Source: an uncultured bacterium (GTDB taxonomy: Bacteria; Auribacterota; Erginobacteria; Erginobacterales; CAZKCI01). Taken from it: a stretch of 64,000 bases of DNA. Both the position numbers and the translations under genes were made by a program. Within the stretch, counting starts at the first letter, position 1. The number at the start of each line of letters is the position of its first letter. The notes under the pieces were generated by a model, which worked only from the letters and a program-made list of their open reading frames with translations, did not search any database and was not told the DNA's origin. This document shows, one piece after another, positions 1 to 64,000 of this stretch. The DNA lies in NCBI GenBank assembly GCA_964551475.1, contig CAZKCI010000121.1, positions 14,308 through 78,307 on the forward strand. Direction: 5' to 3'.

Positions 1-970
1 GACCGCCCGAGAGCCATCCGATCCCATTGGCGATCCAGAGAGGGAGCAGGATAACGATCCATACCCGGAGTTGAAACCAGTCCGGGGATTGGAAGCGGAC
101 GGCCCGCTCCAGGGTGTCGGACGCGCGGATGATGCTTGCCAGATAGGGGGATGCCGCCGCCAAGGCCAGCGCGAGCGAGAGCAGGCCGAAGAGGGCGAAT
201 CTCCGCTCGACGCTCCTCCGCGGGAACGGAAAGACCAGCATCTGCAGGAAGAAAATCAGACACACGGCGATCAAGGCCCCCCCGGTGACAAGATTGAGAT
301 AAAGGGTGAGAAGCAGCATCAGCCAGAACGCCAGCCAGACCCCGGCCCGGGGACGATCGAGCCAGTCGAACAAAAGCATGACAGCCAGAGCCAGGCCGGC
401 GAGGCTCAAAGCAAATGAATTGGCCACCAGAAACTTCGTCGCCATGAAGCCCATCGTCCCTTCCCACTGAGTGACCACGATCCGCGGAAGATAGGCCCAG
501 ACCCCGCCGGAAAGAATCGGCCCCAGTTGAGAGACGGACCGGAGGACGAGAGGGATGAGGAGAACGCATCCCCACCCGTTCAATCCGAAGGCGACCCAGA
601 CCGCGGCCAGAAAACCGGGGCCGGAATCCCGGCGGCCGGGAGACCTCCGGCCGACCGCGACATAAACGGCGATCAGGAGCGAGAAGAGAGCCAGGGGATT
701 GAGCAGCGCCATGATTATGGGCGGATCCTGACGCAGGAGAGAGCTCAGGGAAGCGACCAGGGCGTTATAGAACCAGTAATAGGGGAGCTCCTCGCCCGCG
801 AGAAAGGGGTTGCGGGGCGGGATTCCGTCTCGCTGGATGGCATAGGCGATCCCGGTATGGATCAAGGCATCGGAAGCGACCTGGAGATCGGCGTTGAGAA
901 AAAGCGGCAAAGAGAGCAGGGCGGAGATCAAGAGCAGCAGCAGACAGGCGGTGATCCGGGTCACGGGCAC
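1..970 (-). CDS. Polytopic integral membrane protein, N-terminal part (gene continues past window start); GTG start near 964/970
   Basis: Reverse strand of 1-975 is an uninterrupted, very hydrophobic reading frame (VTRITACLLLLLISALLS...PYYWFYNALVASL...) with high GC3; the forward ORFs 71-418 and 527-997 are low-complexity R/G/E-rich shadows. Confidence 0.55.
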   Translation of the reverse strand, partial: MPVTRITACLLLLLISALLSLPLFLNADLQVASDALIHTGIAYAIQRDGIPPRNPFLAGEELPYYWFYNALVASLSSLLRQDPPIIMALLNPLALFSLLIAVYVAVGRRSPGRRDSGPGFLAAVWVAFGLNGWGCVLLIPLVLRSVSQLGPILSGGVWAYLPRIVVTQWEGTMGFMATKFLVANSFALSLAGLALAVMLLFDWLDRPRAGVWLAFWLMLLLTLYLNLVTGGALIAVCLIFFLQMLVFPFPRRSVERRFALFGLLSLALALAAASPYLASIIRASDTLERAVRFQSPDWFQLRVWIVILLPLWIANGIGWLSGG

Positions 971-1052
971 ACCTCCAACGCGACTCTATTCCGATGAGCG
1001 GAGATCCGCGCGGGCGAAGACACCCCGACGCAGTCGGAGTTCGCGAACCCCG

Positions 1053-1964
1053 TCATTCCTCCGGACGGACGGCCAGGCAGATGCTGGCCCGGCAGTGAAA
1101 GATTTTCTCTTCAATCGCCTTCCGGAGCTTCTCGGCCAGCGCATGCACCTCGGCCGCGGGCTTGTCCGGAGCGAACTCCAGGAAGATCTCGATAAAAACC
1201 CGGCTCCCCGCCCGCCGGGAGCGGATGCCGTGGAGAGCGTGGTAGTCGTCGTAGCGGAGGGTGAGCTCCTTGAGGATCGCCATCTGGTGCGACTCCTCCA
1301 GCGTCCGGTCGAGAAGGTCCCGGCAGGAGGACCGGAAGATGCCCAGCGCGGCCAGAAGGATCGAAGCCGCGATGATGAGGGAAGCGAGCGGATCGACGGC
1401 CATCGTCCAGGAATAGCCGGTAAAAAGAGAGCTCGTCAGCAGGGCGGCCAGGATGAAGACGTTGGCCGCGGCCTTGATCATAAAAAGGCGCGCCTGAGCG
1501 TCCATGATTGGGGAGAACTCGAGGAGAGCCGCGCGGCGGCTCTTCAGGCACAGTCTGGCGTTGATCGCGGCGTAGACGACCTGGGAGAACATGCTGAGCG
1601 TGACGCCGAGGCCCCTGATGTGGGACGGGCGGGAGAGATGGTGGACCGCGCTCAAAACGATCACCGCCAGGCAGATGACCATCAGGAAGCCGATGAACAG
1701 GCTGGAGAGGTTCTCCAGCTTGTCCAGCCCGTAGTCGTAGGCGTGCTTCGATCCCCGCCGGATCCGGCGGATGGCCAACCAGGAGAGGAGGACCGCGATG
1801 AACTCCAGCGCGGTCTTGAGGAAGTCGGCCAGAATGACCGTCGAACTGGAAAGGAGCAGGCAGAGCAGCGTGGCCAGGGTGTCCGCGCCGCCCGCGATCA
1901 TCGCCGTCCGCGAAGTTCCCTCCTTGGAAGGGGCGCCGCCCGGACCCGTCATGGATTTTCTCAT
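1053..1964 (-). CDS. Cation diffusion facilitator (CDF) family divalent-metal efflux transporter
   Basis: Six-TM N-terminal domain plus cytoplasmic C-terminal domain, typical CDF layout (…LSRPSHIRGLGVTLSMF…, HxxxD-like motifs), ~300 aa. Confidence 0.8.
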   Translation of the reverse strand: MRKSMTGPGGAPSKEGTSRTAMIAGGADTLATLLCLLLSSSTVILADFLKTALEFIAVLLSWLAIRRIRRGSKHAYDYGLDKLENLSSLFIGFLMVICLAVIVLSAVHHLSRPSHIRGLGVTLSMFSQVVYAAINARLCLKSRRAALLEFSPIMDAQARLFMIKAAANVFILAALLTSSLFTGYSWTMAVDPLASLIIAASILLAALGIFRSSCRDLLDRTLEESHQMAILKELTLRYDDYHALHGIRSRRAGSRVFIEIFLEFAPDKPAAEVHALAEKLRKAIEEKIFHCRASICLAVRPEE

Positions 1965-2037
1965 TTGCCCGCTCGCGCTTTTACGAGTATAAGATGGTTG
2001 AGGTTAGCAGGATAACCGAACCCAAGGAGACAGAGAT

Positions 2038-2631
2038 ATGAGAAAAGTCGCCTGGATCATCATCCCCCTGGCCGGACTGCTCGCCGCCGGCTGTCAGAAG
2101 ACGACGAGCCAGGAGAAGCCGACGCCGCCGACGGAGGTTTTCCCCGAAAGAACTGTCAACGCGACCGCGGGGGCGACGACCGTCACCGCGCTGGCCGCCG
2201 CGCCCTCCCCTCTGGCCGCCGGAAGCGCCTCCCCGGCCCAGAGCCTGCGGATCTCCCGGATTGAAAATGCCTGGCTCTCCCAGACCCGGGCGCCCCAGGG
2301 CACGGGCGTCTGCTGGGCCTTCTACAGCGCCGAGAACACCGTCGACGAGCGCGGCCGCTGGGGCTTTCTCTTCGATTCGGACTCGGTCTGGATGCGGCAC
2401 ACCGACCTGGACTCCGCCCCCGTGGCCCTCCTCATCTACCAGAACTCCCACCCGGTGGACGTCCGCGACGGCGACTATGTGACGGTACGCCACGATGGAG
2501 GCAAAACCGTCCGAATCTATCCTCCCGCTCTCTCCGGAGTCAACGGGACATTCTATGTCTCCTCCCAAGGGGAGACCTATCTGGATCGGGAGCTGACCCG
2601 CCCGGCCCGGGCCGCCCCGGCATCCGAATAA
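2038..2631 (+). CDS. Hypothetical lipoprotein (signal peptide with lipobox LAAGC)
   Basis: N-terminus MRKVAWIIIPLAGLLAAGCQK; AAGGAG RBS 8 nt upstream of the ATG; no recognisable domain. Confidence 0.6.
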   Translation: MRKVAWIIIPLAGLLAAGCQKTTSQEKPTPPTEVFPERTVNATAGATTVTALAAAPSPLAAGSASPAQSLRISRIENAWLSQTRAPQGTGVCWAFYSAENTVDERGRWGFLFDSDSVWMRHTDLDSAPVALLIYQNSHPVDVRDGDYVTVRHDGGKTVRIYPPALSGVNGTFYVSSQGETYLDRELTRPARAAPASE

Positions 2632-2913
2632 TCGCGATCACAGATCCGGATACATCTTCTTCCGGCATTCGGGGCAGATGCCGTGGGTGAACTGGGCGTC
2701 CGTCTTCTCTTCGATAGAGGACTCCAGACGACGCCATTTCCCTCCCCCGTCCCGGATCTTTTTGCAGGAAGAGCCGATGGGGAGGAGGCCGGCTCTCGTT
2801 CCTCGCCCCGACTATTTCCCCCTCCGCATATTTGTTTGACGACATTATGACATAATGTTACAGTAGTACCGTCAATTTCGGTCCGCAACAGACAAGAGGC
2901 TAGGAGGTTCGCG

Positions 2914-5151
2914 ATGAACAATATTGCTTGTCTGATTATGGGAGTGTTGGTTCTCGGAGGAGCCGTCTTCCCCGCCCCCCGCGCCTTCAGCCAGGAGATA
3001 TTCCAGGACCTCGACCTCGAGTACTCAACCTACCTGGGCGGGAGCGGGACCGACCAGTGCGGCGATTTCACCGGCAACGGCGGCGGGAAATGCATCGCGG
3101 TCGATTCTGCCCTCTGCGCGTATATCGTCGGATCGACCTCCTCGGCCGATTTCCCCACCGCGAATCCCTACCAGCCGGCCAAAGCCGTCGGGGCCGACGT
3201 TTTCGTCGCCAAGCTCCATCTGGACGGAGATTCCCTGATCTATGCCACCTATCTGGGCGGAGGAAACCCCGACACCGGCCAGGGGATCGCGGTCGACGCC
3301 GCTTTCAACGCCTACGTCGTCGGCTGGACCGGCTCGGCGGATTTCCCCACCGTCAACCCGTACCAGCCGTCCTTCGCCGGGGGTAATGAAGACGCTTTCG
3401 TGGCCAAGCTCGATTCGTCCGGCTCCTCCCTCCTCTTCTCCACCTACCTCGGCGGCCCCACCGGCTCTTCGCCTTATGAGCACGGCCAGGACATCGCCGT
3501 GGATGGATACGGGAACACCTACGTGGCCGGTTCCACCGGGTCGTATGAATTTCCCACGGTCAATCCCTATCAGGCCTCCTACGCCGGGAACGCCGACGCC
3601 TTCGTCTCCAAGCTCGACCCCTCCGGGTCGATTCTAGTCTATTCCACCTACCTCGGCGGAGCCGATTCCGACGAGAGCGCCCGGGGGATCGCAACGGACG
3701 CCGACGGGTCCGCCTTCGTGGTCGGGGACACCAGTTCCGCCGACTTCCCCACCCGCAACCCCATTCAGGCCGCCTGGGTGAACAACGACGACGCCTTCGT
3801 CACCCGTTTCTCCACGTCGGGGAGTTCGCTCCTCTTTTCCACCTATCTGGGCGGGAGCCACCACGACGGCGCCTCCCAAGTGGCGGTGGACGCCGATGGT
3901 TTTGCCTATGTGAGCGGCGACACTTTTTCCGATAACTTCCCCACGGCGAACGCCTACCAGGCGACCAAGGCCGGAGGCTGGGACGCTTTCCTTGCCAAGA
4001 TCGATCCGGTCAACGCCCTTCTGACCTACTCCACCTATTTCGGCGGCAGCGATAACGACAGCGGCAAAGGCCTGGCCGTCTATCTCGACCAGTTCCCCTT
4101 CCTCGCCGGCTACACCGAGTCGACCGACCTGCCGGTGCGGCACGCCTACCAGTCGACCTTCGCCAGCCAGACCGGGGGCGACGCCTTCCTGGCCAAGTTC
4201 TCCTGCCAGGCCCGACGCCTCATCTTCTCCACCTACCTGGGCGGGGCGGACGACGATTTCGGGGGCGGGGTGGCGGTCGACTTCCAGGGCTCGGCCTATC
4301 TCGCGGGATATACGAAGTCCACCGACTTCCCCCTCGAGGACCCCTACCAGTCGAGCGAAGCCGGGAACGAGGACGTCTTCGTGAGCAAGCTGATCCAGCC
4401 GGTCATCCGCCCGGTCTACGCCTCGGGGGACTATAACGGCGACGGGACGAGCGAAGCGGCCGTCTTCCGCGCCCAGGAAGGACGCTGGCTGGTCCGGAGT
4501 TTCACCCGATTCTACTTTGCCCAGATCCTCGACCTCCTCGCCCCGGGCGACTACAACGGCGACGGCACTTCCGACTTCGGTCTCTTCCGGCCGGCGGAAG
4601 GCCTCTGGGCGATCCGCGGCCTCACCCGGGTGAACTACGGCGGCGCCGACGACCAGTCGGTCCCCGCCGACTACGACGGCGACGGGACCTGCAACATCGC
4701 CCTCTTCCGCCCGTCGATGAGCCTCTGGGCGATCCGCGGGGCGCTGCGCGACTACCTCGGGCTCACGGGCGACCTCCCCGTCCCCGGCGACTACGACGGG
4801 GACGGAAGCGCCGGTGTGGCGATCTTCCGCCCCTCTACCGGGATGTGGTCCGTGAAATACATCACCATCGCCTACTTCGGCGCGGGTAATGACAAGGTCG
4901 TCCCCGGTGACTTCGACGGCAACATGACCTGGGACTGCGGCATCTTCCGCCCCGGCTCCGGCCTCTGGGCGATCCGCAACGTCACCCGTATCTACCTCGG
5001 CGACTGCGAGGACATGCCCATGCCCGCCGACTACGACGCCGTCCCCGGCGACGAGATGGGACTCTTCCGGGAAGGCAACGGTCTCTGGGCGATCTCCGGG
5101 CTCACCCGTTTCTCCTTCGGGGGGGCGGGAGACACGCCGGTGACGAGGTAG
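2914..5151 (+). CDS. Secreted protein with N-terminal SBBP beta-propeller repeats and C-terminal FG-GAP/VCBS-like Ca-binding repeats
   Basis: Signal peptide; about 9 repeats of YSTYLGG..D.G.GIAVD..GNAYV.G.T.S.DFPT.NPYQ...G..DAFVAKLD (SBBP pattern); C-terminal about 7 repeats of GDY(N/D)GDG....A.FRP..GLWAIRG.TR..FG; GGAGG RBS. Confidence 0.8.
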   Translation: MNNIACLIMGVLVLGGAVFPAPRAFSQEIFQDLDLEYSTYLGGSGTDQCGDFTGNGGGKCIAVDSALCAYIVGSTSSADFPTANPYQPAKAVGADVFVAKLHLDGDSLIYATYLGGGNPDTGQGIAVDAAFNAYVVGWTGSADFPTVNPYQPSFAGGNEDAFVAKLDSSGSSLLFSTYLGGPTGSSPYEHGQDIAVDGYGNTYVAGSTGSYEFPTVNPYQASYAGNADAFVSKLDPSGSILVYSTYLGGADSDESARGIATDADGSAFVVGDTSSADFPTRNPIQAAWVNNDDAFVTRFSTSGSSLLFSTYLGGSHHDGASQVAVDADGFAYVSGDTFSDNFPTANAYQATKAGGWDAFLAKIDPVNALLTYSTYFGGSDNDSGKGLAVYLDQFPFLAGYTESTDLPVRHAYQSTFASQTGGDAFLAKFSCQARRLIFSTYLGGADDDFGGGVAVDFQGSAYLAGYTKSTDFPLEDPYQSSEAGNEDVFVSKLIQPVIRPVYASGDYNGDGTSEAAVFRAQEGRWLVRSFTRFYFAQILDLLAPGDYNGDGTSDFGLFRPAEGLWAIRGLTRVNYGGADDQSVPADYDGDGTCNIALFRPSMSLWAIRGALRDYLGLTGDLPVPGDYDGDGSAGVAIFRPSTGMWSVKYITIAYFGAGNDKVVPGDFDGNMTWDCGIFRPGSGLWAIRNVTRIYLGDCEDMPMPADYDAVPGDEMGLFREGNGLWAISGLTRFSFGGAGDTPVTR

Positions 5152-5160
5152 GAGACCGGC

Positions 5161-5216
5161 GAGCGGTAAGCGGTAAACCGGAAGATTCAATTGCCCCGGT
5201 TTACAGTTTACCGCTC
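5161..5216 (+). terminator. Imperfect long hairpin immediately after the beta-propeller gene stop (gagcggtaagcggtaaaccgg ... ccggtttacagtttaccgctc)
   Basis: About 20-bp imperfect inverted repeat 10 nt after the stop codon; no clear U-tract. Confidence 0.3.
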
Positions 5217-5281
5217 ACGGCCGTCGGCTTTCCCAGTCTAACCCCTGGCCAATCCCGGGAGACTGCTGTATCCTGCCTGCC

Positions 5282-5758
5282 ATGACCTGGATCATCTTCC
5301 TCTCCGTCCTGGGCCTGATCCTGATCTGCCTGGAGATCTTCCTCCCGGGAGCGATCATCGGGGCGATCGGGGGGATCGCCCTGCTCGCCTCCGTCGTCCT
5401 CGCCTTCCGCGAGCAGGGTCAGGCCTTTGGCACCTGGTGGCTGGCCGGCACTCTGGCGGTCACGCTGGCCGCCATCTATCTCGCCGTCAAAGCCTTCCCC
5501 CGCTCCCGGACCGGGAAGAAACTCGTTCTGGAGTCGAACGAGACCGGTTTCGTTTCGGGTGGGGAGGGGCTGTCCGCGCTCGTCGGCGCGGCCGGAGCAG
5601 CGCTGAGCGCCCTGAGACCGGCCGGGATGGCCGAGATCGGAGGGAAGCGAATCGACGTCGTCACCGCCGGAGAGTTCATCCCGCCGGGTGAGAAGATAAC
5701 CGTGGTCGCGGTGGAGGGGAGCCGGGTGGTGGTGAAGAAAGCTTCCCCGCGCGCATAA
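5282..5758 (+). CDS. nfeD: NfeD-family membrane protein (membrane anchor plus C-terminal OB-fold), partner of the flotillin-like protein
   Basis: Two to three N-terminal TM helices followed by a soluble beta domain (…[31 protein letters not shown]); located directly upstream of floA. Confidence 0.75.
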
Positions 5759-5789
5759 GAGTCAGCCGATTTATAACCAGGAGGCGAAC

Positions 5790-6818
5790 ATGCAGCCCGT
5801 CGGAGCGTTTATCGTGATGATCCTGATCGTCATCGGCCTCATTGTCCTCGGCTTTTTCTTCTATTTCCTGAAGATCTGGATCCGCGCCCTGGCGGCGGGG
5901 GCGCACGTCGCCATCTTCAACCTGGTGGGGATGAAACTGAGGGGGATCAAACCGGTGGTGATCGTGGACGCCAAGATCATGGCCACCAAGGCCGGGCTCA
6001 ACGTCTCCACCAACGAACTGGAGGCCCACTACCTGGCCGGCGGATCGGTGGCCAAGGTGACCCGGGCCATGATCGCCGCCGACAAGGCGGGGATCCCTCT
6101 AATCTTCAAGCGAGCCTGCGCCATCGACCTGGCCGGCCGCGACATCGAGGAAGCGGTGCGGACCTCCGTCAATCCCCGGGTCATCGACTGCCCCGATCCC
6201 TCCAAGGGGACCACCATGCTCGACGCGGTGGCCAAGGACGGAATCCGCCTGCTGGTAAAAGCGCGGGTGACGGTGCGGGCGAACCTCGACCGCCTGGTGG
6301 GAGGCGCCACCGAAGACACCATCATCGCGCGGGTGGGTCAGGGAATCGTGAGCGCGATCGGATCCTCCGAGAGCTATAAGAACGTCCTGGAAAATCCCGA
6401 CCATATCAGCAAACGCGTCCTCGACAGCGGACTCGACTCCCAGACCGCTTTCGAGATCGTCTCCATCGATATCGCCGACGTCTCGGTGGCCGGCGTCTCG
6501 GGAGTCCGGGAAGTGGCCAACGTAGGGGCGCTCCTCGAGACCGAGCGGGCGGAGGCGGACAAGAAGATGCGCCAGGCCGAGGCCGAGGGGCGGCGGGCGA
6601 CCGCGGTGGCCTTCGAGCAGGAGATGAAGGCTAAGGTTCAGGAGATGCGGGCGCGGGTGGTCGAGGCGGAGGCCGAGGTGCCCCGGGCGATGGCCGAGGC
6701 CTTCCGGAAGGGGAACATGGGGATCATGGACTTCTACCGGATGAAGAACATCCAGTCCGACACCGGGATGAGAGACGCCATCTCGAGTCTCGGGGAGAAG
6801 GGCAAGAAGCAGGAGTAA
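5790..6818 (+). CDS. floA: Flotillin-like protein FloA (UPF0365/YqfA family, SPFH domain)
   Basis: N-terminal TM helix, SPFH core and a coiled-coil C-terminus rich in AEAE; strong match to the FloA pattern (…[27 protein letters not shown]…); AGGAGG RBS. Confidence 0.85.
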
Positions 6819-6821
6819 AAA

Positions 6822-6970
6822 GGTTATCAGGTTCAGCGGTTCAACGGTTCACGGTTCAACGGTTCGGCGGTTCAACGGTTCAGCGGTTCAGCGGTTCAAC
6901 GGTTCGGCGGTTCGGCGGTTCACGGTTATCGTCATCATTTTCAACCGTTGAACCGTGAACCCTTGAACCG
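6822..6970. repeat. Tandem array of about 12 GGTTCRRC octamers followed by an inverted copy (aaccgttgaaccgtgaacc), forming a long dyad; family A copy 1
   Basis: Direct reading of the sequence; the same architecture recurs at 57458-57600 and 63306-63384, and copies 1 and 3 both begin ggttatcaggttca. Confidence 0.9.
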
Positions 6971-7009
6971 ACACCCAAGCCGGATCAAAAAAGATAGACG
7001 GCAAACATT

Positions 7010-7462
7010 ATGTCATCCGGGATGTCATGGTGGATCTGGATCGGTTTCGTCCTCATCTTTCTCTTCAATGTCTTTCGGAAGCTGAAAGCGGGGGGCGACC
7101 CCACGGACAAGATCCTGGGGAAAAATGCGGAAAGGGAAGCCCGCGAGGCGCGCCTGGCGGAGATGCTGGAAACCCTGCGCGAGACCGCCTCGGACCCGTC
7201 CGCCCGAACGCCGCCGGGAAAACGGCCGGAGCCGGCAAAACCATCCCGACGCTTAACCGCCCCGCAACCGGAAAAACCCTCCTCCCCCTCGGCCACGATC
7301 GCAGCACCCGAGGAGATCGGGAAAATCACCGCCGCCGAGGAGGAGCGCCGGTTCGCCGAAGACGCCCTCTGCTTCTCCGACCATCCCCTGGTCCAGGGGA
7401 TCGCGATCTCGGAGATCCTCTCCCTCCCGGTCGCCCTCCGCGCCCCGGAGCGCCTCGTCTGA
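7010..7462 (+). CDS. Hypothetical small membrane-anchored protein
   Basis: N-terminal TM helix (WWIWIGFVLIFLF) then a charged, low-complexity region; overlapping ORFs in other frames look like shadows. Confidence 0.35.
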   Translation: MSSGMSWWIWIGFVLIFLFNVFRKLKAGGDPTDKILGKNAEREAREARLAEMLETLRETASDPSARTPPGKRPEPAKPSRRLTAPQPEKPSSPSATIAAPEEIGKITAAEEERRFAEDALCFSDHPLVQGIAISEILSLPVALRAPERLV

Positions 7463-7653
7463 TCAGCCTGCCTCACCTCCTCTCAATGATTTCCACGAAT
7501 GTGCACGCTTGTCCGCCAGAGCCCCGACTGGTCGGGGCGGAGGCGGGAATTTTCACGAATGAGGTTCGGCTTGTCGCTTTAACCGCGAATTCACGCGCTG
7601 GCGCGCCGCAGCGCTACAGCGCGCAGGCGCGAATAAAGCGCGAATAGCCCGGC

Positions 7654-8886
7654 TTGAACGATTTCAACGCCCTCAACGATTTGAACGATCCGACACCGAT
7701 CTGCCCCCATTTCGGGGAGTGCGGGGGATGCCGCTCACAGGATATCCCCTACCCTGACCAGCTTGCCGCCAAGGCTGCCCGACTGGAGGAGATCCGCGCC
7801 GCCCACGGCCTGCCGCCGGTCATCCTTCCCCCCGTCCCCTCCCCCGCCCTCTGGCATTACCGGAACAAGATGGAATTTTCCTTCGCGGAGAAGGACGGGG
7901 AGATCATCTGCGGACTTCACCACGCCCAGAGGAAAAAAGAGGTGGTGGATATATCCGAATGCCGCATCTTCTCCCCCGCCGCCGGACCCGTCCTCTCCGC
8001 GGTCAGGGATTTCGCCCGCCAAAGCGGCCTTCCCGCTTATAATCCCTATCGGCGGACCGGTTTTTGGAGAAACCTTGTCCTCCGGGAAGAAAAGAACGCG
8101 AAGGGATTCCTGGTCAACCTGATCACCACCTCACGGGGGGAACCGGACTGGGACGGACTGCGCGTTTCTCTCGCCGGCCTCACCACGGAGAAAAGCGTCT
8201 CCTCCCTGATCCGGACCGTCAACGACTCCGTCTCCGATGCGGTGATCCCGGAAAGGACGACCGTCCTCTCCGGCCCGGGCTATCTGGAGGAGACCGTCGG
8301 CGGATTCGCCTTCCGCATCCATCCCTTCTCTTTCTTCCAAACCAACGTCTTTCTTCTCCCCGAGTTTTACCGCCACCTCGCCGCCGCCGCCGCCCTCACC
8401 GCTTCCGAGAAGGCCCTCGATGTCTTCTGCGGAATGGGGCCGATCAGCCTGCTTCTGGCCCGACAGGCGAAAGAGGTCTTCGGGATCGAGCGGGAGGAGA
8501 CGACGGTCGAAAACGCCCGCCTCAACGCCCGTCTCAACCGGGTGGAGAACGCCGTCTTCATCTCCGGACCGGCCCGGAGGGTATTGGTTGATAACCGCGA
8601 CCGTTGGCGGGGTAGAATAGCCGCGGTGGTCGCCAACCCGCCCCGCAGCGGCATGGGAACGAAAGTCGCCCAACGCATCGCCGAGCTCGAAGCCGGCACT
8701 TTCATCTACTCTTCCTGCCGCCCGGAGTCCTTCTTCCCGGAAGCCGCCCTGTTTTTGAACGACTACGATCTGGAGTCGGTCCGGCCCTTCGATTTCTTCC
8801 CTCACACCCCCCACCTCGAGGTGGTCGGCGTCTTCCGGAGGAAGCAGCCGGGACGGTCGGCGGGGGCGGCGGCCGGCGAGCCATGA
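7654..8886 (+). CDS. 23S rRNA (uracil-5)-methyltransferase, RlmC/RlmD (RumB/RumA) family, without TRAM domain; true start possibly downstream of 7654
   Basis: C-x5-C-x2-C [4Fe-4S] motif (CPHFGECGGC); SAM-dependent MTase motifs (DVFCGMGPISL, ANPPRSG); the first about 13 codons (MNDFNALNDLNDP) are encoded by a short direct repeat. Confidence 0.8.
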   Translation: MNDFNALNDLNDPTPICPHFGECGGCRSQDIPYPDQLAAKAARLEEIRAAHGLPPVILPPVPSPALWHYRNKMEFSFAEKDGEIICGLHHAQRKKEVVDISECRIFSPAAGPVLSAVRDFARQSGLPAYNPYRRTGFWRNLVLREEKNAKGFLVNLITTSRGEPDWDGLRVSLAGLTTEKSVSSLIRTVNDSVSDAVIPERTTVLSGPGYLEETVGGFAFRIHPFSFFQTNVFLLPEFYRHLAAAAALTASEKALDVFCGMGPISLLLARQAKEVFGIEREETTVENARLNARLNRVENAVFISGPARRVLVDNRDRWRGRIAAVVANPPRSGMGTKVAQRIAELEAGTFIYSSCRPESFFPEAALFLNDYDLESVRPFDFFPHTPHLEVVGVFRRKQPGRSAGAAAGEP

Positions 8887-11744
8887 GCCGAGACGGAAAA
8901 CGCCGCGCCGAGGCGCCCTCCCCCCGCCGGACCCGGTCGGCCGCGGGCCAACAAGCTCCCCCGCTCCAGTTGTCCGCGGCCGGGGGCGTCCTGAACAAAT
9001 TCCGCGCCATCTTCGGGGCCGCGCGCGACCCCATCCTGCTCTTCGCCCTCGGCGAAGATTTTCTCCCGACTGCCATCGTCAATGCCAACCCCGCGGCGGT
9101 CCGTCTCCTCGGCCGCTCGCGCCGGGATCTCCTCCGCCTGAATCCCCTGGAACTGATGGGGACGGAACGGCGGAAGCACGTGGAAGAGATTCGCGACATC
9201 CTGCGCCGGCAGGGGGCCTGCGTCTTCATCGATCGCCTCAGAGCGGCGGATGGAACCGCGCGCGAGGTGGAGGTCAGCCTGACCGTCGTCAAGATCGACG
9301 GGCGCACCTTCGCGCTCAACATCAGCCGCGACCTCACCGAACAGCGAAAAACCGAACAGGCGCTGCGGGAATCGGAGCAGACCTTCCTCGCCCTGGCCGA
9401 ACAGTCTCCGACCATGATCTTCATCAACCAGGGCGGGAAGATCGTCTACGCCAACCCTTCCTGCGAAAAACTGATGGGTTACTCCCGGGCCGAGTTCTAC
9501 GCCGACGGCTTCGATTTCCTGAGGCTGATCATGCCGGAACACCATCCCGCTATCCGGGAGAATTTCCAGATCCACCAGAACGGCCAGGAAGTGACGCCGA
9601 TCGAATACGCGCTCCGAACCAAAACCGGGCCCAGGCTGTCGGCGATCACCAGCACCCGCCTGATCTATTTTCGGGGCGGCCGGGCCATCCTGGGCGTGGT
9701 CACCGACATCACCGAGCGCAAACGGGCGGAGGCGGAACTCGAGAACTACCGCCTGAACCTGGAGCAGCTGGTGGAGGAGAGGACGGCGGAGCTCTCCTCC
9801 TCCGAGCAGAAGTTCCGAGCCCTGGTGGACAACATCGCCGTCGGCATTTCCCTGATCAGCCCGGAGATGAGGATAGTGACCCTCAACGCCCAGATGCGCC
9901 GCTGGTTCCCCGCCGCTGACCCCGCCGCCGCCCCTCTCTGCTATCGCAGTTTCAACAACCCTCCCCGGGACCAGGTCTGCTCCTACTGCCCGACCATTCA
10001 GACGCTGCGCGACGGACAGGTCCACGAGGCGGTCACCGAGACCCCGGCCGGGGGAGGCATCGTGAACTACCGGGTCATCTCCTCCCCGATCACCGACTCC
10101 CGGGGAAAGGTGATCGCGGCGATCGAGCTGGTGGACGACATCACCGCCCAGCGGCAAACCGAAGAGGAACTGGAGAAATACCGCCGGCGGCTGGAGGATC
10201 TGGTCCGGGAGCGGACCGAGCAGCTGCGCCGGAGCGAGGAGATCTTCCGGATCGCCGCCCAATCCACCAGCGACCTGATCTACGACTGGGACATCGGCAG
10301 CCAGCGGCTGGAATGGCTGGGCAACATCGACCGGGCGCTGGGGTACGAGTCCGGCGAGTTCCCCCGGACCATCTCGGCCTGGGAAAACGCCATCCATCCC
10401 GAAGACCGGGGGCGGGTGCTGGCCGCCCTCCGGGACCATCTGGAACGCCGCCGGGAGTGGGAGCAGGAATACCGGATCCGCACCAAGGGCGGATCATATC
10501 GCCACTGGCTGGACCACGGCAGCGCGATCCGGACGGCGGACGGAGCCGCCTCCCGGATGATCGGCTGCTGCGCCGATGTCACCGAGAAAAATCGGATGGA
10601 AGAGGAACTCCTGAAGGCCCAGAAACTCGAGTCGGTGGGACTGCTCGCCGGCGGGATCGCCCATGACTTCAACAACATCCTCACCGGCATACTCGGCCAC
10701 ATCTCGCTGGGTCGCCTGATCGCCCCTCCCGAATCAAAAATCGCCCGGACCTTGAGCGAAGCGGAGAAGTCCTGCCTCAGGGCGAAAGCCCTGACCCAGC
10801 AGCTGCTGACCTTCTCCCACGGCGGCGCGCCGGTGAAAAAGGCCGGGCACCTGGGGGCGCTGCTGCAGGAGACGGCGGAGTTTGTCCTGCACGGATCGCG
10901 CATCAAGGTCCGCCTGGCCGTTGCCGACGACCTCTGGCCGGTGGAGATGGACGAGGGCCAGATTTCGCAGGTGATCAACAACATCGTCCTCAATGCCGTC
11001 CAAGCCATGCCCGAGGCGGGCACCATCGCCATCCGGGCCGCCAACGTCTTTCTCGACGGGGAATCCGGCCTCCTCCTGAACCCGGGGCCTTATGTCGAGG
11101 TGGAAATCTCCGACCAGGGGGCGGGAATCCCTTCCGAGCATCTCCCGCGGGTCTTCGATCCCTATTTCACCACCAAGCAGAAGGGAAGCGGCCTGGGCCT
11201 GGCCATCGCCTACTCGATCGTCAAGCACCACGGCGGAGTGATCTCGGTCGCGTCGGAGGCGGGCCAGGGCTCCACCTTCATCATCCGTCTGCCCGCCGCG
11301 CCGGGCGCGGCGATCGCGCCGGCGCCGGAGGCGGAGCTGCCTCCGGTGAGGGGGACGGGGAAAATCCTGGTGGTGGACGACGAGGAAACCGTCCGGAGGG
11401 TGGCCACGGAAATCCTTTCCCATCTCGGCTATGAAGCCAAGGATGCCCGGGGATCGTCGGAGGCGATCGAACTCTACGCCCAGGCCCGCGCCGGGGGGGC
11501 GCCCTTTTCGGCGGTGATCATGGATCTGACCATCCCCGGCGACGTCGACGGGGTGGCGGTGGCCTCCAGGATCCTCGAACTCGACCCCGCAGCGAGGATC
11601 ATCGTCTCCAGCGGCTATGCCGTCTCCCCGATCATGTCCGACTACGCCGCCCACGGTTTCGTCGGGGCGATCGCCAAGCCCTACCAGATCCGGGAGCTGA
11701 GCGAGGTGCTGGGAAGGGTACTGAATCTGAAATCTGAGATCTGA
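8883..11744 (+). CDS. Multi-PAS hybrid sensor histidine kinase (about 4 PAS domains, HisKA, HATPase_c, C-terminal receiver domain)
   Basis: H-box IAHDFNNILTGILGH, ATPase N/G boxes, C-terminal REC (KILVVDDEETVRR...MDLTIPG), repeated PAS signatures; start overlaps the upstream stop (ATGA). Confidence 0.9.
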   Translation: MSRDGKRRAEAPSPRRTRSAAGQQAPPLQLSAAGGVLNKFRAIFGAARDPILLFALGEDFLPTAIVNANPAAVRLLGRSRRDLLRLNPLELMGTERRKHVEEIRDILRRQGACVFIDRLRAADGTAREVEVSLTVVKIDGRTFALNISRDLTEQRKTEQALRESEQTFLALAEQSPTMIFINQGGKIVYANPSCEKLMGYSRAEFYADGFDFLRLIMPEHHPAIRENFQIHQNGQEVTPIEYALRTKTGPRLSAITSTRLIYFRGGRAILGVVTDITERKRAEAELENYRLNLEQLVEERTAELSSSEQKFRALVDNIAVGISLISPEMRIVTLNAQMRRWFPAADPAAAPLCYRSFNNPPRDQVCSYCPTIQTLRDGQVHEAVTETPAGGGIVNYRVISSPITDSRGKVIAAIELVDDITAQRQTEEELEKYRRRLEDLVRERTEQLRRSEEIFRIAAQSTSDLIYDWDIGSQRLEWLGNIDRALGYESGEFPRTISAWENAIHPEDRGRVLAALRDHLERRREWEQEYRIRTKGGSYRHWLDHGSAIRTADGAASRMIGCCADVTEKNRMEEELLKAQKLESVGLLAGGIAHDFNNILTGILGHISLGRLIAPPESKIARTLSEAEKSCLRAKALTQQLLTFSHGGAPVKKAGHLGALLQETAEFVLHGSRIKVRLAVADDLWPVEMDEGQISQVINNIVLNAVQAMPEAGTIAIRAANVFLDGESGLLLNPGPYVEVEISDQGAGIPSEHLPRVFDPYFTTKQKGSGLGLAIAYSIVKHHGGVISVASEAGQGSTFIIRLPAAPGAAIAPAPEAELPPVRGTGKILVVDDEETVRRVATEILSHLGYEAKDARGSSEAIELYAQARAGGAPFSAVIMDLTIPGDVDGVAVASRILELDPAARIIVSSGYAVSPIMSDYAAHGFVGAIAKPYQIRELSEVLGRVLNLKSEI

Positions 11745-11757
11745 GATCTGAGATTTT
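11725..11757. repeat. Short GARATCT heptamer array (ctgaatctgaaatctgagatctgagatctgagattttt) forming the 3' end of the kinase gene and its T-run; family B
   Basis: The last 6 codons (NLKSEI) and the stop codon of the kinase lie inside the repeat. Confidence 0.8.
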
Positions 11758-13241
11758 TATTCGCTCCACCTCCCGGCCATCAACTCGCCGTCCTCCCCGT
11801 CCACCTCCCCGTCTCCGTTAAGATCGGCCGGGCCCGATCCCGTCCCGAAGGCGCTCATCAGAATCCCGTAGTCCCGGCTGTCCACCACGCCGTCGTCGTT
11901 GAGATCGGCGTCGATCGGACGGAGCAGGATCGCCGCGGCATGGGGCGGGAGAGTCAGCGAATCGACGGAGGCAAAGGACAGGCTTCCGGAGGGGAGGCCG
12001 TTCTCCGGGACCGCCCCTCCCCCGCTCGCCGAGACCAGGCGGAAACTCCCGCCCAGATCGGAGATCTGCCGAGTCGCCTCCGCAGGGTTCACCAGCACTA
12101 ATCCTTCCTCGTAATCGCGGCGATAGACGTTCCAGGACGAGTCATAAAGACCGGCGACGGCGGCGGGAATCTCCCCGAGGTAGCCGCCGAGGTCGATCTC
12201 GTATTCAGGGAACCACTCGCAGTCCACCTCCGCCCCGGAGAGCGTGACGTAGGTCTGGTTCCCCTTGATCAGAAGGCAGCAACCGACGAGAAACATCCTC
12301 TCCCGATAGTCGGCGACGGGGGGATCGCACTCGAGAAGCAGGATCTTCCCGGCCCGGGCGAGGGCGAGCAGGCGGTCCATCTGGAGGACCCAGTCGGAGG
12401 GATCATAATAATCCCCCGGCCCCCATTCGCCGAAACCCTCGTTCATGCCTCCGTCGCCCAGGGCGGCGTAATCGGTGGCGTCCCAACCCGTCACCAGGCC
12501 GCCCAGATTGGGGAGAAAATAGAAGTTCTCGGTTTGGGCGGCGAAGGCGGACCGGATGCAGGAAGCATACGATTCCAGGTGGGGTATCCAGCCGGCGAGG
12601 CAGGCATCCACGTCGTTGAACCAGGGATGGGCGCTCGCCACCTGTCCGAAGTAGCCGTCGATGGTGAAGGAATCGGCGAAGACGCCGTCGCACTCGGTCC
12701 GCCGCATCTTCGTGAGGCAGGAGGCGACCCAGTACTCAGGATAGCCGGTGGAGGGAGCGGACCCGTTGCATGTGATGTCCATGACATACCATCCCCAGCC
12801 GCTCTGATGGACTCTCTCCCCTCCCCAGAGAACGAACCAGTCGTCCTGGCCGGAGACCGGTCCCGCGCCGGCATAGGAGCGAAAATCGGCTAGGCCGTCG
12901 TCCCAGTCCTGAACCCAGTCGTCTCCGTCGATGAAATGAAACGGTCCCTGGCCGAGGCCGAGCTGATAATGGAGGACAAGAAAATCCCGGTTGTGGCTCC
13001 GCAAAGTCCTGGCTTCGGAGAGGAGAGCCTTCTGGCAGCCGGCATAATGGGTGGCGGCGAATCGCCACTGTTCGTCCGTAAGCCAGGAAGGAAGCTGGTC
13101 GTAGAAAACGCGGATCTCCTCCCGGGTGTCGGGAAAGGGTCGGCGCGCGGCCGGGGAGAGGGGGGGAAGCGCGAACAGCGCCAGAATCATGGAGGAAAAG
13201 GCAACCGGCCGTCGAGCGATCATGCCTCCCTCTCCGAACAC
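11757..13241 (-). CDS. Secreted protein with putative glycoside-hydrolase-like domain and C-terminal type-I dockerin repeat pair
   Basis: Signal peptide; C-terminal DLNDDGVVDSRDYGILMSAF and DLNGDGEVDGEDGELMAGRW match the dockerin Ca-binding repeat consensus; N-terminal domain not confidently assigned. Confidence 0.7.
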   Translation of the reverse strand: MFGEGGMIARRPVAFSSMILALFALPPLSPAARRPFPDTREEIRVFYDQLPSWLTDEQWRFAATHYAGCQKALLSEARTLRSHNRDFLVLHYQLGLGQGPFHFIDGDDWVQDWDDGLADFRSYAGAGPVSGQDDWFVLWGGERVHQSGWGWYVMDITCNGSAPSTGYPEYWVASCLTKMRRTECDGVFADSFTIDGYFGQVASAHPWFNDVDACLAGWIPHLESYASCIRSAFAAQTENFYFLPNLGGLVTGWDATDYAALGDGGMNEGFGEWGPGDYYDPSDWVLQMDRLLALARAGKILLLECDPPVADYRERMFLVGCCLLIKGNQTYVTLSGAEVDCEWFPEYEIDLGGYLGEIPAAVAGLYDSSWNVYRRDYEEGLVLVNPAEATRQISDLGGSFRLVSASGGGAVPENGLPSGSLSFASVDSLTLPPHAAAILLRPIDADLNDDGVVDSRDYGILMSAFGTGSGPADLNGDGEVDGEDGELMAGRWSE

Positions 13242-13242
13242 A

Positions 13243-13395
13243 GCGATCAGTAATCAGTGATCAGTGATTTCAACTTTCAGATTTGAGATCTCAGATTTGA
13301 GGTCTGAAATTTGAGATCTGAAATCTGAGATCTGAAATTTGAAATCTGAGATCTGAAATTTGAAATCTGAGATTTGAGATTTGAGATTCCGGATC
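13243..13395. repeat. Composite heptamer array: CAGTRAT units (13243-13275) then about 17 YTGARAT heptamers; families C and B
   Basis: Every unit falls on a strict 7-bp phase (ttcagat ttgagat ctcagat ttgaggt ctgaaat ...). Confidence 0.9.
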
Positions 13396-13398
13396 TCC

Positions 13399-14685
13399 TC
13401 ACCTGCTCAACGGTATATCTCCCGCCTGGCCGAAGTAGAAGGACGTGTCCTCCCTGACCTCCCAGAACCCCGTCTCGGGGTGAAAGCAGCCCATCCGCGC
13501 CGTTCCCCCCGTCCCCGTGTAATCGGCCGGAACGGGGATGTCTCCGGCGACGCCCGAAAACACCCGGGTGACGCCGCGAACCGTCCAGAGACCGCTCTCC
13601 GGCCGAAAGAGAGCGACGTCGGCCAAGCCGTTGCCGTCATAATCGGCGGGTATGGGAACATCGCCGGAACGGCCGAAGTTGAGTCGGGTGAGATTCCTCA
13701 CCGCCCAGAGGCCGGCGGAGGGGCGAAAGATCGCCGCTTCGGCTCTCCCGTCATGGTCGAAGTCCGCCGGAACGGGATAGTCGTCGGAGTTTCCAAAAAA
13801 GAAGCGGGTGAGGTTTCTCACCGCCCACCTTCCGTCCGCGGGGCGATAGACGGCGATGTCGCACGATCCGTCTCCCGACCAATCCCCCGGCACGGGAAGG
13901 TCGGAAGCACCCCCGAAATAGATTCGCGCGCCGGTTTTCACGGCCCAGAGGCCGGAAGAGATGCGGTAGACCGCGGCCTCGGCCTTGCCGTCGCCGGTGT
14001 AGTCGCCGGGCGCGGGGATATCGCCGGAAGAACCGAGATAAAAAGAGGTGACTCCCCGGACCGCCCAGAGACCGATGCCGGGACGAAAGAGAACCGCCTC
14101 GGCGGCCGGGTCGGCGTCGTAATCGGAGCTCTCCCCCCGCGGCGGCGGAAAGACCCGATAGCTTCCCCCCCAGACCGCGGAGAGGAGATCGGTCCCCAGG
14201 CCGTCGTCCCTGATCGCGTTGGAATCCCCTCCCGCTCCGGGGGCGAGGAAATAATACGTGAGCGCTATCGGGGAAAAGCATCGGACGGGCGTGGCCAGGA
14301 TATCGGCTACGGCCACCGCGCTGCCGTTGAGGGCGGTCTGATGGGGAGTCCCGACCACCACCTGAACTCTCCCGTCCCCGAAAGTCGAGCGGGCCAGAAA
14401 ACGAAATTGTCCCGGTCCGGGAGGATCGGCGACGTTCGGGGTCACGGAGTCGATGCGGAGAGACGCCGGGTCGTAGATCAGAATCGGGTCGGCGACGACC
14501 ACGGACTCCCCCTGTGTGTCCATCGCCATCCGGAACGGGGAAGGGACGCCGTAATACATGCTTCCCGCGCCGGGATCAAGGCTCAAGGTGGCGGCGATAG
14601 CGCCGGCGGGGAGGGAGAGCGACAGGAAAGCGGCGATGACCCGACGGAAGAGAATCCTCGTCGTCAATCCGGGGCGGATGCGCAT
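13399..14685 (-). CDS. Secreted FG-GAP/VCBS-repeat protein, paralogous to the C-terminal half of the 2914-5151 product
   Basis: Signal peptide starting MRIRPGLTTRILFRRVIAAFLSLSLPAGAIA (ATG 14685); about 6 repeats PxPGDYxGDGxxExAVxRPxxGLWAVRxxTRxxFG. Confidence 0.75.
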   Translation of the reverse strand: MRIRPGLTTRILFRRVIAAFLSLSLPAGAIAATLSLDPGAGSMYYGVPSPFRMAMDTQGESVVVADPILIYDPASLRIDSVTPNVADPPGPGQFRFLARSTFGDGRVQVVVGTPHQTALNGSAVAVADILATPVRCFSPIALTYYFLAPGAGGDSNAIRDDGLGTDLLSAVWGGSYRVFPPPRGESSDYDADPAAEAVLFRPGIGLWAVRGVTSFYLGSSGDIPAPGDYTGDGKAEAAVYRISSGLWAVKTGARIYFGGASDLPVPGDWSGDGSCDIAVYRPADGRWAVRNLTRFFFGNSDDYPVPADFDHDGRAEAAIFRPSAGLWAVRNLTRLNFGRSGDVPIPADYDGNGLADVALFRPESGLWTVRGVTRVFSGVAGDIPVPADYTGTGGTARMGCFHPETGFWEVREDTSFYFGQAGDIPLSR

Positions 14686-14785
14686 ACTAATAGTTAGCAC
14701 GCGAGAAGGGGGAAAGCAAATCAAGGAAGGGGTGTTTCTCCCATTCACCATTCACCATTCCCTATTCCCCATTCACTATCTGTTC

Positions 14786-15547
14786 CTAGGAGATCGTCCC
14801 CCCGATGTACTCCCGGGTCATCTCCTTCTGGGGGTTCCGAAAGATCTCCTGGGCGGGACCGGCTTCGATCAGTTCGCCGAGGTAGAGAAAGACGACGTAA
14901 TCGGCGAGCCTTTTCGCCTGGCGGAGGATGTGGGTGACGATGACGATGGTGTAGTCGTCCTTGAGCTCGAGAAACCTCTGCTCGATTTTCCGGCTCGACT
15001 TGGGATCGAGCGCGGAAGTGGGCTCGTCGCCCAGGATGATCTCGGGCTCCACCGCCAGCCCCCGGGCCAGGCAAAGCCTCTGCTGCTGCCCCACGGAAAG
15101 GCGCGAAGCGGGTTGGGAGAGGCGGTCCTTCACTTCCTCCCAGAGATCGGCTTCCCGGAGATATCTCTCGACCAGCGGGACGAGGATCTTGCGGCTCCTC
15201 GTCCCGTGGATGCGGGGGCCGTAGGCGACATTGTCGTAGATCGACATCGGGAGCACGAAAGGGCGCTGGGAGAGGAGGCCCATCTTCTTGCGGATCGCCG
15301 TCACCTCGACCCGCGGATCGAAGATGTTCTCCCCGTCCACCACGATCTCCCCGGAAATCCGCGCCCCCTCCACCAGATCGATCATCCGGTTGAAGGACTT
15401 GAGCAGAGTCGATTTGCCGCAGCCGGAGGGGCCGATGATCGCGGTGATCTTCTTCTCCGGGATCTCCACCGAGATGTTCTTGAGGGCGGGGGCGGGACCG
15501 TAAGAGACGGAGAGGTTGCGAACACTGATATGGGTCTTGAAGTCCAT
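14786..15547 (-). CDS. pstB: Phosphate ABC transporter ATP-binding protein PstB
   Basis: Walker A GPSGCGKST, signature LSVGQQQRL, Walker B, typical PstB length; start taken at MDFKTH. Confidence 0.9.
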   Translation of the reverse strand: MDFKTHISVRNLSVSYGPAPALKNISVEIPEKKITAIIGPSGCGKSTLLKSFNRMIDLVEGARISGEIVVDGENIFDPRVEVTAIRKKMGLLSQRPFVLPMSIYDNVAYGPRIHGTRSRKILVPLVERYLREADLWEEVKDRLSQPASRLSVGQQQRLCLARGLAVEPEIILGDEPTSALDPKSSRKIEQRFLELKDDYTIVIVTHILRQAKRLADYVVFLYLGELIEAGPAQEIFRNPQKEMTREYIGGTIS

Positions 15548-15585
15548 TTTACGTGTTACGTGCAACGTGCCACGTGCCACGGCCA
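15548..15585. repeat. ACGTGYA heptamer array (acgtgtt acgtgca acgtgcc acgtgcc acgg) between pstB and pstA; family H
   Basis: Same heptamer as the 20940-21010 element. Confidence 0.7.
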
Positions 15586-15632
15586 CCCTGGCAGCGGTTC
15601 ATCGCCTTTCTCCGGTTTCACTCCGCCCTTAT

Positions 15633-16484
15633 CTATCTGACCACATGCCTCGTAAACTTCCTGGCCAGGAGACGGGATAGTAGACTGATCAGAAGAATGA
15701 GTAAAGTGAGGATGAGGGCGGAGGCGTAGGCCCGCTCCCGGACCTCCGGGATGGGCGTGCCGAGCTGGAAGAAGACGGCCAGCGGCAGCGTCGCCGCCGG
15801 GCGCAGGAGCGAGGTGGGAAGAGCGTCGGTAAACCCGGCGGTGAGTATGACCGAGGCGGCGTCGCCGATCCCCCGCCCGAAGGCCAAGAGGATCGCGGTC
15901 ACAATCCCGGGAAGGCTTTGGCGGACGAGGACCTTGAGAGCGGTTTCCAGCCTGGTCGCGCCCAGTGAATAAGACGCTTCGCCGAGCTCGGGCGGGGACA
16001 GCCTCATCACCTCGTCCATCGCCCGGCACATGATCGGCAGGACGAGGAGCGCGACCGTCAGGATCCCGGCCAGGAGCGAGGCCTTGAGTCCCAGGGCGAT
16101 CATCAGCGTGAAACCGAAGGCCCCGTAGACGATGGAAGGCACCCCCCAGAGAACGTCCAGCGAAAAACGGGTGAAGCGGGCGAGGGGCGCGCGGGGATGG
16201 GAGTAGACGTTCAGGTAGAGAACGATCGGAAGGCTCAAGGCCAGGGCGAGTATCGTCGCCCCCCCGGCCAGGAAGAGCGATCCGAGGATGGCGTTGAGCA
16301 CCCCTCCCTCCTTCCCGAGATAGTATCCCCCTTTCGGCGTCTGTGTGATCATCGCTAGGGTCAGGGCGGGAAGGCCCTCGACCACCACCGTGGCGATGAT
16401 CAGACCCAGGGTGAGGAAGATGACGACCGTGGAGGCGATCATCAGCCCCCGGAAGATCCCCTCTTCGATTTTTCTCCCGTTCAT
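15633..16484 (-). CDS. pstA: Phosphate ABC transporter permease PstA
   Basis: Six-TM permease with the EAA-like loop of the PstA family. Confidence 0.85.
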   Translation of the reverse strand: MNGRKIEEGIFRGLMIASTVVIFLTLGLIIATVVVEGLPALTLAMITQTPKGGYYLGKEGGVLNAILGSLFLAGGATILALALSLPIVLYLNVYSHPRAPLARFTRFSLDVLWGVPSIVYGAFGFTLMIALGLKASLLAGILTVALLVLPIMCRAMDEVMRLSPPELGEASYSLGATRLETALKVLVRQSLPGIVTAILLAFGRGIGDAASVILTAGFTDALPTSLLRPAATLPLAVFFQLGTPIPEVRERAYASALILTLLILLISLLSRLLARKFTRHVVR

Positions 16485-16485
16485 G

Positions 16486-17382
16486 TCATTCGATCCTGGC
16501 CTGGATCCTCTTCAGGATCAGGCGGGAGACGACGATGAAAAAGATCACCACGGCGAAGAGGACCAGGGCAGAGAAGAGCAAGGCCGAGTCGTAGAGGGGG
16601 ATGGAGAGCATCTCCCCGTAGTTGTTGGCGATCAGGGCCGGCAGAGGATAGGCGGGGTCGAAGACCCCCCGGGGGACGATCGGGACGTTTCCCGCCACCA
16701 TCAGGACAGCCATGGTTTCCCCGAAGGCGCGGGAGATGCCCAAAACCACCGCCGCGATGATCCCGGGGAGGGCCCGCCGCAGGACCACGAACTTGACGGT
16801 CTGGAAACGGGTGGCCCCCAGGGCGAGCGAGGCCTCGCGCACCTCGCCGGGGACGGAGCGGAAGACCTCGACCGAGACGTGGATGATCACCGGAAAGATC
16901 ATGATCGCCAGGACCGCCCCCCCGGCGAGAACGCAGTAGCCGGTGGAATAGGAACCGAAGAAGGGGGCGATCCGGCCGTTGATCAGGGGGACGATCACCA
17001 GCACTCCCCACAGGCCGTAGACCACCGAGGGTATGCCGGCGAGAACGTCCACCAGGGGGCGGGAGAGCTCGCGGATCAGGCGGGGGGCGTATTCCGAGAA
17101 GTAGACCGCGGAGAGGAGGCAGAGGGGGACGGCGATCACGATGGCCACGGCGGTCACCCAGACCGTCCCCAGGAGGAAGGGGAGAAATCCGAACTCGCCC
17201 TGGCTCGGGCGCCAGGCGGAGGAGAAGAGGAGGGAGGAAAGCGGCCGCAGGGAGAGGATGGGCCAGGATTTAACCAACAGGCCGGCGACGACCAGAAAAA
17301 GGATCACGCCCACCGAGAGGGTGACGGCCAGCATGCCGCTTCGAGCGATGCGGTCCTTAATGAGCCGGTAGGCAATCATCAC
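16486..17382 (-). CDS. pstC: Phosphate ABC transporter permease PstC
   Basis: Six-TM permease, PstC family pattern; adjacent to pstA. Confidence 0.85.
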   Translation of the reverse strand: MMIAYRLIKDRIARSGMLAVTLSVGVILFLVVAGLLVKSWPILSLRPLSSLLFSSAWRPSQGEFGFLPFLLGTVWVTAVAIVIAVPLCLLSAVYFSEYAPRLIRELSRPLVDVLAGIPSVVYGLWGVLVIVPLINGRIAPFFGSYSTGYCVLAGGAVLAIMIFPVIIHVSVEVFRSVPGEVREASLALGATRFQTVKFVVLRRALPGIIAAVVLGISRAFGETMAVLMVAGNVPIVPRGVFDPAYPLPALIANNYGEMLSIPLYDSALLFSALVLFAVVIFFIVVSRLILKRIQARIE

Positions 17383-17424
17383 TCACCAATATATATCCGA
17401 AACTCGGATTTCGAATTTAATCTC

Positions 17425-18378
17425 CTACTGCAGTTTCCCCAATTCTCTCTTCAAAGTTTCCTCTGGCAGGACGATATATCCGGTTTCCGGCACATACTTC
17501 TGCCCTTCGCTGAGGACCCAGATCAGGAAGTCCCTGACCGCCGGCCGCGAGGGCTGGCCCTTGCCGACGAAATAAAGGTCGCGGGCGGGAGGCGAGGGAT
17601 ATTTCCCCTCGGCGATCGCCTTCACCATTTTCCCCTGTGTCTCATAGAAGTCTTCGACCGGAGAAATGGTCCCGTTGCCGTCCAGATCGAGCGGGAGAAC
17701 CATAACCCCTTCCACCGGCTTCCCGGACCGGAAATCGTAGGTGAAGCCGATGTTGTTGAAGCCGATCCCGAGGGCGTCCTTGCGCACCGCCTCGGCCAGC
17801 CCCGGATCGCCGTAGACACCGATCCCCTTCAGATCCTCCTGCTTTCCCCCCAGGTATTTCGCCCAGGTCTCGGCCGCGCCGCAGGCGTCGGAGCGCGTGT
17901 AGACGTGGATCGCGCCGGGAAGGTTCGATTTCAGCGCGGCGGACCAGGTCGTAATGGACCCGGCCATCCAGATCCCCTGGAGCGTTTCCTTGGTAACGCC
18001 TTTGGAGAGCAGGGCGGCGAGATGGGGGTTGGCGCCGCTCACCGTCGGCACGACGGCGTCCTTGGTCACCGCCACCTTCCAGGCCCCTTTGGCCTCCTCC
18101 GCCGGGTTGACCTCCCGGGAGACCATCCCGATGTCCACCATGCCGGCCAGGCAGTCGGCGATCCCCTTCCCCGCTCCGCCGGCGGCGATGTCGATTTTGA
18201 CTCCGGGATGGGTCTTCTGATACTCCTCCGCCCATTTCACCGCCATGGGATAGAGCGCCCAGGCGCCGGATAGGCTGATCGTCTCCTCGGCCTGAGACTC
18301 CTCCCCCGCGGGGAGACCAAAAGAGAAAGTCAGCAGGCCGATCAATAATGCCGCGATAGCGAATAAGGTCTTCTTCAT
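17425..18378 (-). CDS. pstS: Phosphate-binding protein PstS (periplasmic lipoprotein or signal peptide)
   Basis: Signal peptide; type-2 periplasmic binding fold motifs (AGGAGKGIADCLAGMVDIGMVSR, SGAN); AGGAGG RBS. Confidence 0.85.
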   Translation of the reverse strand: MKKTLFAIAALLIGLLTFSFGLPAGEESQAEETISLSGAWALYPMAVKWAEEYQKTHPGVKIDIAAGGAGKGIADCLAGMVDIGMVSREVNPAEEAKGAWKVAVTKDAVVPTVSGANPHLAALLSKGVTKETLQGIWMAGSITTWSAALKSNLPGAIHVYTRSDACGAAETWAKYLGGKQEDLKGIGVYGDPGLAEAVRKDALGIGFNNIGFTYDFRSGKPVEGVMVLPLDLDGNGTISPVEDFYETQGKMVKAIAEGKYPSPPARDLYFVGKGQPSRPAVRDFLIWVLSEGQKYVPETGYIVLPEETLKRELGKLQ

Positions 18379-18475
18379 GCATCCTCCTTACTCAATCAGA
18401 TTGTTGTAGTAGATACATCAGCGATTTCAGTCATTGCGAGCGAAGCGAAGCAATCTCTTGGTGCGCATGGGAGGG

Positions 18476-18712
18476 TCATATTAAATAACCGAGCTTCCGC
18501 AGTTTCTCTTTCACATCCTCCAGCTCCTTCTTGTCCCAGACCCGGTCCGCCCGGGGGAACGAGTTGCTGGTGGAGGCGATGTCCCGAAGAACGTAGACCA
18601 CAAAGTCGGTCACCGAATCGAAACCGGAGTTTGAGCTGCCCACCAGTTTCTTCAGGTTGAGATAAAGGGGGCGCGGGATCTTGATGGTTACTTTGTCGTT
18701 CTTCTTTTCCAT
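18476..18712 (-). CDS. Small putative ribbon-helix-helix (CopG-like) DNA-binding protein located between the two pstS genes
   Basis: 78 aa; N-terminal KVTIKIPRPLYLNLKKLV is consistent with an RHH beta-strand and helix; lower GC than neighbours; 25-bp overlap with the pstS2 3' end. Confidence 0.4.
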   Translation of the reverse strand: MEKKNDKVTIKIPRPLYLNLKKLVGSSNSGFDSVTDFVVYVLRDIASTSNSFPRADRVWDKKELEDVKEKLRKLGYLI

Positions 18713-19647
18713 GCTTTCCTCTGCTCTCTGATCTCTGCCGGAGACAGCGGCGCATAGCCGAGATCTCCCACAAACTTGCGCTCCCCGGTAACAACGCCGC
18801 TGAGAAATACAATCTCGGCGTTGCTCAAGGAACCGCGGCGGTAGACCAGATACAGTTCCCGGGCGGGAGGAGAGGGACAGAGACCTCCGGCGATCGCCGC
18901 TTGGAGAGCGTCCCTTCCCCGATAGATATCTTCCCGCGGGGCGAGACTCCCGTCCCCATCCGCATCCACGGGCAGTATCCTCAGTCCCGGCGAAAGCGTC
19001 TTGGTAGCGGTATTGAAGACGTTGATGTAGCTCGCATAACCGATGCCGGAAGGATCCTCGCGGACCGCTTCAACCATCCCCGATGCGCTCGGGACGGTCG
19101 TCCCCCGGAGGGATGGGCCTTCCGCCCCGAGATAATCCGCCCAGGTTTGCGCGTCCCCGCTTGAGCCGGGACGGGTATAAACATGGATGGGGGAACGGGG
19201 GCTCCCCTCGAAAAGATCGCCCCAATCCTTAATCTCCCCGCCGACCCAGATGCTTTTCAGGCGTTCCCGGCTTACGCCCCGACTCAGGAGGGCATCACGC
19301 GCCGGGTTGGCCTCGTTGATAATAACCACTACCGCGTCCCTGGCCACGCAAAGCGCGAGCGCGCCTTTCCCCGTTTCCTCCGGGCTGAGTTTCCGGGAGA
19401 CCATGGCCACATCGGCCGATCGGTCGAACAGATCGGCCATTCCCCGCCCGGAATCCACCGGGGAGATACGGACTTTGAAACCGGTTACGATATCCGTTAT
19501 CTCATCGGCTTGCTTCTCTACAAAGGGATAAAGGGCGCCGGCACCGGATATTCTGAGTGTTTCCTCCAGGGGCTGTGCCGGGGCAAAGGCCGAGAGGAGC
19601 AACGAGCATCCCGTCAGTATCATCAAAGAGACAATCAGCGGTTTCAT
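18688..19647 (-). CDS. Second PstS-family phosphate-binding lipoprotein (paralog)
   Basis: Lipobox LTGCS; same PBP type-2 motifs as pstS (SGRGMADLFDRSADVAMVSR). Confidence 0.8.
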   Translation of the reverse strand: MKPLIVSLMILTGCSLLLSAFAPAQPLEETLRISGAGALYPFVEKQADEITDIVTGFKVRISPVDSGRGMADLFDRSADVAMVSRKLSPEETGKGALALCVARDAVVVIINEANPARDALLSRGVSRERLKSIWVGGEIKDWGDLFEGSPRSPIHVYTRPGSSGDAQTWADYLGAEGPSLRGTTVPSASGMVEAVREDPSGIGYASYINVFNTATKTLSPGLRILPVDADGDGSLAPREDIYRGRDALQAAIAGGLCPSPPARELYLVYRRGSLSNAEIVFLSGVVTGERKFVGDLGYAPLSPAEIREQRKAWKRRTTK

Positions 19648-19749
19648 ATTCTCTTTCGCGCCTTAACCGTCCCGGATGGGACGCTCCCCGCACTCCTATA
19701 ACACTCCATTAGCACTCTTGGTGCACTATATCGACCGCCCCTTCTCCGG

Positions 19750-20265
19750 TCAATAATAATCTTTCTTGCACTGCGTCGCCACAGGAGCGGCGACGGTTCG
19801 TTCAAGAATCGTCTCCAGTTCGGCGGCGAGTATCGCGAGTGTGCGCTCCACCTCGGGGCTGAGCCCCTCCCCTTCCCGCCGGTCCTTCGCCTGGATACCC
19901 AGGAGATAACACCGGACGCCGCCTTCTTTCGCCAGATAATCCAAGACGAGGGAGAGGGGGGCGTTATGCGTGGATACGTTTCCCGCGACCAGGGCGTCGG
20001 ACGGGAGGAGAGACCACTCGCCCGGCTTTTTCCCCATCTCCGCGGCGTCGGCGACGAGGACATAATCGGGGCGGAGTGCGAGGACCGGCCCCAGATAGTT
20101 TTCGGGGGCGCTCCCGGCCGGGATAGCGCCCCCTAATCCCCGCGACTGAAGCCGCCGGGCCAGCTCGTCGCCGGCGGCGTCGTCGCCCCGGCCGGCCCGG
20201 CCCACTCCGAGAAGGACCACCCGCAGACCGCGGAGCGAGTCGAGTGTGTTTGATGCGGGACTCAT
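19750..20265 (-). CDS. hycI: Hydrogenase maturation endopeptidase (HycI/HybD family)
   Basis: LLGVGRAGRGDDAAGDELARRL matches the GxGN/DxxxxDDGxG motif of [NiFe] hydrogenase C-terminal processing proteases; last gene of the hydrogenase operon. Confidence 0.8.
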   Translation of the reverse strand: MSPASNTLDSLRGLRVVLLGVGRAGRGDDAAGDELARRLQSRGLGGAIPAGSAPENYLGPVLALRPDYVLVADAAEMGKKPGEWSLLPSDALVAGNVSTHNAPLSLVLDYLAKEGGVRCYLLGIQAKDRREGEGLSPEVERTLAILAAELETILERTVAAPVATQCKKDYY

Positions 20266-20344
20266 CGGGAGAGGTTGATGCGTTGATAAGGGGCGAGATG
20301 TGCTGCGCCTTATCAACCTATATGCATATCGACGTATCCACCGC

Positions 20345-20935
20345 TCAAGCGCGGTCGGACAGGACCACGTCTCTCTTGCAGCGGGGGCAGAGGACCTTCA
20401 TCCGGTCGGCGCGGACGGGGGGGCGGCCGAGCGGGAGCGCCGTCTCCCCTTCCCGGCGGAAGGACAGGAAGACCGTGGGGCAGGCATAGGCGAGCGAGCC
20501 CAGCCGCTCGTAGATCCAGCGCAGGTGCTCGCGGGTGGCCACGGCCTCCCCGCAGCACTCGCAGAGGACGAGCTCCTTCTCCACCTTTTCGATCGAGGCG
20601 TTGCGGTCGAGACAGGCGAGATCGTAGTCGGTCGAATGGTTGCAGCCGGTCTTGGTGGTGCAGAGGGCATGGCACTGGCCGCAGAAGATGCACATCCCGT
20701 AGCGGCGGACGAGTTTCCTCAGGGCCGCGGGCCCGGAGTCTTCCACCTCGATCGCCCCGGTCGGGCAGACCCGGGCGCAGGCCCCGCAGCCCACGCAGAC
20801 CAACTCGTCCCACTTCATCTGCCCCCGGCTGGTCGCGGGCGGCACGGAGGGGGCCGCCGGAAAGGCGAGCGTGTAGGGACGGCTCACCAGCGAGCGGATA
20901 GCGTAGACGAGTTCGCGAAGTTTGGGCGTTTTCAT
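20345..20935 (-). CDS. 4Fe-4S ferredoxin-type subunit of the membrane-bound hydrogenase (NuoI/HycF/MbhN-like)
   Basis: Two CxxCxxCxxxCP motifs (CVGCGACARVCP, CIFCGQCHALC). Confidence 0.8.
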   Translation of the reverse strand: MKTPKLRELVYAIRSLVSRPYTLAFPAAPSVPPATSRGQMKWDELVCVGCGACARVCPTGAIEVEDSGPAALRKLVRRYGMCIFCGQCHALCTTKTGCNHSTDYDLACLDRNASIEKVEKELVLCECCGEAVATREHLRWIYERLGSLAYACPTVFLSFRREGETALPLGRPPVRADRMKVLCPRCKRDVVLSDRA

Positions 20936-20939
20936 TGCG

Positions 20940-21010
20940 CAACGTATGACGTGCAACGTGTAACGTGCAACGGCCCTGACCGGCGATCCGTTCCACGTTA
21001 CACTTTACAC
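20940..21010. repeat. ACGTGYA heptamer array followed by its inverted copy (dyad) between the ferredoxin gene and mrpG-like gene; family H
   Basis: acgtatg acgtgca acgtgta acgtgca acgg ... ccgttccacgttacactttacacgtcacgcg. Confidence 0.8.
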
Positions 21011-21011
21011 G

Positions 21012-21341
21012 TCACGCGTTCTTATCCTTATGGTAATCGTCTCTCACGCTCCCCTTCCACAAACCCACGCCGGAGCGATGCGCCGCCCGGGCGATGGCAT
21101 GGGCGGCGACCGGCGAGGAGAGGAGCAGAAAAAGGATGCAGAGAAGGCATTTGATCCCGCCGGCGGTGAAGCCGAGCATGAGAAAAGTGCCGAAAAGGAT
21201 GGACGAGGTCCCCAGGGTCACGCACTTGGTGGAGGACTGGAGGCGGTTGTAGAGGTCGGGGAAACGGATCAACCCCAGGCACCCCACGAGGTCGAGAGCC
21301 AGTCCAAAAACCACGAAGACCATGCCGAGCGCGTCACTCAT
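21012..21341 (-). CDS. Mrp/Mnh antiporter subunit G-like (MbhC-like)
   Basis: Three-TM small subunit with the MnhG family pattern. Confidence 0.75.
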   Translation of the reverse strand: MSDALGMVFVVFGLALDLVGCLGLIRFPDLYNRLQSSTKCVTLGTSSILFGTFLMLGFTAGGIKCLLCILFLLLSSPVAAHAIARAAHRSGVGLWKGSVRDDYHKDKNA

Positions 21342-21702
21342 CGAGCCGTTTCCTTTCCAGGTACTTGGCCAGGGCCAGCGTCCCGATGAAAGATTGCAGC
21401 GCCCAGGCGATCCCGATGTCGATGTACCAGCCGCGGCCCGTGGGCACGCCGAGCAGGGCGCAGATGCCCACGATCAAAATCCCCAGGATGTCGATCGCCG
21501 CCACCCGGTCGGGCGCGCTGGGCCCCTTGATGATCCGGAAGACGCAGAAACCGGCGGCGAGCAGAATTATGTACTGGCAGTGCCGGAAGAAACGGGCGTG
21601 GGGCAATCCGGGAGACATCAGACTGGGGAGAGCCTCGATCGTCAGAGCCAGGACGACCGCGGCCAGAATCAGGATGGCGCCGATCAGCCAACGCGCTTTC
21701 AT
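21334..21702 (-). CDS. Mrp/Mnh antiporter subunit F-like (MbhB-like)
   Basis: Three-TM small subunit, MnhF pattern. Confidence 0.7.
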   Translation of the reverse strand: MKARWLIGAILILAAVVLALTIEALPSLMSPGLPHARFFRHCQYIILLAAGFCVFRIIKGPSAPDRVAAIDILGILIVGICALLGVPTGRGWYIDIGIAWALQSFIGTLALAKYLERKRLDE

Positions 21703-22199
21703 TCGAAGATCCTCTTCAGAACGGACTCAAACCGGCCGACGACGGCCCGGGTCGCCTCCTCCATCCCCTCCCCTGGCACCGCGACCCAGTGGACGTAGAG
21801 GACTCCCGCCTCCCGGTCCACATCCACCGTGAGGACGGGGCGGGCCAGAGTGAGCGTATTGGCCAGAAAGGTGAGACCGGTATCGGAGACCAGGCCGGTC
21901 TTGATCCTGACGATACCGGGACGGATGGGGAGCTTCGGATGGATCGTCCGCCAGGCGAGGTCCAGGCTCGCTTTCAGGCATTCCCAGAGAAAGAGGGGGA
22001 GGTAGACGCCGAACCAGGCGTAGCGCCTGACCTCCGCAAGCTGATGGGGACGGCCCACGAACATGTCGCCGGTGAGGACGGCCACCAGGCCCGCCACCAG
22101 AACACCGGCCAGCAGTTCGGGAACCGTCACCGGCCAGGTGAGCCCCAGCCAGACCAGGAGGGAGAAGATAAAGAGCGCGATCCGGCTTTGCGTTTTCAC
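21699..22199 (-). CDS. Mrp/Mnh antiporter subunit E-like (MbhA-like)
   Basis: MnhE-type: two N-terminal TM helices plus soluble domain. Confidence 0.7.
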   Translation of the reverse strand: MKTQSRIALFIFSLLVWLGLTWPVTVPELLAGVLVAGLVAVLTGDMFVGRPHQLAEVRRYAWFGVYLPLFLWECLKASLDLAWRTIHPKLPIRPGIVRIKTGLVSDTGLTFLANTLTLARPVLTVDVDREAGVLYVHWVAVPGEGMEEATRAVVGRFESVLKRIFE

Positions 22200-22200
22200 A

Positions 22201-23691
22201 TCAGTATCCCCCCTGGCCGAACATGGACAACACCCGGTCTCCGTAAGCCCGCCCCGCCGTCAAAACGGCGGCGGCCCGACCGAAATAATCACCGGGACAG
22301 AGCAGCAGGAGACCGCCCAGGAGACAGATCGCAGCCAGTATGACCATGGGAATTGCCATGGAGGGCGGTGGGTCCTTCGCCCCGTCGAGTGCGGGCGGTC
22401 GTTCCCGGAAGAATGTCCCGCGGAGAAACTTCAGGTAGTAAGCGAGCGTGACCACGCTCACCGCCGCCGCCAGGAGCGCCCCGACCACATGCCCGGCGTC
22501 GACGGCGGCGAGTATGAGCAAGAGCTTGCTGAAAAATCCCGCCGTGGGAGGAATCCCCGATATGGAGAAGGCGGCAATGAGGCTGGTCGTCCCCGTGAGC
22601 GGCATCCGGGGAAATAACCCTCCGAGCTTCTTGAGGTCGCGCGTGCCGGCCGAGGCCTCGATCGCTCCGGCGTCGAGGAAGAGGAGCGACTTGGCGGCGG
22701 CATGGTTGACGAGATGGAAAAGGCCGGCCATGAGCGCCAGCGGCGTCCCGATCCCCAGGGCGAAGACGATATAGCCGACCTGGCTGATCGACGAGTAGGC
22801 GAACATCCGCTTGATATCGTCCTGCCCGATGGCGAGAAACGCCCCCACCGTCATGGAGAGGAGACCGGCATAGAGCATCAGGTCGGGAAAGGGGGCGGGG
22901 TTTCCGAAAACATTGAAAAGGATCCGGGCGAAGGAATAGATCCCCAGTGACTTGATCAGGACGCCGGAAAGAAGCGCGGAGACGGGAGCGGGGGCGGCGG
23001 GATGGGCGTCGGGAAGCCAGGAATGAAACGGGACCACGGCGGCCTTGATCCCGAAACCGGCGGTGAAGAGGGCCAGGCTGAAGAAAAGCAGGGGCGTCAT
23101 CTCCAGAGAGGAGGCGAGATGGGCCAGGCTCAGCGTGGAAGCCTGGCCGTAGAGGAGGGCGATCCCGAGAAGGATCAGGCAGGAGGCCAGCCCCCCCATC
23201 ACCAGGTATTTCAAGGAAGCCTCCAGCTCCTCCGCCTCGGTCCCGAAAGCGACCAAGGCGTAGGAGGCGATCGAGGCGATCTCCAGGAAAACGAAGAGGT
23301 TGAAAATGTCGGCAGTGATGACGACGCCGTTCAGACCGGCGATCATCAGGAGAAAGAGGGCGTAGAACTTCCAGCGGTCGGTGAAGCGGTCTACGTAGCG
23401 CACCGCGTAGACCGAACAGAGGGACGCCATCAGATTGACCGTGAGGAGGATCAGGGCGCTCAGATGGTCGAGGACCAGCCCGATCGAAAGCGGCGGGCCC
23501 CATCCCCCCACCCGCCCGACCAGGATCCCCGTCTCGGGCAGGGCGAAGGCGGCGAGCAGGGCGAGGAGGAAGAGGGAGACGGCGGCGGCGACCGAGACGG
23601 TCTCGCCCACGCGCTTGAGCTGGCGCCCCAGGATGGCGATGAGAAAGGCGCCGCCCAGCGGAATCGCCGCAAATAATGGAAGATAATTCAT
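22201..23691 (-). CDS. MrpD/NuoN-like proton-translocating antiporter subunit (MbhH-like)
   Basis: About 14 TM helices; conserved motifs of complex I antiporter-like subunits (…FHSWLPDAH…). Confidence 0.85.
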   Translation of the reverse strand: MNYLPLFAAIPLGGAFLIAILGRQLKRVGETVSVAAAVSLFLLALLAAFALPETGILVGRVGGWGPPLSIGLVLDHLSALILLTVNLMASLCSVYAVRYVDRFTDRWKFYALFLLMIAGLNGVVITADIFNLFVFLEIASIASYALVAFGTEAEELEASLKYLVMGGLASCLILLGIALLYGQASTLSLAHLASSLEMTPLLFFSLALFTAGFGIKAAVVPFHSWLPDAHPAAPAPVSALLSGVLIKSLGIYSFARILFNVFGNPAPFPDLMLYAGLLSMTVGAFLAIGQDDIKRMFAYSSISQVGYIVFALGIGTPLALMAGLFHLVNHAAAKSLLFLDAGAIEASAGTRDLKKLGGLFPRMPLTGTTSLIAAFSISGIPPTAGFFSKLLLILAAVDAGHVVGALLAAAVSVVTLAYYLKFLRGTFFRERPPALDGAKDPPPSMAIPMVILAAICLLGGLLLLCPGDYFGRAAAVLTAGRAYGDRVLSMFGQGGY

Positions 23692-23707
23692 TGTCCGTCC
23701 GTCAAGT

Positions 23708-24049
23708 TCATCCCCTGAGTTTGCGGATCTTGGTGACGTCGAATGTCCCGTATTTCTCGTAGAGCCGGATGGCCAGGGCGACCAGGAGAAGCGTGGTGGC
23801 CAGCCCGATGACGATCGAGGTGTGGGCGATGACCTGGGGGATGGGGTCGACCATCTCCCCGATCACCCGGTCCGGCGCTTCGATCGGGGCATGGCCGCCC
23901 GTCCGGTAGCCGATCAGGACCAGGAGGAGGTTGATCGCATAGGTGATGATCGAGAGGCCGATGATGATCTTGATCAGGTTGCGTTTGGTCGCCAGGCTGT
24001 AGATCCCCACGGCCATCAGGACGAAACAGAGTATGTAGACAAGATTCAT
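23708..24049 (-). CDS. MrpC/NuoK-like subunit (MbhG-like)
   Basis: Three-TM, 113 aa, NuoK/MnhC pattern. Confidence 0.75.
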   Translation of the reverse strand: MNLVYILCFVLMAVGIYSLATKRNLIKIIIGLSIITYAINLLLVLIGYRTGGHAPIEAPDRVIGEMVDPIPQVIAHTSIVIGLATTLLLVALAIRLYEKYGTFDVTKIRKLRG

Positions 24050-24094
24050 TGTGGTTATGCCTCAATCATGCCAGCAAACCGGCGGTCAGGCCGT

Positions 24095-24175
24095 CCATTG
24101 TAGGCCGGTTCTGTGAACCGGCGACCAGCCTCGCCGCCCGCTCACAGAGCGGGCCTACAGCCCGCACGACCGAGC
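24095..24175. repeat. GTAG-type REP pair (CTGTAGGCC plus hairpin, then an inverted copy) inside the hydrogenase operon; family E
   Basis: tgtaggccggttctgtgaaccggc ... gcccgctcacagagcgggcctacag; same family at 36538-36600 and 45514-45630. Confidence 0.85.
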
Positions 24176-24181
24176 TATCTC

Positions 24182-24649
24182 TCATGGCTTCTCCTGGTCG
24201 TCATGCCCGGAGCTGAAAGCGGACATGACGGTGAAAAAGATGTAGATCCCCCCCGCCACCGCGAGGGCGACGGCGATTTCGGAGAGGGGGATGGTCCCGG
24301 CGCCGAGGAGCGCGAAGCGCTGGCCCGCGGGAAGCCAGCTCTGGAAGAAGGCGCCGGCGGCGTAGCCGAAAAGAGCGATGGCAAGGAAGATCAGCGCGCC
24401 CAGGCCGATCAGCGGCAGGGCGGCTTCGGGACCGAACTTTTTCCAGACCCGCTCCCGGCCGAAGGCCAGGACGAGTTCGATCAGGGAGAGGGCGATGATC
24501 ACACCGCCGGCGAATCCGCCCCCCGGCCCGAAGTGCCCGTGGAGAGCGATGTAGACGCCGAAGAGGAGGCTCAAGCCCACGGTGAGCCGGGCGATCGTCT
24601 TCACGATCAGGCTCATCCCTTCCTCGCGGCGATCGTTCTGTCCGTTCAC
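24182..24649 (-). CDS. MnhB-domain subunit (MbhF-like)
   Basis: Four-TM hydrophobic protein with MnhB-like pattern; start may be the internal MSLIV. Confidence 0.65.
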   Translation of the reverse strand: MNGQNDRREEGMSLIVKTIARLTVGLSLLFGVYIALHGHFGPGGGFAGGVIIALSLIELVLAFGRERVWKKFGPEAALPLIGLGALIFLAIALFGYAAGAFFQSWLPAGQRFALLGAGTIPLSEIAVALAVAGGIYIFFTVMSAFSSGHDDQEKP

Positions 24650-25176
24650 GGCTCGTTCCTCCGTCTTCTCCCGATCCGGCGGAGGATCGCAATCGCTCCG
24701 ATCACGGCCGCCACCAGGACCGCCGTCTCCCCCAGCGTGTCATACGCCCGGTAGCCGAGCGCGATGGAGGCGCCGACGTTGGCCGCGCCGGTCGCTGGCG
24801 GGCCCGCCAACTGGTAGATCTGGGCCACGGTCATCCGGGGCGAGCCGAAGGGGGGAAGACCCGTCGCCGCGCGAACGGCGGCGATGATGAAAACCGCCAG
24901 GAAGACGGCCGCGATCGCCCCCACCACCCAGCGGGTCCGGGTGGGGACCGGGTCCTCCTCCCGGTGGGCGGTCGCCCGGATGAGGAGGATCAGGACCAGG
25001 ATTTCCACAACGATCTGGACGATGGCCAGGTTGGGGGCCTGGAGGATGAGGAAGGCGACGGCGAGACCCAGTCCGACCGTCCCCACCACGATCACCGAGG
25101 AGTGGAGGTCCTTCATCTCCACCGCGGCGATGGCGGCGGCGATCATCAGGACGAGAAGTATGATCAGTCCGAGCAT
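24646..25176 (-). CDS. MrpA C-terminal-domain-like subunit (MbhD/MbhE-like)
   Basis: Five-TM hydrophobic protein in MbhD/E position. Confidence 0.6.
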   Translation of the reverse strand: MLGLIILLVLMIAAAIAAVEMKDLHSSVIVVGTVGLGLAVAFLILQAPNLAIVQIVVEILVLILLIRATAHREEDPVPTRTRWVVGAIAAVFLAVFIIAAVRAATGLPPFGSPRMTVAQIYQLAGPPATGAANVGASIALGYRAYDTLGETAVLVAAVIGAIAILRRIGRRRRNEP

Positions 25177-25215
25177 GGCGTCCGAATTATGCTAGTCCAC
25201 GTTTGCTAGTCGATT

Positions 25216-25335
25216 TTGTGGGAGCGACATTCTTGTCGCGATCCCGGCCAACATGGATCGGGGCAAGATGCCCCTCCCACAGTGACAATTTTTTCGCGCT
25301 TGTAAGTTCTAGTGTGGGAGCGGCGTCTGCCCCAT
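25216..25335. repeat. TGTGGGAGCG...CCTCCCACA palindromic element (one full plus one partial copy) inside the hydrogenase operon; family D
   Basis: Outer inverted termini tgtgggag/ctcccaca enclose GC-rich hairpins; recurs at 27216-27430, 48673-48782 and 53095-53300. Confidence 0.85.
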
Positions 25336-25383
25336 CCCGAAATCTTCTTCGGGACTCGCCGCGATCCAGTCCATCATGGCGCA

Positions 25384-27201
25384 TTAGTATTTTCCGATCA
25401 TCACCAGCAACAAGATAATGAGAGCCGCCAGCGCCCAGCTCATATACCAGGGCAGGACGCCGGTGTGGAGCCGCGAGAGGAGAGCGGAGAGCGAGAGTGT
25501 CGCCGCCCTGGCTCCGGCGTAGAGATCGCAGAACGCTTCCCTCTTGAGAAGGCCTCCCACGAGAGGCATCTCGCTGAGCGTGGCGTAAAAACCGGTCCCG
25601 GTGACGCGGGCGTCGTCGGGCAGGGCCTTTTCGCCCCCGATGAAGGGGACGTCCTCGCGGATCTTGGACGAGGCGCCCATCCGGTAGATCAGCCAGCCGA
25701 TCAGGCCGCTACCGACCAGGAGGAGCGCGGCGAGGTCCGGGCGGAAAGAGCCGATGATCGGCCCCCCGGAAGGTCGGGGGACCCAGCCCCCGACCGAACC
25801 GAATATCTTCTCCAGGAACGCGGGCGAGGCCGCGAGTCCCAGGACCACGCAGAGAAGGCTCAAAACGGCCGAAGGTAGCCAGAGCGGCCAGGAGACCTCG
25901 TCCCGCTCTGCGGGAGAGCCGGAGGGACGGACGCCGAGGAAGATCGCGTGGAGGAGCTTCATGAAGCTCGCCAGCGTAAGCGCCGAGCCGAACATCGCCG
26001 CGATCAGCCAGAGGGGCCAGAGTTTGGCGCCCACGCCCGCCATCCCCCTCATCTCGATCACGCCCTGGTAGATCATCCACTTCGACATGAAGCCGTTCAA
26101 GGGCGGGACGCCGGAGATGGCCAGCGCGGGGACGAGGAAAGCCAGGAAAGTGATCGGCATGGCCTTGGCCAGCCCCCCGAGCGAGTCGAGGTCGGTCGTC
26201 CCCCGCTTCTTCTCCACCGCTCCGACGGAGAGGAAGAGGGACTGCTTGTAGATCGCGTTGTTGAGCATATGGAAGAGCGCGCCCAGTATCCCCGCCGCCG
26301 TCCCCGTCCCGATCCCCAGGACCATGTATCCGGCCTGGGAGACGGCGTGCCAGCCCAGGAGTTTCTTCGCGTCGTGCTGGCCCAGGGCGAAGAGGACGGC
26401 GAGGATGATCGTCAGAGAACCGGCGGCGAGCAGGATCAGGGAGAAGACCGGACCGGGCGAGAACAAGACCCGGCAGGTCAAGAAAAGCAGGTAGACGCCC
26501 GCGAGCTTGTCGATGGCCGCGGGGAGGAATGCCGCCGCCGGCAGCGGGGCTTTCTGGGCCGCGTCGGGGAGCCAGGAGTGAAAGGGGACCGCCCCCATCT
26601 TGGCGAAGGCCGCAACCAGAAAGCAGAGAAAGGAGAGCGCTTTCGGCCAGTCGGCCACTGCGACCGGGGCAGCGGGGAAATACCATCCCCCGGTGCAGTG
26701 GGCATAAAGAACGATACCGACAAGAAGAAAAGCGTCTGACCCGCCGACGATGATGAAGGTTTTTTTCGCCGCCCCGGAAGCCGGCGAGCCTCCGGAAGCA
26801 ATCAGCAGATACATGACGGCCCCCAGGATGCCCCAGAAAAGCAGGAGATCGTAAAGAGCGCCCGCAAGAAAGACAGCGAAGGCAGACCCGAGGGCGAAGA
26901 GAAGGCAGGCGTCGTACATCCGGCCTTCCTCGCTGGAAGCGGTAAAACGCTCGGAATAGATAGCGATCAGGAATCCGATAAAGGCCGAGGCCAGAATCAG
27001 AAAAAACCGCATATGAAAATAGGCAAAAGTTTGGAGATCCTCGGGAAAGCGGAAGAATTCCCGGGCGGCGGAAAGAAGACAGTAACCCGCGACCAGGAAG
27101 ACGATCAGTTTCCTCACCCCCCGCCGTTTTTCGGAGAGGAGGAAACAGACGATCCCCGCGACGAAGGGAACCAGAATGATTGTCGGCAACAAGTTCATCA
27201 A
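25384..27201 (-). CDS. NuoL/MrpA/HyfB-like large antiporter-type subunit of the hydrogenase
   Basis: 605 aa, about 16 TM helices, conserved FHSWLPDA motif. Confidence 0.85.
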   Translation of the reverse strand: MMNLLPTIILVPFVAGIVCFLLSEKRRGVRKLIVFLVAGYCLLSAAREFFRFPEDLQTFAYFHMRFFLILASAFIGFLIAIYSERFTASSEEGRMYDACLLFALGSAFAVFLAGALYDLLLFWGILGAVMYLLIASGGSPASGAAKKTFIIVGGSDAFLLVGIVLYAHCTGGWYFPAAPVAVADWPKALSFLCFLVAAFAKMGAVPFHSWLPDAAQKAPLPAAAFLPAAIDKLAGVYLLFLTCRVLFSPGPVFSLILLAAGSLTIILAVLFALGQHDAKKLLGWHAVSQAGYMVLGIGTGTAAGILGALFHMLNNAIYKQSLFLSVGAVEKKRGTTDLDSLGGLAKAMPITFLAFLVPALAISGVPPLNGFMSKWMIYQGVIEMRGMAGVGAKLWPLWLIAAMFGSALTLASFMKLLHAIFLGVRPSGSPAERDEVSWPLWLPSAVLSLLCVVLGLAASPAFLEKIFGSVGGWVPRPSGGPIIGSFRPDLAALLLVGSGLIGWLIYRMGASSKIREDVPFIGGEKALPDDARVTGTGFYATLSEMPLVGGLLKREAFCDLYAGARAATLSLSALLSRLHTGVLPWYMSWALAALIILLLVMIGKY

Positions 27202-27215
27202 AGAGCTATCGCATG

Positions 27216-27430
27216 GTTATATTGTGGGAGCGACATTCCTGCCTGCCCCGATAGTCCCGGCAGAAGTGCGGGACTATCGGGGCCGCGATCCGAGTCAACC
27301 TGGATCGGGGCAAGAATGCCCCTCCCACAATCACACTATCGATCGTGTCTATGTCATTTCTGTGGGAGCGGCGTCTCGCCGCGATCCCTGCCAGCCCGGA
27401 TCGGGCCGAGGACGGCCCTCCCACAAAATC
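27216..27430. repeat. Two family-D palindromic elements between the NuoL-like gene and the hydrogenase large-subunit gene
   Basis: tattgtgggagcgacattcctgcctgccccgatagtcccggcagaagtgcgggactatcgggg...cccctcccaca, plus a second copy at 27355-27425. Confidence 0.85.
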
Positions 27431-27435
27431 ATTCA

Positions 27436-28656
27436 TCAGAGCGCGCGTTCCCGTTTGAACGTCCCTTCCATCGGAAGCCTCAGCTCGCGGGCGATCCGCG
27501 AAGTTTTTTCCCGGGAGAGACGGGCCAGATCCTCTCCGCTCAGGGCGATCTTCCCCGTCTTCGAACGCACCGCCGCCATCCGCTCGGTGCAACAGTAGCA
27601 GGGATCGACCGCAGCCAGGATCAGCGTGGCATCGGAGACGGTCTGCCCTTTCACCGCGATGTAGTTGGTGGGGAGGTTCATGTAGCTGGGCGCCCGGATC
27701 TTGTAGCGAACGGGCCGGGAGGAGCCGTCGGAGAGGACGTAGTGGAAGCACTCGCCCCGGGGGGCCTCGTGGCGGCCGATCCCCTCCCCCGCCGGAAGCG
27801 ACTTCACGCGGAGGTCGAACTCGCCCCCGGGAAGGTGCTTCAGGCACTGCTCGATGATCTTGATCGATTCGTACATCTCCAGAACCCTGACCAGGGCCTT
27901 GTCGAAGACGTCGCCGTTCTTCCCCAGTATCACCTTCCACTCCACGCGGCCGTAGGCGGCGTAGGGATCGTCGCGGCGAACGTCGATATCCACGCCGGAG
28001 GCGCGGGCCGTGGGGCCGAGAGCCCCCGTGGAGATGATGTCCTCCCTGGTCAGCACCCCTACCCCCTTCAAACGCGCGTGGAGAACGGGGTCGTCGAGGA
28101 TCGCCCCCCGGAATGTGTCCAGGACCGGCTTGAGACCGTCCAGCGTTTTCAGTATCCAGGGGATGTCGTCGTTGTTCAGATCCCGGCGGATCCCCCCGAT
28201 CTTCATCATCGCGTAGTGCTGGCGGTTCCCGGTCACCTTCTCGAAGATGTCCAGGACCGGCTCCCGCGTCTTCCAGGACCACATCCAGAGGGTGTTGTAG
28301 CCGATGAAATGGCCGGCCAGTCCCAGCCAGAGAAGATGGCTGTGCAGGCGCTCCAGTTCCCCGATGAAGGTGCGGGCGTAGAGCGCCCGCTCCGGGGCGA
28401 CGATCCCGGCCAGGTCCTCCATCGCGTTCACGCCGGCAAAGGGGTGGCTCGACGAGCAGATCCCGCAGATCCGCTCGACCGCGAAGAGCGACTGGTCGAA
28501 GGTTTTCGACTCGCAGATCTTCTCGATCCCGCGGTGATTGTAGCCGAGATCGATCTCCAGCTTCTCCACCCGCTCCCCTTCGACGTGGAGGCGGAAAAAC
28601 TCCGGCTCCTCCTGGAGCGGGTGGTAGGGGCCGATGGGGATTATGGTTCGAGTCAT
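27436..28656 (-). CDS. Group 4 [NiFe] hydrogenase large (catalytic) subunit, NuoD/HycE/MbhL family, with C-terminal extension
   Basis: N-terminal RICGICSSSH and C-terminal DPCYCCTER Ni-Fe ligating motifs; about 38 residues follow the C-terminal motif, i.e. a cleavable tail consistent with the hycI gene in the operon. Confidence 0.9.
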   Translation of the reverse strand: MTRTIIPIGPYHPLQEEPEFFRLHVEGERVEKLEIDLGYNHRGIEKICESKTFDQSLFAVERICGICSSSHPFAGVNAMEDLAGIVAPERALYARTFIGELERLHSHLLWLGLAGHFIGYNTLWMWSWKTREPVLDIFEKVTGNRQHYAMMKIGGIRRDLNNDDIPWILKTLDGLKPVLDTFRGAILDDPVLHARLKGVGVLTREDIISTGALGPTARASGVDIDVRRDDPYAAYGRVEWKVILGKNGDVFDKALVRVLEMYESIKIIEQCLKHLPGGEFDLRVKSLPAGEGIGRHEAPRGECFHYVLSDGSSRPVRYKIRAPSYMNLPTNYIAVKGQTVSDATLILAAVDPCYCCTERMAAVRSKTGKIALSGEDLARLSREKTSRIARELRLPMEGTFKRERAL

Positions 28657-28685
28657 GATTTAGTCAGGGCCACGGCAGCCAGTTA

Positions 28686-29171
28686 TCATTTGTCATTTAT
28701 CATTTTACATTGGTCAAGCGGCTTCGGCGCGGCCCGACAGGGAGTTTTTCTCAGGGGGAACTTCTTGTCTTTCCACTCCTCGCTGGTCAGCAACCGCTCG
28801 GTCGACGCTCGCCCCTTGAACTCGATCCCCAGGAGCTCGGCCATCTCCCGCTCGATCCAGTCGGCGGCGGGGACAAGGTCGGCGATGGAGTCGACCGCCG
28901 GCTTCTCCTTCCCCAGCCTGACCCGCAGCGAAAGGAAAACGCCGGAGCGGTCGTCGGAGAAATGGTAGAGGACCTGGAAGCCCTCCATCGTCTCCACGCC
29001 GCTCGCGATGCTGAAACGGAAGCCAAGGTCGCGGAAGGCGGCCCCGGCCACGGGGCGGACGGAAGCGGGACGGATCTCGGCGTAGATCCGCTGGGGGCTC
29101 TTCTCCTCCCACTGCAAAATTTCCGAAGGAAATTTTGAGGAGAAATATGTCCGCATCTCTGCCGCGTTCAT
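28686..29171 (-). CDS. NuoC-like (30 kDa) hydrogenase subunit (MbhK/HycE N-terminal-domain-like)
   Basis: NuoC family pattern (…FQVLYHFS…LSLRVRL…); start chosen at MNAAEM. Confidence 0.75.
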   Translation of the reverse strand: MNAAEMRTYFSSKFPSEILQWEEKSPQRIYAEIRPASVRPVAGAAFRDLGFRFSIASGVETMEGFQVLYHFSDDRSGVFLSLRVRLGKEKPAVDSIADLVPAADWIEREMAELLGIEFKGRASTERLLTSEEWKDKKFPLRKTPCRAAPKPLDQCKMINDK

Positions 29172-29605
29172 CGTTTCTTCTCCAGCTTCCCCCTCACCAC
29201 TCCCAGCGCCTTCACCAACCCCGCGATCATCGCCTCCGGCTTGGGCGGGCATCCCGGGATGAAGACGTCCACCGGCAGAACCTGGTCCACCGGCAGGGGG
29301 GCGGTGTAGCAGCCCTTGAACATCCCCTGGTCCATGGCGCAGGCGCCGAAGGCCACCACCGCGCAGGGCTTGGCCATCGACTCGTAGACCTGGCGGACCC
29401 GGGGCGTGGCCTTGAGCGTCATCACACCCGTCACCAGAAGAACATCGGCATGGCGGGGGGATCCCACCAGGAGCACTCCGAAGCGCTCGGCGTCGAAGCG
29501 GGGGGTGAGCAGGTCCAGGATCTCGATGTCGCAGTTGTTGCAGGAACCGGTCGAGAGGTGGAAGACCCAGGGCGATTTCAACAACGCTTTATGGACGAGT
29601 TTCAT
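29168..29605 (-). CDS. [NiFe] hydrogenase small subunit, NuoB/HycG/MbhJ family
   Basis: Cys ligands for the proximal [4Fe-4S] cluster (GSCNNC ... GACAMD ... GCPP); start chosen at MKLVHKAL. Confidence 0.85.
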   Translation of the reverse strand: MKLVHKALLKSPWVFHLSTGSCNNCDIEILDLLTPRFDAERFGVLLVGSPRHADVLLVTGVMTLKATPRVRQVYESMAKPCAVVAFGACAMDQGMFKGCYTAPLPVDQVLPVDVFIPGCPPKPEAMIAGLVKALGVVRGKLEKKR

Positions 29606-29622
29606 CAACCGATATTCTCTCC

Positions 29623-30555
29623 TTATAATCCCAACAACGCCAGAACCACCGCTACTATTGCCAGCCCGGCAACCGGTCCCCAAAAGAATCTCATCGCCTG
29701 ATCAATCCGAACCCGGGGATTGGTGTTTTTGATCACGATGGCGAGGAAAAGAATGAGAACGACCTTGCCTACCCCGGCGAGGATCCCCCCGGCCGTCGTT
29801 CCGATCCCTCCCCAGAAGAGAGCGACGAGAAAGACCGGCAGCGTAAAAAGGAGCATCATCCGGGTCAGGCGGAAAAGAGCGAGCGGGGTCCCCGAGTATT
29901 CCATAAAGACGCCTCCGCTGATCTCGGTCTCGGCGTCGGGGAGATCGAAAGGGGCGAGCGTGAGCTTCGCCTGCTGGCAAAGCAGGAGGACGAGGAAGGC
30001 GATCAGGCCGGAAACGGATCCCAGAAAGACCCCGTGCTCGCCCTGGAAGAGAACGATCTCTCCCAGCCGGATCGAACCGGCCTTGATCACGGGGACGAGG
30101 GCGGCGAGCAGGAAAGGCAGCTCGTAGGAGAGAAGAAGCTTCATTTCCCGGCTCGCCCCCAGCGAGGCGAGCGGATTGGACGAGGCGAATCCCCCTACGA
30201 TCACCGCCGTCGCCGGAACGGTGAGGAGATAGAGAACGACGATCAGGTCTCCGGCCGACGCCCCCCCCGGGGCCAGGATGCCCTTCCAGATGATCAGCGC
30301 CGCCACCACCGCCGCGGCGAAGCCGGCGAGCGGAGAGAGGAGAAAAGCCGCCCGGGAGACTCCGGCGGGGACGATCGTCTCCTTGCCCAGGAGCTTCAGG
30401 ACGTCGGCGGCCGGCTGGAACCAAGGCGGACCGACCCGCCACTGGAAGCGGGCGGAGAGCTTCCGGTCGAAAAAGGAGGCGGCCATCCCCCCGGCGGCGG
30501 TGAAAAGGAAGCCGGGGAAGACCAGCAGAGCGAAGATGGATTGCAGGACTTCCAT
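29623..30555 (-). CDS. NuoH/HycD/MbhM-like membrane subunit
   Basis: Eight-TM protein, NuoH family pattern; start chosen at MEVLQSIF (the upstream R/P-rich extension in the ORF track is unlikely). Confidence 0.8.
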   Translation of the reverse strand: MEVLQSIFALLVFPGFLFTAAGGMAASFFDRKLSARFQWRVGPPWFQPAADVLKLLGKETIVPAGVSRAAFLLSPLAGFAAAVVAALIIWKGILAPGGASAGDLIVVLYLLTVPATAVIVGGFASSNPLASLGASREMKLLLSYELPFLLAALVPVIKAGSIRLGEIVLFQGEHGVFLGSVSGLIAFLVLLLCQQAKLTLAPFDLPDAETEISGGVFMEYSGTPLALFRLTRMMLLFTLPVFLVALFWGGIGTTAGGILAGVGKVVLILFLAIVIKNTNPRVRIDQAMRFFWGPVAGLAIVAVVLALLGL

Positions 30556-30556
30556 A

Positions 30557-31036
30557 TTACACTTTTTCTTTCTCCCACTTCCCCGCTTTAACCAGCACGT
30601 GCTCGCCGTAGGGATAGAGCCCCTGCGCGTCGTCGGCGGCAAAGTCGCCGTAGCGGATCGCCCCCTCCGGAGCGGAGCGGGCGCAGAAGGGGATCTCTCC
30701 TGAAGCCAGGCGCCCCAGGCAGACGTCGCAGGTCGAGGTATGAAGGGGAATGTATCCGGGGATGATCGTCCCGAACGGGCAGGCGGCGGCGCAGGAAAAG
30801 CAGTTGGAGCAACGCAGGACATGGCGCACCACGATATCGTCCGCCCGCTTCTCCAGGGCGTCCTGGGGACAGGAAGCGACGCAGGTGGCGAGCTCGCAGC
30901 GGCGGCAGATCACCACGAAGGTCGCTTTCTCGACCAGGTCCTGAACCCCGCGGTTCTCCGGATGGTCGGAGTAGGAGCAGGAGACAGCGTCAGAGGGAAG
31001 ACGCCGCAGGGCTTCGAGATCTATTAGTAGCTTCAC
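30557..31036 (-). CDS. 4Fe-4S ferredoxin-like iron-sulfur protein
   Basis: Several Cys clusters (CRRCELATCVASCP, CSNCFSCAAACP). Confidence 0.7.
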   Translation of the reverse strand: MKLLIDLEALRRLPSDAVSCSYSDHPENRGVQDLVEKATFVVICRRCELATCVASCPQDALEKRADDIVVRHVLRCSNCFSCAAACPFGTIIPGYIPLHTSTCDVCLGRLASGEIPFCARSAPEGAIRYGDFAADDAQGLYPYGEHVLVKAGKWEKEKV

Positions 31037-31065
31037 GAGAGAGTCAGAGGCGTCCGAGATCCGGT

Positions 31066-31140
31066 GTAATGTGTAAGGTGTAATGTGTAATGAAAAACTG
31101 ACTGGCCATTATTACACCTTACACTTTCCACCTTACACCC
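31066..31140. repeat. GTGTAAK heptamer array with inverted partner (dyad) between the ferredoxin and HydG-like genes; family H variant
   Basis: gtgtaat gtgtaag gtgtaat gtgtaat g ... ttacaccttacactttccaccttacacc. Confidence 0.8.
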
Positions 31141-31973
31141 TAGTGCCATATCCCCTCGATATCCTTGATCTTGTCGTAGGGCAGGACGGGGCCGTCTTGG
31201 CAGACGAAATAGGGCCCCAGGCGGCAGTGGCCGCACTTGCCGATCCCGCAGGACATGTTCTTTTCCATGGATAGATACAGGGAAGCCTGAGGAAGTTTCA
31301 GCTCCGCGATCAGCTTGAAGGTGACGAACTTCATCATCACCGGAGGGCCGCAGACCACCGCCACCGAGCGGGCGATGTCGATATCGAGATTGTCGAGCGT
31401 GGTGGTCACCAGCCCCACCTTCCCGCCCCAGGCCATCCCCTCCGGAACCTTGTCCACGGTTACCCGGAGCTCTATGTTCTTGTGCAGGCGGGGCCAGGAC
31501 TCCATGATCAGGCGCTTGTAGATCATGTCCTCCGGGCTCCTCGCCCCGGCGCAGAGGACGATCCTCGGGTAGGCCTCGATGCCGTGGACCAGGGCCAGGA
31601 AGAGCGCCCGCAGGGGGGCGAGTCCCACCCCTCCCCCGACGAGCACGATCTCCTTCCCCGCGAAGGCGGAGAGAGGGTACTCCTTCCCGAAGGGGCCCCG
31701 CAGACCCACCACCGCCCCTTTCTCGATCCGGTGAAGAGTCTCGGTCACCTTCCCCGCCTTCATGATCGTCACCTCGATCGTCTCCTTCTGAAAGGGAGAG
31801 GAAGAGGGGGTGAAGGGGGCCTCCCCCAGACCGGGTATGGCGAGCTCCACGAACTGACCGGCCCGGAAAGCGAAGGGGGACGACGGCTTCAGGACGAAGG
31901 TCTTGATCGTCGGAGACTCGGTGATGATCTCCGTGATCGTGGCCGGAATCGATTGATAAGGATTTGTCGTCAT
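31140..31973 (-). CDS. FAD/NAD(P)-binding oxidoreductase with C-terminal [2Fe-2S] site, sulfhydrogenase gamma (HydG)/AsrB/PyrK-like
   Basis: Ferredoxin-NADP-reductase-like fold motifs (GQFVEL, LVGGGVGLAPL) and C-terminal CGIGKCGHC cluster. Confidence 0.8.
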   Translation of the reverse strand: MTTNPYQSIPATITEIITESPTIKTFVLKPSSPFAFRAGQFVELAIPGLGEAPFTPSSSPFQKETIEVTIMKAGKVTETLHRIEKGAVVGLRGPFGKEYPLSAFAGKEIVLVGGGVGLAPLRALFLALVHGIEAYPRIVLCAGARSPEDMIYKRLIMESWPRLHKNIELRVTVDKVPEGMAWGGKVGLVTTTLDNLDIDIARSVAVVCGPPVMMKFVTFKLIAELKLPQASLYLSMEKNMSCGIGKCGHCRLGPYFVCQDGPVLPYDKIKDIEGIWH

Positions 31974-31995
31974 AGGACGCCCGGAATGCTTGACC

Positions 31996-33018
31996 TTATT
32001 CCGACTCTATCCTCTTCAGAATCTTGCGAATGTCAATTTTTCCCATGCACGCCTCCACGCAGCGGCCGCATCCCGTGCAGGCCAGGGCGCCGATCAGGTC
32101 GGGGAAAAACTGGAACTTCTTGGAGAAACGGTTGCTGAGCCGCTCGGAGCGGCGGGTGCGCGGGTTGGATCCGCCCGCCTCCCGGGAGAAGCCGGGATAC
32201 TGGCAGGAGTCCCAGTTGCGGAGTCGGACGGAGCCTTCCCGGGCGGGAGACTCCTCCAGAATGAAGCAGTGGCAGGCGGGGCAGACCAGGTTGCAAGCCC
32301 CGCATTCGACGCAGGGGACCGCTTCCTCCTTCCAGAGCGGATCGCGGCTCTTCTCCTTCACCCGAGCCGCCGCAGGCGCCTTGTCCAGCTGGCCCTGTTT
32401 CTTCAGCAGGTCTTTCAGATCGCCGAGAACCTTCTCCCTCAGTTTCGTCCGGGAGGAGATCTCCTCCTCCTTCGCCCCGCGGAAACGGGAAGCGGAGTCC
32501 CGGATGATCGCCTCTCCCTTCTCGCTCCCCGTCTCCACCAGGCAGCCTCCGGGCAGAGGCGTCAGGTTGAGGTCGAAACCCCGCAAGGGATGGGGCCGGC
32601 CGCCGACCACCGGGCAGAAGCAGACCTCCTTGAAGCCGGCGCAGTCCTGGCTCACCAGCAGAGTCTCTTCCCTCGCCTGTCGATAGAAAGGATCGGCGCA
32701 GTTCCCCTGCAAAAAGATGTAATCGAGAACCGGGAGGGCGGCGAGATCGCAGGCCTTGAGGCCGACGAGCGCCCGGGGACGGGATGCGGGCGCGACCGTT
32801 CCGGGGAAACGCGCCACCGTCTCGCGGCCGGAAAAAAGGAAGCTTTTCAGCGATTCGATCGCCCGGTAGGGCGACGGCTCGGCCTTCCCTTCCCCGGACA
32901 GGGGGGAAAACGTCCAATCCCCGTCCAGGCGGCGGGGGATGAGGAGATCCCGGGCGCAGGCGAGATCGGACAGCCAGCGCGGGAACTCCGCGTCAGAGAT
33001 GAAATGGAGAGCGCTCAT
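31996..33018 (-). CDS. Iron-sulfur protein, sulfhydrogenase beta (HydB)/AsrA-like
   Basis: Cys clusters CVECGACNLVCPACHC and CTGCGRCVEAC; pairs with the HydG-like gene. Confidence 0.75.
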   Translation of the reverse strand: MSALHFISDAEFPRWLSDLACARDLLIPRRLDGDWTFSPLSGEGKAEPSPYRAIESLKSFLFSGRETVARFPGTVAPASRPRALVGLKACDLAALPVLDYIFLQGNCADPFYRQAREETLLVSQDCAGFKEVCFCPVVGGRPHPLRGFDLNLTPLPGGCLVETGSEKGEAIIRDSASRFRGAKEEEISSRTKLREKVLGDLKDLLKKQGQLDKAPAAARVKEKSRDPLWKEEAVPCVECGACNLVCPACHCFILEESPAREGSVRLRNWDSCQYPGFSREAGGSNPRTRRSERLSNRFSKKFQFFPDLIGALACTGCGRCVEACMGKIDIRKILKRIESE

Positions 33019-33665
33019 TCCCGCCGTCTCCGGGAATGCAGGCCGAAAGAAAGAGTCGACAGGGATCCGGCCAGGTCGATATCCTCCACGATCACGCTCT
33101 CGGGGAGAGTGAGGCGGGTCGGAGCGAAGTTCAGTATCCCCCGGATCCCGGCCCGGACCATCTCCTCCGAGACCTCCTGGGCGGCGGCGGCGGGGACGGC
33201 GATGACGCCGAGCTTTATCCCCTCCTCTTGCACGGTCCGGTGAAGGTCGGCGAGGGGGCGGATGGTCCGCGACGACCCCGGGACCTTCTGCCCGGCGAGG
33301 CGGGTGTCGAAGACCGCGGCGATCGTGAACTGGCGGCTTCCGAATCCCTTGTGGGAGAAGAGGGCGCGGCCGAGGTTCCCCGCTCCCACCAGGGCGACCT
33401 TCTGCTCCCGGTCGGTGCCCAGAATGCCTTCAATCCGGCCGAGCAGAGTGCCCACGGCGTAACCCTTTCCCCGGACGCCGAACTGGCCGAAGTGGGCGAG
33501 GTCCTTGCGCAGCTGGGCCGGCTGGACGCCGGCCAGTTTCCCGAAACGGGCGGAGGAGACGGTGGCCGTTCTCTCCGCGCCCAGGGACAGCAGGATGCGC
33601 AGATAGAGAGAGAGGCGGGCGATCACCGCCCGGGGGATCGGGGAATTTGCGTTGCGCAGACTCAT
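33015..33665 (-). CDS. rex: Redox-sensing transcriptional repressor Rex (NADH/NAD+ sensor)
   Basis: N-terminal winged helix (IPRAVIARLSLYLRIL), Rossmann GxGxxG (VALVGAGNLGRAL); overlaps the start of the hydB-like gene, so it is first in the operon. Confidence 0.9.
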   Translation of the reverse strand: MSLRNANSPIPRAVIARLSLYLRILLSLGAERTATVSSARFGKLAGVQPAQLRKDLAHFGQFGVRGKGYAVGTLLGRIEGILGTDREQKVALVGAGNLGRALFSHKGFGSRQFTIAAVFDTRLAGQKVPGSSRTIRPLADLHRTVQEEGIKLGVIAVPAAAAQEVSEEMVRAGIRGILNFAPTRLTLPESVIVEDIDLAGSLSTLSFGLHSRRRRE

Positions 33666-33714
33666 GGTTATGAATTGTCGATCATATTCTCCCCGCGGCC
33701 GGAGTCAAGGGCAA

Positions 33715-33732
33715 TTGTGATTTTTTTCACAT
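33715..33732. promoter_or_regulatory. Candidate Rex operator TTGTGATTTTTTTCACAT (16/18 match to TTGTGAAnnnnTTCACAA), 50 bp upstream of rex
   Basis: Direct match to the published Rex box consensus, within the promoter region of the rex-hydrogenase operon. Confidence 0.55.
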
Positions 33733-33860
33733 AAAAAAGCGCTCGCGCGCATTTTTATGGTGATCGCCGCCGACAGCGATCGATCCTTTCTCGATTGCAT
33801 TGGCGATGCGGTCAGCCTATCATGTTATCAGCCTGTTCCATCAACCGAAGGAGGAAAGAC

Positions 33861-34604
33861 ATGATGCTCAAGTGGATGACTGTTGTTCTGGGAACCCTTC
33901 TGGCTTTGGGCTGCGCCGCCCGCCGGCCGCCCGAGATCCCCCCCTCCCAGTCGGAACCTCTTCCGGCTGAAGACATGGCGGTCGCTCCCGCCTCCTCGCC
34001 GGCGGCGGAATCCCCCGCGGCCGTCCCGGCCGCCGAAGTCAAGGGACCGGACTGGAATGAGATCAAGAAGCTCGGGACCGTTTATGAGGTGCAGGCCGGC
34101 GACACCCTGAGCGGCATCGCCGCGAAGCACCAGGTCGGGACCGGCCTCCTCGCGCGCTTGAACGACCTGAACAATCCCAACCTCATCCGGAAGGGACAGA
34201 AGCTCGTCGTGCTGGAGGGCCCCCTCTCCGTCCAGGTGAGCAAGGCGGCCAAAACCATCTCGGTCAAGAAAGACGACGCCGTGCTCGCGTCCTACGCCGT
34301 GGCCCTGGGGAGAAACGACAGCACGCCGGAAGGGGAATTCGCGGTGCTTCGGAAGATGGTCAACCCGCCCTGGACCGACCCCTACCACCGGACGATCGTC
34401 AAGGCGGACAGCCCCGAGTATCCGCTCGGCACCCGCTGGATCGAGTTCAAGGCGCCGCCCGGGGCCTACGGCATCCACGGGACCAAAAGCGCGGCCGACA
34501 TCGGCCAGGATGTTTCCTTCGGCTGCGTCCGCGTGCTCCACCCCCAGGAAGAGGAGATCTACGACTTTGTCATCGTCGGATCCCCGGTGGCAATCGCCCC
34601 GTAA
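33861..34604 (+). CDS. L,D-transpeptidase (YkuD family) with LysM domain
   Basis: Signal peptide or lipobox (LALGCAA); LysM (YEVQAGDTLSGIAAKH); catalytic GIHGT...SFGCVRV. Confidence 0.85.
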   Translation: MMLKWMTVVLGTLLALGCAARRPPEIPPSQSEPLPAEDMAVAPASSPAAESPAAVPAAEVKGPDWNEIKKLGTVYEVQAGDTLSGIAAKHQVGTGLLARLNDLNNPNLIRKGQKLVVLEGPLSVQVSKAAKTISVKKDDAVLASYAVALGRNDSTPEGEFAVLRKMVNPPWTDPYHRTIVKADSPEYPLGTRWIEFKAPPGAYGIHGTKSAADIGQDVSFGCVRVLHPQEEEIYDFVIVGSPVAIAP

Positions 34605-34628
34605 CGGACATTCCGAAATCACGAACAA

Positions 34629-34666
34629 CACTAAACGCCCGACGCGAAAGCGTCGGGCGTTTAGTG
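34629..34666 (+). terminator. Perfect 17-bp stem hairpin with GAAA tetraloop downstream of the L,D-transpeptidase gene
   Basis: cactaaacgcccgacgc gaaa gcgtcgggcgtttagtg, 22 nt after the stop; U-tract weak. Confidence 0.45.
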
Positions 34667-34712
34667 TCGGATGTAAATTGACCCCGTCGCGCGTGCGTGT
34701 TAGGGTGGAAAG

Positions 34713-35783
34713 ATGGACCAGGAATGCGGCATTTCCGATCTCCTGCTCGGCGCGCTCCTGCTCTCCCGCTATCTTCAGTCGTCCCCGGCCGGCGAGGCTG
34801 CCCGCCGGGCTCTCTATCTCCTGATTGACCGGTCCCTTTCCCCGGCCTCGCCGACCGGCGAGAAGAACCTCGCCGAACGATTGGAGACACTGAGCGAACA
34901 GGGAGTGCTGGCTCCCGAAGCGAAGGCGAAGCTCCTCTCGCTTCACCGGGAGCTCCTCTCCTTTTTCGCCGCCGACTCCCGCTATGTCCCCGGATTTATC
35001 CAGAAGCGCGTCGCCGCTTTCGTGGCGGCGGTGAACGGCTTCTACCGCGGGTCGGGCGGAAGGGATCTGGAAAGCGAACTGGGGAAACTCTCCCCGGAGA
35101 GCTGGGCCCGGGTGGAAAAGGCGGCCGGGACGGCCGTCGCCCTGGTCCGCCAGGCGATGGACACGATGTCCATCCGTCCGGAGGACTTCCGCGATCTCTC
35201 CCTCCTTCGTTCCAAGGTCCAGGTCTGGGCGCCCGCCCTCCTCCCCGCTTTGCGGGAGAAAGGCTTCGCCTTCACGCTCGACTCGATATCCCGCGTGAAC
35301 CTCAGCTCGGGCTATATCTGGGTCGCCTTTCTCCCCGATCCCTCGCGGCGGAAGATGGAACAGCCCACCTATTCCTTCTCCTTCACCCCCCGCCACTGCC
35401 GGGCGGGGCTGGAACTGGGAGGGAAAACCCGGGAGGCCCGCGCAGCCTACTATAAGAAGCTTCTCTCCGGCGAACTCGACGACATCATCGCCGCGATGGC
35501 GCCGCTGGGCGGTGTCTTCCTGGACGTGGTCTGGTATTTTTCCGCCCGGGACGCCGTCTCCATGCGCGATTACCTCGCGGACCAGGACGGAGCGAAAAAG
35601 CGCGTTGCCGCCAAGATCGCCGACGGCCGGAAGCGCCTCCCCCGGGACGTCCTGTACACCTGGAACCTTCTCCTCCCGGTGGTCCTGATCACACCCGAGG
35701 AGTTCGCCCGGGAGGGGATCAACGACTTCCTGGTCCGCCTGGCCGATCCGGTGGTAAAGCTCATCCGGCGGATCGGGGGATAA
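34713..35783 (+). CDS. Hypothetical protein
   Basis: Long ORF with normal codon bias; no recognisable motif. Confidence 0.5.
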   Translation: MDQECGISDLLLGALLLSRYLQSSPAGEAARRALYLLIDRSLSPASPTGEKNLAERLETLSEQGVLAPEAKAKLLSLHRELLSFFAADSRYVPGFIQKRVAAFVAAVNGFYRGSGGRDLESELGKLSPESWARVEKAAGTAVALVRQAMDTMSIRPEDFRDLSLLRSKVQVWAPALLPALREKGFAFTLDSISRVNLSSGYIWVAFLPDPSRRKMEQPTYSFSFTPRHCRAGLELGGKTREARAAYYKKLLSGELDDIIAAMAPLGGVFLDVVWYFSARDAVSMRDYLADQDGAKKRVAAKIADGRKRLPRDVLYTWNLLLPVVLITPEEFAREGINDFLVRLADPVVKLIRRIGG

Positions 35784-35847
35784 AAAGATCGCGAGGTTCC
35801 CGACACCCGGCCGGGAACCTCGCGATCTTCTGCTCGGTGGAAAACGG

Positions 35848-36435
35848 CTACTTCTCAGCCGGGGGCGCGGCCGGTCCCTCGGCCGGGCCGCCCATCCCGC
35901 CGCCCATCATCGGACAGCCTTCTTTACCGGGACCGGACGGTCCGCGGCCTTCTTTCTCGCCGCCCGTCCGCTCGCCGCCCTTCCTGGTCCATTCCCTTCC
36001 GCCGCGGCCTCTCTCGCCCCGCTCGCCTCTCGCCCGATTGATCATGCGGGAGACCTTCTCCCACTGCTGGGGGTTGAGTATCTTGCGGACCTCGACCAGG
36101 CGCTGGAGCCCCTGCTCCGTCTGCTTCATGCGGGCGTCAACGATCTCCTTGATGAATTTGGAGATCTCCTCGTCGCTCGTCTTCCCTGCCTTGATCAGGC
36201 GATCGAAGTTGAGCTGGGCGATTTTCGCCTTGGCCTGGAGATCGATGGCGCTCTGGGCATACTTGAAGTCGATCTCCGCGAGCTGGGCGATCTGCTCGGG
36301 AGTGAGGGCCAGATCCTCGACCGCTTTTTTCCTCTCCCAGAATTTCGGCCAGCGGCCGGTCGGTTCGGCCTGGGCCGCCGCTACGACGGTCGTCGCGACC
36401 GCCACGATCACCGCCATCCACAGCCATTTCTTCAT
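35848..36435 (-). CDS. Periplasmic Spy/CpxP-family (LTxxQ motif) protein with Gly/Arg/Glu-rich C-terminal tail
   Basis: Signal peptide; LTPEQIAQL and LNPQQWEKV LTxxQ-like motifs; start chosen at MKKWLW. Confidence 0.6.
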   Translation of the reverse strand: MKKWLWMAVIVAVATTVVAAAQAEPTGRWPKFWERKKAVEDLALTPEQIAQLAEIDFKYAQSAIDLQAKAKIAQLNFDRLIKAGKTSDEEISKFIKEIVDARMKQTEQGLQRLVEVRKILNPQQWEKVSRMINRARGERGERGRGGREWTRKGGERTGGEKEGRGPSGPGKEGCPMMGGGMGGPAEGPAAPPAEK

Positions 36436-36537
36436 CGTGTCACCTCCCCGGGGTTGGTTTCGAGCCCGGCGTATTCGGTTTACTTTCACTTATTAAACTG
36501 GAATACTCGCGGAAGGTTTAACCGATCATGCCTCAGC

Positions 36538-36600
36538 GATGTAGGCCCGCTCTGTGAGCGGGCGTTTCGCCGCCGCCTCACAGAGGCGGCCTACACATAG
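36538..36600. repeat. GTAG-type REP pair (family E)
   Basis: tgtaggcccgctctgtgagcgggcg ... cgccgcctcacagaggcggcctaca. Confidence 0.85.
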
Positions 36601-36612
36601 GTTTTATCGATC

Positions 36613-37563
36613 ATGGGGGCGAGAAGACAGCATTCTTATCCGGACCTCCTGCGCGTCGTCTATCGGACCTTCGACTCCCGTCAGATCGCGATCACGGGAC
36701 TGGGGCTTTTCTTCGCCCTCCTCTCCGCCTACGCTTTCTCCACCCTGGCTTATTTCGCTCAGGGCTCCCTCACCTTCCTCCCCTGGTTCCTGAACCTCCT
36801 GGGGGCGATCTCCTTTTATCTCGTCCTGATCGTCTTCTCCGGCCCCGTCACCTACCTCGCCCTCCAGGAAAACACGGGGGGCGGCGGCGGATTGGGCTCC
36901 GCCCTCCGGCTGGGCATCCGCTACGGCCCCCGCCTCCTGCGCGCCCCCTTGAGCGTCCTCTCCTCCCTCCTCCTCTGCCTGATCCTGCTCGCGGTCCTGA
37001 TCTCGCTCGGCCTGCTTCCCCGGGCCGGGACCGTGATCTGGTCGCTCCTGATCGTCCCCCAGTTCCTCATCTCCCTCTTCATCGTGATCGGCGTCCTCAC
37101 GCTGCTGGCGGGAACGCTCCTCCTCCCCTCCATCATCATCGACCGGGAGATCCCCGCCCGGCGGGCTTTTCAGGAGCTCACCGCCCTGATCAAAGGCCGC
37201 TTCTTCACCTTCTGGGGATACATCTTCACCATCCTTTTCCTCACCGCAGCCTACTTCGCGGTTGCCACCATCGTTCTGATCGGCGCTCTCTCGGTTTTCT
37301 TCGCCCTCTCCGCCTCCATCTTGGGAGACATGCCGGGAAAGGTGATCATGAACATCCCCCCCTTCTTCCACAAGGTGGCGCCCATCCTGGAGACCGCCCT
37401 GCCCATGCCCTCGTCTCTCCCCCCCGCCTCTCCCCTCCTCTCCTTGAGCGGGGCGATCGCGGGTTTCTCCCTCCTCATCATCTACGTCATCTGGCTCTCC
37501 TATCCCGTCCTCTACGCCATAAACTCCGGCGTGGTGGCCTACCTGGCTTTGACCCGGGATTGA
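36613..37563 (+). CDS. Hypothetical integral membrane protein (about 7 TM helices)
   Basis: Hydrophobic ORF with GGGGG-containing loop; no family assignment. Confidence 0.5.
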   Translation: MGARRQHSYPDLLRVVYRTFDSRQIAITGLGLFFALLSAYAFSTLAYFAQGSLTFLPWFLNLLGAISFYLVLIVFSGPVTYLALQENTGGGGGLGSALRLGIRYGPRLLRAPLSVLSSLLLCLILLAVLISLGLLPRAGTVIWSLLIVPQFLISLFIVIGVLTLLAGTLLLPSIIIDREIPARRAFQELTALIKGRFFTFWGYIFTILFLTAAYFAVATIVLIGALSVFFALSASILGDMPGKVIMNIPPFFHKVAPILETALPMPSSLPPASPLLSLSGAIAGFSLLIIYVIWLSYPVLYAINSGVVAYLALTRD

Positions 37564-38275
37564 CACAACCCCTTCGGGGTTGATGGCGGCATCGGCTCCC
37601 CCAACCCGGGGTAGCGCCTCCGGCGCAACCCCGGGCTATGCGATGGAATCCCGTTGGGATTCGGCCTCCGGCGACAATGCCAAAAGATCTGGATTGGGAA
37701 TCGATGCCGGAAAACGCTGTTCGACGACGGCTGGTCCCAACAAAATCATCTTCGATCACCCAGACGTCTTGCCCCTGTGAACGCCACTTTGAAAGTTATC
37801 TTCTTCACCCGGTTTGAAATCTCCCTTTCGGGCCGGCGGTCACATGCCCCAACGGGGCAACGTCCCCTAGCCCAGGGTTGCGCCGGAGGCGCTACCCTGG
37901 GTAAACGACACGCATCGCCAGGCCAACCCCAACGGGGTTGTGTCCCCTAGCCCAGGGTTGCGCCGGAGGCGCTACCCTGGGTAAACGGCGCGCAACGACA
38001 GGCCAACCCCAACGGGGTTGCATCCCCTAGCCCAGGGTTGCGCCGGAGGCGCTACCCTGGGTAAACGACACGCAGCGCCAGGCCAACCCCGACGGGGTTG
38101 CGTCCCCTAGCCCAGGGTTGCGCCGGAGGCGCTACCCTGGGTAAACGGCGCGCAACGACAGGCCAACCCCAACGGGGTTGTGTCCCCTAGCCCAGGGTTG
38201 CGCCGGAGGCGCTACCCTGGGTAAACGACACGCAACGACAACCAACCCCAACGGGGTTGCATCAAAGGAGAACGG
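37560..38275. repeat. REP array upstream of the RAYT: one inverted-orientation unit (37560-37690), a diverged spacer, then five tandem 80-bp structured units
   Basis: Unit cccctagcccagggttgcgccggaggcgctaccctgggtaaacgacacgcaacgacaggccaaccccaacggggttgcgt; contains nested hairpins and a GTAG (as CTAC) tetranucleotide. Confidence 0.9.
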
Positions 38276-38277
38276 CT

Positions 38278-38733
38278 ATGCCACAATCGTTGTCATGCGT
38301 CTACGTCCACCTGGTATTTTCGACGAAAAATCGGGTCCCTTTCATTCGGGAGATGGCGCTACGCGCGGAATTGCAGGCCTATCTGGGCGGGATTTCCAAG
38401 ACATTGGAATGCCCGCCAACCATTGTCGGCGGAACGGATGATCACGTACACATGTTGTGTCGTTTGGGGCGGACGATCGCGCAGGCGAATTGGGTCAAGG
38501 AGGTCAAGCGCGTGTCCAGCGCCTGGATCAAGCAACACGATCCGACGCTGGCGGATTTTGCCTGGCAGACCGGATATGGCGCGTTTTCGGTAAGCGTGTC
38601 AAATCTGGAAAAGGTCCAGGCATATATCTCCAACCAGGAAGAACATCATCGTCAACAATCCTTTCAGGACGAATACCGTGCGTTTCTGAAAAAACACGGC
38701 TTGGAATGCGATGAACGGTATATGTGGGATTGA
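38278..38733 (+). CDS. REP-associated tyrosine transposase (RAYT; IS200/IS605-like Y1 HUH transposase TnpA-REP)
   Basis: HUH motif DDHVHMLCRL, catalytic Tyr in AWQTGYGAFSVS, about 150 aa, flanked on both sides by REP arrays; AAAGGAGA RBS 6 nt before ATG 38278. Confidence 0.85.
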   Translation: MPQSLSCVYVHLVFSTKNRVPFIREMALRAELQAYLGGISKTLECPPTIVGGTDDHVHMLCRLGRTIAQANWVKEVKRVSSAWIKQHDPTLADFAWQTGYGAFSVSVSNLEKVQAYISNQEEHHRQQSFQDEYRAFLKKHGLECDERYMWD

Positions 38734-38739
38734 TAGGTG

Positions 38740-39430
38740 TTGACACAACCCCTTCGGGGTTGACGGGGATATTGCTCTCGTATACCCGGGGTAGCGCCTT
38801 CGGCGCAACCCCGGGCTACATGACAGAATCCCTTTGGGATTCGTCCCCCGCAATTGCCCAAAAGGGGCAATGTCCCCTGGCCAAGCATTGCGCCAAAATC
38901 GTCCGATGGAATCCTATTGGGTATTCGGCTCCTGCAACAACGCTGGGATGCCGAGTACGGAAACCTCACCTGCAACACCATCCCAAACAATATTGTGAGG
39001 CATTCGTTAACCCCAACGGGGTTGCGTCTCCTAGCCCAGGGTTGCGCCGAAGGCGCTACCCTGGGTAAACGACACGCAACGACAGGCCAACCCCAACAGG
39101 GTTGCGTCTCCTAGCCCAGGGTTGCGCCGGAGGCGCTACCCTGGGTAAACGGCGCGCAACGACAGGCCAACCCCAACGGGGTTGCGTCTCCTAGCCCAGG
39201 GTTGCGCCGAAGGCGCTACCCTGGGTTAACGACACGCAACGACAGGCCAACCCCAACGGGGTTGCGTCCCCTAGCCCAGGGTTGCGCCGAAGGCGCTACC
39301 CTGGGTAAACGGCGCGCAACGACAGGCCAACCCCAACGGGGTTGCGTCCCCTAGCCCAGGGTTGCGCCGAAGGCGCTACCCTGGGTTAACGACACGCAAC
39401 GACAGGCCAACCCCAACGGGGTTGCGTCCC
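38740..39430. repeat. REP array downstream of the RAYT: inverted-orientation unit (38740-38870), a diverged spacer, then five tandem 80-bp units
   Basis: Same unit as the upstream array; 38740-38870 and 37560-37690 share ttgacacaaccccttcggggttga...cccggggtagcgcc. Confidence 0.9.
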
Positions 39431-39431
39431 T

Positions 39432-40529
39432 CTATCCCGTGATCGGGGCGGGGACAAAGGAGAGGAGGAGGATCAGAAAGACCAGCCAGCCGAGGAGCCT
39501 CCGGCGGGGATCGAGGGGGGTGACGTCGTCGAGCGGCGGGGGATGGCGGATCCCCATGAGCAGGATCACCAACACCCAGACCAGCCAGCCCTCCCAGAAG
39601 ACGATCCCGAGGAGAACGAGGATCGCGATGAAAATCCGGGCGATCAGGGGATGTTTTGCGCCGAAGAGGGCGTAGGCGATATGGCCCCCGTCGAGCTGGC
39701 CGATGGGGAAGAGGTTGATCGCGGTGACCATGAGTCCCACCCAGCCGGCGAAGGAGACCGCGCCGATCATGATGTCCTGGCCGGGGGCGAGGTGGGGGAA
39801 GCGCAGGCCGAAGATGAACTTGGTGAGGAGCGAATCGCCGAAGTAGATCGCCGCCGGTCCCGGAGGGATTTCGGCGAGCTTGAGCTCGGAAAGGCCGACG
39901 AAGAGTGCGGCGGCGGAGAGGACGAAGGAGGCGATCGGCCCGGCGATCCCCACGTCGAAGAGGCTCTTCCGGTTCGGGAAAGGGGAGCGGCTGACGATCA
40001 GGGCGCCCATCGTCCCGAAGAGGTTCGGGAAGGGGATGAAATAGGGAAGGGACGACTTCACGCCGTGGCGCAGCGAGACGAGGTAGTGGGAGAACTCGTG
40101 GCAGAGAAGTATGGAGAGGAGAGTGAGGGAGAAGGGCCAGCCCCGCAGAAGCAGGAGGGGGCGGGCCATCAGCTCCTGGGCGCCGATCTCCTGGAAGGCG
40201 ACGCCGACGAAGAGCGTGCTGACGACCGTGGCGAGAAACAGGAGGAGATGGACGAGGGGACGGCCGGGTTTCCGTTCCGTCCGCGCGGGGGCGAACTTGA
40301 GCGCCGTCCCCCGTTTGTCCCGCGCCAGGAAGACCAGCAGGCCGAAGGGCGCTGTCTTCTCGCGGATGATCCGGAAGGCCTGATCGGAGGGGAGCCTGAG
40401 CGCGCCCCGAAAGACGAGAAAGGGGCCCTCGTAACCCCGGTCGGATATCTCCATCACCCCGGCGACGAGGTCGGGAAGTTCCCACTGGATATCGTACGAG
40501 GGAGAGTTTATTGCGTCTTGCTCGCTCAT
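39432..40529 (-). CDS. Site-2 protease family (M50) membrane metalloprotease
   Basis: HEFSHY (HExxH) in a TM helix, downstream LDGGH motif. Confidence 0.85.
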   Translation of the reverse strand: MSEQDAINSPSYDIQWELPDLVAGVMEISDRGYEGPFLVFRGALRLPSDQAFRIIREKTAPFGLLVFLARDKRGTALKFAPARTERKPGRPLVHLLLFLATVVSTLFVGVAFQEIGAQELMARPLLLLRGWPFSLTLLSILLCHEFSHYLVSLRHGVKSSLPYFIPFPNLFGTMGALIVSRSPFPNRKSLFDVGIAGPIASFVLSAAALFVGLSELKLAEIPPGPAAIYFGDSLLTKFIFGLRFPHLAPGQDIMIGAVSFAGWVGLMVTAINLFPIGQLDGGHIAYALFGAKHPLIARIFIAILVLLGIVFWEGWLVWVLVILLMGIRHPPPLDDVTPLDPRRRLLGWLVFLILLLSFVPAPITG

Positions 40530-40554
40530 TCAGTAACTGATCACTGATAACTGA

Positions 40555-40854
40555 TCACTGGTTGATCCCCGGCACTACCTCTCCTTCCGGCAGGGCGGCG
40601 CGGAGCTCATCGTACAGCCGCGACGGATCGCCGGACGGATATTTCTCGTAGCGGACCTTTTCCCAGCCGACACCGATCAGCCCCCAGAGAATTGCCGCCA
40701 GAACACCGATCAGCAACCACCTTTCCTGGACGGTGAGGCGGTCGAGACGGGTCAGCGATAAAAAGCGTTCCTCCGCCGCGATCAGTCGTTGACGAAGGGA
40801 AGACAGGACGCGGGAGAGAGAACGGTCCTGGGCGTCGGGCGCAATCATGAGCAC
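40555..40854 (-). CDS. Small hypothetical membrane protein
   Basis: 99 aa with one central TM helix; lies directly upstream (in transcription order) of the M50 gene. Confidence 0.4.
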   Translation of the reverse strand: MLMIAPDAQDRSLSRVLSSLRQRLIAAEERFLSLTRLDRLTVQERWLLIGVLAAILWGLIGVGWEKVRYEKYPSGDPSRLYDELRAALPEGEVVPGINQ

Positions 40855-40885
40855 GGCCGCCTCTGGCGCGCGGATGACCGGCCGA

Positions 40886-43483
40886 TCAGGCGCGCGGCCG
40901 GATAACGATGTTGATCAGGCGGCGGGGGACGACGACCACCTTGATCACCTCACCGGCGATGAAGGGTTTTACCCGCTCGTCCGTAAGGGCCCGGGCGCGA
41001 ATCGACTCCTCGTCCAGATCGGCGGGGACGGTGACGCGTCCGCGCACCTTGCCGTTGACCTGGACCGCCATCTCCACTTCCTCCACCACCAGGGCGGCCG
41101 CGTCGGCCGCGGGCCAGGAGGAACGAAAAACCGATTTTTCGTGGCCGAGCGCCCGCCAGAGCTCCTCGCCGATGTGGGGAACGAAGGGGGCGAGGCAGAG
41201 CACCGCCGCCTCCAGCGCATCCCTCATAACCTTAAGATCGATCTCGCGCCCCTTTTCTTGCACGGAGGCGTCGAAAGTATAGGCTTCGTTGGTGAGCTCC
41301 ATCACGGCGGCGATCGCGGTGTTGAAGTGGAAAGCCCCCTCCATGTCCCGGCTCACCCGGGCGATCGTCTGGTGGGTCTTGCGGGCGAGCTCCTTCTCGG
41401 CGGGAGTCATCGCCGCCCGGTCGACCGGCTTGCGGTCGAGCGAGTTTAGCGACGGGGCGGTCTCCTGGACCTTCTTCCAGAGGCGCTTCAGAAAGCGGGA
41501 GGCCCCTTCCATCGCCTGGTCGTTCCACTCGGCGTCCTTCTCCGGCGGGCCGATAAAGAGGGTGTAGAGGCGGACGGCGTCGGCGCCGTACTCGGCGATG
41601 AGCTTATCCGGCGGCACGACGTTCAGGCGGGACTTGCTCATCTTCTCCATCCGCGCCTCCACCGCCGCGCCGGTCTTGATATCCACCGCTTTCCCGTTCT
41701 CGAAGCGGACCTGGTCCGGTGAGAGGTAGCCCCGCTCCGGCGAATAGTAGGCCTCCTTGCAGATCATCCCCTGCGTGAAGAGGTTCCGGAACGGCTCGGA
41801 GAAACCGAGCAGGCCGGAGTCGCAGAGCACCTTGGCGAAGAAGCGGGCGTAGATCAGGTGCATCGTCGCGTGCTCGACGCCGCCGATGTACTGGTCCACG
41901 GGAAGCCAGCGGTTGCAGAGGTCGGTGTCGAAGGCCTGGGTGCTGTCCCGGGGCGTGAGATAGCGGAGGAAATACCAGGAGGAGTCGACGAAGGTGTCCA
42001 TGGTGTCGGTCTCGCGGACCGCCTTGCCCCCGCACTCCGGGCAGACCGTGTTCTTGAACTCCTCGGAAAGGGCGAGCGGCGACTGGCCGGTGGGAACGAA
42101 ATTGACCTCCCGGGGGAGGAGGACGGGGAGGTCCTTGACCGGGACGGGCACCGCCCCGCATTCCTCGCAGTAGATGATGGGGATGGGCGCGCCCCAGTAG
42201 CGCTGGCGGGAGAGAAGCCAGTCGCGCAGGCGGTAGTGGACGACCGCGTGCCCCAGCTTCTCCTCCGCAAGCCACTCGGTGACATCCCGCTTTCCCTCCC
42301 GGGCGGGCGTGCCGGCGAAGGGACCGGAGTCGACCATCGTTCCTTCGTCCACGTCTTCGTAAGCCTCGGAGAGGGGCTGGCCGTCCCAGTCCGGCGGGGC
42401 GATGACCACCCGGACGGCAAGACCGTGGGCGGAGGCGAAGTCGAAATCCCTCCGGTCGTGGGCGGGGACGGCCATGATCGCCCCCGTCCCGTAGGTCATC
42501 ATCACATAATCGGCGGCCCAGATCGGGATCTCCTCTCCGTTGACCGGGTTGATCGCCCAGGCCCCGGTGAAGACGCCGGTCTTCTCCTTGTCGGCGGACG
42601 AGCGCTCGATCTCCGTCTCCCGTCCGACCTCTTCCCGATAGATCCGGATCTTGCCCTTCTGCTCCGGCGAGGCGATCTCGTCGAGGAGCGGATGCTCCGG
42701 GGCCATGACCATGAAGGTCGCCCCCCAGAGTGTGTCGGGACGGGTGGTGAAGACCTTGAGCGACCGGCGGCGGCCCTTGACCCGGAATTCGACCTCCGCT
42801 CCCTCGCTCCGGCCGATCCAGTTCTCCTGCATGATCTTGACCCGCTCCGGCCAGCCGTCGAGCGTTTTCAGGTCGTCGAGCAGCCTCTGGGCGTAGGCGG
42901 TGATCCGGAAGAACCACTGTTCGAGGTTCTTCTTCTCCACCGTCGAACGGCAGCGCTCGCAGCGGCCGTCGATCACCTGCTCGTTGGCGAGCGAGGTGGA
43001 GCAGGAGGGGCACCAGTTGACCTCGGCCATTTTCTTATAGGCCAGCCCCCGGTCGAAGAAATGGAGGAAGAGCCACTGGGTCCAGCGGTAATACTCCGGG
43101 GAACAGGCGGAGATCTCCCGGTCCCAGTCGTAGCCCACCCCCCACTCCCCCATTTGCCGGTGCATGGTGGCGATGTTGCGGGCGGTGGAGTCGGCCGGGT
43201 GGACGCCGGACTTGATGGCGGCGTTCTCGGCCGGCAGCCCGAAAGAGTCCCAGCCCATGGGGGCGAGCACGTTGTACCCCTTCATCATCTGGTAGCGGGC
43301 GACGGCGTCGCCGATGATGTAGTTCCGCCCGTGGCCGACGTGGAGGGCGGCCGAGGGATAGGGGAACATCATCAGGCAGTAGAACTTCTTCTCCGTCCGG
43401 GAGAGATCGGTCCGAAAGAGGCCGATCTCGTCCCAGTAGGCGCGCCACTTCTTCTCGATGGCCGTGAAGTCGTAGTCGTTCAT
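40886..43483 (-). CDS. leuS: Leucine--tRNA ligase
   Basis: HIGH-type (HVGHGRNY) and KMSKS motifs; 865 aa; editing domain present. Confidence 0.95.
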
Positions 43484-43630
43484 GGTTGGGGTTATGATAC
43501 CATTCCCGCGGGGCTATTCAACGACGGAGTGGCGCGTTCCGTCCCGCGGACCTGGAAGGTCCGCGGCTACGGACGCCATCATCGCAACGTAGACGCGGAC
43601 CTTTAGGTCCGCGTTGTCAGGAGGGAGCGG

Positions 43631-44353
43631 ATGAACGCGAACACCTACGCTGCTATCGGCGAATCCTTCCCTCCCCTCTCCTCACGGGAACCGGATGCCG
43701 CTTTCGTTGCCCGCTGGGAGAGGGAGAACGAGCGCCTGCGGGAGATCGTCCTGTCGGTCAAGGCCGCCGATGAAAAGGTCAAGGATGAGGTTTTGCGGGC
43801 GGGCCTGATGGACCCCCGAAATGCCGTCATCCGGGAGGAGATCAAGTCCTTCTGCGCCATCCCCTACCGGCGTCGGGAGGGACCGCTCGCCCCCTGCGAG
43901 GGAATCACCTACGGTTGGAAAGGCTGTCCACCCCATTCCCCTCCGGTCGCTGAAACCATCTCGCTCCTGCGCTCCGCCTCCGCCTTCCTCATCCTTCAAT
44001 TCAGCGGCCTCAAGCATCACTCCTTCCAGAAGCACATCCACGAGTTCACGCTCTCGCTGGAAGCGGTTCTCCGGGGAAAGGGATGGAAGGTTCTTCAGAG
44101 CTACAGCACCGGCCCCTGCCGTCTCTGCGCCAAGGGGTGCGCCGAAAGCGGGGACTGCCGTCAGCCTCAGAGGAGACGCTTCGCCCTGGAGTCCTGCGGT
44201 TTCTGGGTGAAGAGCCTCTGCCGGGCGGCCGCCCGCTTTCCCCTCTGCGGAGACGGGGAGTGGGAGATTGAGTGGATCCGGGACTGGAACCTGCCCTCCC
44301 AGTCCCCCCCTACCTACCGGGCGGTGACGGGGATACTGCTGGTACATGGGTGA
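43631..44353 (+). CDS. Cys-rich predicted metal-binding protein (DUF2284-like)
   Basis: Several Cys pairs (CEGITYGWKGC, CRLCAKGCAESGDC, CGFWVKSLC). Confidence 0.6.
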   Translation: MNANTYAAIGESFPPLSSREPDAAFVARWERENERLREIVLSVKAADEKVKDEVLRAGLMDPRNAVIREEIKSFCAIPYRRREGPLAPCEGITYGWKGCPPHSPPVAETISLLRSASAFLILQFSGLKHHSFQKHIHEFTLSLEAVLRGKGWKVLQSYSTGPCRLCAKGCAESGDCRQPQRRRFALESCGFWVKSLCRAAARFPLCGDGEWEIEWIRDWNLPSQSPPTYRAVTGILLVHG

Positions 44354-44651
44354 AGGTTAGGAAGTGGGTCTGGGGGATAGGTCAGGGTCAGGTTAGGCCA
44401 GACGGGCTACACTATTAACCTTACCCATTTACCAGACCATCATCCTTACCCTGACCCATCGACCCCGATGGCAAATGGGTAAGGGTCAGGAAGTGGGCCT
44501 GGGGGATGGGTCAGGGTCAGGTGGGGCCAGACGGGCTACACTATTAACCTTACCCATTTACCAGACCATCATCCTTACCCTGACCCATCGACCCCGATGG
44601 TACATGGGTAAGGGTCAGGAAGTGGGTCTGGGGGATGGGTCAGGTCGATGG
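44341..44651. repeat. About 129-bp structured tandem repeat, 2.4 copies, spanning the DUF2284 stop codon to the nfo stop codon
   Basis: Copies start at 44341, 44469 and 44599; each unit holds internal inverted segments (aaatgggtaagggtcagg... versus ...ccttaccctgacccat). Confidence 0.9.
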
Positions 44652-45494
44652 TGCGTCTCGGAATGATTTAAGGAGGGCGAGATTTCTCGGATCGTCCTCC
44701 GGCGTCTGCTTCGGCGTCTCGATGATGAAGGTCTTCTCCCGCAGGGCTTCGTGGCGGGCGATCCTCCGCATCCCGTCGAGACCGATCTTCCCCTCTCCGA
44801 TGTGCTCGTGGCGGTCGCTGTGGGAGTCGAAGCCGTACTTCGAGTCGTTGAAGTGGACGAGGAGGAGGCGGTCGAGGCCGAAGAAACGGTCGATCTCCTC
44901 GAGCGTCCGGTCGAGCCCCGCGGCGGTGGAGACGTCGTATCCGGAGACGAAGGCGTGGCAGGTGTCCAGGCAGAGGTGGAGGCGCTCGGAGACGCCGGAG
45001 CGGTCCATGATCTCGGCGATAAACTCGAAGCGGTGGCCGAGGCTCGACCCCGCGCTGGCGGTGTTTTCCAGGAGAACCTTCACGCCCGTATCGCCGACAC
45101 GGCGCAGGGCCTCGCCCAGGGCACCCGCCATCCGCTCGATACCGGCCGGAAAGCCGTTCCCACGGTGATAGCCGACGTGGGTGACGAACATCTCCGCCCC
45201 CAGAGAGCGGGCCCGCCCGAGATCGGTCTCGAAAAGATCCAGGGATTTGCGAAAGATCTCCTCGTCCGGGGAGGCGAGGTTGATCAGGTAGGGGGTGTGG
45301 ACGATGACCGGCCGGAGAGAGTGCTCCGCGCAGAGGGCGCGGAAGCGGCTCCCCTCGTCGGGGGCGAGGACCTTGACCTTCCAGCCCCGGGGATTGCCGC
45401 TGAAGATCTGGACCGCTTCGCAGCCGACCTCCAGCGCCCGGTCCACCGCCTTCTCCACCCCGCCGGTGATCGATATGTGGGCGCCGACTCTCAC
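44640..45494 (-). CDS. nfo: Endonuclease IV (deoxyribonuclease IV, AP endonuclease)
   Basis: Xylose-isomerase-like TIM barrel with HTPYLINLASP and metal-binding H/E/D residues. Confidence 0.9.
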   Translation of the reverse strand: MRVGAHISITGGVEKAVDRALEVGCEAVQIFSGNPRGWKVKVLAPDEGSRFRALCAEHSLRPVIVHTPYLINLASPDEEIFRKSLDLFETDLGRARSLGAEMFVTHVGYHRGNGFPAGIERMAGALGEALRRVGDTGVKVLLENTASAGSSLGHRFEFIAEIMDRSGVSERLHLCLDTCHAFVSGYDVSTAAGLDRTLEEIDRFFGLDRLLLVHFNDSKYGFDSHSDRHEHIGEGKIGLDGMRRIARHEALREKTFIIETPKQTPEDDPRNLALLKSFRDAPST

Positions 45495-45513
45495 GGCAAG
45501 ATAATTCCGCGGG

Positions 45514-45630
45514 CTGTAGGCCCGTTCTGCGAACGGGCGGCCGGGCTCGAACGCCGGTTCACAGAACCGGCCTACAGTCTCTGACGAAGCGTCCGCCCGC
45601 GGTCGGTAGGCCCGCTCTGCGAGCGGGCGT
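45514..45630. repeat. Three GTAG-type REP units in alternating orientation (family E) between nfo and the aminotransferase gene
   Basis: ctgtaggcccgttctgcgaacgggcgg / gccggttcacagaaccggcctacag / ggtaggcccgctctgcgagcgggcg. Confidence 0.85.
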
Positions 45631-45654
45631 GTGCGGGCCTTGGCTGCCGCTTAT

Positions 45655-46854
45655 TTACGATTTCAGCCGGGCGCAGAAATCGGCGATCTTCCGGTAGGCC
45701 TTTTCCAGGACGTCTTCGGGAGGGAGGAAGACCACCCGGAAATGCTTCGTCCCTTTCGCCTGGCCAAAGCCCGTCCCGGGAACGGTGACCACGCCGCACT
45801 CCTCGATCAGCCTCCGGACAAACTCATCGTCGGAGATGGGAAGATCGAGACGCGGATAGGCGTAAAAAGCGCCCTCGGGCTTGACGCAGGATATGCCGGG
45901 GATGGCGTTGAGCATCTCCACGGTGAGGTTGCGGCGGCGGGAAAGCTTGGCGTTGGTCTTTTCGAGGTGGCTCTGGTCCCCCTCCAGGGCGGGCTTGATC
46001 GCCCACTGCTCGGGATGGTTGGCGCAGAGGCGGGCGCGCAGAAGCTTGTTCACACCCTCGATGTAATCCTGGAGGACCTTCTCGTCTCCGCTGATCACCG
46101 CCCAGCCCACCCGGAAACCGGGGGCGAGATAGTTCTTGGAGAGGCCGGAGAGGGTGACCACGGGGACGCCGCCGTCGAGGGCGGCCGGGGAGACGTATTT
46201 CCCCCCGTCCAGGATCAGGCGGTCGTAGATCTCGTCGGAGAAGATGACCAGGTTGTGCTTCAAGGCCAGGCGCACGATCCCCCGGACCGTCTCCTCGTCG
46301 CAGAGCGCCCCGGTGGGGTTGTTCGGGTTGATCAGGACGATCCCCCGGGTCTTCCGGTCGATCTTCTTCTCGATGTCCTCGAGGGACGGCTGCCAGCGGT
46401 TTCCCTCGTCCAGGACGTAGTCCCGGGGCTCCACCTCGAACTTGTTCAGGATGGCGGAGTAGGTGGGGTAGCCCGGGGAGGGGATGAGCAGGTTCTCCCC
46501 CCGGTCGGCCAGGGCGGCGAAACAGATGTCGATCGCCTCGGTGGCGCCGGTGGTGACGAAGACGTCGCGGATGGTCTTGATCCCCTTCTTCTTCGCCTCC
46601 CGGGCGATCGCCTCCCGGGCCTCGGGCACGCCCGAGGAGGGCGCATAGCCGTTCTGGTTCTCCCTCAAGGCCCGGCAGGTGGCCTCGATGATGTGGGCGG
46701 GGGTGCGGAAGTCGAAGAGGTTGGGGTCGCCGATGTTCAGGTAGAGCATCTCCCTCCCCTGCCGGGCGACCTTCTCCGCCAGAACCACGATGTCCCGGAT
46801 GGCGTAGGTCACACGGGAGGTCCTAAAAGCGGGCTGGATGGCGCGGGTTTTCAT
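45655..46854 (-). CDS. Pyridoxal-phosphate-dependent aminotransferase, class I (alanine/aspartate aminotransferase-like)
   Basis: PLP-lysine motif SGLSKNYLAPGFRVGW; fold-type I pattern. Confidence 0.85.
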   Translation of the reverse strand: MKTRAIQPAFRTSRVTYAIRDIVVLAEKVARQGREMLYLNIGDPNLFDFRTPAHIIEATCRALRENQNGYAPSSGVPEAREAIAREAKKKGIKTIRDVFVTTGATEAIDICFAALADRGENLLIPSPGYPTYSAILNKFEVEPRDYVLDEGNRWQPSLEDIEKKIDRKTRGIVLINPNNPTGALCDEETVRGIVRLALKHNLVIFSDEIYDRLILDGGKYVSPAALDGGVPVVTLSGLSKNYLAPGFRVGWAVISGDEKVLQDYIEGVNKLLRARLCANHPEQWAIKPALEGDQSHLEKTNAKLSRRRNLTVEMLNAIPGISCVKPEGAFYAYPRLDLPISDDEFVRRLIEECGVVTVPGTGFGQAKGTKHFRVVFLPPEDVLEKAYRKIADFCARLKS

Positions 46855-46900
46855 GACAGGGAAATATAACGGGAGGAAGGGGGAGAGGGCAAGAGAAGGT

Positions 46901-48664
46901 TCAGGGTTCTATCCTCGCCATCCTCTCCGGGGCGGTCACGCCCATGATCCCGAGCCCCTCGGCGATCACCGCCCGCACCGCCCAGGAAAGGGCGAGGCGG
47001 GCGAGAGTCACCGCCTTCTCTTCCCCGATCACCCTTTGCCGGTTGTAATAATTATGGAAGGCCCCCGCCAGTTCCTCCAGATAGCTGGGGAGGAGATGGG
47101 GCTGGAAGGAGGCGGCGGCCTGGCGCACCAGCTCGGGGAAGGCGAGGACGAGCTTGATCACCTCCATCTCCTCGGGGAGAACCAGGGGAGAGAGATCCGC
47201 CGAGCCGGGATCGGCGAGATCCTCCCCTCCCCCATCCCGATGCTTGCGGAAGATGGAGCAGACGCGGGCGTGGGCGTACTGGACGTAATAGACGGGGTTG
47301 TCCGGGGACTGCTTCTTGGCCAGCTCCAGGTCGAAATCGAGGGGGGACTCCTTGCGCCGGCGGACGAAGAAATAGCGGGCGGCGTCGGTGCCCACGTCCG
47401 CCATCACCTCGCTCAGGGCGACGAACTGGCCGGCCCGGGTGGACATCCGGACCTCCTCCTTCCCCTGGAAAAGCTTGACCAGCTGCACGATGATCACGTT
47501 GAGCCGCTCCGGATCGCGGCCGAGTGCCTGGAGCGCCCCCTTCAGGCGGACGATGTGCCCATGATGGTCCGGGCCCCAGAAGTCGATCAGGAGATCGAAG
47601 CCGCGGGCGAGCTTGCGGACATGATAGGCGATGTCGGAGGCAAAGTAGGTGAGGTCGCCCCCGGTCTTGGTCAGCACCCGGTCCTCCTGGTCGCCATGGG
47701 AGGTGGAGCGGAACCAGAGGGCGTCGTCCCGCCGGTAGGTCTCCCCCCGCCGGTCGAGTTCGGCCAGAACAGAGGCCACCGCGCCGGAGGCGACCAGCTC
47801 CTTCTCGCTGATCCAGGAGTCCATCCGGACGCGGAAACCGGCGAGCTCGGAACGGTTGAGAGCGAGAAGCTCGTCCATGGCGAACTGGGTGCAGAAATCC
47901 AGCGCCGCTTCCTCGGGCAGATCGGAGAGCGCCCGATCCCTTCCCGGAAGAGGGCCGGCCGGGATCTTCTTCGCCACGTCGATCAGGTACTCTCCCCGGT
48001 AGTGGTCCTTCGTGAACTCCGCCGTTTTTCCCCGGAGCTCCTGCCATCGAAGATAGAGCGACTGGCCCAGGTTCCGCATCTGGCGGCCGCGGTCGTTCAA
48101 ATAATACTCCCGCGTCACCCGGAAACCCGCCTTGATGAGGAGGCTGGCCAGCGTGTCTCCCACCGCCGCCTGGCGTCCGTGGGCGACGGTCAGCGGGCCG
48201 GTGGGGTTGGCGCTGACAAATTCCAGGAGGACGCTGCGTCCCTTCCCCTCATCGCTCTCCCCGAAACGGCCGGAGCGGGAAAAGACGGCGCGCAGAGCCT
48301 GCTGGAAGGCGCGGGGGGCGAGGCGGAAGTTGAGGAACCCCTTTTTCGGATCGGCTTCGACGGCCCGGACCGGATAGCGGTCCTTCTCCGGCCGAGTGTT
48401 GATGATCTCGGACAAGACGGCGGCGATGGCGGCGGGCGGGCGGCGGAGGGGGGCGGCCAGACGCATGGCGACGTTGCTGGCGAGATCCCCGTGCGACCGG
48501 TCGCGGGGAGGCTCCAGCACGACGGCGGGCAGGTCGGCTTCCGGCAGGCTGCCCTTTTTCACCGCTTCCCGGAAAGCCTCCCCGACGAGTCCGGCGATCT
48601 TCTGTCGAATCTCGGGCGTCACGATCCTGTTCCTGGGGACATCTGGATCTAGGGGATATCCCAC
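46901..48664 (-). CDS. argS: Arginine--tRNA ligase
   Basis: Class I aaRS with ArgS-specific N-terminal and DALR anticodon-binding domains; 587 aa. Confidence 0.9.
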   Translation of the reverse strand: MGYPLDPDVPRNRIVTPEIRQKIAGLVGEAFREAVKKGSLPEADLPAVVLEPPRDRSHGDLASNVAMRLAAPLRRPPAAIAAVLSEIINTRPEKDRYPVRAVEADPKKGFLNFRLAPRAFQQALRAVFSRSGRFGESDEGKGRSVLLEFVSANPTGPLTVAHGRQAAVGDTLASLLIKAGFRVTREYYLNDRGRQMRNLGQSLYLRWQELRGKTAEFTKDHYRGEYLIDVAKKIPAGPLPGRDRALSDLPEEAALDFCTQFAMDELLALNRSELAGFRVRMDSWISEKELVASGAVASVLAELDRRGETYRRDDALWFRSTSHGDQEDRVLTKTGGDLTYFASDIAYHVRKLARGFDLLIDFWGPDHHGHIVRLKGALQALGRDPERLNVIIVQLVKLFQGKEEVRMSTRAGQFVALSEVMADVGTDAARYFFVRRRKESPLDFDLELAKKQSPDNPVYYVQYAHARVCSIFRKHRDGGGEDLADPGSADLSPLVLPEEMEVIKLVLAFPELVRQAAASFQPHLLPSYLEELAGAFHNYYNRQRVIGEEKAVTLARLALSWAVRAVIAEGLGIMGVTAPERMARIEP

Positions 48665-48672
48665 TCGTTCGA

Positions 48673-48782
48673 TGGTGGGAGCGACATTCTTGCCTGCCCC
48701 GATAGTCCCGGCAGAAGTGCGGGACTATCGGGGTCGCGATCCGAGTCAACCTGGATCGGGGCGAGACGCCCCTCCCACATAT
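48673..48782. repeat. Family-D palindromic element (tattgtgggagcgacattcttgcctgccccgatagtcccgg...cccctcccacatatgg)
   Basis: Near-identical to the 27216-27330 copy. Confidence 0.85.
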
Positions 48783-48836
48783 GGACGAAACAGCGATCAG
48801 TTACCGATCACTGCTCACTTCAGTTTCAGTTACTGC

Positions 48837-49220
48837 TTACTTTAGCTTGGGCGCGTCTCCCCAGAGCGTCTCCAGGGAGTAGAAGGAGCGGACGGCGGGA
48901 AGAAAAACGTGGATGAAGACGTCCCCGCAGTCCATCACCACCCAGCGGCCGGCGCGGAGACCCTCCATGCCCAGGACGGGGATGCCGGCCTTTTCCAGGC
49001 TCTCCTCGATCGCGCGGGCGATCGCCTCCGCCTGCCGTTCATTATGCGCGGTGCAGATAAAAAAGACATCGGCGAGAGGAGTGATCGCGCGCATATCCAG
49101 CGCCACGATATCCTCCGCCTTCTTCTCTTCCGCCGCCGCCCGGGCGATCCGGACGGTCTCCCGCGCGGGCCAGGTCCGTTTCCGGACGGGCGCCTTTCTC
49201 GTCTTCTTCGTGTTTTTCAT
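48837..49220 (-). CDS. rsfS: Ribosomal silencing factor RsfS (Iojap)
   Basis: Iojap family pattern (DIVALDMR...FFICTAHNERQAEAIA...VHVF). Confidence 0.85.
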   Translation of the reverse strand: MKNTKKTRKAPVRKRTWPARETVRIARAAAEEKKAEDIVALDMRAITPLADVFFICTAHNERQAEAIARAIEESLEKAGIPVLGMEGLRAGRWVVMDCGDVFIHVFLPAVRSFYSLETLWGDAPKLK

Positions 49221-49228
49221 GGGTATCC

Positions 49229-49864
49229 TTATTTAATCACGAATCCCGGCCGACTTGAACGATAAATCCCCTTCCGGTCGATATAGCGCGCTACGGCCGG
49301 GGGGACGAAACCGCCCAGCCCCAGCCCCCGGCGCGCCCGATCCCGGACAGAGCTCGAGGAGACGGGGATCGTGAGCTTCAAGAGATTGCCCGCGCCGGGG
49401 AGGATGATCCTGCCCGCCCAGACGGCGCTTTCTCCCTTGATCAAGCGCAGCGAGTATCCGGGGCGGGTGACGACGATGAAACGGGCCAGGCGGACCAGTT
49501 CGCCGATCCTTTTCCAGGAAGCGATCTCCTTCAGGTTGTCGGCCCCGATGATCAGGTGCAACTCCGCCCGCGGGAATCTTTGTCTCAGATCCCGGACCGT
49601 CCGGAAAGTGTAGGACCTCCCGCCCCGGGCGATCTCCAGCCCGGAGAGGGAGAATTTTTTCTTGCCGCGCAGGGCCAGGCGAAGCATCGCCATCCGGGAG
49701 GAAGCCGGGGCGAGAGCGGCGGAGGATTTGTGCGGAGGGAGAGCGACCGGGATGAAGATGATCCGGTCAAGACGACATCTCTTCAGCGCCTGTCGGGCGA
49801 TCAGGAGATGGCCGTTGTGAACCGGGTTGAACGTTCCCCCCAGGATTCCGATCCGAGTCATCAC
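49229..49864 (-). CDS. nadD: Nicotinate-nucleotide adenylyltransferase
   Basis: GGTFNPVHNGH (HxGH) nucleotidyltransferase motif. Confidence 0.9.
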   Translation of the reverse strand: MMTRIGILGGTFNPVHNGHLLIARQALKRCRLDRIIFIPVALPPHKSSAALAPASSRMAMLRLALRGKKKFSLSGLEIARGGRSYTFRTVRDLRQRFPRAELHLIIGADNLKEIASWKRIGELVRLARFIVVTRPGYSLRLIKGESAVWAGRIILPGAGNLLKLTIPVSSSSVRDRARRGLGLGGFVPPAVARYIDRKGIYRSSRPGFVIK

Positions 49865-49960
49865 AAAGTATGAAAACAGTCGTAAGTTATAAGTTGTAAG
49901 GAAACAGCCGATCGCCAGGAGAAAGCGCGCTTATAACTTACAACCTACAACTGTTTCTTC

Positions 49961-51094
49961 CTACAGTATCAGCAGATTGTCCCGGTGCACGACTTCCTCG
50001 TAATCGAGGCGGCCCAGGAGGGCGGCGATCTGGGAGGTCTTCTTCCCCCGGATCCTCTTCAGATCCTCCGTCCCGTAGTTGCTGAGCCCGCGCGCGAACT
50101 CGATCCCATCCGGACCCGCTATCCCCACCATCTCGCCCGGACGAACATCGCCCGCGATGGCGGTCACACCCGAGGCGAGCAGGCTCTTCCCCCGGGAGAC
50201 CAAGGCCCGGCGGGCGCCGTCGTCCACCGTAATCGTCCCCTTTCTCTGCCGGGAGAAGGCGATCCACCATTGTTTCTCGCCGGCCCGCTTGGGATCGGCC
50301 AGAAACAGGGTCCCGGTGGGGCGGCCTTCGATCAGCTCGGCGAGAACCCCCGGCCGGCGGCCGGAGGCGATCGCCATCATGCCGCCGCTCCGGGACATGA
50401 TCCGCCCCGCCTCCATCTTCGATCGCATCCCGCCGCGGGAGAGCTCCTTGTCGGAGCCGCCGGCCAGTCCCTGGAGTTCCGGCGTGATCCGCTCCACGAT
50501 CGGGATGACGGAGAGGCCGGAGCCTTGGGGGCGAAGCAACCCCTCCACGTCGGTGAGAAGGACCAGGAGCTCGGCCCGGATCAGCACGGCGACCAGGGCG
50601 GCGAGATAATCGTTGTCGCCGAACTTGATCTCGTCCACCGCCACCGAGTCGTTCTCGTTGATGATCGGGACCACGCCCCCCTGGAGCAGCGAGAAAAGGG
50701 TGTGGCGCACGTTCAGGCGGCGGCGGACATCCTCCCGGGTGAGCAGGATCTGCCCCACGGTCAGGCCGTGGGCGGCGAAGGCGGTCCGATAGAGATGCAT
50801 CAGACCCGCCTGGCCTACCGCCGCGGCGGCCTGCAGGCCGGGCAGGTCGCGGGGGCGGCCGGGGAGCTTGAGCTCCAGCACGCCGGCGCCGATCGCCCCG
50901 GAGGTGACCAGGACCACGTCCTTCCCCCGCCGGCGGAGATCGGCGATCTCGGCGGCGATCTTCCTGATCATCTCCGGGTCAAGCGGAGTGCCCTTCCCGG
51001 TGAGAAGATAGGTCCCCACCTTGACCACAATTCTCCGCACGGGCCGGAGCAGCGCCGCGCGATCGACCGATATTCCCGATGATGAGCTTTTCAT
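49961..51094 (-). CDS. proB: Glutamate 5-kinase with PUA domain
   Basis: Amino-acid kinase fold (VVKVGT..L) plus C-terminal PUA. Confidence 0.9.
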   Translation of the reverse strand: MKSSSSGISVDRAALLRPVRRIVVKVGTYLLTGKGTPLDPEMIRKIAAEIADLRRRGKDVVLVTSGAIGAGVLELKLPGRPRDLPGLQAAAAVGQAGLMHLYRTAFAAHGLTVGQILLTREDVRRRLNVRHTLFSLLQGGVVPIINENDSVAVDEIKFGDNDYLAALVAVLIRAELLVLLTDVEGLLRPQGSGLSVIPIVERITPELQGLAGGSDKELSRGGMRSKMEAGRIMSRSGGMMAIASGRRPGVLAELIEGRPTGTLFLADPKRAGEKQWWIAFSRQRKGTITVDDGARRALVSRGKSLLASGVTAIAGDVRPGEMVGIAGPDGIEFARGLSNYGTEDLKRIRGKKTSQIAALLGRLDYEEVVHRDNLLIL

Positions 51095-52098
51095 CCCTTC
51101 TCTCCCAGGGTGAAGAGCGCTTTCTTCAGTTGTTCCAGCCCCTCCCCGGAGAGAGCCGAGATGGGAAACACCCTCCCTTTGGCTAACCGTGAAGAGGAGA
51201 GAAACCGCTTGAGGTTATCATCCGCCCCCGCCAGGTCCATCTTGTTCGCCGCCACCAGAAAGGGTTTGGCGGAGAGCAGGGGGTTGTGGAGCTTGAGCTC
51301 GGAGCGGAGCGAACGGTAATCGTCCAGAGGCGCCCGGCCGTCCACGCCGGCGATATCGAGAACCATGACCAGCACCCGCGTCCGCTCGATATGCCTCAGG
51401 AAATCATGGCCCAACCCCACGTTTTCATGGGCCCCCTCGACCAGGCCGGGGATGTCGGCGATGGTGAGCCGCTGGCCGTCCGCGTCTTCCATGACGCCCA
51501 GGACGGGGGAGAGCGTGGTGAAGGGATAGGGAGCGATCCGGGGGCGGGCGCGGGAGAGGCGCGAGATCAGGGAGGACTTTCCGGCGTTGGGATAGCCGGC
51601 CAGGCCGATGTCGGCGATCAGCTTCAGCTCCAGGAGGAAGACGCCTTCTTCGCCCGGCTCCCCCTTCTCGGCGAAGCGCGGGGTCTGGCGGGTGGAGGTG
51701 GCGAAGGAGGCATTGCCCCGCCCCCCCTTCCCTCCCCGGGCGATGATCAGCGTCTGTCCTTCCGTGACCAGATCACCCAGACTCCGATCGGTCTCGGGAT
51801 CCTTGACCAGCGTGCCTCGGGGAAGCGTGACGGTCAGATCCCGGCCGTTTTTTCCGTGCTGGGTTTTGCCGCGGCCGTTCTCGCCCCCGGCGGCGAAGAG
51901 GAGGGGGCGGTAATAGCAGTCGAGGAGGCTCGTCACGTCGCCGCTGGCCAGGAGGACGACATCCCCCCCTTTCCCTCCGCTGCCCCCGTTCGGACCTCCG
52001 CGCGGAACATACTTTTCCCTCCGGAAGCTGACGCAGCCGTTTCCTCCCCGGCCGGCCCGGACGCGCACGGTGATCCTGTCGACGAATTGGTTCTTCAA
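51091..52098 (-). CDS. obg: GTPase Obg/CgtA
   Basis: Gly-rich Obg fold ([28 protein letters not shown]) plus G-domain motifs. Confidence 0.95.
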
Positions 52099-52355
52099 AC
52101 TTTCGGGGCGACGGGGTGAACGGAGGCGACCTTGCGCGGGCCGCGCTGGTCGAAAGAAAGGGTTCCGTCAGCCAGGGCGAAAAGGGTGTCGTCCTTGGCC
52201 CGGGCGACGTTCAGTCCCGGAAAGATCCGGGTCCCTCTCTGACGGATGATGATCGATCCCTGCCGCACGAACTGGCCGTTGTTTCTCTTCACGCCCAAAC
52301 GCTGGGCGTTGCTGTCCCGGCCGTTGCGGGCTATGCCTGCGCCTTTGGTTCCCAC
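52095..52355 (-). CDS. rpmA: 50S ribosomal protein L27
   Basis: [14 protein letters not shown]...IIRQRGT motif. Confidence 0.9.
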
Positions 52356-52393
52356 TGCTCTGCCTCCTTATTCCGAATCGCCCTGAGGAGCGA

Positions 52394-52837
52394 TTACTTC
52401 TCCGCTCGGTGCGCCTTTTTCGCGGCCGGCTTTTTCTCCGCCGCCTTCTTCCCGGCGACGGCCGGGGCGGGCGGCTTCGCCGCCGCCTCTTCGGGTCCAG
52501 CCGACGCGGCCCGACCCGGGAAGACGATCTCCTTGACGGTCACCGTGAAGACCGCCTGGCGATGGCCCACCTTCCGATGATAGTCCTTGCGGCGTTTGTA
52601 CTTGTAAGCGATAACCTTGGGCCCGCGGGCGGCCGCGACGACCTCCCCCTTCACCGCGTATCCGTCGAGGTAGGGGCGGCCGACAACCAGCTCCTTCCCG
52701 TTCCAGAACAGGATAACCTTGTCCATGGTAAAGGCCTGTCCGGGCTCGGCCGGCAGACGGTCGGTCTGGATGACATCCCCTTCCTTGACCAGGTATTGCT
52801 TTCCCGTGACTTCGATGACCGCTAAATTCATCTTCAT
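52394..52837 (-). CDS. rplU: 50S ribosomal protein L21 with Lys/Ala-rich C-terminal extension
   Basis: MNLAVIEVTGKQYLV... L21 pattern; start taken at MKMNLAV rather than the ORF-track start. Confidence 0.85.
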   Translation of the reverse strand: MKMNLAVIEVTGKQYLVKEGDVIQTDRLPAEPGQAFTMDKVILFWNGKELVVGRPYLDGYAVKGEVVAAARGPKVIAYKYKRRKDYHRKVGHRQAVFTVTVKEIVFPGRAASAGPEEAAAKPPAPAVAGKKAAEKKPAAKKAHRAEK

Positions 52838-53094
52838 GCTCCCTGTGATTGGTGTCTGATCAAGGTGGTATATTAACAGCGAACGCCCTTCTGTCAAGCC
52901 GGATTATGGCCGATTATGGCCGAGAATCCTAAGCTTCCCGTCGTAATCCGGCGTTTGTTCCGTTGCGGGCGCCTCCTGCTTCCGGAATCTATCGCACCAG
53001 GGCAGCCTGCTCCTGATTCGCGGGTATGTTCATTCCCGCGAATTAGTCACTTTCCCGACCACATACACGCTTCTGCGTGTATGTTGTTATGTCC

Positions 53095-53300
53095 TATTGT
53101 GGGAGCGGCGTCTCGCCGCGATCCGAGCCAACAGGATCGGGCCGGGGACGGCCCTCCCACATTGACAACTTTTATGCGCGTGTAAGATCCTATTGTGGGA
53201 GCGGCGTCTCGCCGCGATCCGGGCCAACAGGATCGGGGCCCCGATCTTGATATGCATCTAATCGTAATCGGGGCAGGCAGGAATGCCCCTCCCACAATAA
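53095..53300. repeat. Three family-D palindromic element copies upstream of the rplU operon and downstream of rng
   Basis: tattgtgggagcggcgtctcgccgcgatcc...ccctcccaca, three times. Confidence 0.85.
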
Positions 53301-53368
53301 TATATTTCCAGCTTTCTTCGTGCCTTGGTGCCTTTGTGGCATAATTGGGTTGCGGGCGTCAGCCGGCC

Positions 53369-54892
53369 TTAAACTTTCTGCTGCCCCTCCTCGGTGAGCG
53401 CCCAGAGGATGTACTGGCGGGGTCCCAGGGCCAGTGAGTCGATCACGGTCAGGCGGATCTTCTTCTGATGGGCCAGGGCGCGCAGGTGGTCCCACTCCTC
53501 CTCCAGCAGATAGCGGGCGAAGTCGGGATGGGCCTCCACCCGGAAACGGCGGATGTCGGGAAGGCGGTGGAGGGCGCGGAAGAGCTTCCGCTCCAGCTCC
53601 AGGGCGAGGCTGAAGGGGGATTTCAGCAGTCCCAGGCCGTCGCAGCAGGGACAGCGCTCATAGACCCGGTGGAGGAAGCTCTCCTGCTCCCGCTCCCGGG
53701 TGATCTGGACCAGGCCGAAATCCGACATGGGCAGAACCTTGGTCCGGGCCCGGTCCCGGGAGAACTCCCGGGTCAGAACCGACATCACCTGGCGGCGGAA
53801 CTTCTTCGACTCCATGTCGATGAAGTCGATGACGATGATCCCCCCGACGTTGCGCAGGCGGAGCTGCTTGGCGATCTCCTCCGCCGCCTGGAGGTTACTG
53901 GTGAGGGCGGTCTGCTCCTGGTCGCGGCGGGATTTGTGCTTGCCCGAGTTTACGTCCACGGTGACCAGCGCCTCGGTCTGGTTGAAGACGATGTGCCCCC
54001 CGCAGGAGAGCATGATCTTGGGGAGGTAGAGCTTCTCCACCTCCTCCTCCAGCTTGTACTTCTCGAACAGAGGCTCGGGCCCCTGATGGAGGACCACCTC
54101 GGGCGGGTGGGTGGGAACGAAGGAGGAGATGAACCTCTGGATCGCGCGGTGCTCGTCCTTGGAATCGGTGACGATCCGCTGAACGTCGGTGAGGAGGGCG
54201 TCGCGGATGGAGCGCATGACCAGCCCCATCTCCTCGTGGACCAGGGCCGGCGCCGACACCTGCTTTTCCTTCTCCTGGACCTCCTTCCAGATATCGAGGA
54301 GGCCGGTGAGATCCTTGCTCAGTTCCTTGGCCGTGGCGTGCAGGGCCGCGGTCCGGACGATCAGACCGACCTCGGGGGGAATGCCGATCTCCTGGATCAG
54401 CGAGCGCAAACGGTGGCGCTCGGCCCGGTCGGAGATCTTGCGGGAGACGCCGATCCGGGCTTCCCGCGGCATCAGGACCAGGAAGCGGCCGGGGAGGCTG
54501 ATCTGGGTGGTGAGGCGGGGGCCTTTCGTCCCGATCGGCTCCTTGACCACCTGGACCAGGATCTCATGGTTCCTCTGCAGCAGCTTCTGGATGGTCATCC
54601 CCTTTTTCAGGGGAGGATGCTTCTCTCCGTCTTCCTCGTCGGCAAAATCGTCCCAGAGGGTCGACGATTCCGCCGTCTCGTCCATGGGCAGGAAGCCGTG
54701 CTTGCCGGTCCCGATGTCCACGAAGGCGGCGTTCAGGCCGGGCAGGATGTTGGCGACCTTCCCCTTGTAGATGTTGGCGAGCTGGCGGCGGCCCTCTTCC
54801 CGTTCCAGAAAAAACCAGTCGAGTTTTCCATCGATCAGCACCGCGATCCGGGATTCCCGGGGGTGCGAATCGATAATGATTTCCTTAGTCAT
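53369..54892 (-). CDS. rng: Ribonuclease G/E family endoribonuclease (Rng/CafA-like)
   Basis: S1 domain, DNase-I-like and Zn-link regions; 507 aa. Confidence 0.85.
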   Translation of the reverse strand: MTKEIIIDSHPRESRIAVLIDGKLDWFFLEREEGRRQLANIYKGKVANILPGLNAAFVDIGTGKHGFLPMDETAESSTLWDDFADEEDGEKHPPLKKGMTIQKLLQRNHEILVQVVKEPIGTKGPRLTTQISLPGRFLVLMPREARIGVSRKISDRAERHRLRSLIQEIGIPPEVGLIVRTAALHATAKELSKDLTGLLDIWKEVQEKEKQVSAPALVHEEMGLVMRSIRDALLTDVQRIVTDSKDEHRAIQRFISSFVPTHPPEVVLHQGPEPLFEKYKLEEEVEKLYLPKIMLSCGGHIVFNQTEALVTVDVNSGKHKSRRDQEQTALTSNLQAAEEIAKQLRLRNVGGIIVIDFIDMESKKFRRQVMSVLTREFSRDRARTKVLPMSDFGLVQITREREQESFLHRVYERCPCCDGLGLLKSPFSLALELERKLFRALHRLPDIRRFRVEAHPDFARYLLEEEWDHLRALAHQKKIRLTVIDSLALGPRQYILWALTEEGQQKV

Positions 54893-54974
54893 ACATTCTC
54901 CTCATCAAGAACAAAGTCCCGAGTGTCGGTCTTCGTCAGATCAGAAGACCACGGTTGAAATCCGAATATCGAAT

Positions 54975-55655
54975 TTATTCCCTGTCTCCCGCGGATGCAA
55001 TACCCTTCGGGCGCTCGAGCCCTTCGCCGACAAACCCCAGTCTTCTCCAGAGCGCTCCCCGCAGCTCCTCCGCCGGCTTCTCCAGAAGCGCCTGGAGCAC
55101 GTCGGTCGGGCTCGCTCCCGGCAAGGCTGTCTCGAGGTACAGTTCCCGCCGCCCCCCCTCCCCCGGAGAGAGGGACAATGCCCGCACTCCCCGGCGAGCG
55201 TCGCTCACCTTCTGCCTCCCCTCCCGCATCCGGGAAACCTTCGCCTCGGAAAGGGAGAGAAAAGCCTTTAGCTTCGGCTCGGCAAGCGGCCACTCCGGGA
55301 AGAGCTGAACCGAGTAGCGGGCTCCGGAGATCGCCGCGCCGAGAGTCGGCGAGGACGGGGGAAGCGCCCGCGCTTCCCCGATGCCGATGCCGGAGGGCAA
55401 AACTTTGTTAAGTGTAGCGATTGCCGCCGGGATGTCAATCTCTCCCGTGAGTTCGGCGTCGCAGAGCTCCCGCAGGCCTTCCATCCCGACCCGGAGAGGG
55501 GGGCAGAACTCGAAACGGGGATGGGGCGTGAATCCCTGCGAATAGGCGACCGGAAGACCCGCCCGCGAGAAAGAGCGGAAGAGAACGCGCATCAGGTCGA
55601 GGTGCGAAATGAAGCGAACCAAGCCGACCTTGCCGTAGGCGAAGCGGTATTTCAT
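54975..55655 (-). CDS. TIGR03936-family radical-SAM-associated protein (DUF2344)
   Basis: Family pattern (…VRFISHLDLMRVLFRSFSRAGLPVAYSQGFTPHP…); adjacent to the TIGR03960 radical SAM gene. Confidence 0.7.
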   Translation of the reverse strand: MKYRFAYGKVGLVRFISHLDLMRVLFRSFSRAGLPVAYSQGFTPHPRFEFCPPLRVGMEGLRELCDAELTGEIDIPAAIATLNKVLPSGIGIGEARALPPSSPTLGAAISGARYSVQLFPEWPLAEPKLKAFLSLSEAKVSRMREGRQKVSDARRGVRALSLSPGEGGRRELYLETALPGASPTDVLQALLEKPAEELRGALWRRLGFVGEGLERPKGIASAGDRE

Positions 55656-57466
55656 GCGACCGTCTCCCCGGCTTTCCGCGCTTCCTCGATCAGCGTCGCT
55701 TTATCGACTCCCCCGCCGATATGGTCCCAGGGAAGCGTGTCCTCTCGACCATAGGGCGGACGAAGATAGAACTCGGGCGCGAGACCGGCTTTGGAAAAAG
55801 CCCGCTCCCACCGTTCGCTGGACAGATGCTCCTCCCACTCGTCAAACCGGCATCCCTCTTCGTGGGCGGCCAGGAGGATCCCTCCGACCCGGCGGTCCCC
55901 CCGGGAGATCACGCCCTCGATCAAACTCGTCTCCAGCGAACGGAACTTGAGCCTCACCCGCCGGGAGCGCACGCCGGAGCGGAGCACGGCCTGGGCCGAC
56001 CGGATCTCCTCCCGAGCGGCCATGGGCGCCCACTGGAACGGAGTGGCCGGCTTGGGGACGAAGGTGGAGATCGTGACGTTGGTCTCCCCTCCCCAGCGGG
56101 AGAGGCGGTTGATCATTTCGACGATGGCCTCCACGTCCTCCCTGGTCTCCCCCGGAAGGCCGACCATGAAATAGAGCTTCATCAGACGCCAGCCCATGGC
56201 CTTGAGCTTCTGGCTCAGATCCCAGAGGCGCTGCGGGTCGCAGGATTTTCCGATCGCCCGCTGGAGGCGGGGGCTGGCGGCCTCGGGGGCGAGCGTGATC
56301 CCGCTCTTGCTCACCCGCTTGCTCTCCAGAAGCATCGCCTCCGTGACCGAGGCGATGTTGAGCGAAGGCAGGGAGAGTCCGATCCGCCGTCGGGCCAGAA
56401 CGGGGGAAAGCTCCTCCATCACCGCGGCGATCTCGGGGTGGTCGCCGCTGGAGAGCGAGAGGAGCGAGACCTCTCCCCGGCCGCTCCTCTCGGCGAGCGC
56501 CAGCGCCTGGCGGACCGTCTCCTCCTTCGACTTGCGCCGCACCGGGCGGGAGGTCCAGCCGGCGGCGCAGAAACGGCAGCCGCGGGCGCAGCCGCGCATG
56601 ATCTCGACCGCGGAACGGTCGTGTGTGACCTCGGTCAGGGGGACCAGCGGGGCCGCTATTTGAGATCGGTTCAGGTCGGCAAAAACGCGCTTCTCGATCC
56701 GGGAGGGGATGCCGTCCCCGATCGGACTGATCCCCGTGAACTTCCCGGCCGAATCGTAGGCGGGCCGGTAGAGCGCAGGCGCATACAGCCCCGGAACCCG
56801 GTTCACCATGCGCCGGAGAAGCTCCAGCTTCCCCTCCTCTCTTCTCTCCTGTCGGAGCGAAGCGGAGATCCCGATCGGCGCCACTGGCGATGATCGGGAC
56901 CCTTCCTGCCTTTCTTTTTGATATGCCTCCATTATCTCGACGATGGCTTCCTCGCCGTCCCCGATGAGAAAGAGATCGAAGAAATCCGCCAGCGGCTCGG
57001 GGTTATAGGCGCCGATCCCTCCCCCCAGAACGAGCGGATAACCAGGATGGGCGCGGCGGGAGGCCAGGAGGGGAAGGCCGGCCAGCGAAAGCATGGCCAG
57101 GATATTGGTGTAGGTGAGCTCGGACTGGAGGGAAAATCCCCAGAGATCGAACTCCCGGGCCGGGCGGCGGGATTCCAGCGAGAAGAGGGGGATACCCTTC
57201 GCCTTCATCCTCTCCTCCATGTCGGGCCAGACCGCGAAAGCCCGTTCCGCCGCGAACCGTCCGTCCCGGTTCACGATGTCATAGAGGATCTGCAGGCCGA
57301 GATGGCTCATCCCCAGCTCGTAGACATCCGGATAGCTGAAGAGAATCCGCGCCTCCGCCCGGGGGCGGACGGACGCATTGATCTCCCCCCCGATATAGCG
57401 GGCGGGCTTCTGGACGAAGGGGAGGACCTCCTCTTCCAGAACGCGGATTATGTTCAGAGGGTTCAA
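55652..57466 (-). CDS. TIGR03960-family B12-binding-domain radical SAM protein; TTG start embedded in the family-A repeat
   Basis: Radical SAM CxxxCxxC (CARGCRFCAAG), N-terminal B12-binding-like region; no in-frame ATG near the N-terminus, TTG at 57466. Confidence 0.8.
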   Translation of the reverse strand: MNPLNIIRVLEEEVLPFVQKPARYIGGEINASVRPRAEARILFSYPDVYELGMSHLGLQILYDIVNRDGRFAAERAFAVWPDMEERMKAKGIPLFSLESRRPAREFDLWGFSLQSELTYTNILAMLSLAGLPLLASRRAHPGYPLVLGGGIGAYNPEPLADFFDLFLIGDGEEAIVEIMEAYQKERQEGSRSSPVAPIGISASLRQERREEGKLELLRRMVNRVPGLYAPALYRPAYDSAGKFTGISPIGDGIPSRIEKRVFADLNRSQIAAPLVPLTEVTHDRSAVEIMRGCARGCRFCAAGWTSRPVRRKSKEETVRQALALAERSGRGEVSLLSLSSGDHPEIAAVMEELSPVLARRRIGLSLPSLNIASVTEAMLLESKRVSKSGITLAPEAASPRLQRAIGKSCDPQRLWDLSQKLKAMGWRLMKLYFMVGLPGETREDVEAIVEMINRLSRWGGETNVTISTFVPKPATPFQWAPMAAREEIRSAQAVLRSGVRSRRVRLKFRSLETSLIEGVISRGDRRVGGILLAAHEEGCRFDEWEEHLSSERWERAFSKAGLAPEFYLRPPYGREDTLPWDHIGGGVDKATLIEEARKAGETVA

Positions 57467-57600
57467 CGGTTCAGCGGTTCAACGGTTCAGCGGTTCAACG
57501 GTTCAGCGGTTCAACGGTTCAGCGGTTCAACGGTTCAGCGGTTCAGCGGTTCAGCGGTTCAACGGTTTAAAGGCAACCGTGAACCTTGAACCGTGAACCC
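57458..57600. repeat. Family-A GGTTCRRC octamer array (about 13 units) plus inverted arm
   Basis: ggttcaacggttcagcgg... then aaccgtgaaccttgaaccgtgaacc. Confidence 0.9.
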
Positions 57601-57636
57601 CAACAACCGCACCCCCATCGTCTTCCAACCAAATGT

Positions 57637-58737
57637 TTAATACCAGAATCGTCGGATATAGACGCTCTGGCAGATCCCCATCAGGGAGAGCATCGTGACG
57701 GTGATGGAACCCCCGTAGCTCAGGAAAGGCAACGGCAGTCCGGTGGCTGGGAGGAGCCCCATCACCATCCCCACGTTGATCAGGACATGGCTGGAGAAGA
57801 CCAGGATGCAGCCTGCGACCAGGAGTTTCCCGATGAAATCACGGGAAGCGCGGGCGATCCGGTAGAGTCGGAAAACCACGAGCGCGTAGAGCCCGAGAAC
57901 CGCGAGCGAACCCGCCGCGCCCGATTCCTCCGCCACCACCGAGAAGATGAAGTCGGTCTGGCGCTCGGGAAGAAAACTGAGCATGTTCTGCGTCCCCTGC
58001 ATCCGGCCTTTTCCCCAGATCCCCCCCGATCCGATCGCGATCTTGGACTGGATCACCGTGTATCCCGCCCCCAGCGGATCGCGGGTGGGGTCCAGGAAGA
58101 CCAGGAGACGGTTCTTCTGATAATCCTTGAGGAAAATCCAGAACCCCGGAGATATCACGGCGAAGAGCAGAGCCAGGATGACCAGGTGCTTGATGCGCGC
58201 CCCGGCGATAAAGACCATCCCGATGGTCAGGGGGATGAGCAGAAGCGCCGTCCCCAGATCCGGCTGTTTCAGGATCAGGACCGCCGGGAAGGCGGCCAGC
58301 AGGCAGGGGACAAGGATGAACTTCCAGCGGAGGCGCTGGGCGGAGGCGGAGGAGAGATAGCGGGAGAGGGCCAGGACCAGGGCGAGCTTGGCGAACTCGG
58401 AGGGCTGGACGGTGAAGGCCCCCAGCTGAATCCAGCGCCGGGCGCCGAAACGGATCTCTCCCAGGACCGCGATCAGCAGGAGCAGGGCGAAGACCGCGCC
58501 GTAGATGATGAAGGACGCGGACGCGAGCCGCCGATAGTCGATGAGAGTAAAAAGCATGAACAGGCATCCCCCGATGGCCAGCCAGGTGAGCTGGCGCTGG
58601 GCAAAGTTCACTCCGCTGGTCTGCCGGAGCTGGAAGGAGGCGCTGTCGATGAAGAAGAGGCCGATCGTCGCCAGCGCGAGGAGCGCGGCGATCAGCCACC
58701 AGTCCAAGTATTTCAGCAATCGAAACATATCACTCAT
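57637..58737 (-). CDS. rodA: Rod shape-determining protein RodA (SEDS family peptidoglycan glycosyltransferase)
   Basis: Ten-TM FtsW/RodA/SpoVE pattern. Confidence 0.9.
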   Translation of the reverse strand: MSDMFRLLKYLDWWLIAALLALATIGLFFIDSASFQLRQTSGVNFAQRQLTWLAIGGCLFMLFTLIDYRRLASASFIIYGAVFALLLLIAVLGEIRFGARRWIQLGAFTVQPSEFAKLALVLALSRYLSSASAQRLRWKFILVPCLLAAFPAVLILKQPDLGTALLLIPLTIGMVFIAGARIKHLVILALLFAVISPGFWIFLKDYQKNRLLVFLDPTRDPLGAGYTVIQSKIAIGSGGIWGKGRMQGTQNMLSFLPERQTDFIFSVVAEESGAAGSLAVLGLYALVVFRLYRIARASRDFIGKLLVAGCILVFSSHVLINVGMVMGLLPATGLPLPFLSYGGSITVTMLSLMGICQSVYIRRFWY

Positions 58738-60484
58738 AGTACTTCCGGAAAAACTCCCCCGCGGCCGGCGCGGCTATTTCGCCTCCCGATCCCGGCTCCT
58801 CCAGGATCAGGGCGAGGACCAGCGGCCTTTCCCCGGCGGGGACCAGGGCCAGGAACCAGGCCTGCGTGTCATACTCGGGCGCCACTCCCACCTGCACCGT
58901 CCCCGTCTTCCCGTAGACCGTGACCCGGGGATGGGCGGCCAGCATCCCCGTTCCCCCCTCCTCGTTGACCACCCGGTACATCCCATTCCAGATATCGTCC
59001 CACTGGCGCTCGGGGAGACGAATCTCCCTCCGGATCACCGGGGGAAATTCCTGGATCGTCTCCCCCTTGGAGTTGGTGATCCGCGTCGCCAGGCGGGGCT
59101 GGAAAACCTTGCCCCGGCTGGCGATCAGGCATCCCATCGAGGCCATCTGGAGGGGCGTCACCCGGATATACCCCTGGCCGATGGAGAGGTTGGCCGTATC
59201 CCCCGGATACCATCCCTCGCGCAGCGTCGACTTCTTCCACTGGCGGCTGGGGACGAATCCCGCCTTCTCTCCCACCAGTCCGATCCCCGTCTTTTCCCCG
59301 AACCCCGCCAGCAAGGCCGCTTCCCGGATGCGGTCGAGACCGAGGTCGAGGCCGAGGCGGTAGAAAAATACGTTGCACGAGTTTTTGATCCCCTCCCGGA
59401 GAGCCAGGGGGCCATGGCCGCCCTCTTTCCAGCAGCGGAAGACGGTCGATCCGAGAGAGATCGATCCGGCGCAGTCCGTCGTCGCTTCCGGGTTGAGCTT
59501 GCCCGAACGGAAGCCCGCCAGCGTCACCACCAACTTGAAGGGCGAGCCCGGAGGATATTCCCCGCCCAGGGCCCGGTTCAGGATCGGGGAATCGGGGTGG
59601 GAGAATATCTCCTGGAGATACTCCTCGTCCACCGGACGGGTGAGCAGGTTGGGATCGAAGGACGGTTTGCTGACCAGCGCCAGCAGGTCGCCGTTCCTGG
59701 GATCGAGCGCGACCGCCGCCCCTTTTCGGCCCTCCAGAATTCCGTCCAGGATCGTCTGGGCCCGCAGATCCACCGTCAGATACAGGTTGTTCCCGGGCTG
59801 GGGGTCCCGGCCGGCCAGGACCCGGTCCCGGTAGCCGCGGGCATTGACCTGGATCTGCTCGCCCCCACCCACGCCTCGGAGGAACAGGTCGAAGGACTGC
59901 TCCACGCCGATCTTGCCGATGTCGTCCTGCGATCCGTAGCCAAGATCGCCCAGCCGTTCCAGCTCACGCCCTTCGATCTGACCGACATAGCCGATCAGGT
60001 GAACGAAGGCGGGGCCGTAGGGGTAGTTGCGCACCGGATTCACCCGAACCTCCACGCCTTCCCATTCCGGGCTCCTCTCCTCGAACACCGTGGCCCGGGC
60101 GATCCCGATGTCGGTGGCCAGACGGACCGGCTCGAACGGTTTCTGGCGGAAACGGTTGAGCCGGGTCCGGATCCGCTCCGGCTCGATCTCCAGGACCTCG
60201 CTCAGGCGGGCGATCAGCTTGTCCTGGTCTTTCACCTCGCTCAGGTTGACCAGGGTTTCGAAACCGGGGCGATTGTCGGCGAGAATCTTTCCGTCCCGGT
60301 CGAAGATCGATCCCCGGGGGGCGGGGATGGTCACCAGACGAATGCGGTTGCCTTCGGCCAGACGCTCGTATTCGTCCCCCCGGATCACCTGGATATACCA
60401 GAGAACGGAGGCCAGTGCGCCGGCGGCGACGGCGAGAAGGGTGACGAGAACGGCGAGGCGAAGGTCGGTCCGGGGAAGGTCCAT
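58730..60484 (-). CDS. mrdA: Penicillin-binding protein 2 (elongasome transpeptidase)
   Basis: N-terminal anchor, dimerisation domain, transpeptidase SxxK/SxN/KTG motifs. Confidence 0.9.
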   Translation of the reverse strand: MDLPRTDLRLAVLVTLLAVAAGALASVLWYIQVIRGDEYERLAEGNRIRLVTIPAPRGSIFDRDGKILADNRPGFETLVNLSEVKDQDKLIARLSEVLEIEPERIRTRLNRFRQKPFEPVRLATDIGIARATVFEERSPEWEGVEVRVNPVRNYPYGPAFVHLIGYVGQIEGRELERLGDLGYGSQDDIGKIGVEQSFDLFLRGVGGGEQIQVNARGYRDRVLAGRDPQPGNNLYLTVDLRAQTILDGILEGRKGAAVALDPRNGDLLALVSKPSFDPNLLTRPVDEEYLQEIFSHPDSPILNRALGGEYPPGSPFKLVVTLAGFRSGKLNPEATTDCAGSISLGSTVFRCWKEGGHGPLALREGIKNSCNVFFYRLGLDLGLDRIREAALLAGFGEKTGIGLVGEKAGFVPSRQWKKSTLREGWYPGDTANLSIGQGYIRVTPLQMASMGCLIASRGKVFQPRLATRITNSKGETIQEFPPVIRREIRLPERQWDDIWNGMYRVVNEEGGTGMLAAHPRVTVYGKTGTVQVGVAPEYDTQAWFLALVPAGERPLVLALILEEPGSGGEIAAPAAGEFFRKYYE

Positions 60485-60625
60485 GAGAGATAATCTCAGA
60501 TTTCAGATCTCAGATATCGGATCGCGAATCTCGGATTCGGGATTTCGGATCGTGGATCCCGGTTTGAAATCTCAAATCCCAGCTATCAAATCTCAAATCT
60601 GAAATCTGAGATCTCAAATCCTCCG
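60481..60625. repeat. About 20-unit heptamer array whose first half (tYtcRga) is the reverse complement of its second half (ctSaaat), forming a giant dyad between mrdA and mreD; family B
   Basis: tctcaga tttcaga tctcaga ... ttgaaat ctcaaat ... ctgaaat ctgagat ctcaaat, every unit on a 7-bp phase. Confidence 0.9.
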
Positions 60626-60638
60626 GGCGGCGGCCGTT

Positions 60639-61175
60639 TCATTCGGGAAATACTTTCTCGCAGACCCACCAGACCAGGGGTGAGACAAGCAAAGTCTGCC
60701 AGAGACCCGGCCAGACCGTCTCCTTGAGGGCCCAACCCACGCTCGGCTGGATCCGGTACACGCAGAGCAGAAGGTAATAGACGGCGGCGCCGACGAGCGA
60801 GGCGATCGCGATCATCAGCGCTTTCGTGCCGAAATGGCCGGCACGGAGGGACCGGCAGAGCCGGACCGCTACCCGCGCTCCGGCCGCCAGGGAGAGAGGA
60901 CCCAGGCCGAGACGGCCGGCGGAGAAGATATCGCTGAGGAGCCCCCCCAGAAGGGCCGCCAGCCAGCCCTCGGCCGGGGAACGCGCCGCGTTCCGGAAAA
61001 CAACCAGGATCAGCACCAGGTCGGGGCGGAACCACCCTACCCCCAGCGCCGAGGACAGTCCGCTCTGGAGAAGAACCGCCCCCAGAAGAAGCAGGAAGAG
61101 CAGTCCCCGCTCCCGGTAGGCGCGGGCGCGGAAGGAGGCGGCCAGGACGATCGGACGGCGGACGGCGACGCTCAT
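60639..61175 (-). CDS. mreD: Rod shape-determining protein MreD
   Basis: Small polytopic membrane protein immediately downstream of mreC. Confidence 0.7.
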   Translation of the reverse strand: MSVAVRRPIVLAASFRARAYRERGLLFLLLLGAVLLQSGLSSALGVGWFRPDLVLILVVFRNAARSPAEGWLAALLGGLLSDIFSAGRLGLGPLSLAAGARVAVRLCRSLRAGHFGTKALMIAIASLVGAAVYYLLLCVYRIQPSVGWALKETVWPGLWQTLLVSPLVWWVCEKVFPE

Positions 61176-61963
61176 GGCTGGGAACGCTCGATCACCATCA
61201 CCTGGTCCAGCCGGTCGAAGTCGGCCGCCGGCTCCACGTCCGCGTACTGGTAGAGACCGAATTTCTCGGAATAGACTTTCGTGATCCGTCCGATCGGAAG
61301 GCCGGGGGGATAGAGCTGTCCCAGGCCGGAGGTGACCACCAGCTCATCGAGGGCGATCTCCTGGCGGCGGGGCAGATAATTGATCACCAGCGTGGAGGCG
61401 GAGACCCCCTGGACGATCCCCCCCAGCCGGGAGGACTGCAGGACCCCCCCCACCCGGCTGTTCCCGTCGATCAGGAGCAGAACGCGGCTGGAGTGGGGCG
61501 AGACCTCGATCACCTTCCCGACCACTCCCCGCGGGGAGACCACCGCGGCGTCCTTCTTGACCCCGTCCGCCGCTCCCTTGTCGATCACCACGCTCTGATA
61601 CCAGTTGTGCACGTCCCGGCCGATGACCAGGGCGGCCACTCCGCTCCAGGACTCCCGCTCCCGGAAGGCGAGCAGTGAGCGCATGGTCTCGTTCTCCCTC
61701 TCGACCTCCTGGAGGCGGGAGAGGTCCCGTTCCAGGGCGGCCACCTTCTCTTCCAGAAGGCGGTTTTCCGTTCCCGCCCGAAGCACCCTCCCGACCCCGG
61801 TCGCCCCCTTCCCCAGGAAGGAGAGGAAACGGCTGGAAACGGTCTGGGCGGGGGAGAAAATCTCCAGGAGACGGCTTTTGACGGACTCCGAGGAGGAGGA
61901 GGAGAGGCTCAGAAGCGCGATCAGGGAGAGGATGATCGCGGTGGCAACGAGCGGTCTGCTCAT
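61172..61963 (-). CDS. mreC: Rod shape-determining protein MreC
   Basis: N-terminal TM helix, coiled coil (LERDLSRLQEVERENETMRSLLAF), C-terminal beta domains. Confidence 0.85.
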   Translation of the reverse strand: MSRPLVATAIILSLIALLSLSSSSSESVKSRLLEIFSPAQTVSSRFLSFLGKGATGVGRVLRAGTENRLLEEKVAALERDLSRLQEVERENETMRSLLAFRERESWSGVAALVIGRDVHNWYQSVVIDKGAADGVKKDAAVVSPRGVVGKVIEVSPHSSRVLLLIDGNSRVGGVLQSSRLGGIVQGVSASTLVINYLPRRQEIALDELVVTSGLGQLYPPGLPIGRITKVYSEKFGLYQYADVEPAADFDRLDQVMVIERSQP

Positions 61964-61967
61964 TTTA

Positions 61968-62009
61968 TTCCGAAATATGTCCTGCCGATCGGCAGGACAT
62001 ATTTCGGAA
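61968..62009. promoter_or_regulatory. 42-bp perfect palindrome (ttccgaaatatgtcctgccga|tcggcaggacatatttcggaa) ending 4 nt upstream of the mreC start codon
   Basis: Exact dyad symmetry on direct reading; centre cgatcg. Confidence 0.5.
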
Positions 62010-62097
62010 AAAATATAGCCTGCCGACGCGCGCGAGGTGAGGAGAAGAGGGCCTCTTCCGCAATCCCGGTTCCGATCGTGCGCTCAAACATAAATTC

Positions 62098-62134
62098 CAG
62101 GGGGGCTGACGGCAAATCCGTCAGCCCCCCTGGG
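62098..62134 (-). terminator. Perfect 16-bp GC-rich hairpin (ccaggggggctgacgg caaat ccgtcagcccccctgg) 3 nt after the mreB stop, followed on the minus strand by AAUUUAUGUUUG
   Basis: Canonical intrinsic-terminator geometry on the transcribed strand. Confidence 0.55.
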
Positions 62135-62136
62135 AT

Positions 62137-63183
62137 TTATTGGACATCGGTGGAACGCTCCGAGACCACGATCCGGCGGAGGAAACGAAGCTCCTCCAGG
62201 ACCTTGCCGGTGCCCAGGGCCACCGCGCTGATCGGGTCGTCCGCGACCTGAACCGGCAGGCCGGTCTCTTCGGCCAGCAGCTTGTCGATGCCGCGCAGGA
62301 GCGACCCTCCTCCGGCCAGGATCATGCCCCGGTCGACCAGGTCCGCCGAGAGCTCCGGCGGGCAGCGCTCCAGGCTAATCCTCACCGCTTCCACGATGGT
62401 GGAGATGGGCTCGGCCATGGCCTCGCGGATCTCCTCGGAGCTGACGGTCATGGTCTTGGGCAGTCCCGCCACCAGGTCGCGCCCCTTGACATCCATGGTC
62501 AGCTCCTGCTCCAGGGGATAGGCCGAGCCGATGTTGATCTTGATCATCTCGGAGGTCCGGGGGCCGATCAGGAGGTTGTAGGTGCGCTTCAGGTACTGGA
62601 TGATCGCCTCGTCCAGCTCGTCCCCCCCCACCCGCACGGAGCGGGAGAAGACGATCCCGGCCAGGGAGATGATGGCGACCTCCGAGGTGCCGCCGCCGAT
62701 GTCCACGATCATGTTCCCGGCCGCCTCCTGCACGGGCAGCCCCACGCCGATCGCCGCCGCCATCGGCTCCTCGATCAGATAGACCTCGCGGGCGCCGGCG
62801 TGCTCGGCCGAGTCCTTGACCGCGCGCTTCTCCACCTCGGTGATCCCGGAGGGGATGGCCACCACGATCCGGGGGCGCACCAGCGCCTTGCGGTTGTGGA
62901 CCTTGGTGATGAAGTAGCGGAGCATCGATTCGGTGATCTCGAAATCGGCGATCACGCCGTCCTTGAGCGGACGGATGGCGACGATGTTCCCCGGCGTCCT
63001 CCCCAGCATGTTCTTCGCCTCCTCTCCCACCGCGAGGACGTTGCTGGTCCCCTTCTGGATCGCCACCACCGAAGGCTCGTTGAGAACGATGCCGCGGCCT
63101 TTGACGAAGACCAGGGTGGTGGCGGTCCCCAGGTCGATCCCCATGTCCGAGGAGAACATCCCTAGGATGCGGTCGAAAAACAT
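62137..63183 (-). CDS. mreB: Rod shape-determining protein MreB (actin homolog)
   Basis: N-terminus [27 protein letters not shown] parallels E. coli MreB; actin-fold phosphate motifs. Confidence 0.95.
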
Positions 63184-63305
63184 ATCTTCCTCCTGAAAGG
63201 TCGGTGCGAGCGAATAGTCGTATTCCGGGCGCCCTTCTCCGGGCGCAGGGTGTTTTTAACCATATAGCAAACTCCCTTGGGCCGCAAGCACTTCTTCGTA
63301 ACTCA

Positions 63306-63384
63306 GGTTATCAGGTTCACGGTTCAGAGGTTCACGGTTCAGGGGTTCACGGTTTTCCCCCCCCAACCGTTGAACCCTTGAACC
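63306..63384. repeat. Family-A GGTTCA-core array plus inverted arm (copy 3)
   Basis: ggttatcaggttcacggttcagaggttcacggttcaggggttcacgg ... aaccgttgaacccttgaacc. Confidence 0.85.
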
Positions 63385-63387
63385 AGT

Positions 63388-64000
63388 TTATAGCAGGTAC
63401 TCCTTCACCTTCTCCCGCCACCGCTCCTCCATCATCACTTCGACATAGACGTCGTTTTGATGGTAGTCGATCTTCGCCACCGTCCCCTTCTGGTGGACCC
63501 AGGCGATCAGGTCCGGCCGCCCCTGGGGGATGAGCAGCCGCAGGAGCCGCCGGGAGGCGGCCAGCTCCCGGTCGATCCGGGCGAGCAGACCGTCGAGACC
63601 GGCGCCGGTCAGGGCGGAGACGGCCACCGAATCCGGCAGGCGCGCCGCGAGCTCGGCGAGACGGGAAGGATCGGCGACCAGGTCGGCCTTGTTGAGGACG
63701 GGGATGACCGGCGTGCGTCCGATCTTCAGTTCCCCGAGCACCTTCTCCACCGCCGCGTCCTGCTCGCGGAGGAGTCGGTGGGAAGCGTCCATCACCTTGA
63801 GGAGAATGTCCGCCTCCGCGACCTCCTCCAGCGTGGCCCGGAAAGATTCCACCAGGTGATGGGGAAGCTTCTTGATGAAGCCCACGGTGTCGGAGAAGAG
63901 AACGTTGAGCCCGCTGGGGAGACGGGCCCGGCGGGTGGTCGGGTCGAGCGTGGCAAAGAGCTTGTCTTCGACTTTTGCCTGCGCCCCGGTCAGGGCGTTC
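63388..64000 (-). CDS. hflX: GTPase HflX, C-terminal part (gene continues beyond window end)
   Basis: G-domain motifs and HflX C-terminal pattern (…TVGFIKKLPHHLVESFRATLEE…NKADL…). Confidence 0.85.
   Translation of the reverse strand, partial: NALTGAQAKVEDKLFATLDPTTRRARLPSGLNVLFSDTVGFIKKLPHHLVESFRATLEEVAEADILLKVMDASHRLLREQDAAVEKVLGELKIGRTPVIPVLNKADLVADPSRLAELAARLPDSVAVSALTGAGLDGLLARIDRELAASRRLLRLLIPQGRPDLIAWVHQKGTVAKIDYHQNDVYVEVMMEERWREKVKEYLL

Follow-up and report, generated by a model that had tools for sequence, protein, structure and literature searches.

Three intergenic loci in the 64,000-nt stretch of DNA analysed here (the window) belong to one sequence family, Family A, which consists of dispersed extragenic palindromes whose arms are built from tandem 7/8-nt units, with one of the arms amplified. 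Their placement in a broader heptad-hairpin class is well supported, and this general pattern is of more interest than the three loci themselves. We read the elements as slippage-amplified, REP/STRR-like hairpins at gene ends that probably act on mRNA, an interpretation that we consider to have an even chance of being correct.

Structure of the Repeat Elements

The three elements (A1-A3) are composed as follows.

A1, 6822-6969, + strand: GGTTATCA, 12 GGTTC units, GGTTATC, loop, inverted tail
A1 left edge, 6822..6829, + strand: GGTTATCA, a variant unit common to A1 and A3
A1 direct array, 6830..6930, + strand: 12 units of 7 or 8 nt, closing GGTTATC variant
A1 loop, 6931..6942, + strand: GTCATCATTTTC, 12 nt
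A1 inverted tail, 6943..6969, + strand: AACC GTTGAACC GTGAACC CTTGAACC
A2, 57460-57599, + strand: 13 octamers, GGTT, loop, inverted tail
A2 direct array, 57460..57567, + strand: 13 octamers and GGTT, mostly alternating GGTTCAAC GGTTCAGC
A2 loop, 57568..57574, + strand: TAAAGGC, 7 nt
A2 inverted tail, 57575..57599, + strand: AACC GTGAACC TTGAACC GTGAACC
A3, 63306-63384, + strand: GGTTATCA, 5 units, GGTT, loop, inverted tail
A3 left edge, 63306..63313, + strand: GGTTATCA
A3 direct array, 63314..63354, + strand: 5 units (GGTTCAC / GGTTCAGA / GGTTCAGG) and GGTT
A3 loop, 63355..63364, + strand: TTCCCCCCCC, 10 nt, C-rich
A3 inverted tail, 63365..63384, + strand: AACC GTTGAACC CTTGAACC

The A1 units are drawn from GGTTCAGC, GGTTCAAC, GGTTCAC and GGTTCGGC, and 7- and 8-nt units are mixed inside a single array. 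TRF detected period 8 (12.5 and 13.5 copies) and period 7 (5.6 copies) in A1-A3. With period 16, A2 is resolved into 6.8 copies of a GGTTCAAC-GGTTCAGC double unit with 97% matches, and this identity over a 16-nt unit indicates a recent expansion. The loops (7-15 nt) and the flanks of the three elements are mutually unrelated.

A preliminary description of this DNA had grouped the three loci into one family of one design. This grouping is borne out by a script parse and by the occurrence of the motif GGTTCRNCGGTTC, which with at most one mismatch has 29 matches in the window, every one of them within A1-A3, against a chance expectation of 1.25 (largest value 4 in 100 dinucleotide shuffles). The 5′ edge that was said to be common to the first and third copies is exact, as the 14 nt of GGTTATCAGGTTCA are identical in A1 and A3. 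Other details had to be adjusted. The range of 6-13 direct repeats holds if GGTTATCA variants are counted, whereas canonical GGTTC units number 12, 13 and 5, exact counts that call for caution because they come from short-read assemblies and lie near the assembler k-mer limit. An AT-richer loop does not describe A3. As for the proposed tail consensus, A1 matches it exactly, A3 requires one additional base and the agreement of A2 is loose.

Two JGI assemblies give identical arrays, and two Logan short-read assemblies contain part of them, their contigs breaking off within the repeats. As they recur in several assemblies, the arrays are real and no artefact of a single one.

Predicted folds of A1-A3 range from -35 to -65 kcal/mol (z = -3.6 to -6.3, both strands), with GGTT-loop-AACC as the innermost pairing in each element. 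In the minimum-energy fold of A1 it is the distal end of the array that pairs with the tail, and the tail is pairable with any stretch of about three units. Since the arms consist of repeated units, every register of the long array is open to pairing with the short tail.

Genomic Position and a Polymorphic Copy

All three elements are intergenic and lie between co-directional genes, according to Pfam and JGI gene calls.

A1 context, + strand: floA followed by a 146-aa ORF
A2 context, - strand: rodA followed by a radical-SAM gene
A3 context, - strand: hflX followed by mreB

A1 begins 4 nt beyond the TAA stop codon of floA (6816-6818), and the gene downstream of it begins at 7010 or 7022. A3 is separated by 3 nt from the hflX stop codon (TAA, 63388-63390, - strand), and A2 is found about 35 nt beyond the TAA of rodA; the rodA stop at 57637 is 37 nt from the A2 tail, with 34 nt lying between the tail and the stop codon. 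The REP-like position at gene 3′ ends that had been reported is thereby confirmed, with A1 and A3 following the stop codon at 3-4 nt and every flanking gene pair being co-directional. At its other end A2 runs into the next gene: the called start codon of the radical-SAM gene, a TTG at 57466, is supplied by the last A2 unit, GTTGAACC on the - strand. The ATG codon of a sister species is a CTG in the window, and the 19-nt unique leader of that species is absent.

With respect to transcription, A1 has its long arm on the 5′ side, and A2 and A3 have theirs on the 3′ side; the orientation of Family A is constant along the chromosome and not with respect to the transcript. Strand-specific fold stability gave no consistent preference for the mRNA strand in A1-A3. 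Because A1 is oriented opposite to A2 and A3 and no such preference is seen, only a strand-symmetric role of the hairpin fits. Terminator and promoter consensus scans around the three loci returned nothing matching full elements, and an Rfam 15 scan of the whole window at gathering score gave 0 matches.

A fourth copy (A4) is located at the 3′ end of argS and varies between strains. Contig Ga0393266_0000038 (L205) is 99.99% identical to the window over 22.6 kb, with one substitution and one indel. At 6491-6574 of this contig, the 3′ end of argS carries a full hairpin, GGGGTCAGGGTTCGGGGTTCAGG-27 nt-CCTGCCCCTGAACCCTGAACCCTGAACC, of which the window has an 8-nt filler and the last 12 nt only.

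A4 relic, 46898..46909, + strand: GGTTCAGGGTTC, 12 nt, including the argS stop codon on the - strand

At this point 84 nt of L205 are replaced by 5 nt in the window, a net difference of 79 nt. In either variant the argS ORF continues beyond its usual ...ERM end as far as a TGA that lies within a unit. The argS site of the sister species has GGTTCAGG-14 nt-CCTGAACC and, after it, five to six CTGACAC heptamers. No further Family A copy was found in an additional 16 kb of flanking sequence; about 80 kb contain three copies and one polymorphic copy, each downstream of a stop codon.

Related Repeats in the Window

The preliminary description had presented Family A as a special design. This view has to be given up: by TRF and direct reading we found at least 12 further families of 7- or 8-nt units in the window, and Family A is one heptamer/octamer family among many with the same architecture. 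They include CTGAGAT/ATCTCAA, CAGTGAT/TAACTGA, CCATTCA, ACGTGCC, AACGTGC/GTTACAC, GTGTAAT/TTACACC, GTTGTAA/TTACAAC, ATTTCGG and GGGTCAGG. Most form inverted-array hairpins, which take up nearly all of the spacer between the stop codon of the upstream gene and the following start codon, and some are direct arrays without an inverted partner.

20939-21020: inverted-pair family, tandem units and an inverted set
31064-31139: inverted-pair family, tandem units and an inverted set
49868-49965: inverted-pair family, tandem units and an inverted set
60493-60620: inverted-pair family, tandem units and an inverted set
14741-14776: direct-only array without inverted partner
15558-15586: direct-only array without inverted partner
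28683-28716: direct-only array without inverted partner

Units of the TAACTGA type are seen at 40534-40560.

Among the spacers of at least 40 nt (JGI gene calls), 13 of 38 contain 7/8-nt arrays. These are distributed over 12 of the 28 tandem, one of the five convergent and none of the five divergent spacers; three more arrays occupy shorter spacers and overlap gene ends. The density of arrays with period 7/8 is 0.27/kb in the window and 0.28/kb in the sister species, compared to 0.05/kb in distant relatives (719 kb).

Comparison With Related Genomes

Relatives were obtained from a metagenome scan with PBP2 as the query and are referred to as the sister species, the 82% relative and the 60% relative. 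The sister species (JAEAMG010000059.1, GCA_016294955.1) has a PBP2 that is 86% identical and is syntenic over 30 kb. More distantly, FloA is ~75% identical to that of MAGs labelled Kiritimatiellia/Verrucomicrobia, and LeuRS is ~57% identical to those of Thermodesulfobacteriota, Kiritimatiellia, Lentisphaerae and Omnitrophota, which are about equally distant.

The A2 site of the sister species reads GGTTCCAGGGTTCAGGGTTG-CTTT-CAACCGTTGAACCCTGAACC, with 2-3 GGTTCA units per arm and without a long array. The long direct array, which had been taken as a fixed part of the design, is therefore not one; the hairpin is the older core and the array a lineage-specific expansion. The presence of an A2 ortholog in the sister species marks A2 as an old element that was inherited vertically. 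In the 60% relative the element is absent from this site, with ~5 nt between rodA and the radical-SAM start. At the A3 site upstream of mreB, the 60% relative (L122) has the GGTTATCA / GGTTATCAGG edge of the window, GGTATCAG units and an inverted CTGATACC. At the A1 site, after floA, a relative with a 94% identical FloA carries AAATCCG/AAATACG heptamers and then their inverted copy.

Other spacers differ in a similar manner. Between proB and nadD, GTTGTAA/TTACAAC arms are found in the window vs a direct GTTACAC array in the sister species. The window has a PBP2-rodA spacer of only 1 nt; that of the sister species is 139 nt long and includes a GTCAGGT hairpin, and that of the 82% relative exceeds 170 nt and includes GAAGTCA and GTACACG arrays. 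The dominant family is GGTTCA in the window (four sites) vs CCTGACA in the sister species (three sites). As to how Family A reaches new spacers, we infer that some copying between sites is required beyond local slippage, since one unit occupies four unlinked sites and the sister species favours another.

The remaining PBP2 matches came from MAGs that by their source names are Desulfobacterota/Syntrophales-like, with RodA about 42% identical and a convergent gene after rodA. For 49 non-redundant loci we determined the best autocorrelation period in the 110 nt after rodA. Period 7 or 8 was best in 46 of the 49 spacers (7 at 29 loci, 8 at 17 loci), against 25 of 245 random windows from those loci and one of 49 windows inside rodA. 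The autocorrelation reached at least 0.45 in 20 of the 49 spacers, vs one of the 245 random windows and none of the 49 inside rodA. Of the 49 spacers, 28 had a fold z below -2 and 21 had one below -3. The units belong to at least seven unrelated, lineage-specific families, among them ATTCCGC, GAGGACT, GGTTCAAG-type 8-mers, AGTTCGG, TTGCAGA, GTCATTG and ATAGCNG. Thus, at the end of rodA the period is kept and the units differ by lineage, suggesting that the architecture was retained and the sequence replaced. RNAalifold on nine related GGTTCAAG-type rodA hairpins gave compensatory changes in 3 of 22 pairs, with mostly conservation elsewhere. Since this covariation is weak, the argument for retention rests on the turnover between groups, and independent re-origin could produce the same picture.

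An exact-pattern scan of GTDB genomes returned at least 115 loci. Of the listed matches that were parsed, many proved to be perfect microsatellites, (GGTTCGGC)n or (GGTTCAGC)n, from Streptomyces, Burkholderia and further taxa. GGTTCA arrays that mix 7- and 8-mers and have inverted partners were seen in Verrucomicrobiota, Kiritimatiellia, Lentisphaerae, Smithella, Desulfonatronum, Desulfobacterales and a Deltaproteobacteria MAG. In the latter, a composite of ~200 nt is present in three copies within 8 kb, between GGTTCAC arrays and inverted GTGAACC arrays, and has one sharp end that adjoins a stop codon. A Verrucomicrobia MAG has at least two copies with a common 120-nt centre between GGTTCA-type arrays. 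The frequent GTAG/GTAA just outside look-alike copies is explained by many of them beginning a few nt after a stop codon. The pattern had only 2 matches in viral contigs, so there is no phage link. The preliminary description had named two findings that would tell against it. One, that A1-A3 are the only copies, is contradicted by A4 at argS, by the ortholog in the sister species and by the look-alikes in Verrucomicrobiota, Kiritimatiellia, Lentisphaerae and Desulfobacterota MAGs; the other, a match to a known IS/MITE terminal repeat, is taken up below.

Relation to Known Repeat Classes

The stem of a REP is a unique palindrome with a 5′ GTAG that is mobilised by a RAYT, and E. coli REPs have a documented role as mRNA 3′ stabilisers or partial terminators. 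Like REP, BIME and REPIN elements, Family A consists of extragenic imperfect palindromes that follow stop codons, also within operons, and that are multi-copy (window and flank) and species-specific. It differs from them in that its stems are made of tandem short units and in that neither GTAG nor CTAC occurs within 20 nt of either end of A1-A3. The window does have a RAYT-like Y1_Tnp gene (~38353-38733), its sole transposase-like gene, but the repeats on either side of this gene are 80-bp tandem arrays whose palindrome is unrelated, and not GGTTCA units; the RAYT-like gene of the sister species is arranged likewise. An apparent absence of the RAYT gene from a sister strain (L213) was rejected as a strain polymorphism, as it coincides with a scaffold gap of Ns. 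The earlier comparison with REPs is thus sound with respect to position and fails on sequence: Family A is REP-like by position and lacks the sequence hallmarks of true REP/REPIN elements.

No target-site duplication (direct repeat of at least 3 nt) was found at the boundaries of A1-A3, nor any IS terminus, which speaks against a match to an IS/MITE terminal repeat with target-site duplications. A1-A3 also lack the conserved internal sequence of a MITE; such a sequence between arrays was seen only in other genomes (L007, L032). CRISPR repeats are 24-48 nt long and separated by unique spacers, and a CRISPR array was rejected on account of the contiguous 7-8-nt units. A coding repeat was rejected because the arrays are intergenic and their period is no multiple of 3, and an integron attC site because the GTTRRRY core is missing.

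We know of no sequence similarity between Family A and STRR1-3. The resemblance to these cyanobacterial repeats lies in the design: noncoding tandem units of ~7 nt, several unrelated unit families, an intergenic position that is often within operons, and the capacity to form hairpins. Family A departs from them in its GGTTCA(N)C unit, its mixture of 7 and 8 nt, its one arm of 5-13 units vs 2-3 and its non-cyanobacterial host. Hairpins of 7-bp STRRs are found between hupS and hupL, where an effect on transcript stability was proposed (PMC2670836), and a Nostoc preprint describes a modest effect of heptamer repeats on reporter expression or promoter activity (10.1101/2022.06.06.494920). For STRRs in general, a part in translational coupling or in the stability of transcripts has been suggested (PMC2670836; 10.1101/2022.06.06.494920).

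Inverted pairs of tandem 7-9-nt units at many intergenic sites are also known from Geobacter metallireducens, as class 1-3 "putative global regulator binding sites" (Aklujkar et al. 2009, PMC2700814). There, three to five tandem units (GTTGCTYN, TCTCCGTS[Y] or MTYCTGA) form inverted pairs at variable distance, at dozens of intergenic sites restricted to one species of the genus (PMC2700814). They were read as putative IHF/HU sites, and class 1 is associated with IS elements (PMC2700814). A1-A4 and four other families in the window show this paired arrangement with different unit sequences, and nothing like the IS association is seen at Family A.

In the passages of PMC4679880 that cite Mrazek 2007, heptamers are given as the commonest long simple-sequence repeats and their origin by polymerase slippage is proposed; the same paper describes the TAACTGA repeats of Beggiatoaceae. 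These share with Family A the heptanucleotide unit, the intergenic location, the patchy distribution across phyla and the attribution to slippage. They differ in being direct repeats, mostly just upstream of start codons, and inverted partners or hairpins are not part of the description. None of the papers searched contains the unit strings of Family A.

Proposed Mechanism and Alternative Explanations

The core of an element is an imperfect hairpin of ~20-25 bp, in which a loop of 7-15 nt separates 2-3 units from 2-3 inverted ones, and it is placed directly after a stop codon. One arm is amplified to 5-13 units, probably by slipped-strand mispairing, which could be helped by the short arm pairing with any register of the long one. 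Arrays probably grow and shrink in this way; slippage fits the nearly perfect 16-nt period of A2, an ortholog in the sister species that has not been amplified, and the deletion at strain level. Transcribed within polycistronic mRNA, the elements are expected to fold into long stem-loops that might act like REP/BIME elements, as barriers to 3′ exonucleases or as partial terminators independent of a U-tract. They could in this way set the ratio of upstream to downstream cistron, with unit number as a fast-mutating tuning parameter. We regard heptad hairpins as the counterpart in this lineage of STRR hairpins, the repeats described by Mrazek and the paired sites of G. metallireducens. A REP-/STRR-like role of the RNA stem-loop at cistron ends is supported by the post-stop position, the absence from divergent spacers and the retention of hairpins at the end of rodA, and we put it at about even odds. 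The persistence of direct-only arrays points to a cause at the DNA level or a purely mutational one, and the strict, unexplained preference for 7/8-nt units argues against a purely RNA-level or local model, as do the opposite orientation of A1 and the one unit at four unlinked spacers.

The arrays might instead be a neutral by-product of mutation, in which slippage and hairpin-templated correction with a preferred 7-8-nt step, to which any gene-end hairpin of these lineages would be prone, leave tandem arms that lengthen, shorten and disappear without function. Such a process would account for the variation in unit number between close relatives, the partial deletion at strain level, the complete turnover of unit sequence between lineages and the PBP2-rodA spacer of 1, 139 or >170 nt in three related species, each with different arrays. 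The way in which A2 runs over the leader and start of the radical-SAM gene and A4 over the stop region of argS also looks careless rather than designed, and the polymerase slippage that Mrazek proposed for heptamers, in the passages of PMC4679880 that cite it, would be in line with this. It fits less well with a periodic hairpin that is kept after rodA in 46 of 49 lineages despite the turnover, with arrays missing from five of five divergent spacers, and with one unit at four unlinked sites, two of them with an identical 14-nt edge; we regard a by-product as rather unlikely. The unit at four unlinked spacers and the edge GGTTATCAGGTTCA common to A1 and A3 could also point to a non-autonomous mobile element, MITE- or REPIN-like, with GGTTCA units as transposase or recombinase sites at inverted termini, of which the window would contain minimal copies, nearly devoid of internal sequence. 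The species-specific dominant family (GGTTCA vs CCTGACA), the presence/absence differences between relatives, the ~200-nt three-copy composite of the Deltaproteobacteria MAG, the 120-nt common centre of the Verrucomicrobia MAG and the same design in MAGs labelled as several phyla would all agree with this. Nevertheless, neither target-site duplications nor GTAG were found, the loops and flanks of A1-A3 are unrelated, and at A4 the window shows an untidy partial deletion that left a relic, not an empty site. Together with an A2 that is orthologous in the sister species and hence old, a sole transposase-like gene (Y1_Tnp) flanked by a different 80-bp repeat, and only 2 matches in viral contigs, these observations make a mobile element quite improbable.

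The omega and ParG proteins bind heptad/octad arrays on plasmids, and the repeats could accordingly be arrays of binding sites in duplex DNA for a nucleoid-associated or ribbon-helix-helix-type protein that binds cooperatively, once per 7/8-bp unit. Strict 7/8-bp periodicity across many families, direct-only arrays and an orientation that is constant on the chromosome and not relative to transcription would be expected from such a protein, and the IHF/HU proposal (PMC2700814) and the effects on promoter activity in Nostoc (10.1101/2022.06.06.494920) are in line with it. However, more than 12 unrelated units would need many proteins or one without sequence specificity, mixed 7- and 8-nt units break a fixed phasing, and the arrays avoid divergent promoter regions and hug stop codons, so that we find this explanation very doubtful. 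Strong stems directly after stop codons are also what canonical Rho-independent terminators would look like, and terminator function had been raised for testing at the outset. As an intrinsic terminator this possibility can be dropped almost entirely: the combination of a GC-rich stem with a U-tract is not found, none of the three stems is followed by a T-run on the transcribed strand, no full element is called by the consensus scan, and the elements lie in short spacers between co-directional genes, with A2 abutting the next start codon. Slippage-amplified hairpins at gene ends remain the reading that we prefer.

Implications

Tandem heptamers have been on record for 35 years, from cyanobacteria, Geobacter, Beggiatoa, Burkholderia and Xanthomonas, and to our knowledge their function or origin has never been demonstrated. 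What is new here is a lineage with heptad repeats in about a third of its intergenic spacers, along with three comparative handles: an orthologous site that keeps the hairpin but not the array, an indel at strain level, and a 7/8-periodic hairpin at the end of rodA that recurs across dozens of lineages with its unit sequence replaced. These make it testable whether the repeats are functional RNA 3′ structures or not, and where the 7-nt step comes from. In practical terms, such arrays interrupt short-read assemblies and can displace annotated start and stop codons, as for the radical-SAM start and the C-terminal extension of argS.

A broader reading, which we consider speculative and unlikely to hold as a whole, is that heptad hairpins are a distinct, actively maintained class of gene-end element in MAGs labelled as several phyla, with the stem-loop architecture conserved at orthologous spacers, units replaced by lineage and the dominant families of each genome spreading between unlinked spacers. 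It would cover PVC lineages and Desulfobacterota and parallel the heptamer repeats of cyanobacteria. If true, it would imply a dedicated mechanism that writes, copies or reads hairpins with a 7-8-nt period, for which heptad-stepping replication or repair, a new non-autonomous element without target-site duplications, or a periodic RNA/DNA-binding protein would be candidates, and these lineages would possess a terminator or stabiliser code that is independent of the U-tract.

Repeat families in operon spacers

Besides GGTTCA, the window holds at least 12 more heptamer or octamer unit families, the majority of which form inverted arrays filling operon spacers, for example in the pst operon, in the mbh/mrp-type hydrogenase cluster and between mreD and PBP2. 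Such arrays occupy 13 of the 38 window spacers that are at least 40 nt long, and were seen in none of the five divergent spacers of the window.

Further 7- and 8-mer arrays in the window
First set: 11721-11754, 13241-13388, 14741-14776, 15558-15586, 20939-21020, 28683-28716
Second set: 31064-31139, 40534-40560, 48780-48850, 49868-49965, 60493-60620

TAACTGA and CAGTGAT units were observed at 40534-40560 and 48800-48850, directly before the start of the M50 peptidase gene and after rsfS. Marine Beggiatoaceae, cyanobacteria and Bacteroidetes are reported (PMC4679880) to carry abundant intergenic direct repeats of the heptamer TAACTGA.

Among 49 non-redundant rodA loci of Desulfobacterota/Syntrophales-like relatives (from L124-L200), 46 carry a tandem 7-/8-mer hairpin in the convergent spacer 3′ of rodA. 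The units of these hairpins differ and are unrelated across lineages: ATTCCGC, GAGGACT, GGTTCAAG-type and AGTTCGG were found, as were the likewise lineage-specific TTGCAGA, GTCATTG and ATAGCNG.

Gene ends and starts overrun by repeats

At two sites Family-A repeats overrun a gene's start or stop region. At the radical-SAM gene (57440-57470) the ATG and the 19-nt leader of the sister species are lost; the ancestral ATG is CTG in the window, and the called TTG start falls within the last repeat unit. Instead of ending at the customary C-terminal ...ERM, the argS ORF continues into the repeat (window 46901-46935; 6440-6600 of L205, a contig of the same population), adding 5 residues in the window but 31 in L205. 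In both variants the stop is a TGA inside a repeat unit.

Composite and palindromic repeats

The 129-bp repeat in a spacer of convergent genes is composed of the octamers GGGTCAGG/GGGTAAGG and their inverted copies CCTTACCC/CCTGACCC, with a predicted fold of -138 kcal/mol over 286 nt. Separately, tandem arrays of an 80-bp unit with an internal palindrome, CCCAGGGTTGCGCC-GGAG-GCGCTACCCTGGG, lie on either side of a RAYT-like Y1_Tnp gene (37847-39428). The sister species also has the gene (151 aa), between 83-bp arrays.

Larger repeats and the Y1_Tnp gene
44346-44644: 129-bp unit, 2.3 copies
37847-38260: 80-bp unit, 5.2 copies, 91-95% identity
about 38353-38733, + strand: Y1_Tnp-domain gene, IS200/IS605-type, 126 aa
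39009-39428: 80-bp unit, 5.2 copies, 91-95% identity
L212 (sister species) 14118-14333 and 14955-15307: 83-bp arrays

A separate, GTAG-containing REP-like family (GTAGGCCCGGACTATGTCCGGGC) occurs as single copies in the window (24100-24159, 45515-45575) and as a 46-nt tandem unit in the sister species (L123 17349-17496). Two window spacers, 48623-48836 and 52838-53368, share a further family of palindromes, TGTGGGAGGGG...CTCCCACA.

A Bacteroidales MAG carries a perfect (GGTTCAAC)x7 array (L029 2-54) with a tRNA-like sequence immediately downstream. The tRNA T-arm motif also begins with GGTTC, which is probably coincidental.

Arrays and assembly

The organism is also present in short-read assemblies of the public runs SRR12667042 and SRR11848694, whose Logan contigs (L117, L119, L120) break off inside the arrays of A1 and A2, the Family-A hairpins after floA and between rodA and the radical-SAM gene. 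Such arrays thus fragment assemblies and may be under-represented in MAGs.

Follow-up and report, generated by a model that had tools for sequence, protein, structure and literature searches.

Within the 64-kb window, as the whole stretch of DNA analysed here is called (source contig in JGI, Ga0393266_0000038), a long run of 7-nt units separates a gene for an FG-GAP/VCBS-like repeat protein from a gene for a secreted GHL15 glycoside-hydrolase-like protein. The initial annotation took this run to be the entire promoter region of the second gene. This leads to the question of how the tract was generated, and whether it is a promoter, a transcribed spacer or a slippage product without effect on its neighbours.

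The array lies between the two genes, as had been proposed, but the strand and start layout described for them did not hold. Both genes are on the minus strand and co-directional, and the array fills the 157-175 bp between them. The upstream gene (13399-14751, minus strand) was recognised by Pfam FG-GAP; in the public annotation it starts at 14685, and the annotated 428-aa product was found exactly. The downstream gene (11757-13223, minus strand) was assigned by Pfam GHL15 (2.8e-31) and has a weak C-terminal dockerin (Dockerin_1, 22.6 bits, just under the cut-off of 22.9); its exact 488-aa product was found on Logan contigs. Among named organisms, the closest homologues of the flanking proteins belong to MAGs of Candidatus Auribacterota/Aureabacteria and the 'PVC group', so that the host is probably a member of Candidatus Auribacterota. 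The start codon of GHL15 is most probably the ATG at 13221-13223, as judged from the GGGAGG that precedes it and from the N-terminus MIA.R, which is common to the orthologue. The GTG at 13241 is merely the first in-frame start of the open reading frame. With the ATG at 13221-13223, the array ends 17 nt upstream of the start codon, and the earlier placement of its first unit 2 nt after the start codon was wrong.

Cutting the sequence into units gave 23 contiguous 7-mers in one register at 13241-13401 (plus-strand letters), in agreement with the single-phase period-7 array originally described. TRF reported CAGTGAT in 4 copies at 13241-13268 and a period of 7 in 16.3 copies at 13275-13388, together with 14- and 21-bp super-periods that point to multi-unit duplications. 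On the plus strand, four CAGYRAT units are followed by TTCAACT, TTCAGAT, TTGAGAT, CTCAGAT and TTGAGGT and then by 12 YTGARAT units. Read in the sense (minus) direction, the FG-GAP stop codon TGA (13399-13401) is itself in register with the array and is followed by 11 nt of degenerate units in the same register (GGAG ATCCGGA, 13388-13398). Next comes the B-type core of 13 direct ATYTCAR units, the last of which reads ACCTCAA (13297-13387; TRF, dimer count and register). It contains a duplicated 21-bp block, ATCTCAG ATTTCAA ATTTCAG. The core is followed by the short arm ATCTGAG, ATCTCAA, ATCTGAA and AGTTGAA (13269-13296), recognised by unit comparison, and by the C-type units ATCACTG, ATCACTG, ATTACTG and ATCGCTG (13241-13268), delimited by the same three approaches as the core. 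A leader of 17 nt (13224-13240), read from the sequence, carries the Shine-Dalgarno (SD) sequence GGGAGG at 13225-13230 and ends at the ATG.

The tract is real and not an assembly artefact, since the gap is identical in two JGI assemblies (3300036982 and 3300037485) and Logan contigs (SRR11848694 and SRR12667042) confirm both of its ends, with breaks only at the duplicated 21-bp block. Within-population copy-number variation was not seen between these two sister-sample assemblies, and the Logan contigs break inside the tract. Palindromy of the unit was considered as a selected feature and dropped, because positions Y3 and R7 do not co-vary (6 palindromic versus 7 non-palindromic core units).

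A periodicity scan for stringent arrays (four units or more, with a self-identity of 80% or higher) yielded 12 period-7 arrays in the window, against a mean of 0.01 per shuffle in 100 composition-preserving shuffles. Two stringent arrays had a period of 8, and none in the window had a period of 9-12. All 12 stringent heptamer arrays lie within or edge the 12% of the window that is non-coding, and all have a GC content below the 64% of the genome (32-40% for the 13241-13401 tract). B-type dimers gave 29 matches where 0.2 were expected, at three loci (11727-11754, 13267-13387 and 60493-60619), and C-type dimers gave 5 where 0.01 were expected, at two loci (13241-13268 and 40540-40560). Both families thus recur elsewhere in the window, as had been stated. 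The additional C-type locus proposed at 48786-48845 has no clean dimer and is at best degenerate.

The two unit families appear to be related, as was first suspected. The consensus units of B (ATCTCAG) and C (ATCACTG) agree at 5 of 7 positions when aligned in the register observed and at no more than 3 of 7 in every other register, which suggests that they probably share descent and fits an origin of C from mutated B units that were then amplified. A single mechanism, slippage, generating both families is plausible. The units at 13269-13296, which look irregular, are a strand-switched arm and not noise when compared unit by unit. The reverse complement of ATCTCAG, once rotated, is ATCTGAG and matches the B unit at 6 of 7 bases; since the two differ by one base, the switched arm keeps the phase of the array.

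The composite tract is not alone, and the dispersed population of such repeats suggested from the outset was borne out: about 20 arrays of 7- or 8-nt units, from more than 10 unrelated unit families, were found in the 64 kb, in or edging the non-coding 12%. They fill nearly every gap of the co-directional cluster pstS-pstC-pstA-pstB-FG-GAP-GHL15, and an array is also present in the gap between mreD and the PBP2 gene (mreD-mrdA). Often an array abuts a stop codon on one side and a start codon on the other, and several consist of two inverted arms, one long and one short, that give strong hairpins when folded. A second B-type array of 5 units (11721-11754, minus strand; TRF, dimers) occupies the convergent gap at the 3' end of the GHL15 gene. 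The final 7 codons of a PAS/histidine-kinase gene (8883-11744, plus strand) and its stop codon lie within this array, which also abuts the stop codon of the convergent GHL15 gene. The other B-type locus (60492-60620, plus strand; TRF, dimers), in the mreD-PBP2 gap, contains in-phase mutated sub-families (ATYNCGG) and strand-switched units, and is oriented oppositely relative to its genes. The other C-type locus (40533-40563, plus strand; TRF, dimers) consists of four alternating TAACTGA/TCACTGA units. It fills the gap before an M50 peptidase gene, abuts the ATG of that gene and is likewise in the opposite orientation relative to the genes, so that the orientation of B and C arrays relative to genes varies among the loci of the window. 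Octamer arrays of GGTTCARC with up to 13.5 units were observed at 6830-6970, 57460-57599 and 63314-63384, each followed by a short inverted arm and thereby forming a long hairpin. A 129-bp tandem repeat (2.3 copies, 94% identity) was seen in the convergent gap at 44346-44644.

These positions bear on the proposal that the promoter region of GHL15 coincides with the tract or lies inside it, the tract acting as a phase-variable spacer in which the number of units would alter promoter geometry. The tract does constitute all the DNA upstream of GHL15 back to the previous stop codon, and in three related lineages (L124, L140 and L149) the right-arm units of the corresponding gap read CTATAAT, with a perfect -10 hexamer. 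However, a scan of 11500-15800 for sigma-70-like promoters and intrinsic terminators found nothing in the tract (13224-13398), which is weak evidence in this phylum. The FG-GAP and GHL15 genes are co-directional, arrays of the same kind occur inside the pstSCAB and mreD-mrdA operons, where a promoter is not expected, and none of the four divergent gaps of the window, where promoters would lie, carries such an array. A promoter function is therefore quite unlikely, and the claim that the array represents the entire promoter region is not upheld; the tract is more likely a slippage-made transcribed spacer. A Pho-box interpretation, suggested by the position of the tract after pstSCAB, was rejected as well, as the tract has no spacer between its units. 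Pho boxes are 7-bp repeats at 11-bp spacing.

Syntenic loci from 4-5 related lineages, with proteins 76-79% (GHL15) and 70-74% (FG-GAP) identical to those of the window, were compared gap by gap. Five of the six cluster gaps compared keep short-period arrays in each of the 4-5 lineages, even where the unit type has been replaced. The gap after pstB holds 6 TRGTGAA units in the window and 2-3, 8 and 4-5 units in other lineages. In the gap between pstS and pstC there are 3 ATTCGRA units in the window and 4, 5 and 3 elsewhere. The gap before pstB has one arm of 5 CGTNNCA units in the window, and in the other lineages 7 units, an inverted pair, or an unrelated inverted pair of AGGTGTM units. The variation in unit number that was to be sought by cross-strain comparison is accordingly seen at orthologous gaps in related lineages. 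The FG-GAP-GHL15 gap itself contains an inverted pair of AGATTAT-type units in L124, L140 and L149, spanning 87-93 bp in the first two; the L149 contig ends inside the right arm. In a further lineage (L147/L148, 74-77% identical proteins), the gap opens directly after the stop codon with AGATCTC, AGATCTC, AGATCTC and AAATCTC. At its other end, a run of at least 7 ACTGATY units stops 18 nt short of the ATG; the contigs break inside the tract. By sequence comparison, the order of B and then C is conserved in this lineage with a different copy number of C. At the 3' end of GHL15, L147 carries a B array of about 11 units, compared with 5 in the window.

The same comparison was used to weigh the possibility that the tract is neutral junk, a slippage product without effect on its neighbours, in which seeded SSRs regenerate faster than they decay. 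Several results agree with this: the unit sequence at the target gap is not conserved between lineages (B/C versus AGATTAT-type), and an Rfam scan of the whole window returned no family at gathering score. On the other hand, all 4-5 lineages retain short-period arrays in five of six gaps despite unit replacement, two lineages whose proteins are about 75% identical have the B-to-C order in common, and the arrays abut stop and start codons precisely. At pstB (15546-15632), which has no SD, a heptamer array leads directly into CACGTAAAATG, a start context that three lineages (window, L124 and L135) conserve. Pure neutrality sits uneasily with the retention of arrays in these gaps. We regard it as possible, though clearly less probable than a spacer that is also transcribed.

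A sister species provided an observation on the gap next to floA. Strains L124 (19505-19601) and L125/L126 (19505-19699) are 99.9% identical over 19.5 kb and differ only in this gap, which is an octamer hairpin in one strain and, in the others, an unrelated hairpin of ATTCGAA/ATCCGAA arms followed by a T-run. The identity of the flank on the floA side falls to 98.3-99.0%. Of the GGTTCARC arrays, the one that follows floA and precedes the next gene counts 12 units in the window and 4 in the sister species. Short-read contigs of these organisms (L001, L002, L135, L137, L147, L148 and L152) were found to end in or beside heptamer arrays at almost every gene boundary; heptamer tracts thus systematically fragment short-read assemblies of these organisms.

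Replacement of a whole gap cassette between strains that are 99.9% identical could also be expected of a mobile or recombination-spread element of the MITE or REP kind, by which the B, C and octamer families would have been copied between gaps. Unit families do recur, with 2-3 loci each within 64 kb, and the window encodes a RAYT-like Y1 transposase. Yet nothing but the repeated unit is common to the B, C and octamer loci: a shared non-repeat or palindromic core, terminal inverted repeats and target duplications are all absent, and loops and flanks differ. The cassette swap coincides with the lower identity of one flank (98.3-99.0% versus 99.9%), which fits homologous recombination. REPs are characterised by a conserved palindromic consensus and by their link to RAYT transposases. 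Like the enterobacterial REP/BIME elements, the arrays are small structured elements in operon gaps that would be transcribed here, and they vary between strains. Unlike them, the tract has no conserved palindromic consensus, and the REP-like elements found elsewhere in the window, the kind associated with RAYT, are different sequences. Spread as a mobile element is accordingly very improbable.

The RAYT-like gene is an IS200-like Y1 transposase ORF at 38278-38733 (Pfam Y1_Tnp, 3.4e-22), flanked by two 80-bp tandem-repeat arrays of 5.2 copies each (37847-38260 and 39009-39428). One REP-like palindromic family, GTGGGAGCGRC ... CCCTCCCACA, is present in several gaps (25177-25383, 27202-27435, 48653-48790 and 53098-53300), and a second, GTAGGCCSG.TCTG.GA.CGGGCG with an inverted partner, in the gaps 24050-24181, 36490-36612 and 45495-45654.

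If the tract is transcribed in the direction of the genes, its two arms could pair. An AU-rich imperfect hairpin of 8+8+4 bp, formed by core units and the switched arm, was predicted by folding of the sense RNA at 13277-13328 (minus strand; -20.7 kcal/mol, z -3.2, equalled by none of 200 shuffles), and the fold of the whole sense-strand gap has a z of -2.6. The hairpin is weak, and the antisense strand folds better owing to G-U pairs (-70.3 versus -58.8 kcal/mol for the sense strand). Orthologous gaps also fold into hairpins with heptamer arms, with -28.5 kcal/mol (z -5.9) in L149 and -48.7 kcal/mol (z -7.3) for the pstA-pstB gap of L124. The co-directional genes and the lack of a predicted promoter in the tract are compatible with leader transcription, but no more than that.

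A precedent for such a leader is the (ATCTTTC)n tract of Haemophilus influenzae hmw1A/hmw2A, which is transcribed and cleaved by RNase III, with expression inversely dependent on copy number (PMC12721329). In each case a heptamer SSR precedes a gene whose product is secreted or at the cell surface, the number of units differs between lineages, and a long left repeat arm is paired with a short arm on the right, within the leader RNA in hmw1A and by prediction in the present tract. The 20-bp pairing predicted here is AU-rich and weaker than the antisense fold. In contrast to hmw1A, tracts of the same kind occur here in housekeeping operons, so that this is not a dedicated contingency locus.

The C-type units next to the ribosome-binding site recall the TAACTGA direct repeats of Beggiatoaceae, cyanobacteria and Bacteroidetes, for which a role in translation has been proposed (MacGregor 2015, PMC4679880). 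Those repeats occur in 2-6 forward copies a few nucleotides from the start codon, usually replacing the RBS; TAACTGA is almost the sole repeated heptamer in that genome, and 'split' sets with related 7-mers were described (PMC4679880). In the corresponding rotation, the units at 13241-13268 read TCACTGA, TCACTGA, TTACTGA and TCGCTG(T), which are four copies oriented forward to the ATG but each with at least one mismatch to TAACTGA. Exact TAACTGA units occur in the window only at 40533-40563, where the array abuts an ATG in reversed orientation. The C units differ further from the TAACTGA cases in that 17 nt with a canonical SD separate them from the ATG, in that they form the tail of a longer composite tract, and in that dozens of unit types exist here.

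By analogy with these systems, the tract might provide a platform for a regulator that binds RNA or DNA sequence-specifically, the C units by the RBS recruiting or blocking ribosomes or a Csp-, S1- or CsrA-like protein. Such a function could be read from the near-TAACTGA units 17 nt from the ATG, from their retention and expansion (at least 7) in a second lineage, from the exact TAACTGA array that ends at the start codon of the next gene, and from published work, including the TAACTGA study (PMC4679880) and heptamer effects on recO/recF reporters in Nostoc. However, the more than 10 unrelated unit families in 64 kb would call for many regulators, the 40533 array is reversed relative to its genes, the C units are separated from the ATG by a canonical SD, in contrast to the Beggiatoaceae cases, and C-type arrays were absent from the 120 other genomes sampled. 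We therefore consider a binding platform improbable.

How widespread the units are was assessed by a genome-collection scan. Runs of at least four ATYTCAR units were found in at least 120 species genomes, a number that measures breadth and not over-representation; the source genome is not among the matches listed. The matches listed come from Planctomycetota, Acidobacteriota, Bacteroidota, Cyanobacteriota, Verrucomicrobiota, Hydrogenedentota, Patescibacteria and other phyla. C/G strand switches of the same kind are frequent in these arrays, which often border directly on another heptamer family; two-family composites are common. None of the matches listed (at least 120 genomes) has a C-type array beside a B-type array in another phylum, which makes the combination of B and C lineage-specific. 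In the 836 kb around the matches listed (120 genomes), there are 264 period-7 arrays as against 0-17 for each other period, and these use 94 canonical units. The dominance of period 7 with so many units indicates a constraint on length and not on sequence, and the variety of units is a further point in favour of neutral slippage. Among the matches listed, 60 B arrays were in co-directional, 10 in convergent and 9 in divergent gaps against a baseline of 327, 65 and 76, and no clear preference for gap type or orientation emerged. This too suits a neutral origin, and the inconsistent orientation argues against a strictly RNA-level role of the family. Thirty 'in-ORF' B arrays among the matches listed are probably an artefact, as ATYTCAR has no stop codons.

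The features above place the tract in the known class of heptanucleotide repeats (LSSR, STRR-like and TAACTGA-like), in a new host. Long SSRs with units of 5-11 nt, including a heptanucleotide class in which length and not sequence is constrained, were described by Mrazek, Guo and Shah in 2007, as cited in PMC4679880. As far as the class can be judged from that account, its properties are shared: uninterrupted head-to-tail arrays of 7-nt units (among the 1-11 nt allowed) beyond chance expectation, mostly in non-coding DNA, sporadic across phyla and with period 7 dominant. The number of units differs between lineages at orthologous arrays and is identical in the two assemblies of the source population. 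Different from that account are the density of about 20 arrays in 64 kb, the filling of intercistronic gaps in conserved operons and the many hairpin-forming inverted pairs. Genome-wide intergenic tandem heptamers in several unit families, often near start codons and suspected of regulatory roles, are also a feature of cyanobacteria, as with the heptamer repeats of Nostoc (bioRxiv 10.1101/2022.06.06.494920). A search of the literature found no report of such repeats in Candidatus Auribacterota. Cyanobacterial STRR heptamers were reportedly described by Mazel and co-workers in 1990. The STRR families are few and defined (STRR1-3) and belong to heterocystous cyanobacteria. The units here (ATYTCAR and ATYACTG) are other sequences than STRR1-3 and come from another phylum, where units are many and lineage-specific.

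From the sequence evidence, we consider it probable that the tract is a slippage-generated, internally differentiated heptanucleotide SSR that forms the spacer of GHL15 and probably a transcribed leader. The array would grow in place by slipped-strand mispairing in steps of 1-3 units; mutated units would be secondarily amplified, giving rise to the C sub-array, and an occasional strand switch would leave a short inverted arm. The same in-phase drift of units at the 60492 array and the different copy numbers at orthologous gaps speak for such a process. The tract would be tolerated because it lies in non-coding DNA, and it would by now have become the whole FG-GAP-GHL15 spacer. It is most probably transcribed together with its co-directional neighbours, and the RNA would be either intercistronic or the 5' leader of GHL15. 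The transcript would then have TYACTGA repeats beside the ribosome-binding site and, about 50 nt ahead of the ATG, an AU-rich hairpin. By analogy, a change in unit number may alter the length and structure of the leader and thereby affect how stable the GHL15 message is or how well it is translated.

Two points are not accounted for by slippage alone: the restriction to periods 7 and 8, and the retention of an array in each of these gaps by every lineage. A more far-reaching reading, rather unlikely on the present evidence, would be that in this lineage the 7- and 8-nt arrays are maintained genome-wide as intercistronic RNA modules, often hairpin-paired, that set the processing, stability or SD-independent translation of cistrons. 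Unit number and type would then act as an evolvable 'dial', and a dedicated period-7 mechanism, in place of generic slippage, would possibly create or keep the arrays.

If the ordinary reading of a slippage-generated SSR is true, the tract is one more case, in a poorly studied candidate phylum, of the long-known and unexplained excess of heptanucleotides in bacterial intergenic DNA. It is also a clean comparative case, since the arrays persist in the same operon gaps while copy number, unit sequence and one- or two-arm architecture turn over. This pattern bears on why a period of 7 is favoured, and on whether such arrays are tolerated junk or, like the hmw1A tract, tunable elements of leaders and intercistronic regions.

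Follow-up and report, generated by a model that had tools for sequence, protein, structure and literature searches.

To our knowledge, hydrogenases of the Hun type have been published but never purified, and they constitute an uncharacterised kind. Hun was described as a 16-subunit supercomplex of HydDB group 4g with the large-subunit signature CGIC/CYCC (Glass et al. 2021, 10.1101/536078), and the same architecture had been noted before that as the "Mbh-Mrp-oxidoreductase type" (Matheus Carnevali 2019, PMC6349859; Meheust 2020, 10.1101/765248). In the only paper naming Hun, ferredoxin was proposed as the electron donor (Glass et al., 10.1101/536078), which counts against NAD(P)H in this role.

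The window, namely the whole 64-kb stretch of DNA analyzed here, carries an operon of 18 genes (rex, 16 structural genes, and hycI) on the minus strand at 19750-33665, as determined from open reading frames and from Pfam and NCBIfam matches (Table 1). The locus is interpreted as a hun operon for a NAD(P)H-fed, gradient-coupled group 4 (HydDB 4g) [NiFe] hydrogenase under Rex, a reading to which we assign a probability of roughly 0.55. Observed directly were the genes present and their homologies, their synteny with related loci, and the conservation of motifs and of the operator. Every gene listed in the initial annotation was recovered on the minus strand at the same position by these methods; the "17-gene" of its title was a miscount.

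Table 1. Features of the rex-hun locus in the window
Feature	Position	Strand	Description
Predicted Rex operator	33715-33732	-	TTGTGATTTTTTTCACAT; coding strand ATGTGAAAAAAATCACAA; 2 mismatches to TTGTGAAnnnnTTCACAA
Promoter-like -35/-10	33681-33708	-	TTGACT, 16 nt, TATGAT; consensus match only, 10/12
rex	33015-33665	-	NADH/NAD+-sensing repressor; Pfam Put_DNA-bind_N + CoA_binding
hunA (HydB-like)	31996-33018	-	AsrA / sulfhydrogenase-beta-like iron-sulfur subunit; Pfam Fer4_22
hunB (HydG-like)	31140-31973	-	AsrB / sulfhydrogenase-gamma-like FAD, NAD(P), [2Fe-2S] subunit; Pfam FAD_binding_6, NAD_binding_1, DHODB_Fe-S_bind
Palindromic element, hunB-hunC spacer	31063-31139		Inverted repeat, 29 nt arms, 86% complementary
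hunC	30557-31036	-	CooF/HycB-type polyferredoxin; Pfam Fer4_11
hunD	29623-30555	-	NuoH/MbhM-like membrane subunit; Pfam NADHdh 9e-67
hunE	29168-29605	-	Hydrogenase small subunit (NuoB-like); Pfam Oxidored_q6; NCBIfam NuoB subfamily above cut-off
hunF	28686-29171	-	NuoC-like; Pfam Complex1_30kDa
hunG	27436-28656	-	[NiFe] large subunit; Pfam Complex1_49kDa + NiFeSe_Hases
REP-like hairpin units, hunG-hunH spacer	27202-27435		TGTGGGAGSGRC...GCCCCTCCCACA
hunH	25384-27201	-	605-aa antiporter-like subunit, MbsH'/MbxH' type; Pfam Proton_antipo_M
hunH-hunI spacer	25177-25383		REP-like family as in 27202-27435
hunI	24646-25176	-	Fused MbhD + MbhE (MrpA C-terminal domain); Pfam MbhD, MbhE
hunJ	24182-24649	-	MrpB/MnhB-like; Pfam MnhB
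Second palindromic element, hunJ-hunK spacer	24099-24159		TGTAGGCC...GGCCTACA; 30 nt arms, 80% complementary
hunK	23708-24049	-	MrpC/NuoK-like; Pfam Oxidored_q2
hunL	22201-23691	-	MrpD/MbhH-like antiporter subunit; Pfam Proton_antipo_M 5e-65
hunM	21699-22199	-	MrpE; Pfam MNHE
hunN	21334-21702	-	MrpF; Pfam MrpF_PhaF
hunO	21012-21341	-	MrpG; Pfam PhaG_MnhG_YufB; NCBIfam above cut-off
hunP	20345-20956	-	NuoI/HycF/MbhN-like, two [4Fe-4S] clusters; Pfam Fer4 families
hycI	19750-20316	-	Maturation endopeptidase for large-subunit tail; Pfam HycI

The majority of gene junctions overlap or span less than 30 nt, and from rex through hunB the start and stop codons overlap or are closely spaced. The four longer spacers, hunB-hunC (103 nt), hunG-hunH (234 nt), hunH-hunI (207 nt), and hunJ-hunK (132 nt), all hold palindromic elements, in agreement with the repeats annotated earlier in the internal spacers; the elements are of three kinds, two of which recur at other places in the window. 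One 100-nt stretch of the hunG-hunH spacer is 94% identical to 48667-48766, and copies of the hunJ-hunK element were found at 36541, 45516, and 45606. The transcript could break at these hairpin-rich spacers; a search by pattern scan only found no terminator-like site in them. A 65-aa ORF at 25187-25384 was rejected as spurious, having neither a Pfam match nor a tblastn match in any related locus.

The large subunit HunG contains the motifs RICGICSSSH (L1) and DPCYCCTER (L2), the latter followed by a 47-aa C-terminal tail past the Arg, as had been annotated; DPCYCC[TS]ER with a tail of 31-47 aa was present in 80/80 relatives. HunG matched MbhL (6CFW_L) with an E-value of 2.8e-86, HycE with 1.9e-75, and MbsL with 5.1e-48, and its tail aligned with that of HycE. 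The assignment to true group 4 [NiFe] hydrogenases was thus upheld by both Cys pairs, the HycE-like tail, HycI, and the match to MbhL, and an Mbx/Mbs enzyme was rejected on the same grounds, MbhL outscoring MbsL. HunE has four Cys for the proximal cluster. HunP matched HycF (7Z0S_F, 1.2e-11) and MbhN (6CFW_N, 1.2e-10), and its 8 + 4 Cys, including an extra conserved C-terminal CxxC...CxxC, were invariant in 51 sequences. HycI exceeded the cut-off of the NCBIfam hydrogenase maturation protease superfamily model, and hycI was located after hunP in 35 loci. In the membrane arm, HunI aligned to approximately positions 600-800 of the NCBIfam MrpA models (770-970 positions long), and HunH matched 6U8Y_X over its full length (residues 2-602 against 1-616), as it did its top NCBIfam match, PRK08668. 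HunH is the NuoL-like subunit previously regarded as extra; it is of the MbsH'/MbxH' type and was found in nearly all related loci.

The synteny search proposed in the initial annotation recovered the identical gene order in all 80 fetched related loci, wherever the contig was long enough, from at least 10 phyla, with hosts in Omnitrophota, Elusimicrobiota, Planctomycetota, Clostridia, Spirochaetota, and others. The shared order is AsrA/HydB-like, AsrB/HydG-like, polyferredoxin, NuoH, small subunit, NuoC, large subunit, and NuoL-like, followed by Mrp-like A'BCDEFG, NuoI-like, and HycI. Among these loci are those of Ca. Tritonobacter lacicola, whose enzyme is classed as 4g by HydDB, and of UBA9627, a genome named in Glass et al. 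(10.1101/536078). The three features earlier singled out as unusual (the NuoL-like subunit, the HydB/HydG-like pair, and the leading rex) all belong to the conserved published Hun architecture (10.1101/536078; PMC6349859; 10.1101/765248). It had been allowed that operons with HydBG-like genes might already be known from a well-characterised subgroup; such operons are indeed known, but HydDB group 4g is not well characterised (PMC5037454).

Sequence comparison showed full-length homology of HunA to the beta subunit, and of HunB to the gamma subunit, of Pyrococcus sulfhydrogenase I, which bears out the sulfhydrogenase-like annotation of the first two structural genes: HunA matched sulfhydrogenase 1 beta (9NEZ_B) with 5.9e-34 over residues 37-337, and HunB matched 9NEZ_C with 1.5e-44 over its full length. 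In HunA, 15 Cys were invariant among 56 homologues. In HunB, GEAPFTPSS, GGGvGlAPLR, and four cluster Cys were conserved among 66 homologues, the motifs for FAD, NAD(P), and 2Fe-2S being invariant, and HunB is the proposed NAD(P)H site. Since HunA scored below the NCBIfam cut-offs for ShyB, HydB, and AsrA, and HunB below those for ShyC, HydG, and AsrB, that is, below the cut-off of every curated equivalog, function is not confidently transferable to either. HunC has 12 Cys invariant among 70 sequences and therefore probably holds three [4Fe-4S] clusters; its PDB matches were iron-sulfur subunits of DMSO-reductase-family enzymes, HycB, and HDCR HycB3/4, and it is proposed as the wire joining HunAB to HunP.

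HunABC was present in every locus with sufficient upstream sequence. Two Spirochaetota loci are rearranged, with hunABC, hunEFG, hunP, and hycI in one block and the membrane genes in another. In a further locus, a complete separate sulfhydrogenase-type [NiFe] cluster (beta, gamma, small, and large) adjoins hun, and because that locus has its own four-gene cluster, HunAB are regarded as dedicated paralogues. The constant linkage, its retention through the Spirochaetota rearrangement, and these paralogues indicate that HunABC belongs to the hydrogenase. It is hardly credible that HunAB are mere neighbours of the hydrogenase and part of an unrelated sulfite or sulfur reductase; they are homologous to AsrA/AsrB as well as to sulfhydrogenase beta/gamma, and the Ace Lake papers ascribe sulfur-reductase activity to sulfhydrogenase too, but no AsrC or siroheme gene was found in the 39 other scanned ORFs of the window, the linkage is constant across phyla and outlasts rearrangement, and the rex-to-hunB junctions are tight.

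The rex product, scoring above the NCBIfam equivalog cut-offs (232 against 126, 230.1 against 226, and 223.9 against 217), is by this measure a bona fide Rex, and the view that rex is the first gene of the operon, preceded by a Rex box, was confirmed. The rex stop codon overlaps the hunA start codon, and the genes are therefore probably co-transcribed and autoregulated. The Rex box is the sole match at ≤3 mismatches within 64 kb; the chance expectation for such a match somewhere in the window is 0.48, and the match alone is not significant. It gains significance because it lies 67 nt upstream of rex, abuts the -35/-10-like pair, and is conserved in relatives. The closest relative has the box at an identical offset, within the most strongly conserved part of the upstream sequence, and shares the -35 block of the promoter-like pair directly downstream of the box. 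The window's own box carries 2 mismatches, which we counted against the main reading.

In 24/56 loci, the 200 nt preceding the first gene contained a Rex box (≤2 mismatches), compared with a mean of 0.10 loci (maximum 2) in shuffled copies of the same upstream windows, and only 5 such sites occurred in the rest of the locus sequence (1.02 Mb). The remaining 32/56 loci had no recognisable Rex box upstream, which counts against redox control. Because 15 of the 24 boxed loci lack an adjacent rex, the box goes with the operon and is not explained by autoregulation of rex alone.

Together, the flavin subunit and the cross-phylum Rex site suggest exchange with NAD(P)H, not with ferredoxin alone, and the comparative data strengthen the inference that the enzyme couples to NAD(P)H and is redox-controlled. 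According to the published proposal (Glass et al., 10.1101/536078), HunABC would pass electrons from reduced ferredoxin to the NiFe site, with exergonic outward H+/Na+ pumping as in Pyrococcus MBH. The HydDB entry for 4g reads 'ferredoxin-coupled (putative)', the core is nearest to MbhL, which comes from a ferredoxin-dependent enzyme, and outward ion pumping requires an exergonic donor. We nevertheless consider this proposal rather unlikely: a ferredoxin-only wire would not need a flavin subunit that has a NAD(P)-binding fold, yet the FAD and nucleotide motifs of this subunit show no variation; the nearest solved HunB homologue, a sulfhydrogenase gamma subunit, comes from an enzyme named NADPH-dependent by NCBI; the conserved Rex operators link expression to NADH/NAD+; and MBH accepts ferredoxin without a HunABC-like module. 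Alternatively, one cluster chain might be shared by two partners, ferredoxin through HunC or HunP and NAD(P)H through HunB, giving a gradient-coupled ferredoxin:NAD(P)+ oxidoreductase as well as a hydrogenase. Two iron-sulfur entry proteins, HunC and HunP, do accompany the flavoprotein, and Mbx was formerly proposed as a ferredoxin:NADP+ oxidoreductase (as quoted in PMC6349859), but HycB-on-HycF-like docking of HunC on HunP would cover the ferredoxin site of MBH, and such sharing appears highly improbable.

For the NAD(P)H-fed enzyme, we infer the electron donor, the direction of the reaction, the contacts between subunits, and the coupling to ions as follows. HunE, F, G, and P would form the hydrogenase module, matured by HycI, with HunD as the NuoH-like anchor, HunH to HunO as an ion-translocating arm of Mrp type that includes two antiporter-like subunits, and HunA, B, and C as the soluble input module. 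NAD(P)H would be bound by HunB at FAD. From the HunB [2Fe-2S] cluster, electrons would pass through the clusters of HunA, the three of HunC, and the two of HunP, and would reach the NiFe site by way of the proximal cluster of HunE; proton reduction to H2 would take place there. Sequence alone cannot decide between NADH and NADPH; Rex senses NADH only. H2 formation from NADH is endergonic (about 18 kJ/mol at standard conditions) and favourable only below about 60 Pa H2. The role of the Mrp-like arm would thus be to link this reaction, reversibly, to a Na+/H+ gradient. Above about 60 Pa H2 the gradient would be spent to drive NADH electrons onto protons, and when H2 is very scarce or is being taken up, the reaction would stay close to equilibrium or yield conserved energy. 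At low NADH/NAD+, Rex on the operator beside the -35 would repress rex-hun; NADH build-up would release Rex, and the hydrogenase would be made as an electron sink. A gradient-consuming endergonic hydrogenase is thermodynamically plausible, but we know of no precedent in group 4, which counts against the main reading. Feasibility is illustrated by a purified non-bifurcating [FeFe] hydrogenase that is reported to produce H2 with NADH as donor up to 2.2-40 Pa (PMC7311640).

The same complex could instead oxidise H2, with exergonic NAD(P)+ reduction and outward ion pumping, for lithotrophic or acetogenic energy conservation. This direction is favoured thermodynamically at ordinary H2 levels, Elusimicrobia lineages with the 'Mbh-Mrp-oxidoreductase type' are predicted acetogens, and NAD(P)-linked soluble [NiFe] hydrogenases are reversible (HydDB table). 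However, de-repression by Rex at high NADH would be the wrong signal for an NADH producer, characterised group 4 enzymes to date evolve H2, and the hosts are in many cases inferred fermenters; we judge an uptake role decidedly unlikely.

New in this analysis are the sulfhydrogenase homology of HunA and HunB, the invariance of the HunB motifs, and the Rex boxes upstream of related operons. Judged by its genes, the locus is a hun operon with rex in front and a new member of an already published type: its 16 structural genes stand in the identical order to the published hunA-P, and HunG likewise has the CGIC/CYCC signature.

Open reading frames of the window were called and identified with Pfam and NCBIfam, and an unbroken run of 18 genes (rex, hunA to hunP and hycI) was found on the minus strand (table). 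The gene calls and family matches agreed with the operon as described in the initial annotation, apart from the gene number of 17 given there, a miscount for a list of 18 names. The 16 structural genes match the published hunA-P in identical order, from the AsrA-like to the NuoI-like gene, and include a Mrp-type cation/proton antiporter module, in which Pfam and NCBIfam identified counterparts of the C-terminal part of MrpA and of MrpB, C, D, E, F and G. One further small ORF was rejected as a gene, having no family match and no homologue in any locus and lying on a REP-like element.

Features of the window, with coordinates where available
Feature	Position	Strand	Description	Basis
Operon	19750-33665	minus	18 genes	ORFs; Pfam, NCBIfam
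Predicted Rex operator	33715-33732		2 mismatches to TTGTGAAnnnnTTCACAA; adjoins -35 element	
rex		minus	first gene	Pfam, NCBIfam
hunA		minus	AsrA/sulfhydrogenase-beta-like Fe-S protein	Pfam, NCBIfam
hunB		minus	AsrB/sulfhydrogenase-gamma-like FAD/NAD(P)/[2Fe-2S] protein	Pfam, NCBIfam
hunC		minus	CooF/HycB-type polyferredoxin	Pfam, NCBIfam
hunD		minus	NuoH-like	Pfam, NCBIfam
hunE		minus	NuoB-like small subunit	Pfam, NCBIfam
hunF		minus	NuoC-like	Pfam, NCBIfam
hunG		minus	[NiFe] large subunit	Pfam, NCBIfam
hunH		minus	605-aa antiporter-like protein	Pfam, NCBIfam
hunI		minus	fused MbhD/E	Pfam, NCBIfam
hunJ-hunO		minus	MrpB, C, D, E, F, G homologues	Pfam, NCBIfam
hunP	20345-20956	minus	NuoI/HycF-like	Pfam, NCBIfam
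hycI	19750-20316	minus	endopeptidase HycI	Pfam, NCBIfam
ORF rejected as gene	25187-25384		65 aa	
REP-like TGTGGGAGSGRC...GCCCCTCCCACA family	25217-25333, 27216-27428		more copies at 48667-48779, 53085-53295; 48667-48766 is 94% identical to 27216-27315 (100 nt)	
TGTAGGCC...GGCCTACA palindrome	24099-24159		copies near 36541 (36541-36565), 45516 and 45606 (45516-45630)	
GGTGTAAT-rich palindrome	31063-31139		second copy not found in window	
pst-type phosphate ABC transporter operon	14786-19647	same strand as hycI	two tandem PstS-like binding proteins; follows hycI	
ORF-free stretch	37563-39432		about 1.9 kb	
Tandem arrays of 80-nt unit	37847-38260, 39009-39428		5.2 copies each, 91-95% matches; units with GC-rich hairpins	
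67-nt repeat	37604-37670, 38784-38850		one before each 80-nt-unit array	
Arrays of 8-nt unit GGTTCAGC/GGTTCAAC	6830-6927, 57460-57567, 63305-63363		intergenic; 12-13 copies in the first two	
TTTGAGATCTGAAA-like arrays	13275-13388, 60487-60619		intergenic; periods 7, 14, 21 nt	
129-nt tandem repeat	44346-44644		2.3 copies, 94% identity; between DUF2284 gene and xylose-isomerase-like TIM-barrel gene	
SBBP beta-propeller repeat protein gene	2914-5151		745 aa; several internal direct DNA repeat families, periods about 120 and 195 nt	

A version of this operon in Saganbacteria RX5A was called 'enigmatic', with cooF, asrA and asrB listed as 'oxidoreductase module' (Matheus Carnevali 2019, PMC6349859), and the name 'Mbh-Mrp-oxidoreductase type' was used by Meheust et al. 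(2020), who gave the oxidoreductase function as unknown. The 16-subunit Hun supercomplex was named by Glass et al. (2021, bioRxiv 10.1101/536078), who assigned HunG, with its CGIC/CYCC signature, to HydDB group 4g and listed Atribacteria, Firmicutes, Omnitrophica, Elusimicrobia, Bacteroidetes and cultured Kosmotoga as hosts; according to HydDB, group 4g is loosely clustered and uncharacterised. Neither a biochemical characterisation of Hun or group 4g nor the paper behind PDB 9NEZ was found in the literature searched. The window operon belongs to this published, widespread and biochemically uncharacterised family, and its architecture is not novel.

Scanning one genome per species yielded more than 575 large-subunit relatives, of which the best 80 loci were examined by tblastn with all window proteins. 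The order from hunA to hycI was kept in 80/80 loci as far as the contigs reach, in Omnitrophota, Elusimicrobiota, Planctomycetota, Clostridia, Spirochaetota, Actinomycetota, Caldisericota, Fibrobacterota, Nitrospirota, Chlamydiota and Auribacterota; one of them (L046) is UBA9627, named in a figure legend of Glass et al. Among these best 80 of more than 575, the AsrAB-like pair was missing from no locus with enough upstream sequence. Gene content had earlier been called unusual, a view that this constancy and the published Hun architecture do not sustain. Variants were seen in Spirochaetota (L047 and L072), where the peripheral-arm genes (hunABC, EFG, P and hycI) are grouped ahead of the membrane genes, hunP and hycI directly follow hunG, and hunD heads the membrane-gene block; in several Elusimicrobia loci with a third antiporter-like gene; and in L076 (2496-8975 of that locus), where hunA-G, hunP and hycI are present and no Mrp-like genes are adjacent. 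A Nitrospirota locus (L008) carries a 3.8-kb insert between hunB and hunC (3148-6972), encoding a pilin-like protein with an N-methyl motif and two further proteins that have no Pfam match, and its identification as the molybdopterin protein reported by others at the hunB-hunC position was rejected on that ground.

The flanks of the operon are unrelated to it, with a pst phosphate-transport operon downstream and a divergent LysM/YkuD gene upstream, and no asrC, hyp or other hydrogenase genes were found in the window. Between hycI and pst there is no terminator-like site, and the hycI stop overlaps with a site resembling a promoter; pstS is also the downstream neighbour of hun in L001, the closest locus. 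Scans of the window with Rfam and for tRNA gave no match.

Four long spacers of the operon hold hairpin elements of three kinds, in agreement with the three repeat families noted there initially. In two Auribacterota-like loci (L001 and L024), the spacers are also expanded, at partly different junctions, whereas the hun operons of Clostridia and Omnitrophota are compact; this pattern marks the insertions as specific to lineages and probably recent. The hairpins may modulate mRNA stability. In a terminator scan within the operon, the number of sites was not above that in shuffles, and none lay in the long spacers. Repeats were also observed elsewhere in the window: the ORF-free stretch contains two near-identical tandem arrays, which together with the repeat preceding each suggest duplication of a block of about 1.18 kb, have no Rfam match and are not CRISPR-like, and short-period intergenic arrays recur at distant sites.

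In HunG, the metal-site motifs are CGIC (L1, in RICGICSSSH) and CYCC (L2, in DPCYCCTER), and DPCYCC[TS]ER followed by a tail of 31-47 aa was present in 80/80 relatives (best 80 of more than 575). The 47-aa C-terminal tail of HunG could be aligned with the tail that is cleaved from E. coli HycE, and the mature solved MbhL chain stops exactly at the Arg corresponding to the pre-tail Arg of HunG. The sequence shows every feature expected of a catalytically competent group 4 [NiFe] hydrogenase: the large subunit has both of its Cys pairs and the tail, the small subunit has the four Cys of the proximal cluster, and the endopeptidase HycI is encoded. Among solved structures, MbhL was closest to HunG (2.8e-86), followed by HycE, and MbsL was much weaker (5.1e-48). 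With all four NiFe Cys kept and MbsL far behind MbhL, identity with the Mbx/MBS sulfane reductases was rejected, and the earlier assignment as a true hydrogenase stands. The best named matches to HunG were from Ca. Aureabacteria (88%) and a PVC-group bacterium; with these and the pstS neighbour shared with L001, an Auribacterota-like source is probable for the window. By proxy, HunG probably falls in HydDB group 4g: the 66% identical enzyme of Ca. Tritonobacter lacicola (L024), encoded in the same kind of operon, was reported as 4g, and so was the protein used as Hun reference by Glass et al.

The NuoL-like subunit, which had been singled out as an unusual extra component, is HunH, a standard part of the complex: its 605 residues match MbsH' over the full length as well as the NCBIfam MbxH' model, and it is classed as probable H'-type. 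A split MrpA made up of HunH and HunI was also considered. HunI does fit the MrpA C-terminal domain, but HunH fits MbsH'/MbxH' best, full length, and its match to MrpA N-terminal domains is merely comparable to that to MrpD; the split was rejected.

HunA and HunB were aligned over their whole lengths with sulfhydrogenase I beta (5.9e-34) and gamma (1.5e-44; PDB 9NEZ), respectively. Their NCBIfam scores remained under the cut-offs, both for HunA (ShyB, 151.7 vs 690; HydB, 131 vs 750; TIGR02910 for AsrA, 114 vs 323) and for HunB (ShyC, 170 vs 600; HydG, 155 vs 650; TIGR02911 for AsrB, 185 vs 289), and since all scores lie below the equivalog cut-offs, the pair is judged to be a sister family of ShyB/HydB/AsrA and ShyC/HydG/AsrB rather than members of them. 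Identity as a group 3b sulfhydrogenase (HydBGDA/ShyBCDA) was rejected, the equivalog scores being missed and the partner being a group 4 enzyme; anaerobic sulfite reductase AsrABC was rejected likewise, the AsrA and AsrB cut-offs being missed and an AsrC-like gene being absent from the 39 other scanned window ORFs. In a Planctomycetales MAG (L035, 410-4439), all four genes of a sulfhydrogenase-type [NiFe] hydrogenase (beta, gamma, small and large subunits) form a separate cluster directly upstream of hun, which indicates that HunAB are dedicated paralogues.

Conservation in the input proteins was counted over 51-70 homologues. Conserved were GEAPFTPSS, GGGvGlAPLR and four [2Fe-2S] Cys in HunB, 15 Cys in HunA, 12 Cys in HunC (enough for three clusters), and in HunP eight Cys of two clusters and an additional invariant CxxC...CxxC in a C-terminal extension (51 homologues). 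This extension comprises residues 132-193, and the alignment with MbhN (139 aa) stops before it; the extra motif could bind a Zn ion or an additional cluster, and the extension may serve as the HunC docking site. HunC is similar to connectors of the HycB/CooF type, and the relatives of HunP are HycF and MbhN, with HycF nearest among complex-I-type proteins; together these likenesses suggest an FHL-like wiring with HunAB in the place of formate dehydrogenase.

The rex product contains the winged-helix and Rossmann domains (Pfam) and exceeds the cut-offs of three NCBIfam Rex models, and its gene, the stop codon of which overlaps the hunA start, is preceded at 67 nt by a predicted Rex operator; the initial annotation had placed both at the head of the operon. 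The Rex-box-like site is unique in 64 kb and abuts a promoter-like pair (TTGACT-16-TATGAT), and box and -35 form the best-conserved block of the upstream region aligned with L001. Boxes with <=2 mismatches were found <=200 nt upstream of the first gene in 24/56 loci (7 perfect), compared with a mean of 0.10 loci and a maximum of 2 in composition-preserving shuffles of the same upstream windows, and the remaining 1.02 Mb holds only 5 sites of <=2 mismatches. The consensus derived from the boxes of the loci was TTGTGA(A/T)AA(A/T)TTTCACAA. An adjacent rex is absent in 15 of the 24 box-bearing loci; rex is the first cistron, as in the window, in only 11/56 loci, and in the Clostridia loci the box is located in the rex-hunA interval. 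Because boxes are enriched upstream across loci, Rex control is predicted for the hun operons of several phyla. No link between Rex and Hun was found in the literature searched, and the Hun papers (Matheus Carnevali 2019, Meheust 2020, Glass 2021) mention neither Rex for Hun nor NAD(P)H as a substrate.

This analysis showed the gene composition, the homologies, the conservation of cofactor motifs, the gene linkage and the operator site. In the mechanism proposed, NAD(P)H would be oxidised at the FAD of HunB, electrons would pass through the clusters of HunB, HunA, HunC, HunP and HunE to the NiFe site, and the Mrp-like arm would couple the reaction reversibly to an ion gradient. Glass et al. 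(2021, bioRxiv 10.1101/536078) proposed ferredoxin as the Hun donor; with ferredoxin as the only donor, a less probable but still viable reading, both the invariant nucleotide-binding flavoprotein and the link to Rex are left unexplained. NAD(P)H coupling, raised in the initial annotation, is a reasonable idea that is now better supported by the invariant HunB motifs and the Rex boxes; it is still an inference, with the balance tipped slightly in its favour.

At E0' values of -320 mV for NAD+/NADH and -414 mV for H+/H2, the formation of H2 from NADH was computed to cost about +18 kJ/mol under standard conditions and to become favourable only once H2 falls under about 60 Pa. The threshold is consistent with the 2.2-40 Pa H2 reached by a purified NADH-dependent [FeFe] hydrogenase (PMC7311640). 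Since the reaction is endergonic above about 60 Pa, an NAD(P)H-driven Hun would spend ion-motive force at higher H2, and could conserve little energy at low H2. De-repression by Rex at high NADH fits NADH disposal better than H2 uptake. The full reading is tentative (probability about 0.4): direct use of NAD(P)H by a group 4 hydrogenase would be seen in Hun for the first time, and the complex would work as a reversible NAD(P)H:H+ oxidoreductase with coupling to a Na+/H+ gradient, with a sulfhydrogenase-type flavoprotein pair recruited as an 'N-module' independently of NuoEFG and with a cross-phylum Rex switch.

If this reading is true, widespread fermenters known without cultivation (Omnitrophota, Elusimicrobiota, Atribacterota, Auribacterota and others) could dump NADH electrons as H2, spending ion-motive force or conserving it when H2 is scarce, and Hun would be a second, independent means of linking nicotinamide nucleotides with a membrane arm of the complex-I type. 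With NAD(P)H as the donor, published models of Hun/Mbh as a ferredoxin-driven Na+ pump making ATP would need correcting, and the complex could be an energy-consuming redox valve. To our knowledge, group 4g is the sole large class of energy-converting hydrogenases without an assigned function, and the anaerobic 'dark matter' phyla, dominant in sediments and aquifers, commonly carry operons of the Hun type. The conserved Rex operator offers a cheap, direct experimental handle, and cultured Kosmotoga strains, reported by Glass et al. to have hun, a source of the enzyme.

The published Hun has the same 16 genes in the same order and the same HunG signature, and likewise occurs in uncultured anaerobes of sediments and the subsurface; the window operon differs in rex as the first cistron, hycI as the last and four spacers expanded by hairpin repeats. 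P. furiosus MBH (PDB 6CFW) shares the core of NiFe large, small, NuoC, NuoI and NuoH subunits, the MrpB-G-like subunits and MbhD/E, but has 14 subunits, a single antiporter-like subunit, no HunABC module, direct use of ferredoxin and CLSC instead of CYCC at L2. P. furiosus MBS/Mbx (PDB 6U8Y) shares the additional H'-type antiporter-like subunit (chain X, matched by HunH over its full length), whereas MbsL is without the NiFe Cys, and HycI and the flavoprotein module are absent.

In E. coli FHL (7Z0S) and in T. onnurineus Fdh-Mfh-Mnh and CODH-Mch-Mnh, as is proposed for Hun, an input dehydrogenase is connected through a HycB/CooF-type polyferredoxin to a HycF/NuoI-type subunit, the input being formate or CO dehydrogenase in those systems and a flavin/NAD(P) protein pair in Hun. 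The beta/gamma subunits of sulfhydrogenases I/II (group 3b; 9NEZ) and Salmonella AsrAB have fold and cofactor motifs in common with HunA/HunB, including the FAD- and NAD(P)-binding domains of gamma/AsrB-type subunits, but their partners are a soluble group 3 dimer and a siroheme subunit, respectively, whereas the partner of HunAB is a group 4 enzyme of the membrane. Complex I shares the ancestry of the membrane arm and Q-module and, if the hypothesis holds, nicotinamide-nucleotide input; its NuoEFG (FMN) is unrelated to HunAB (FAD, PyrK-like), and its acceptor is quinone rather than protons.
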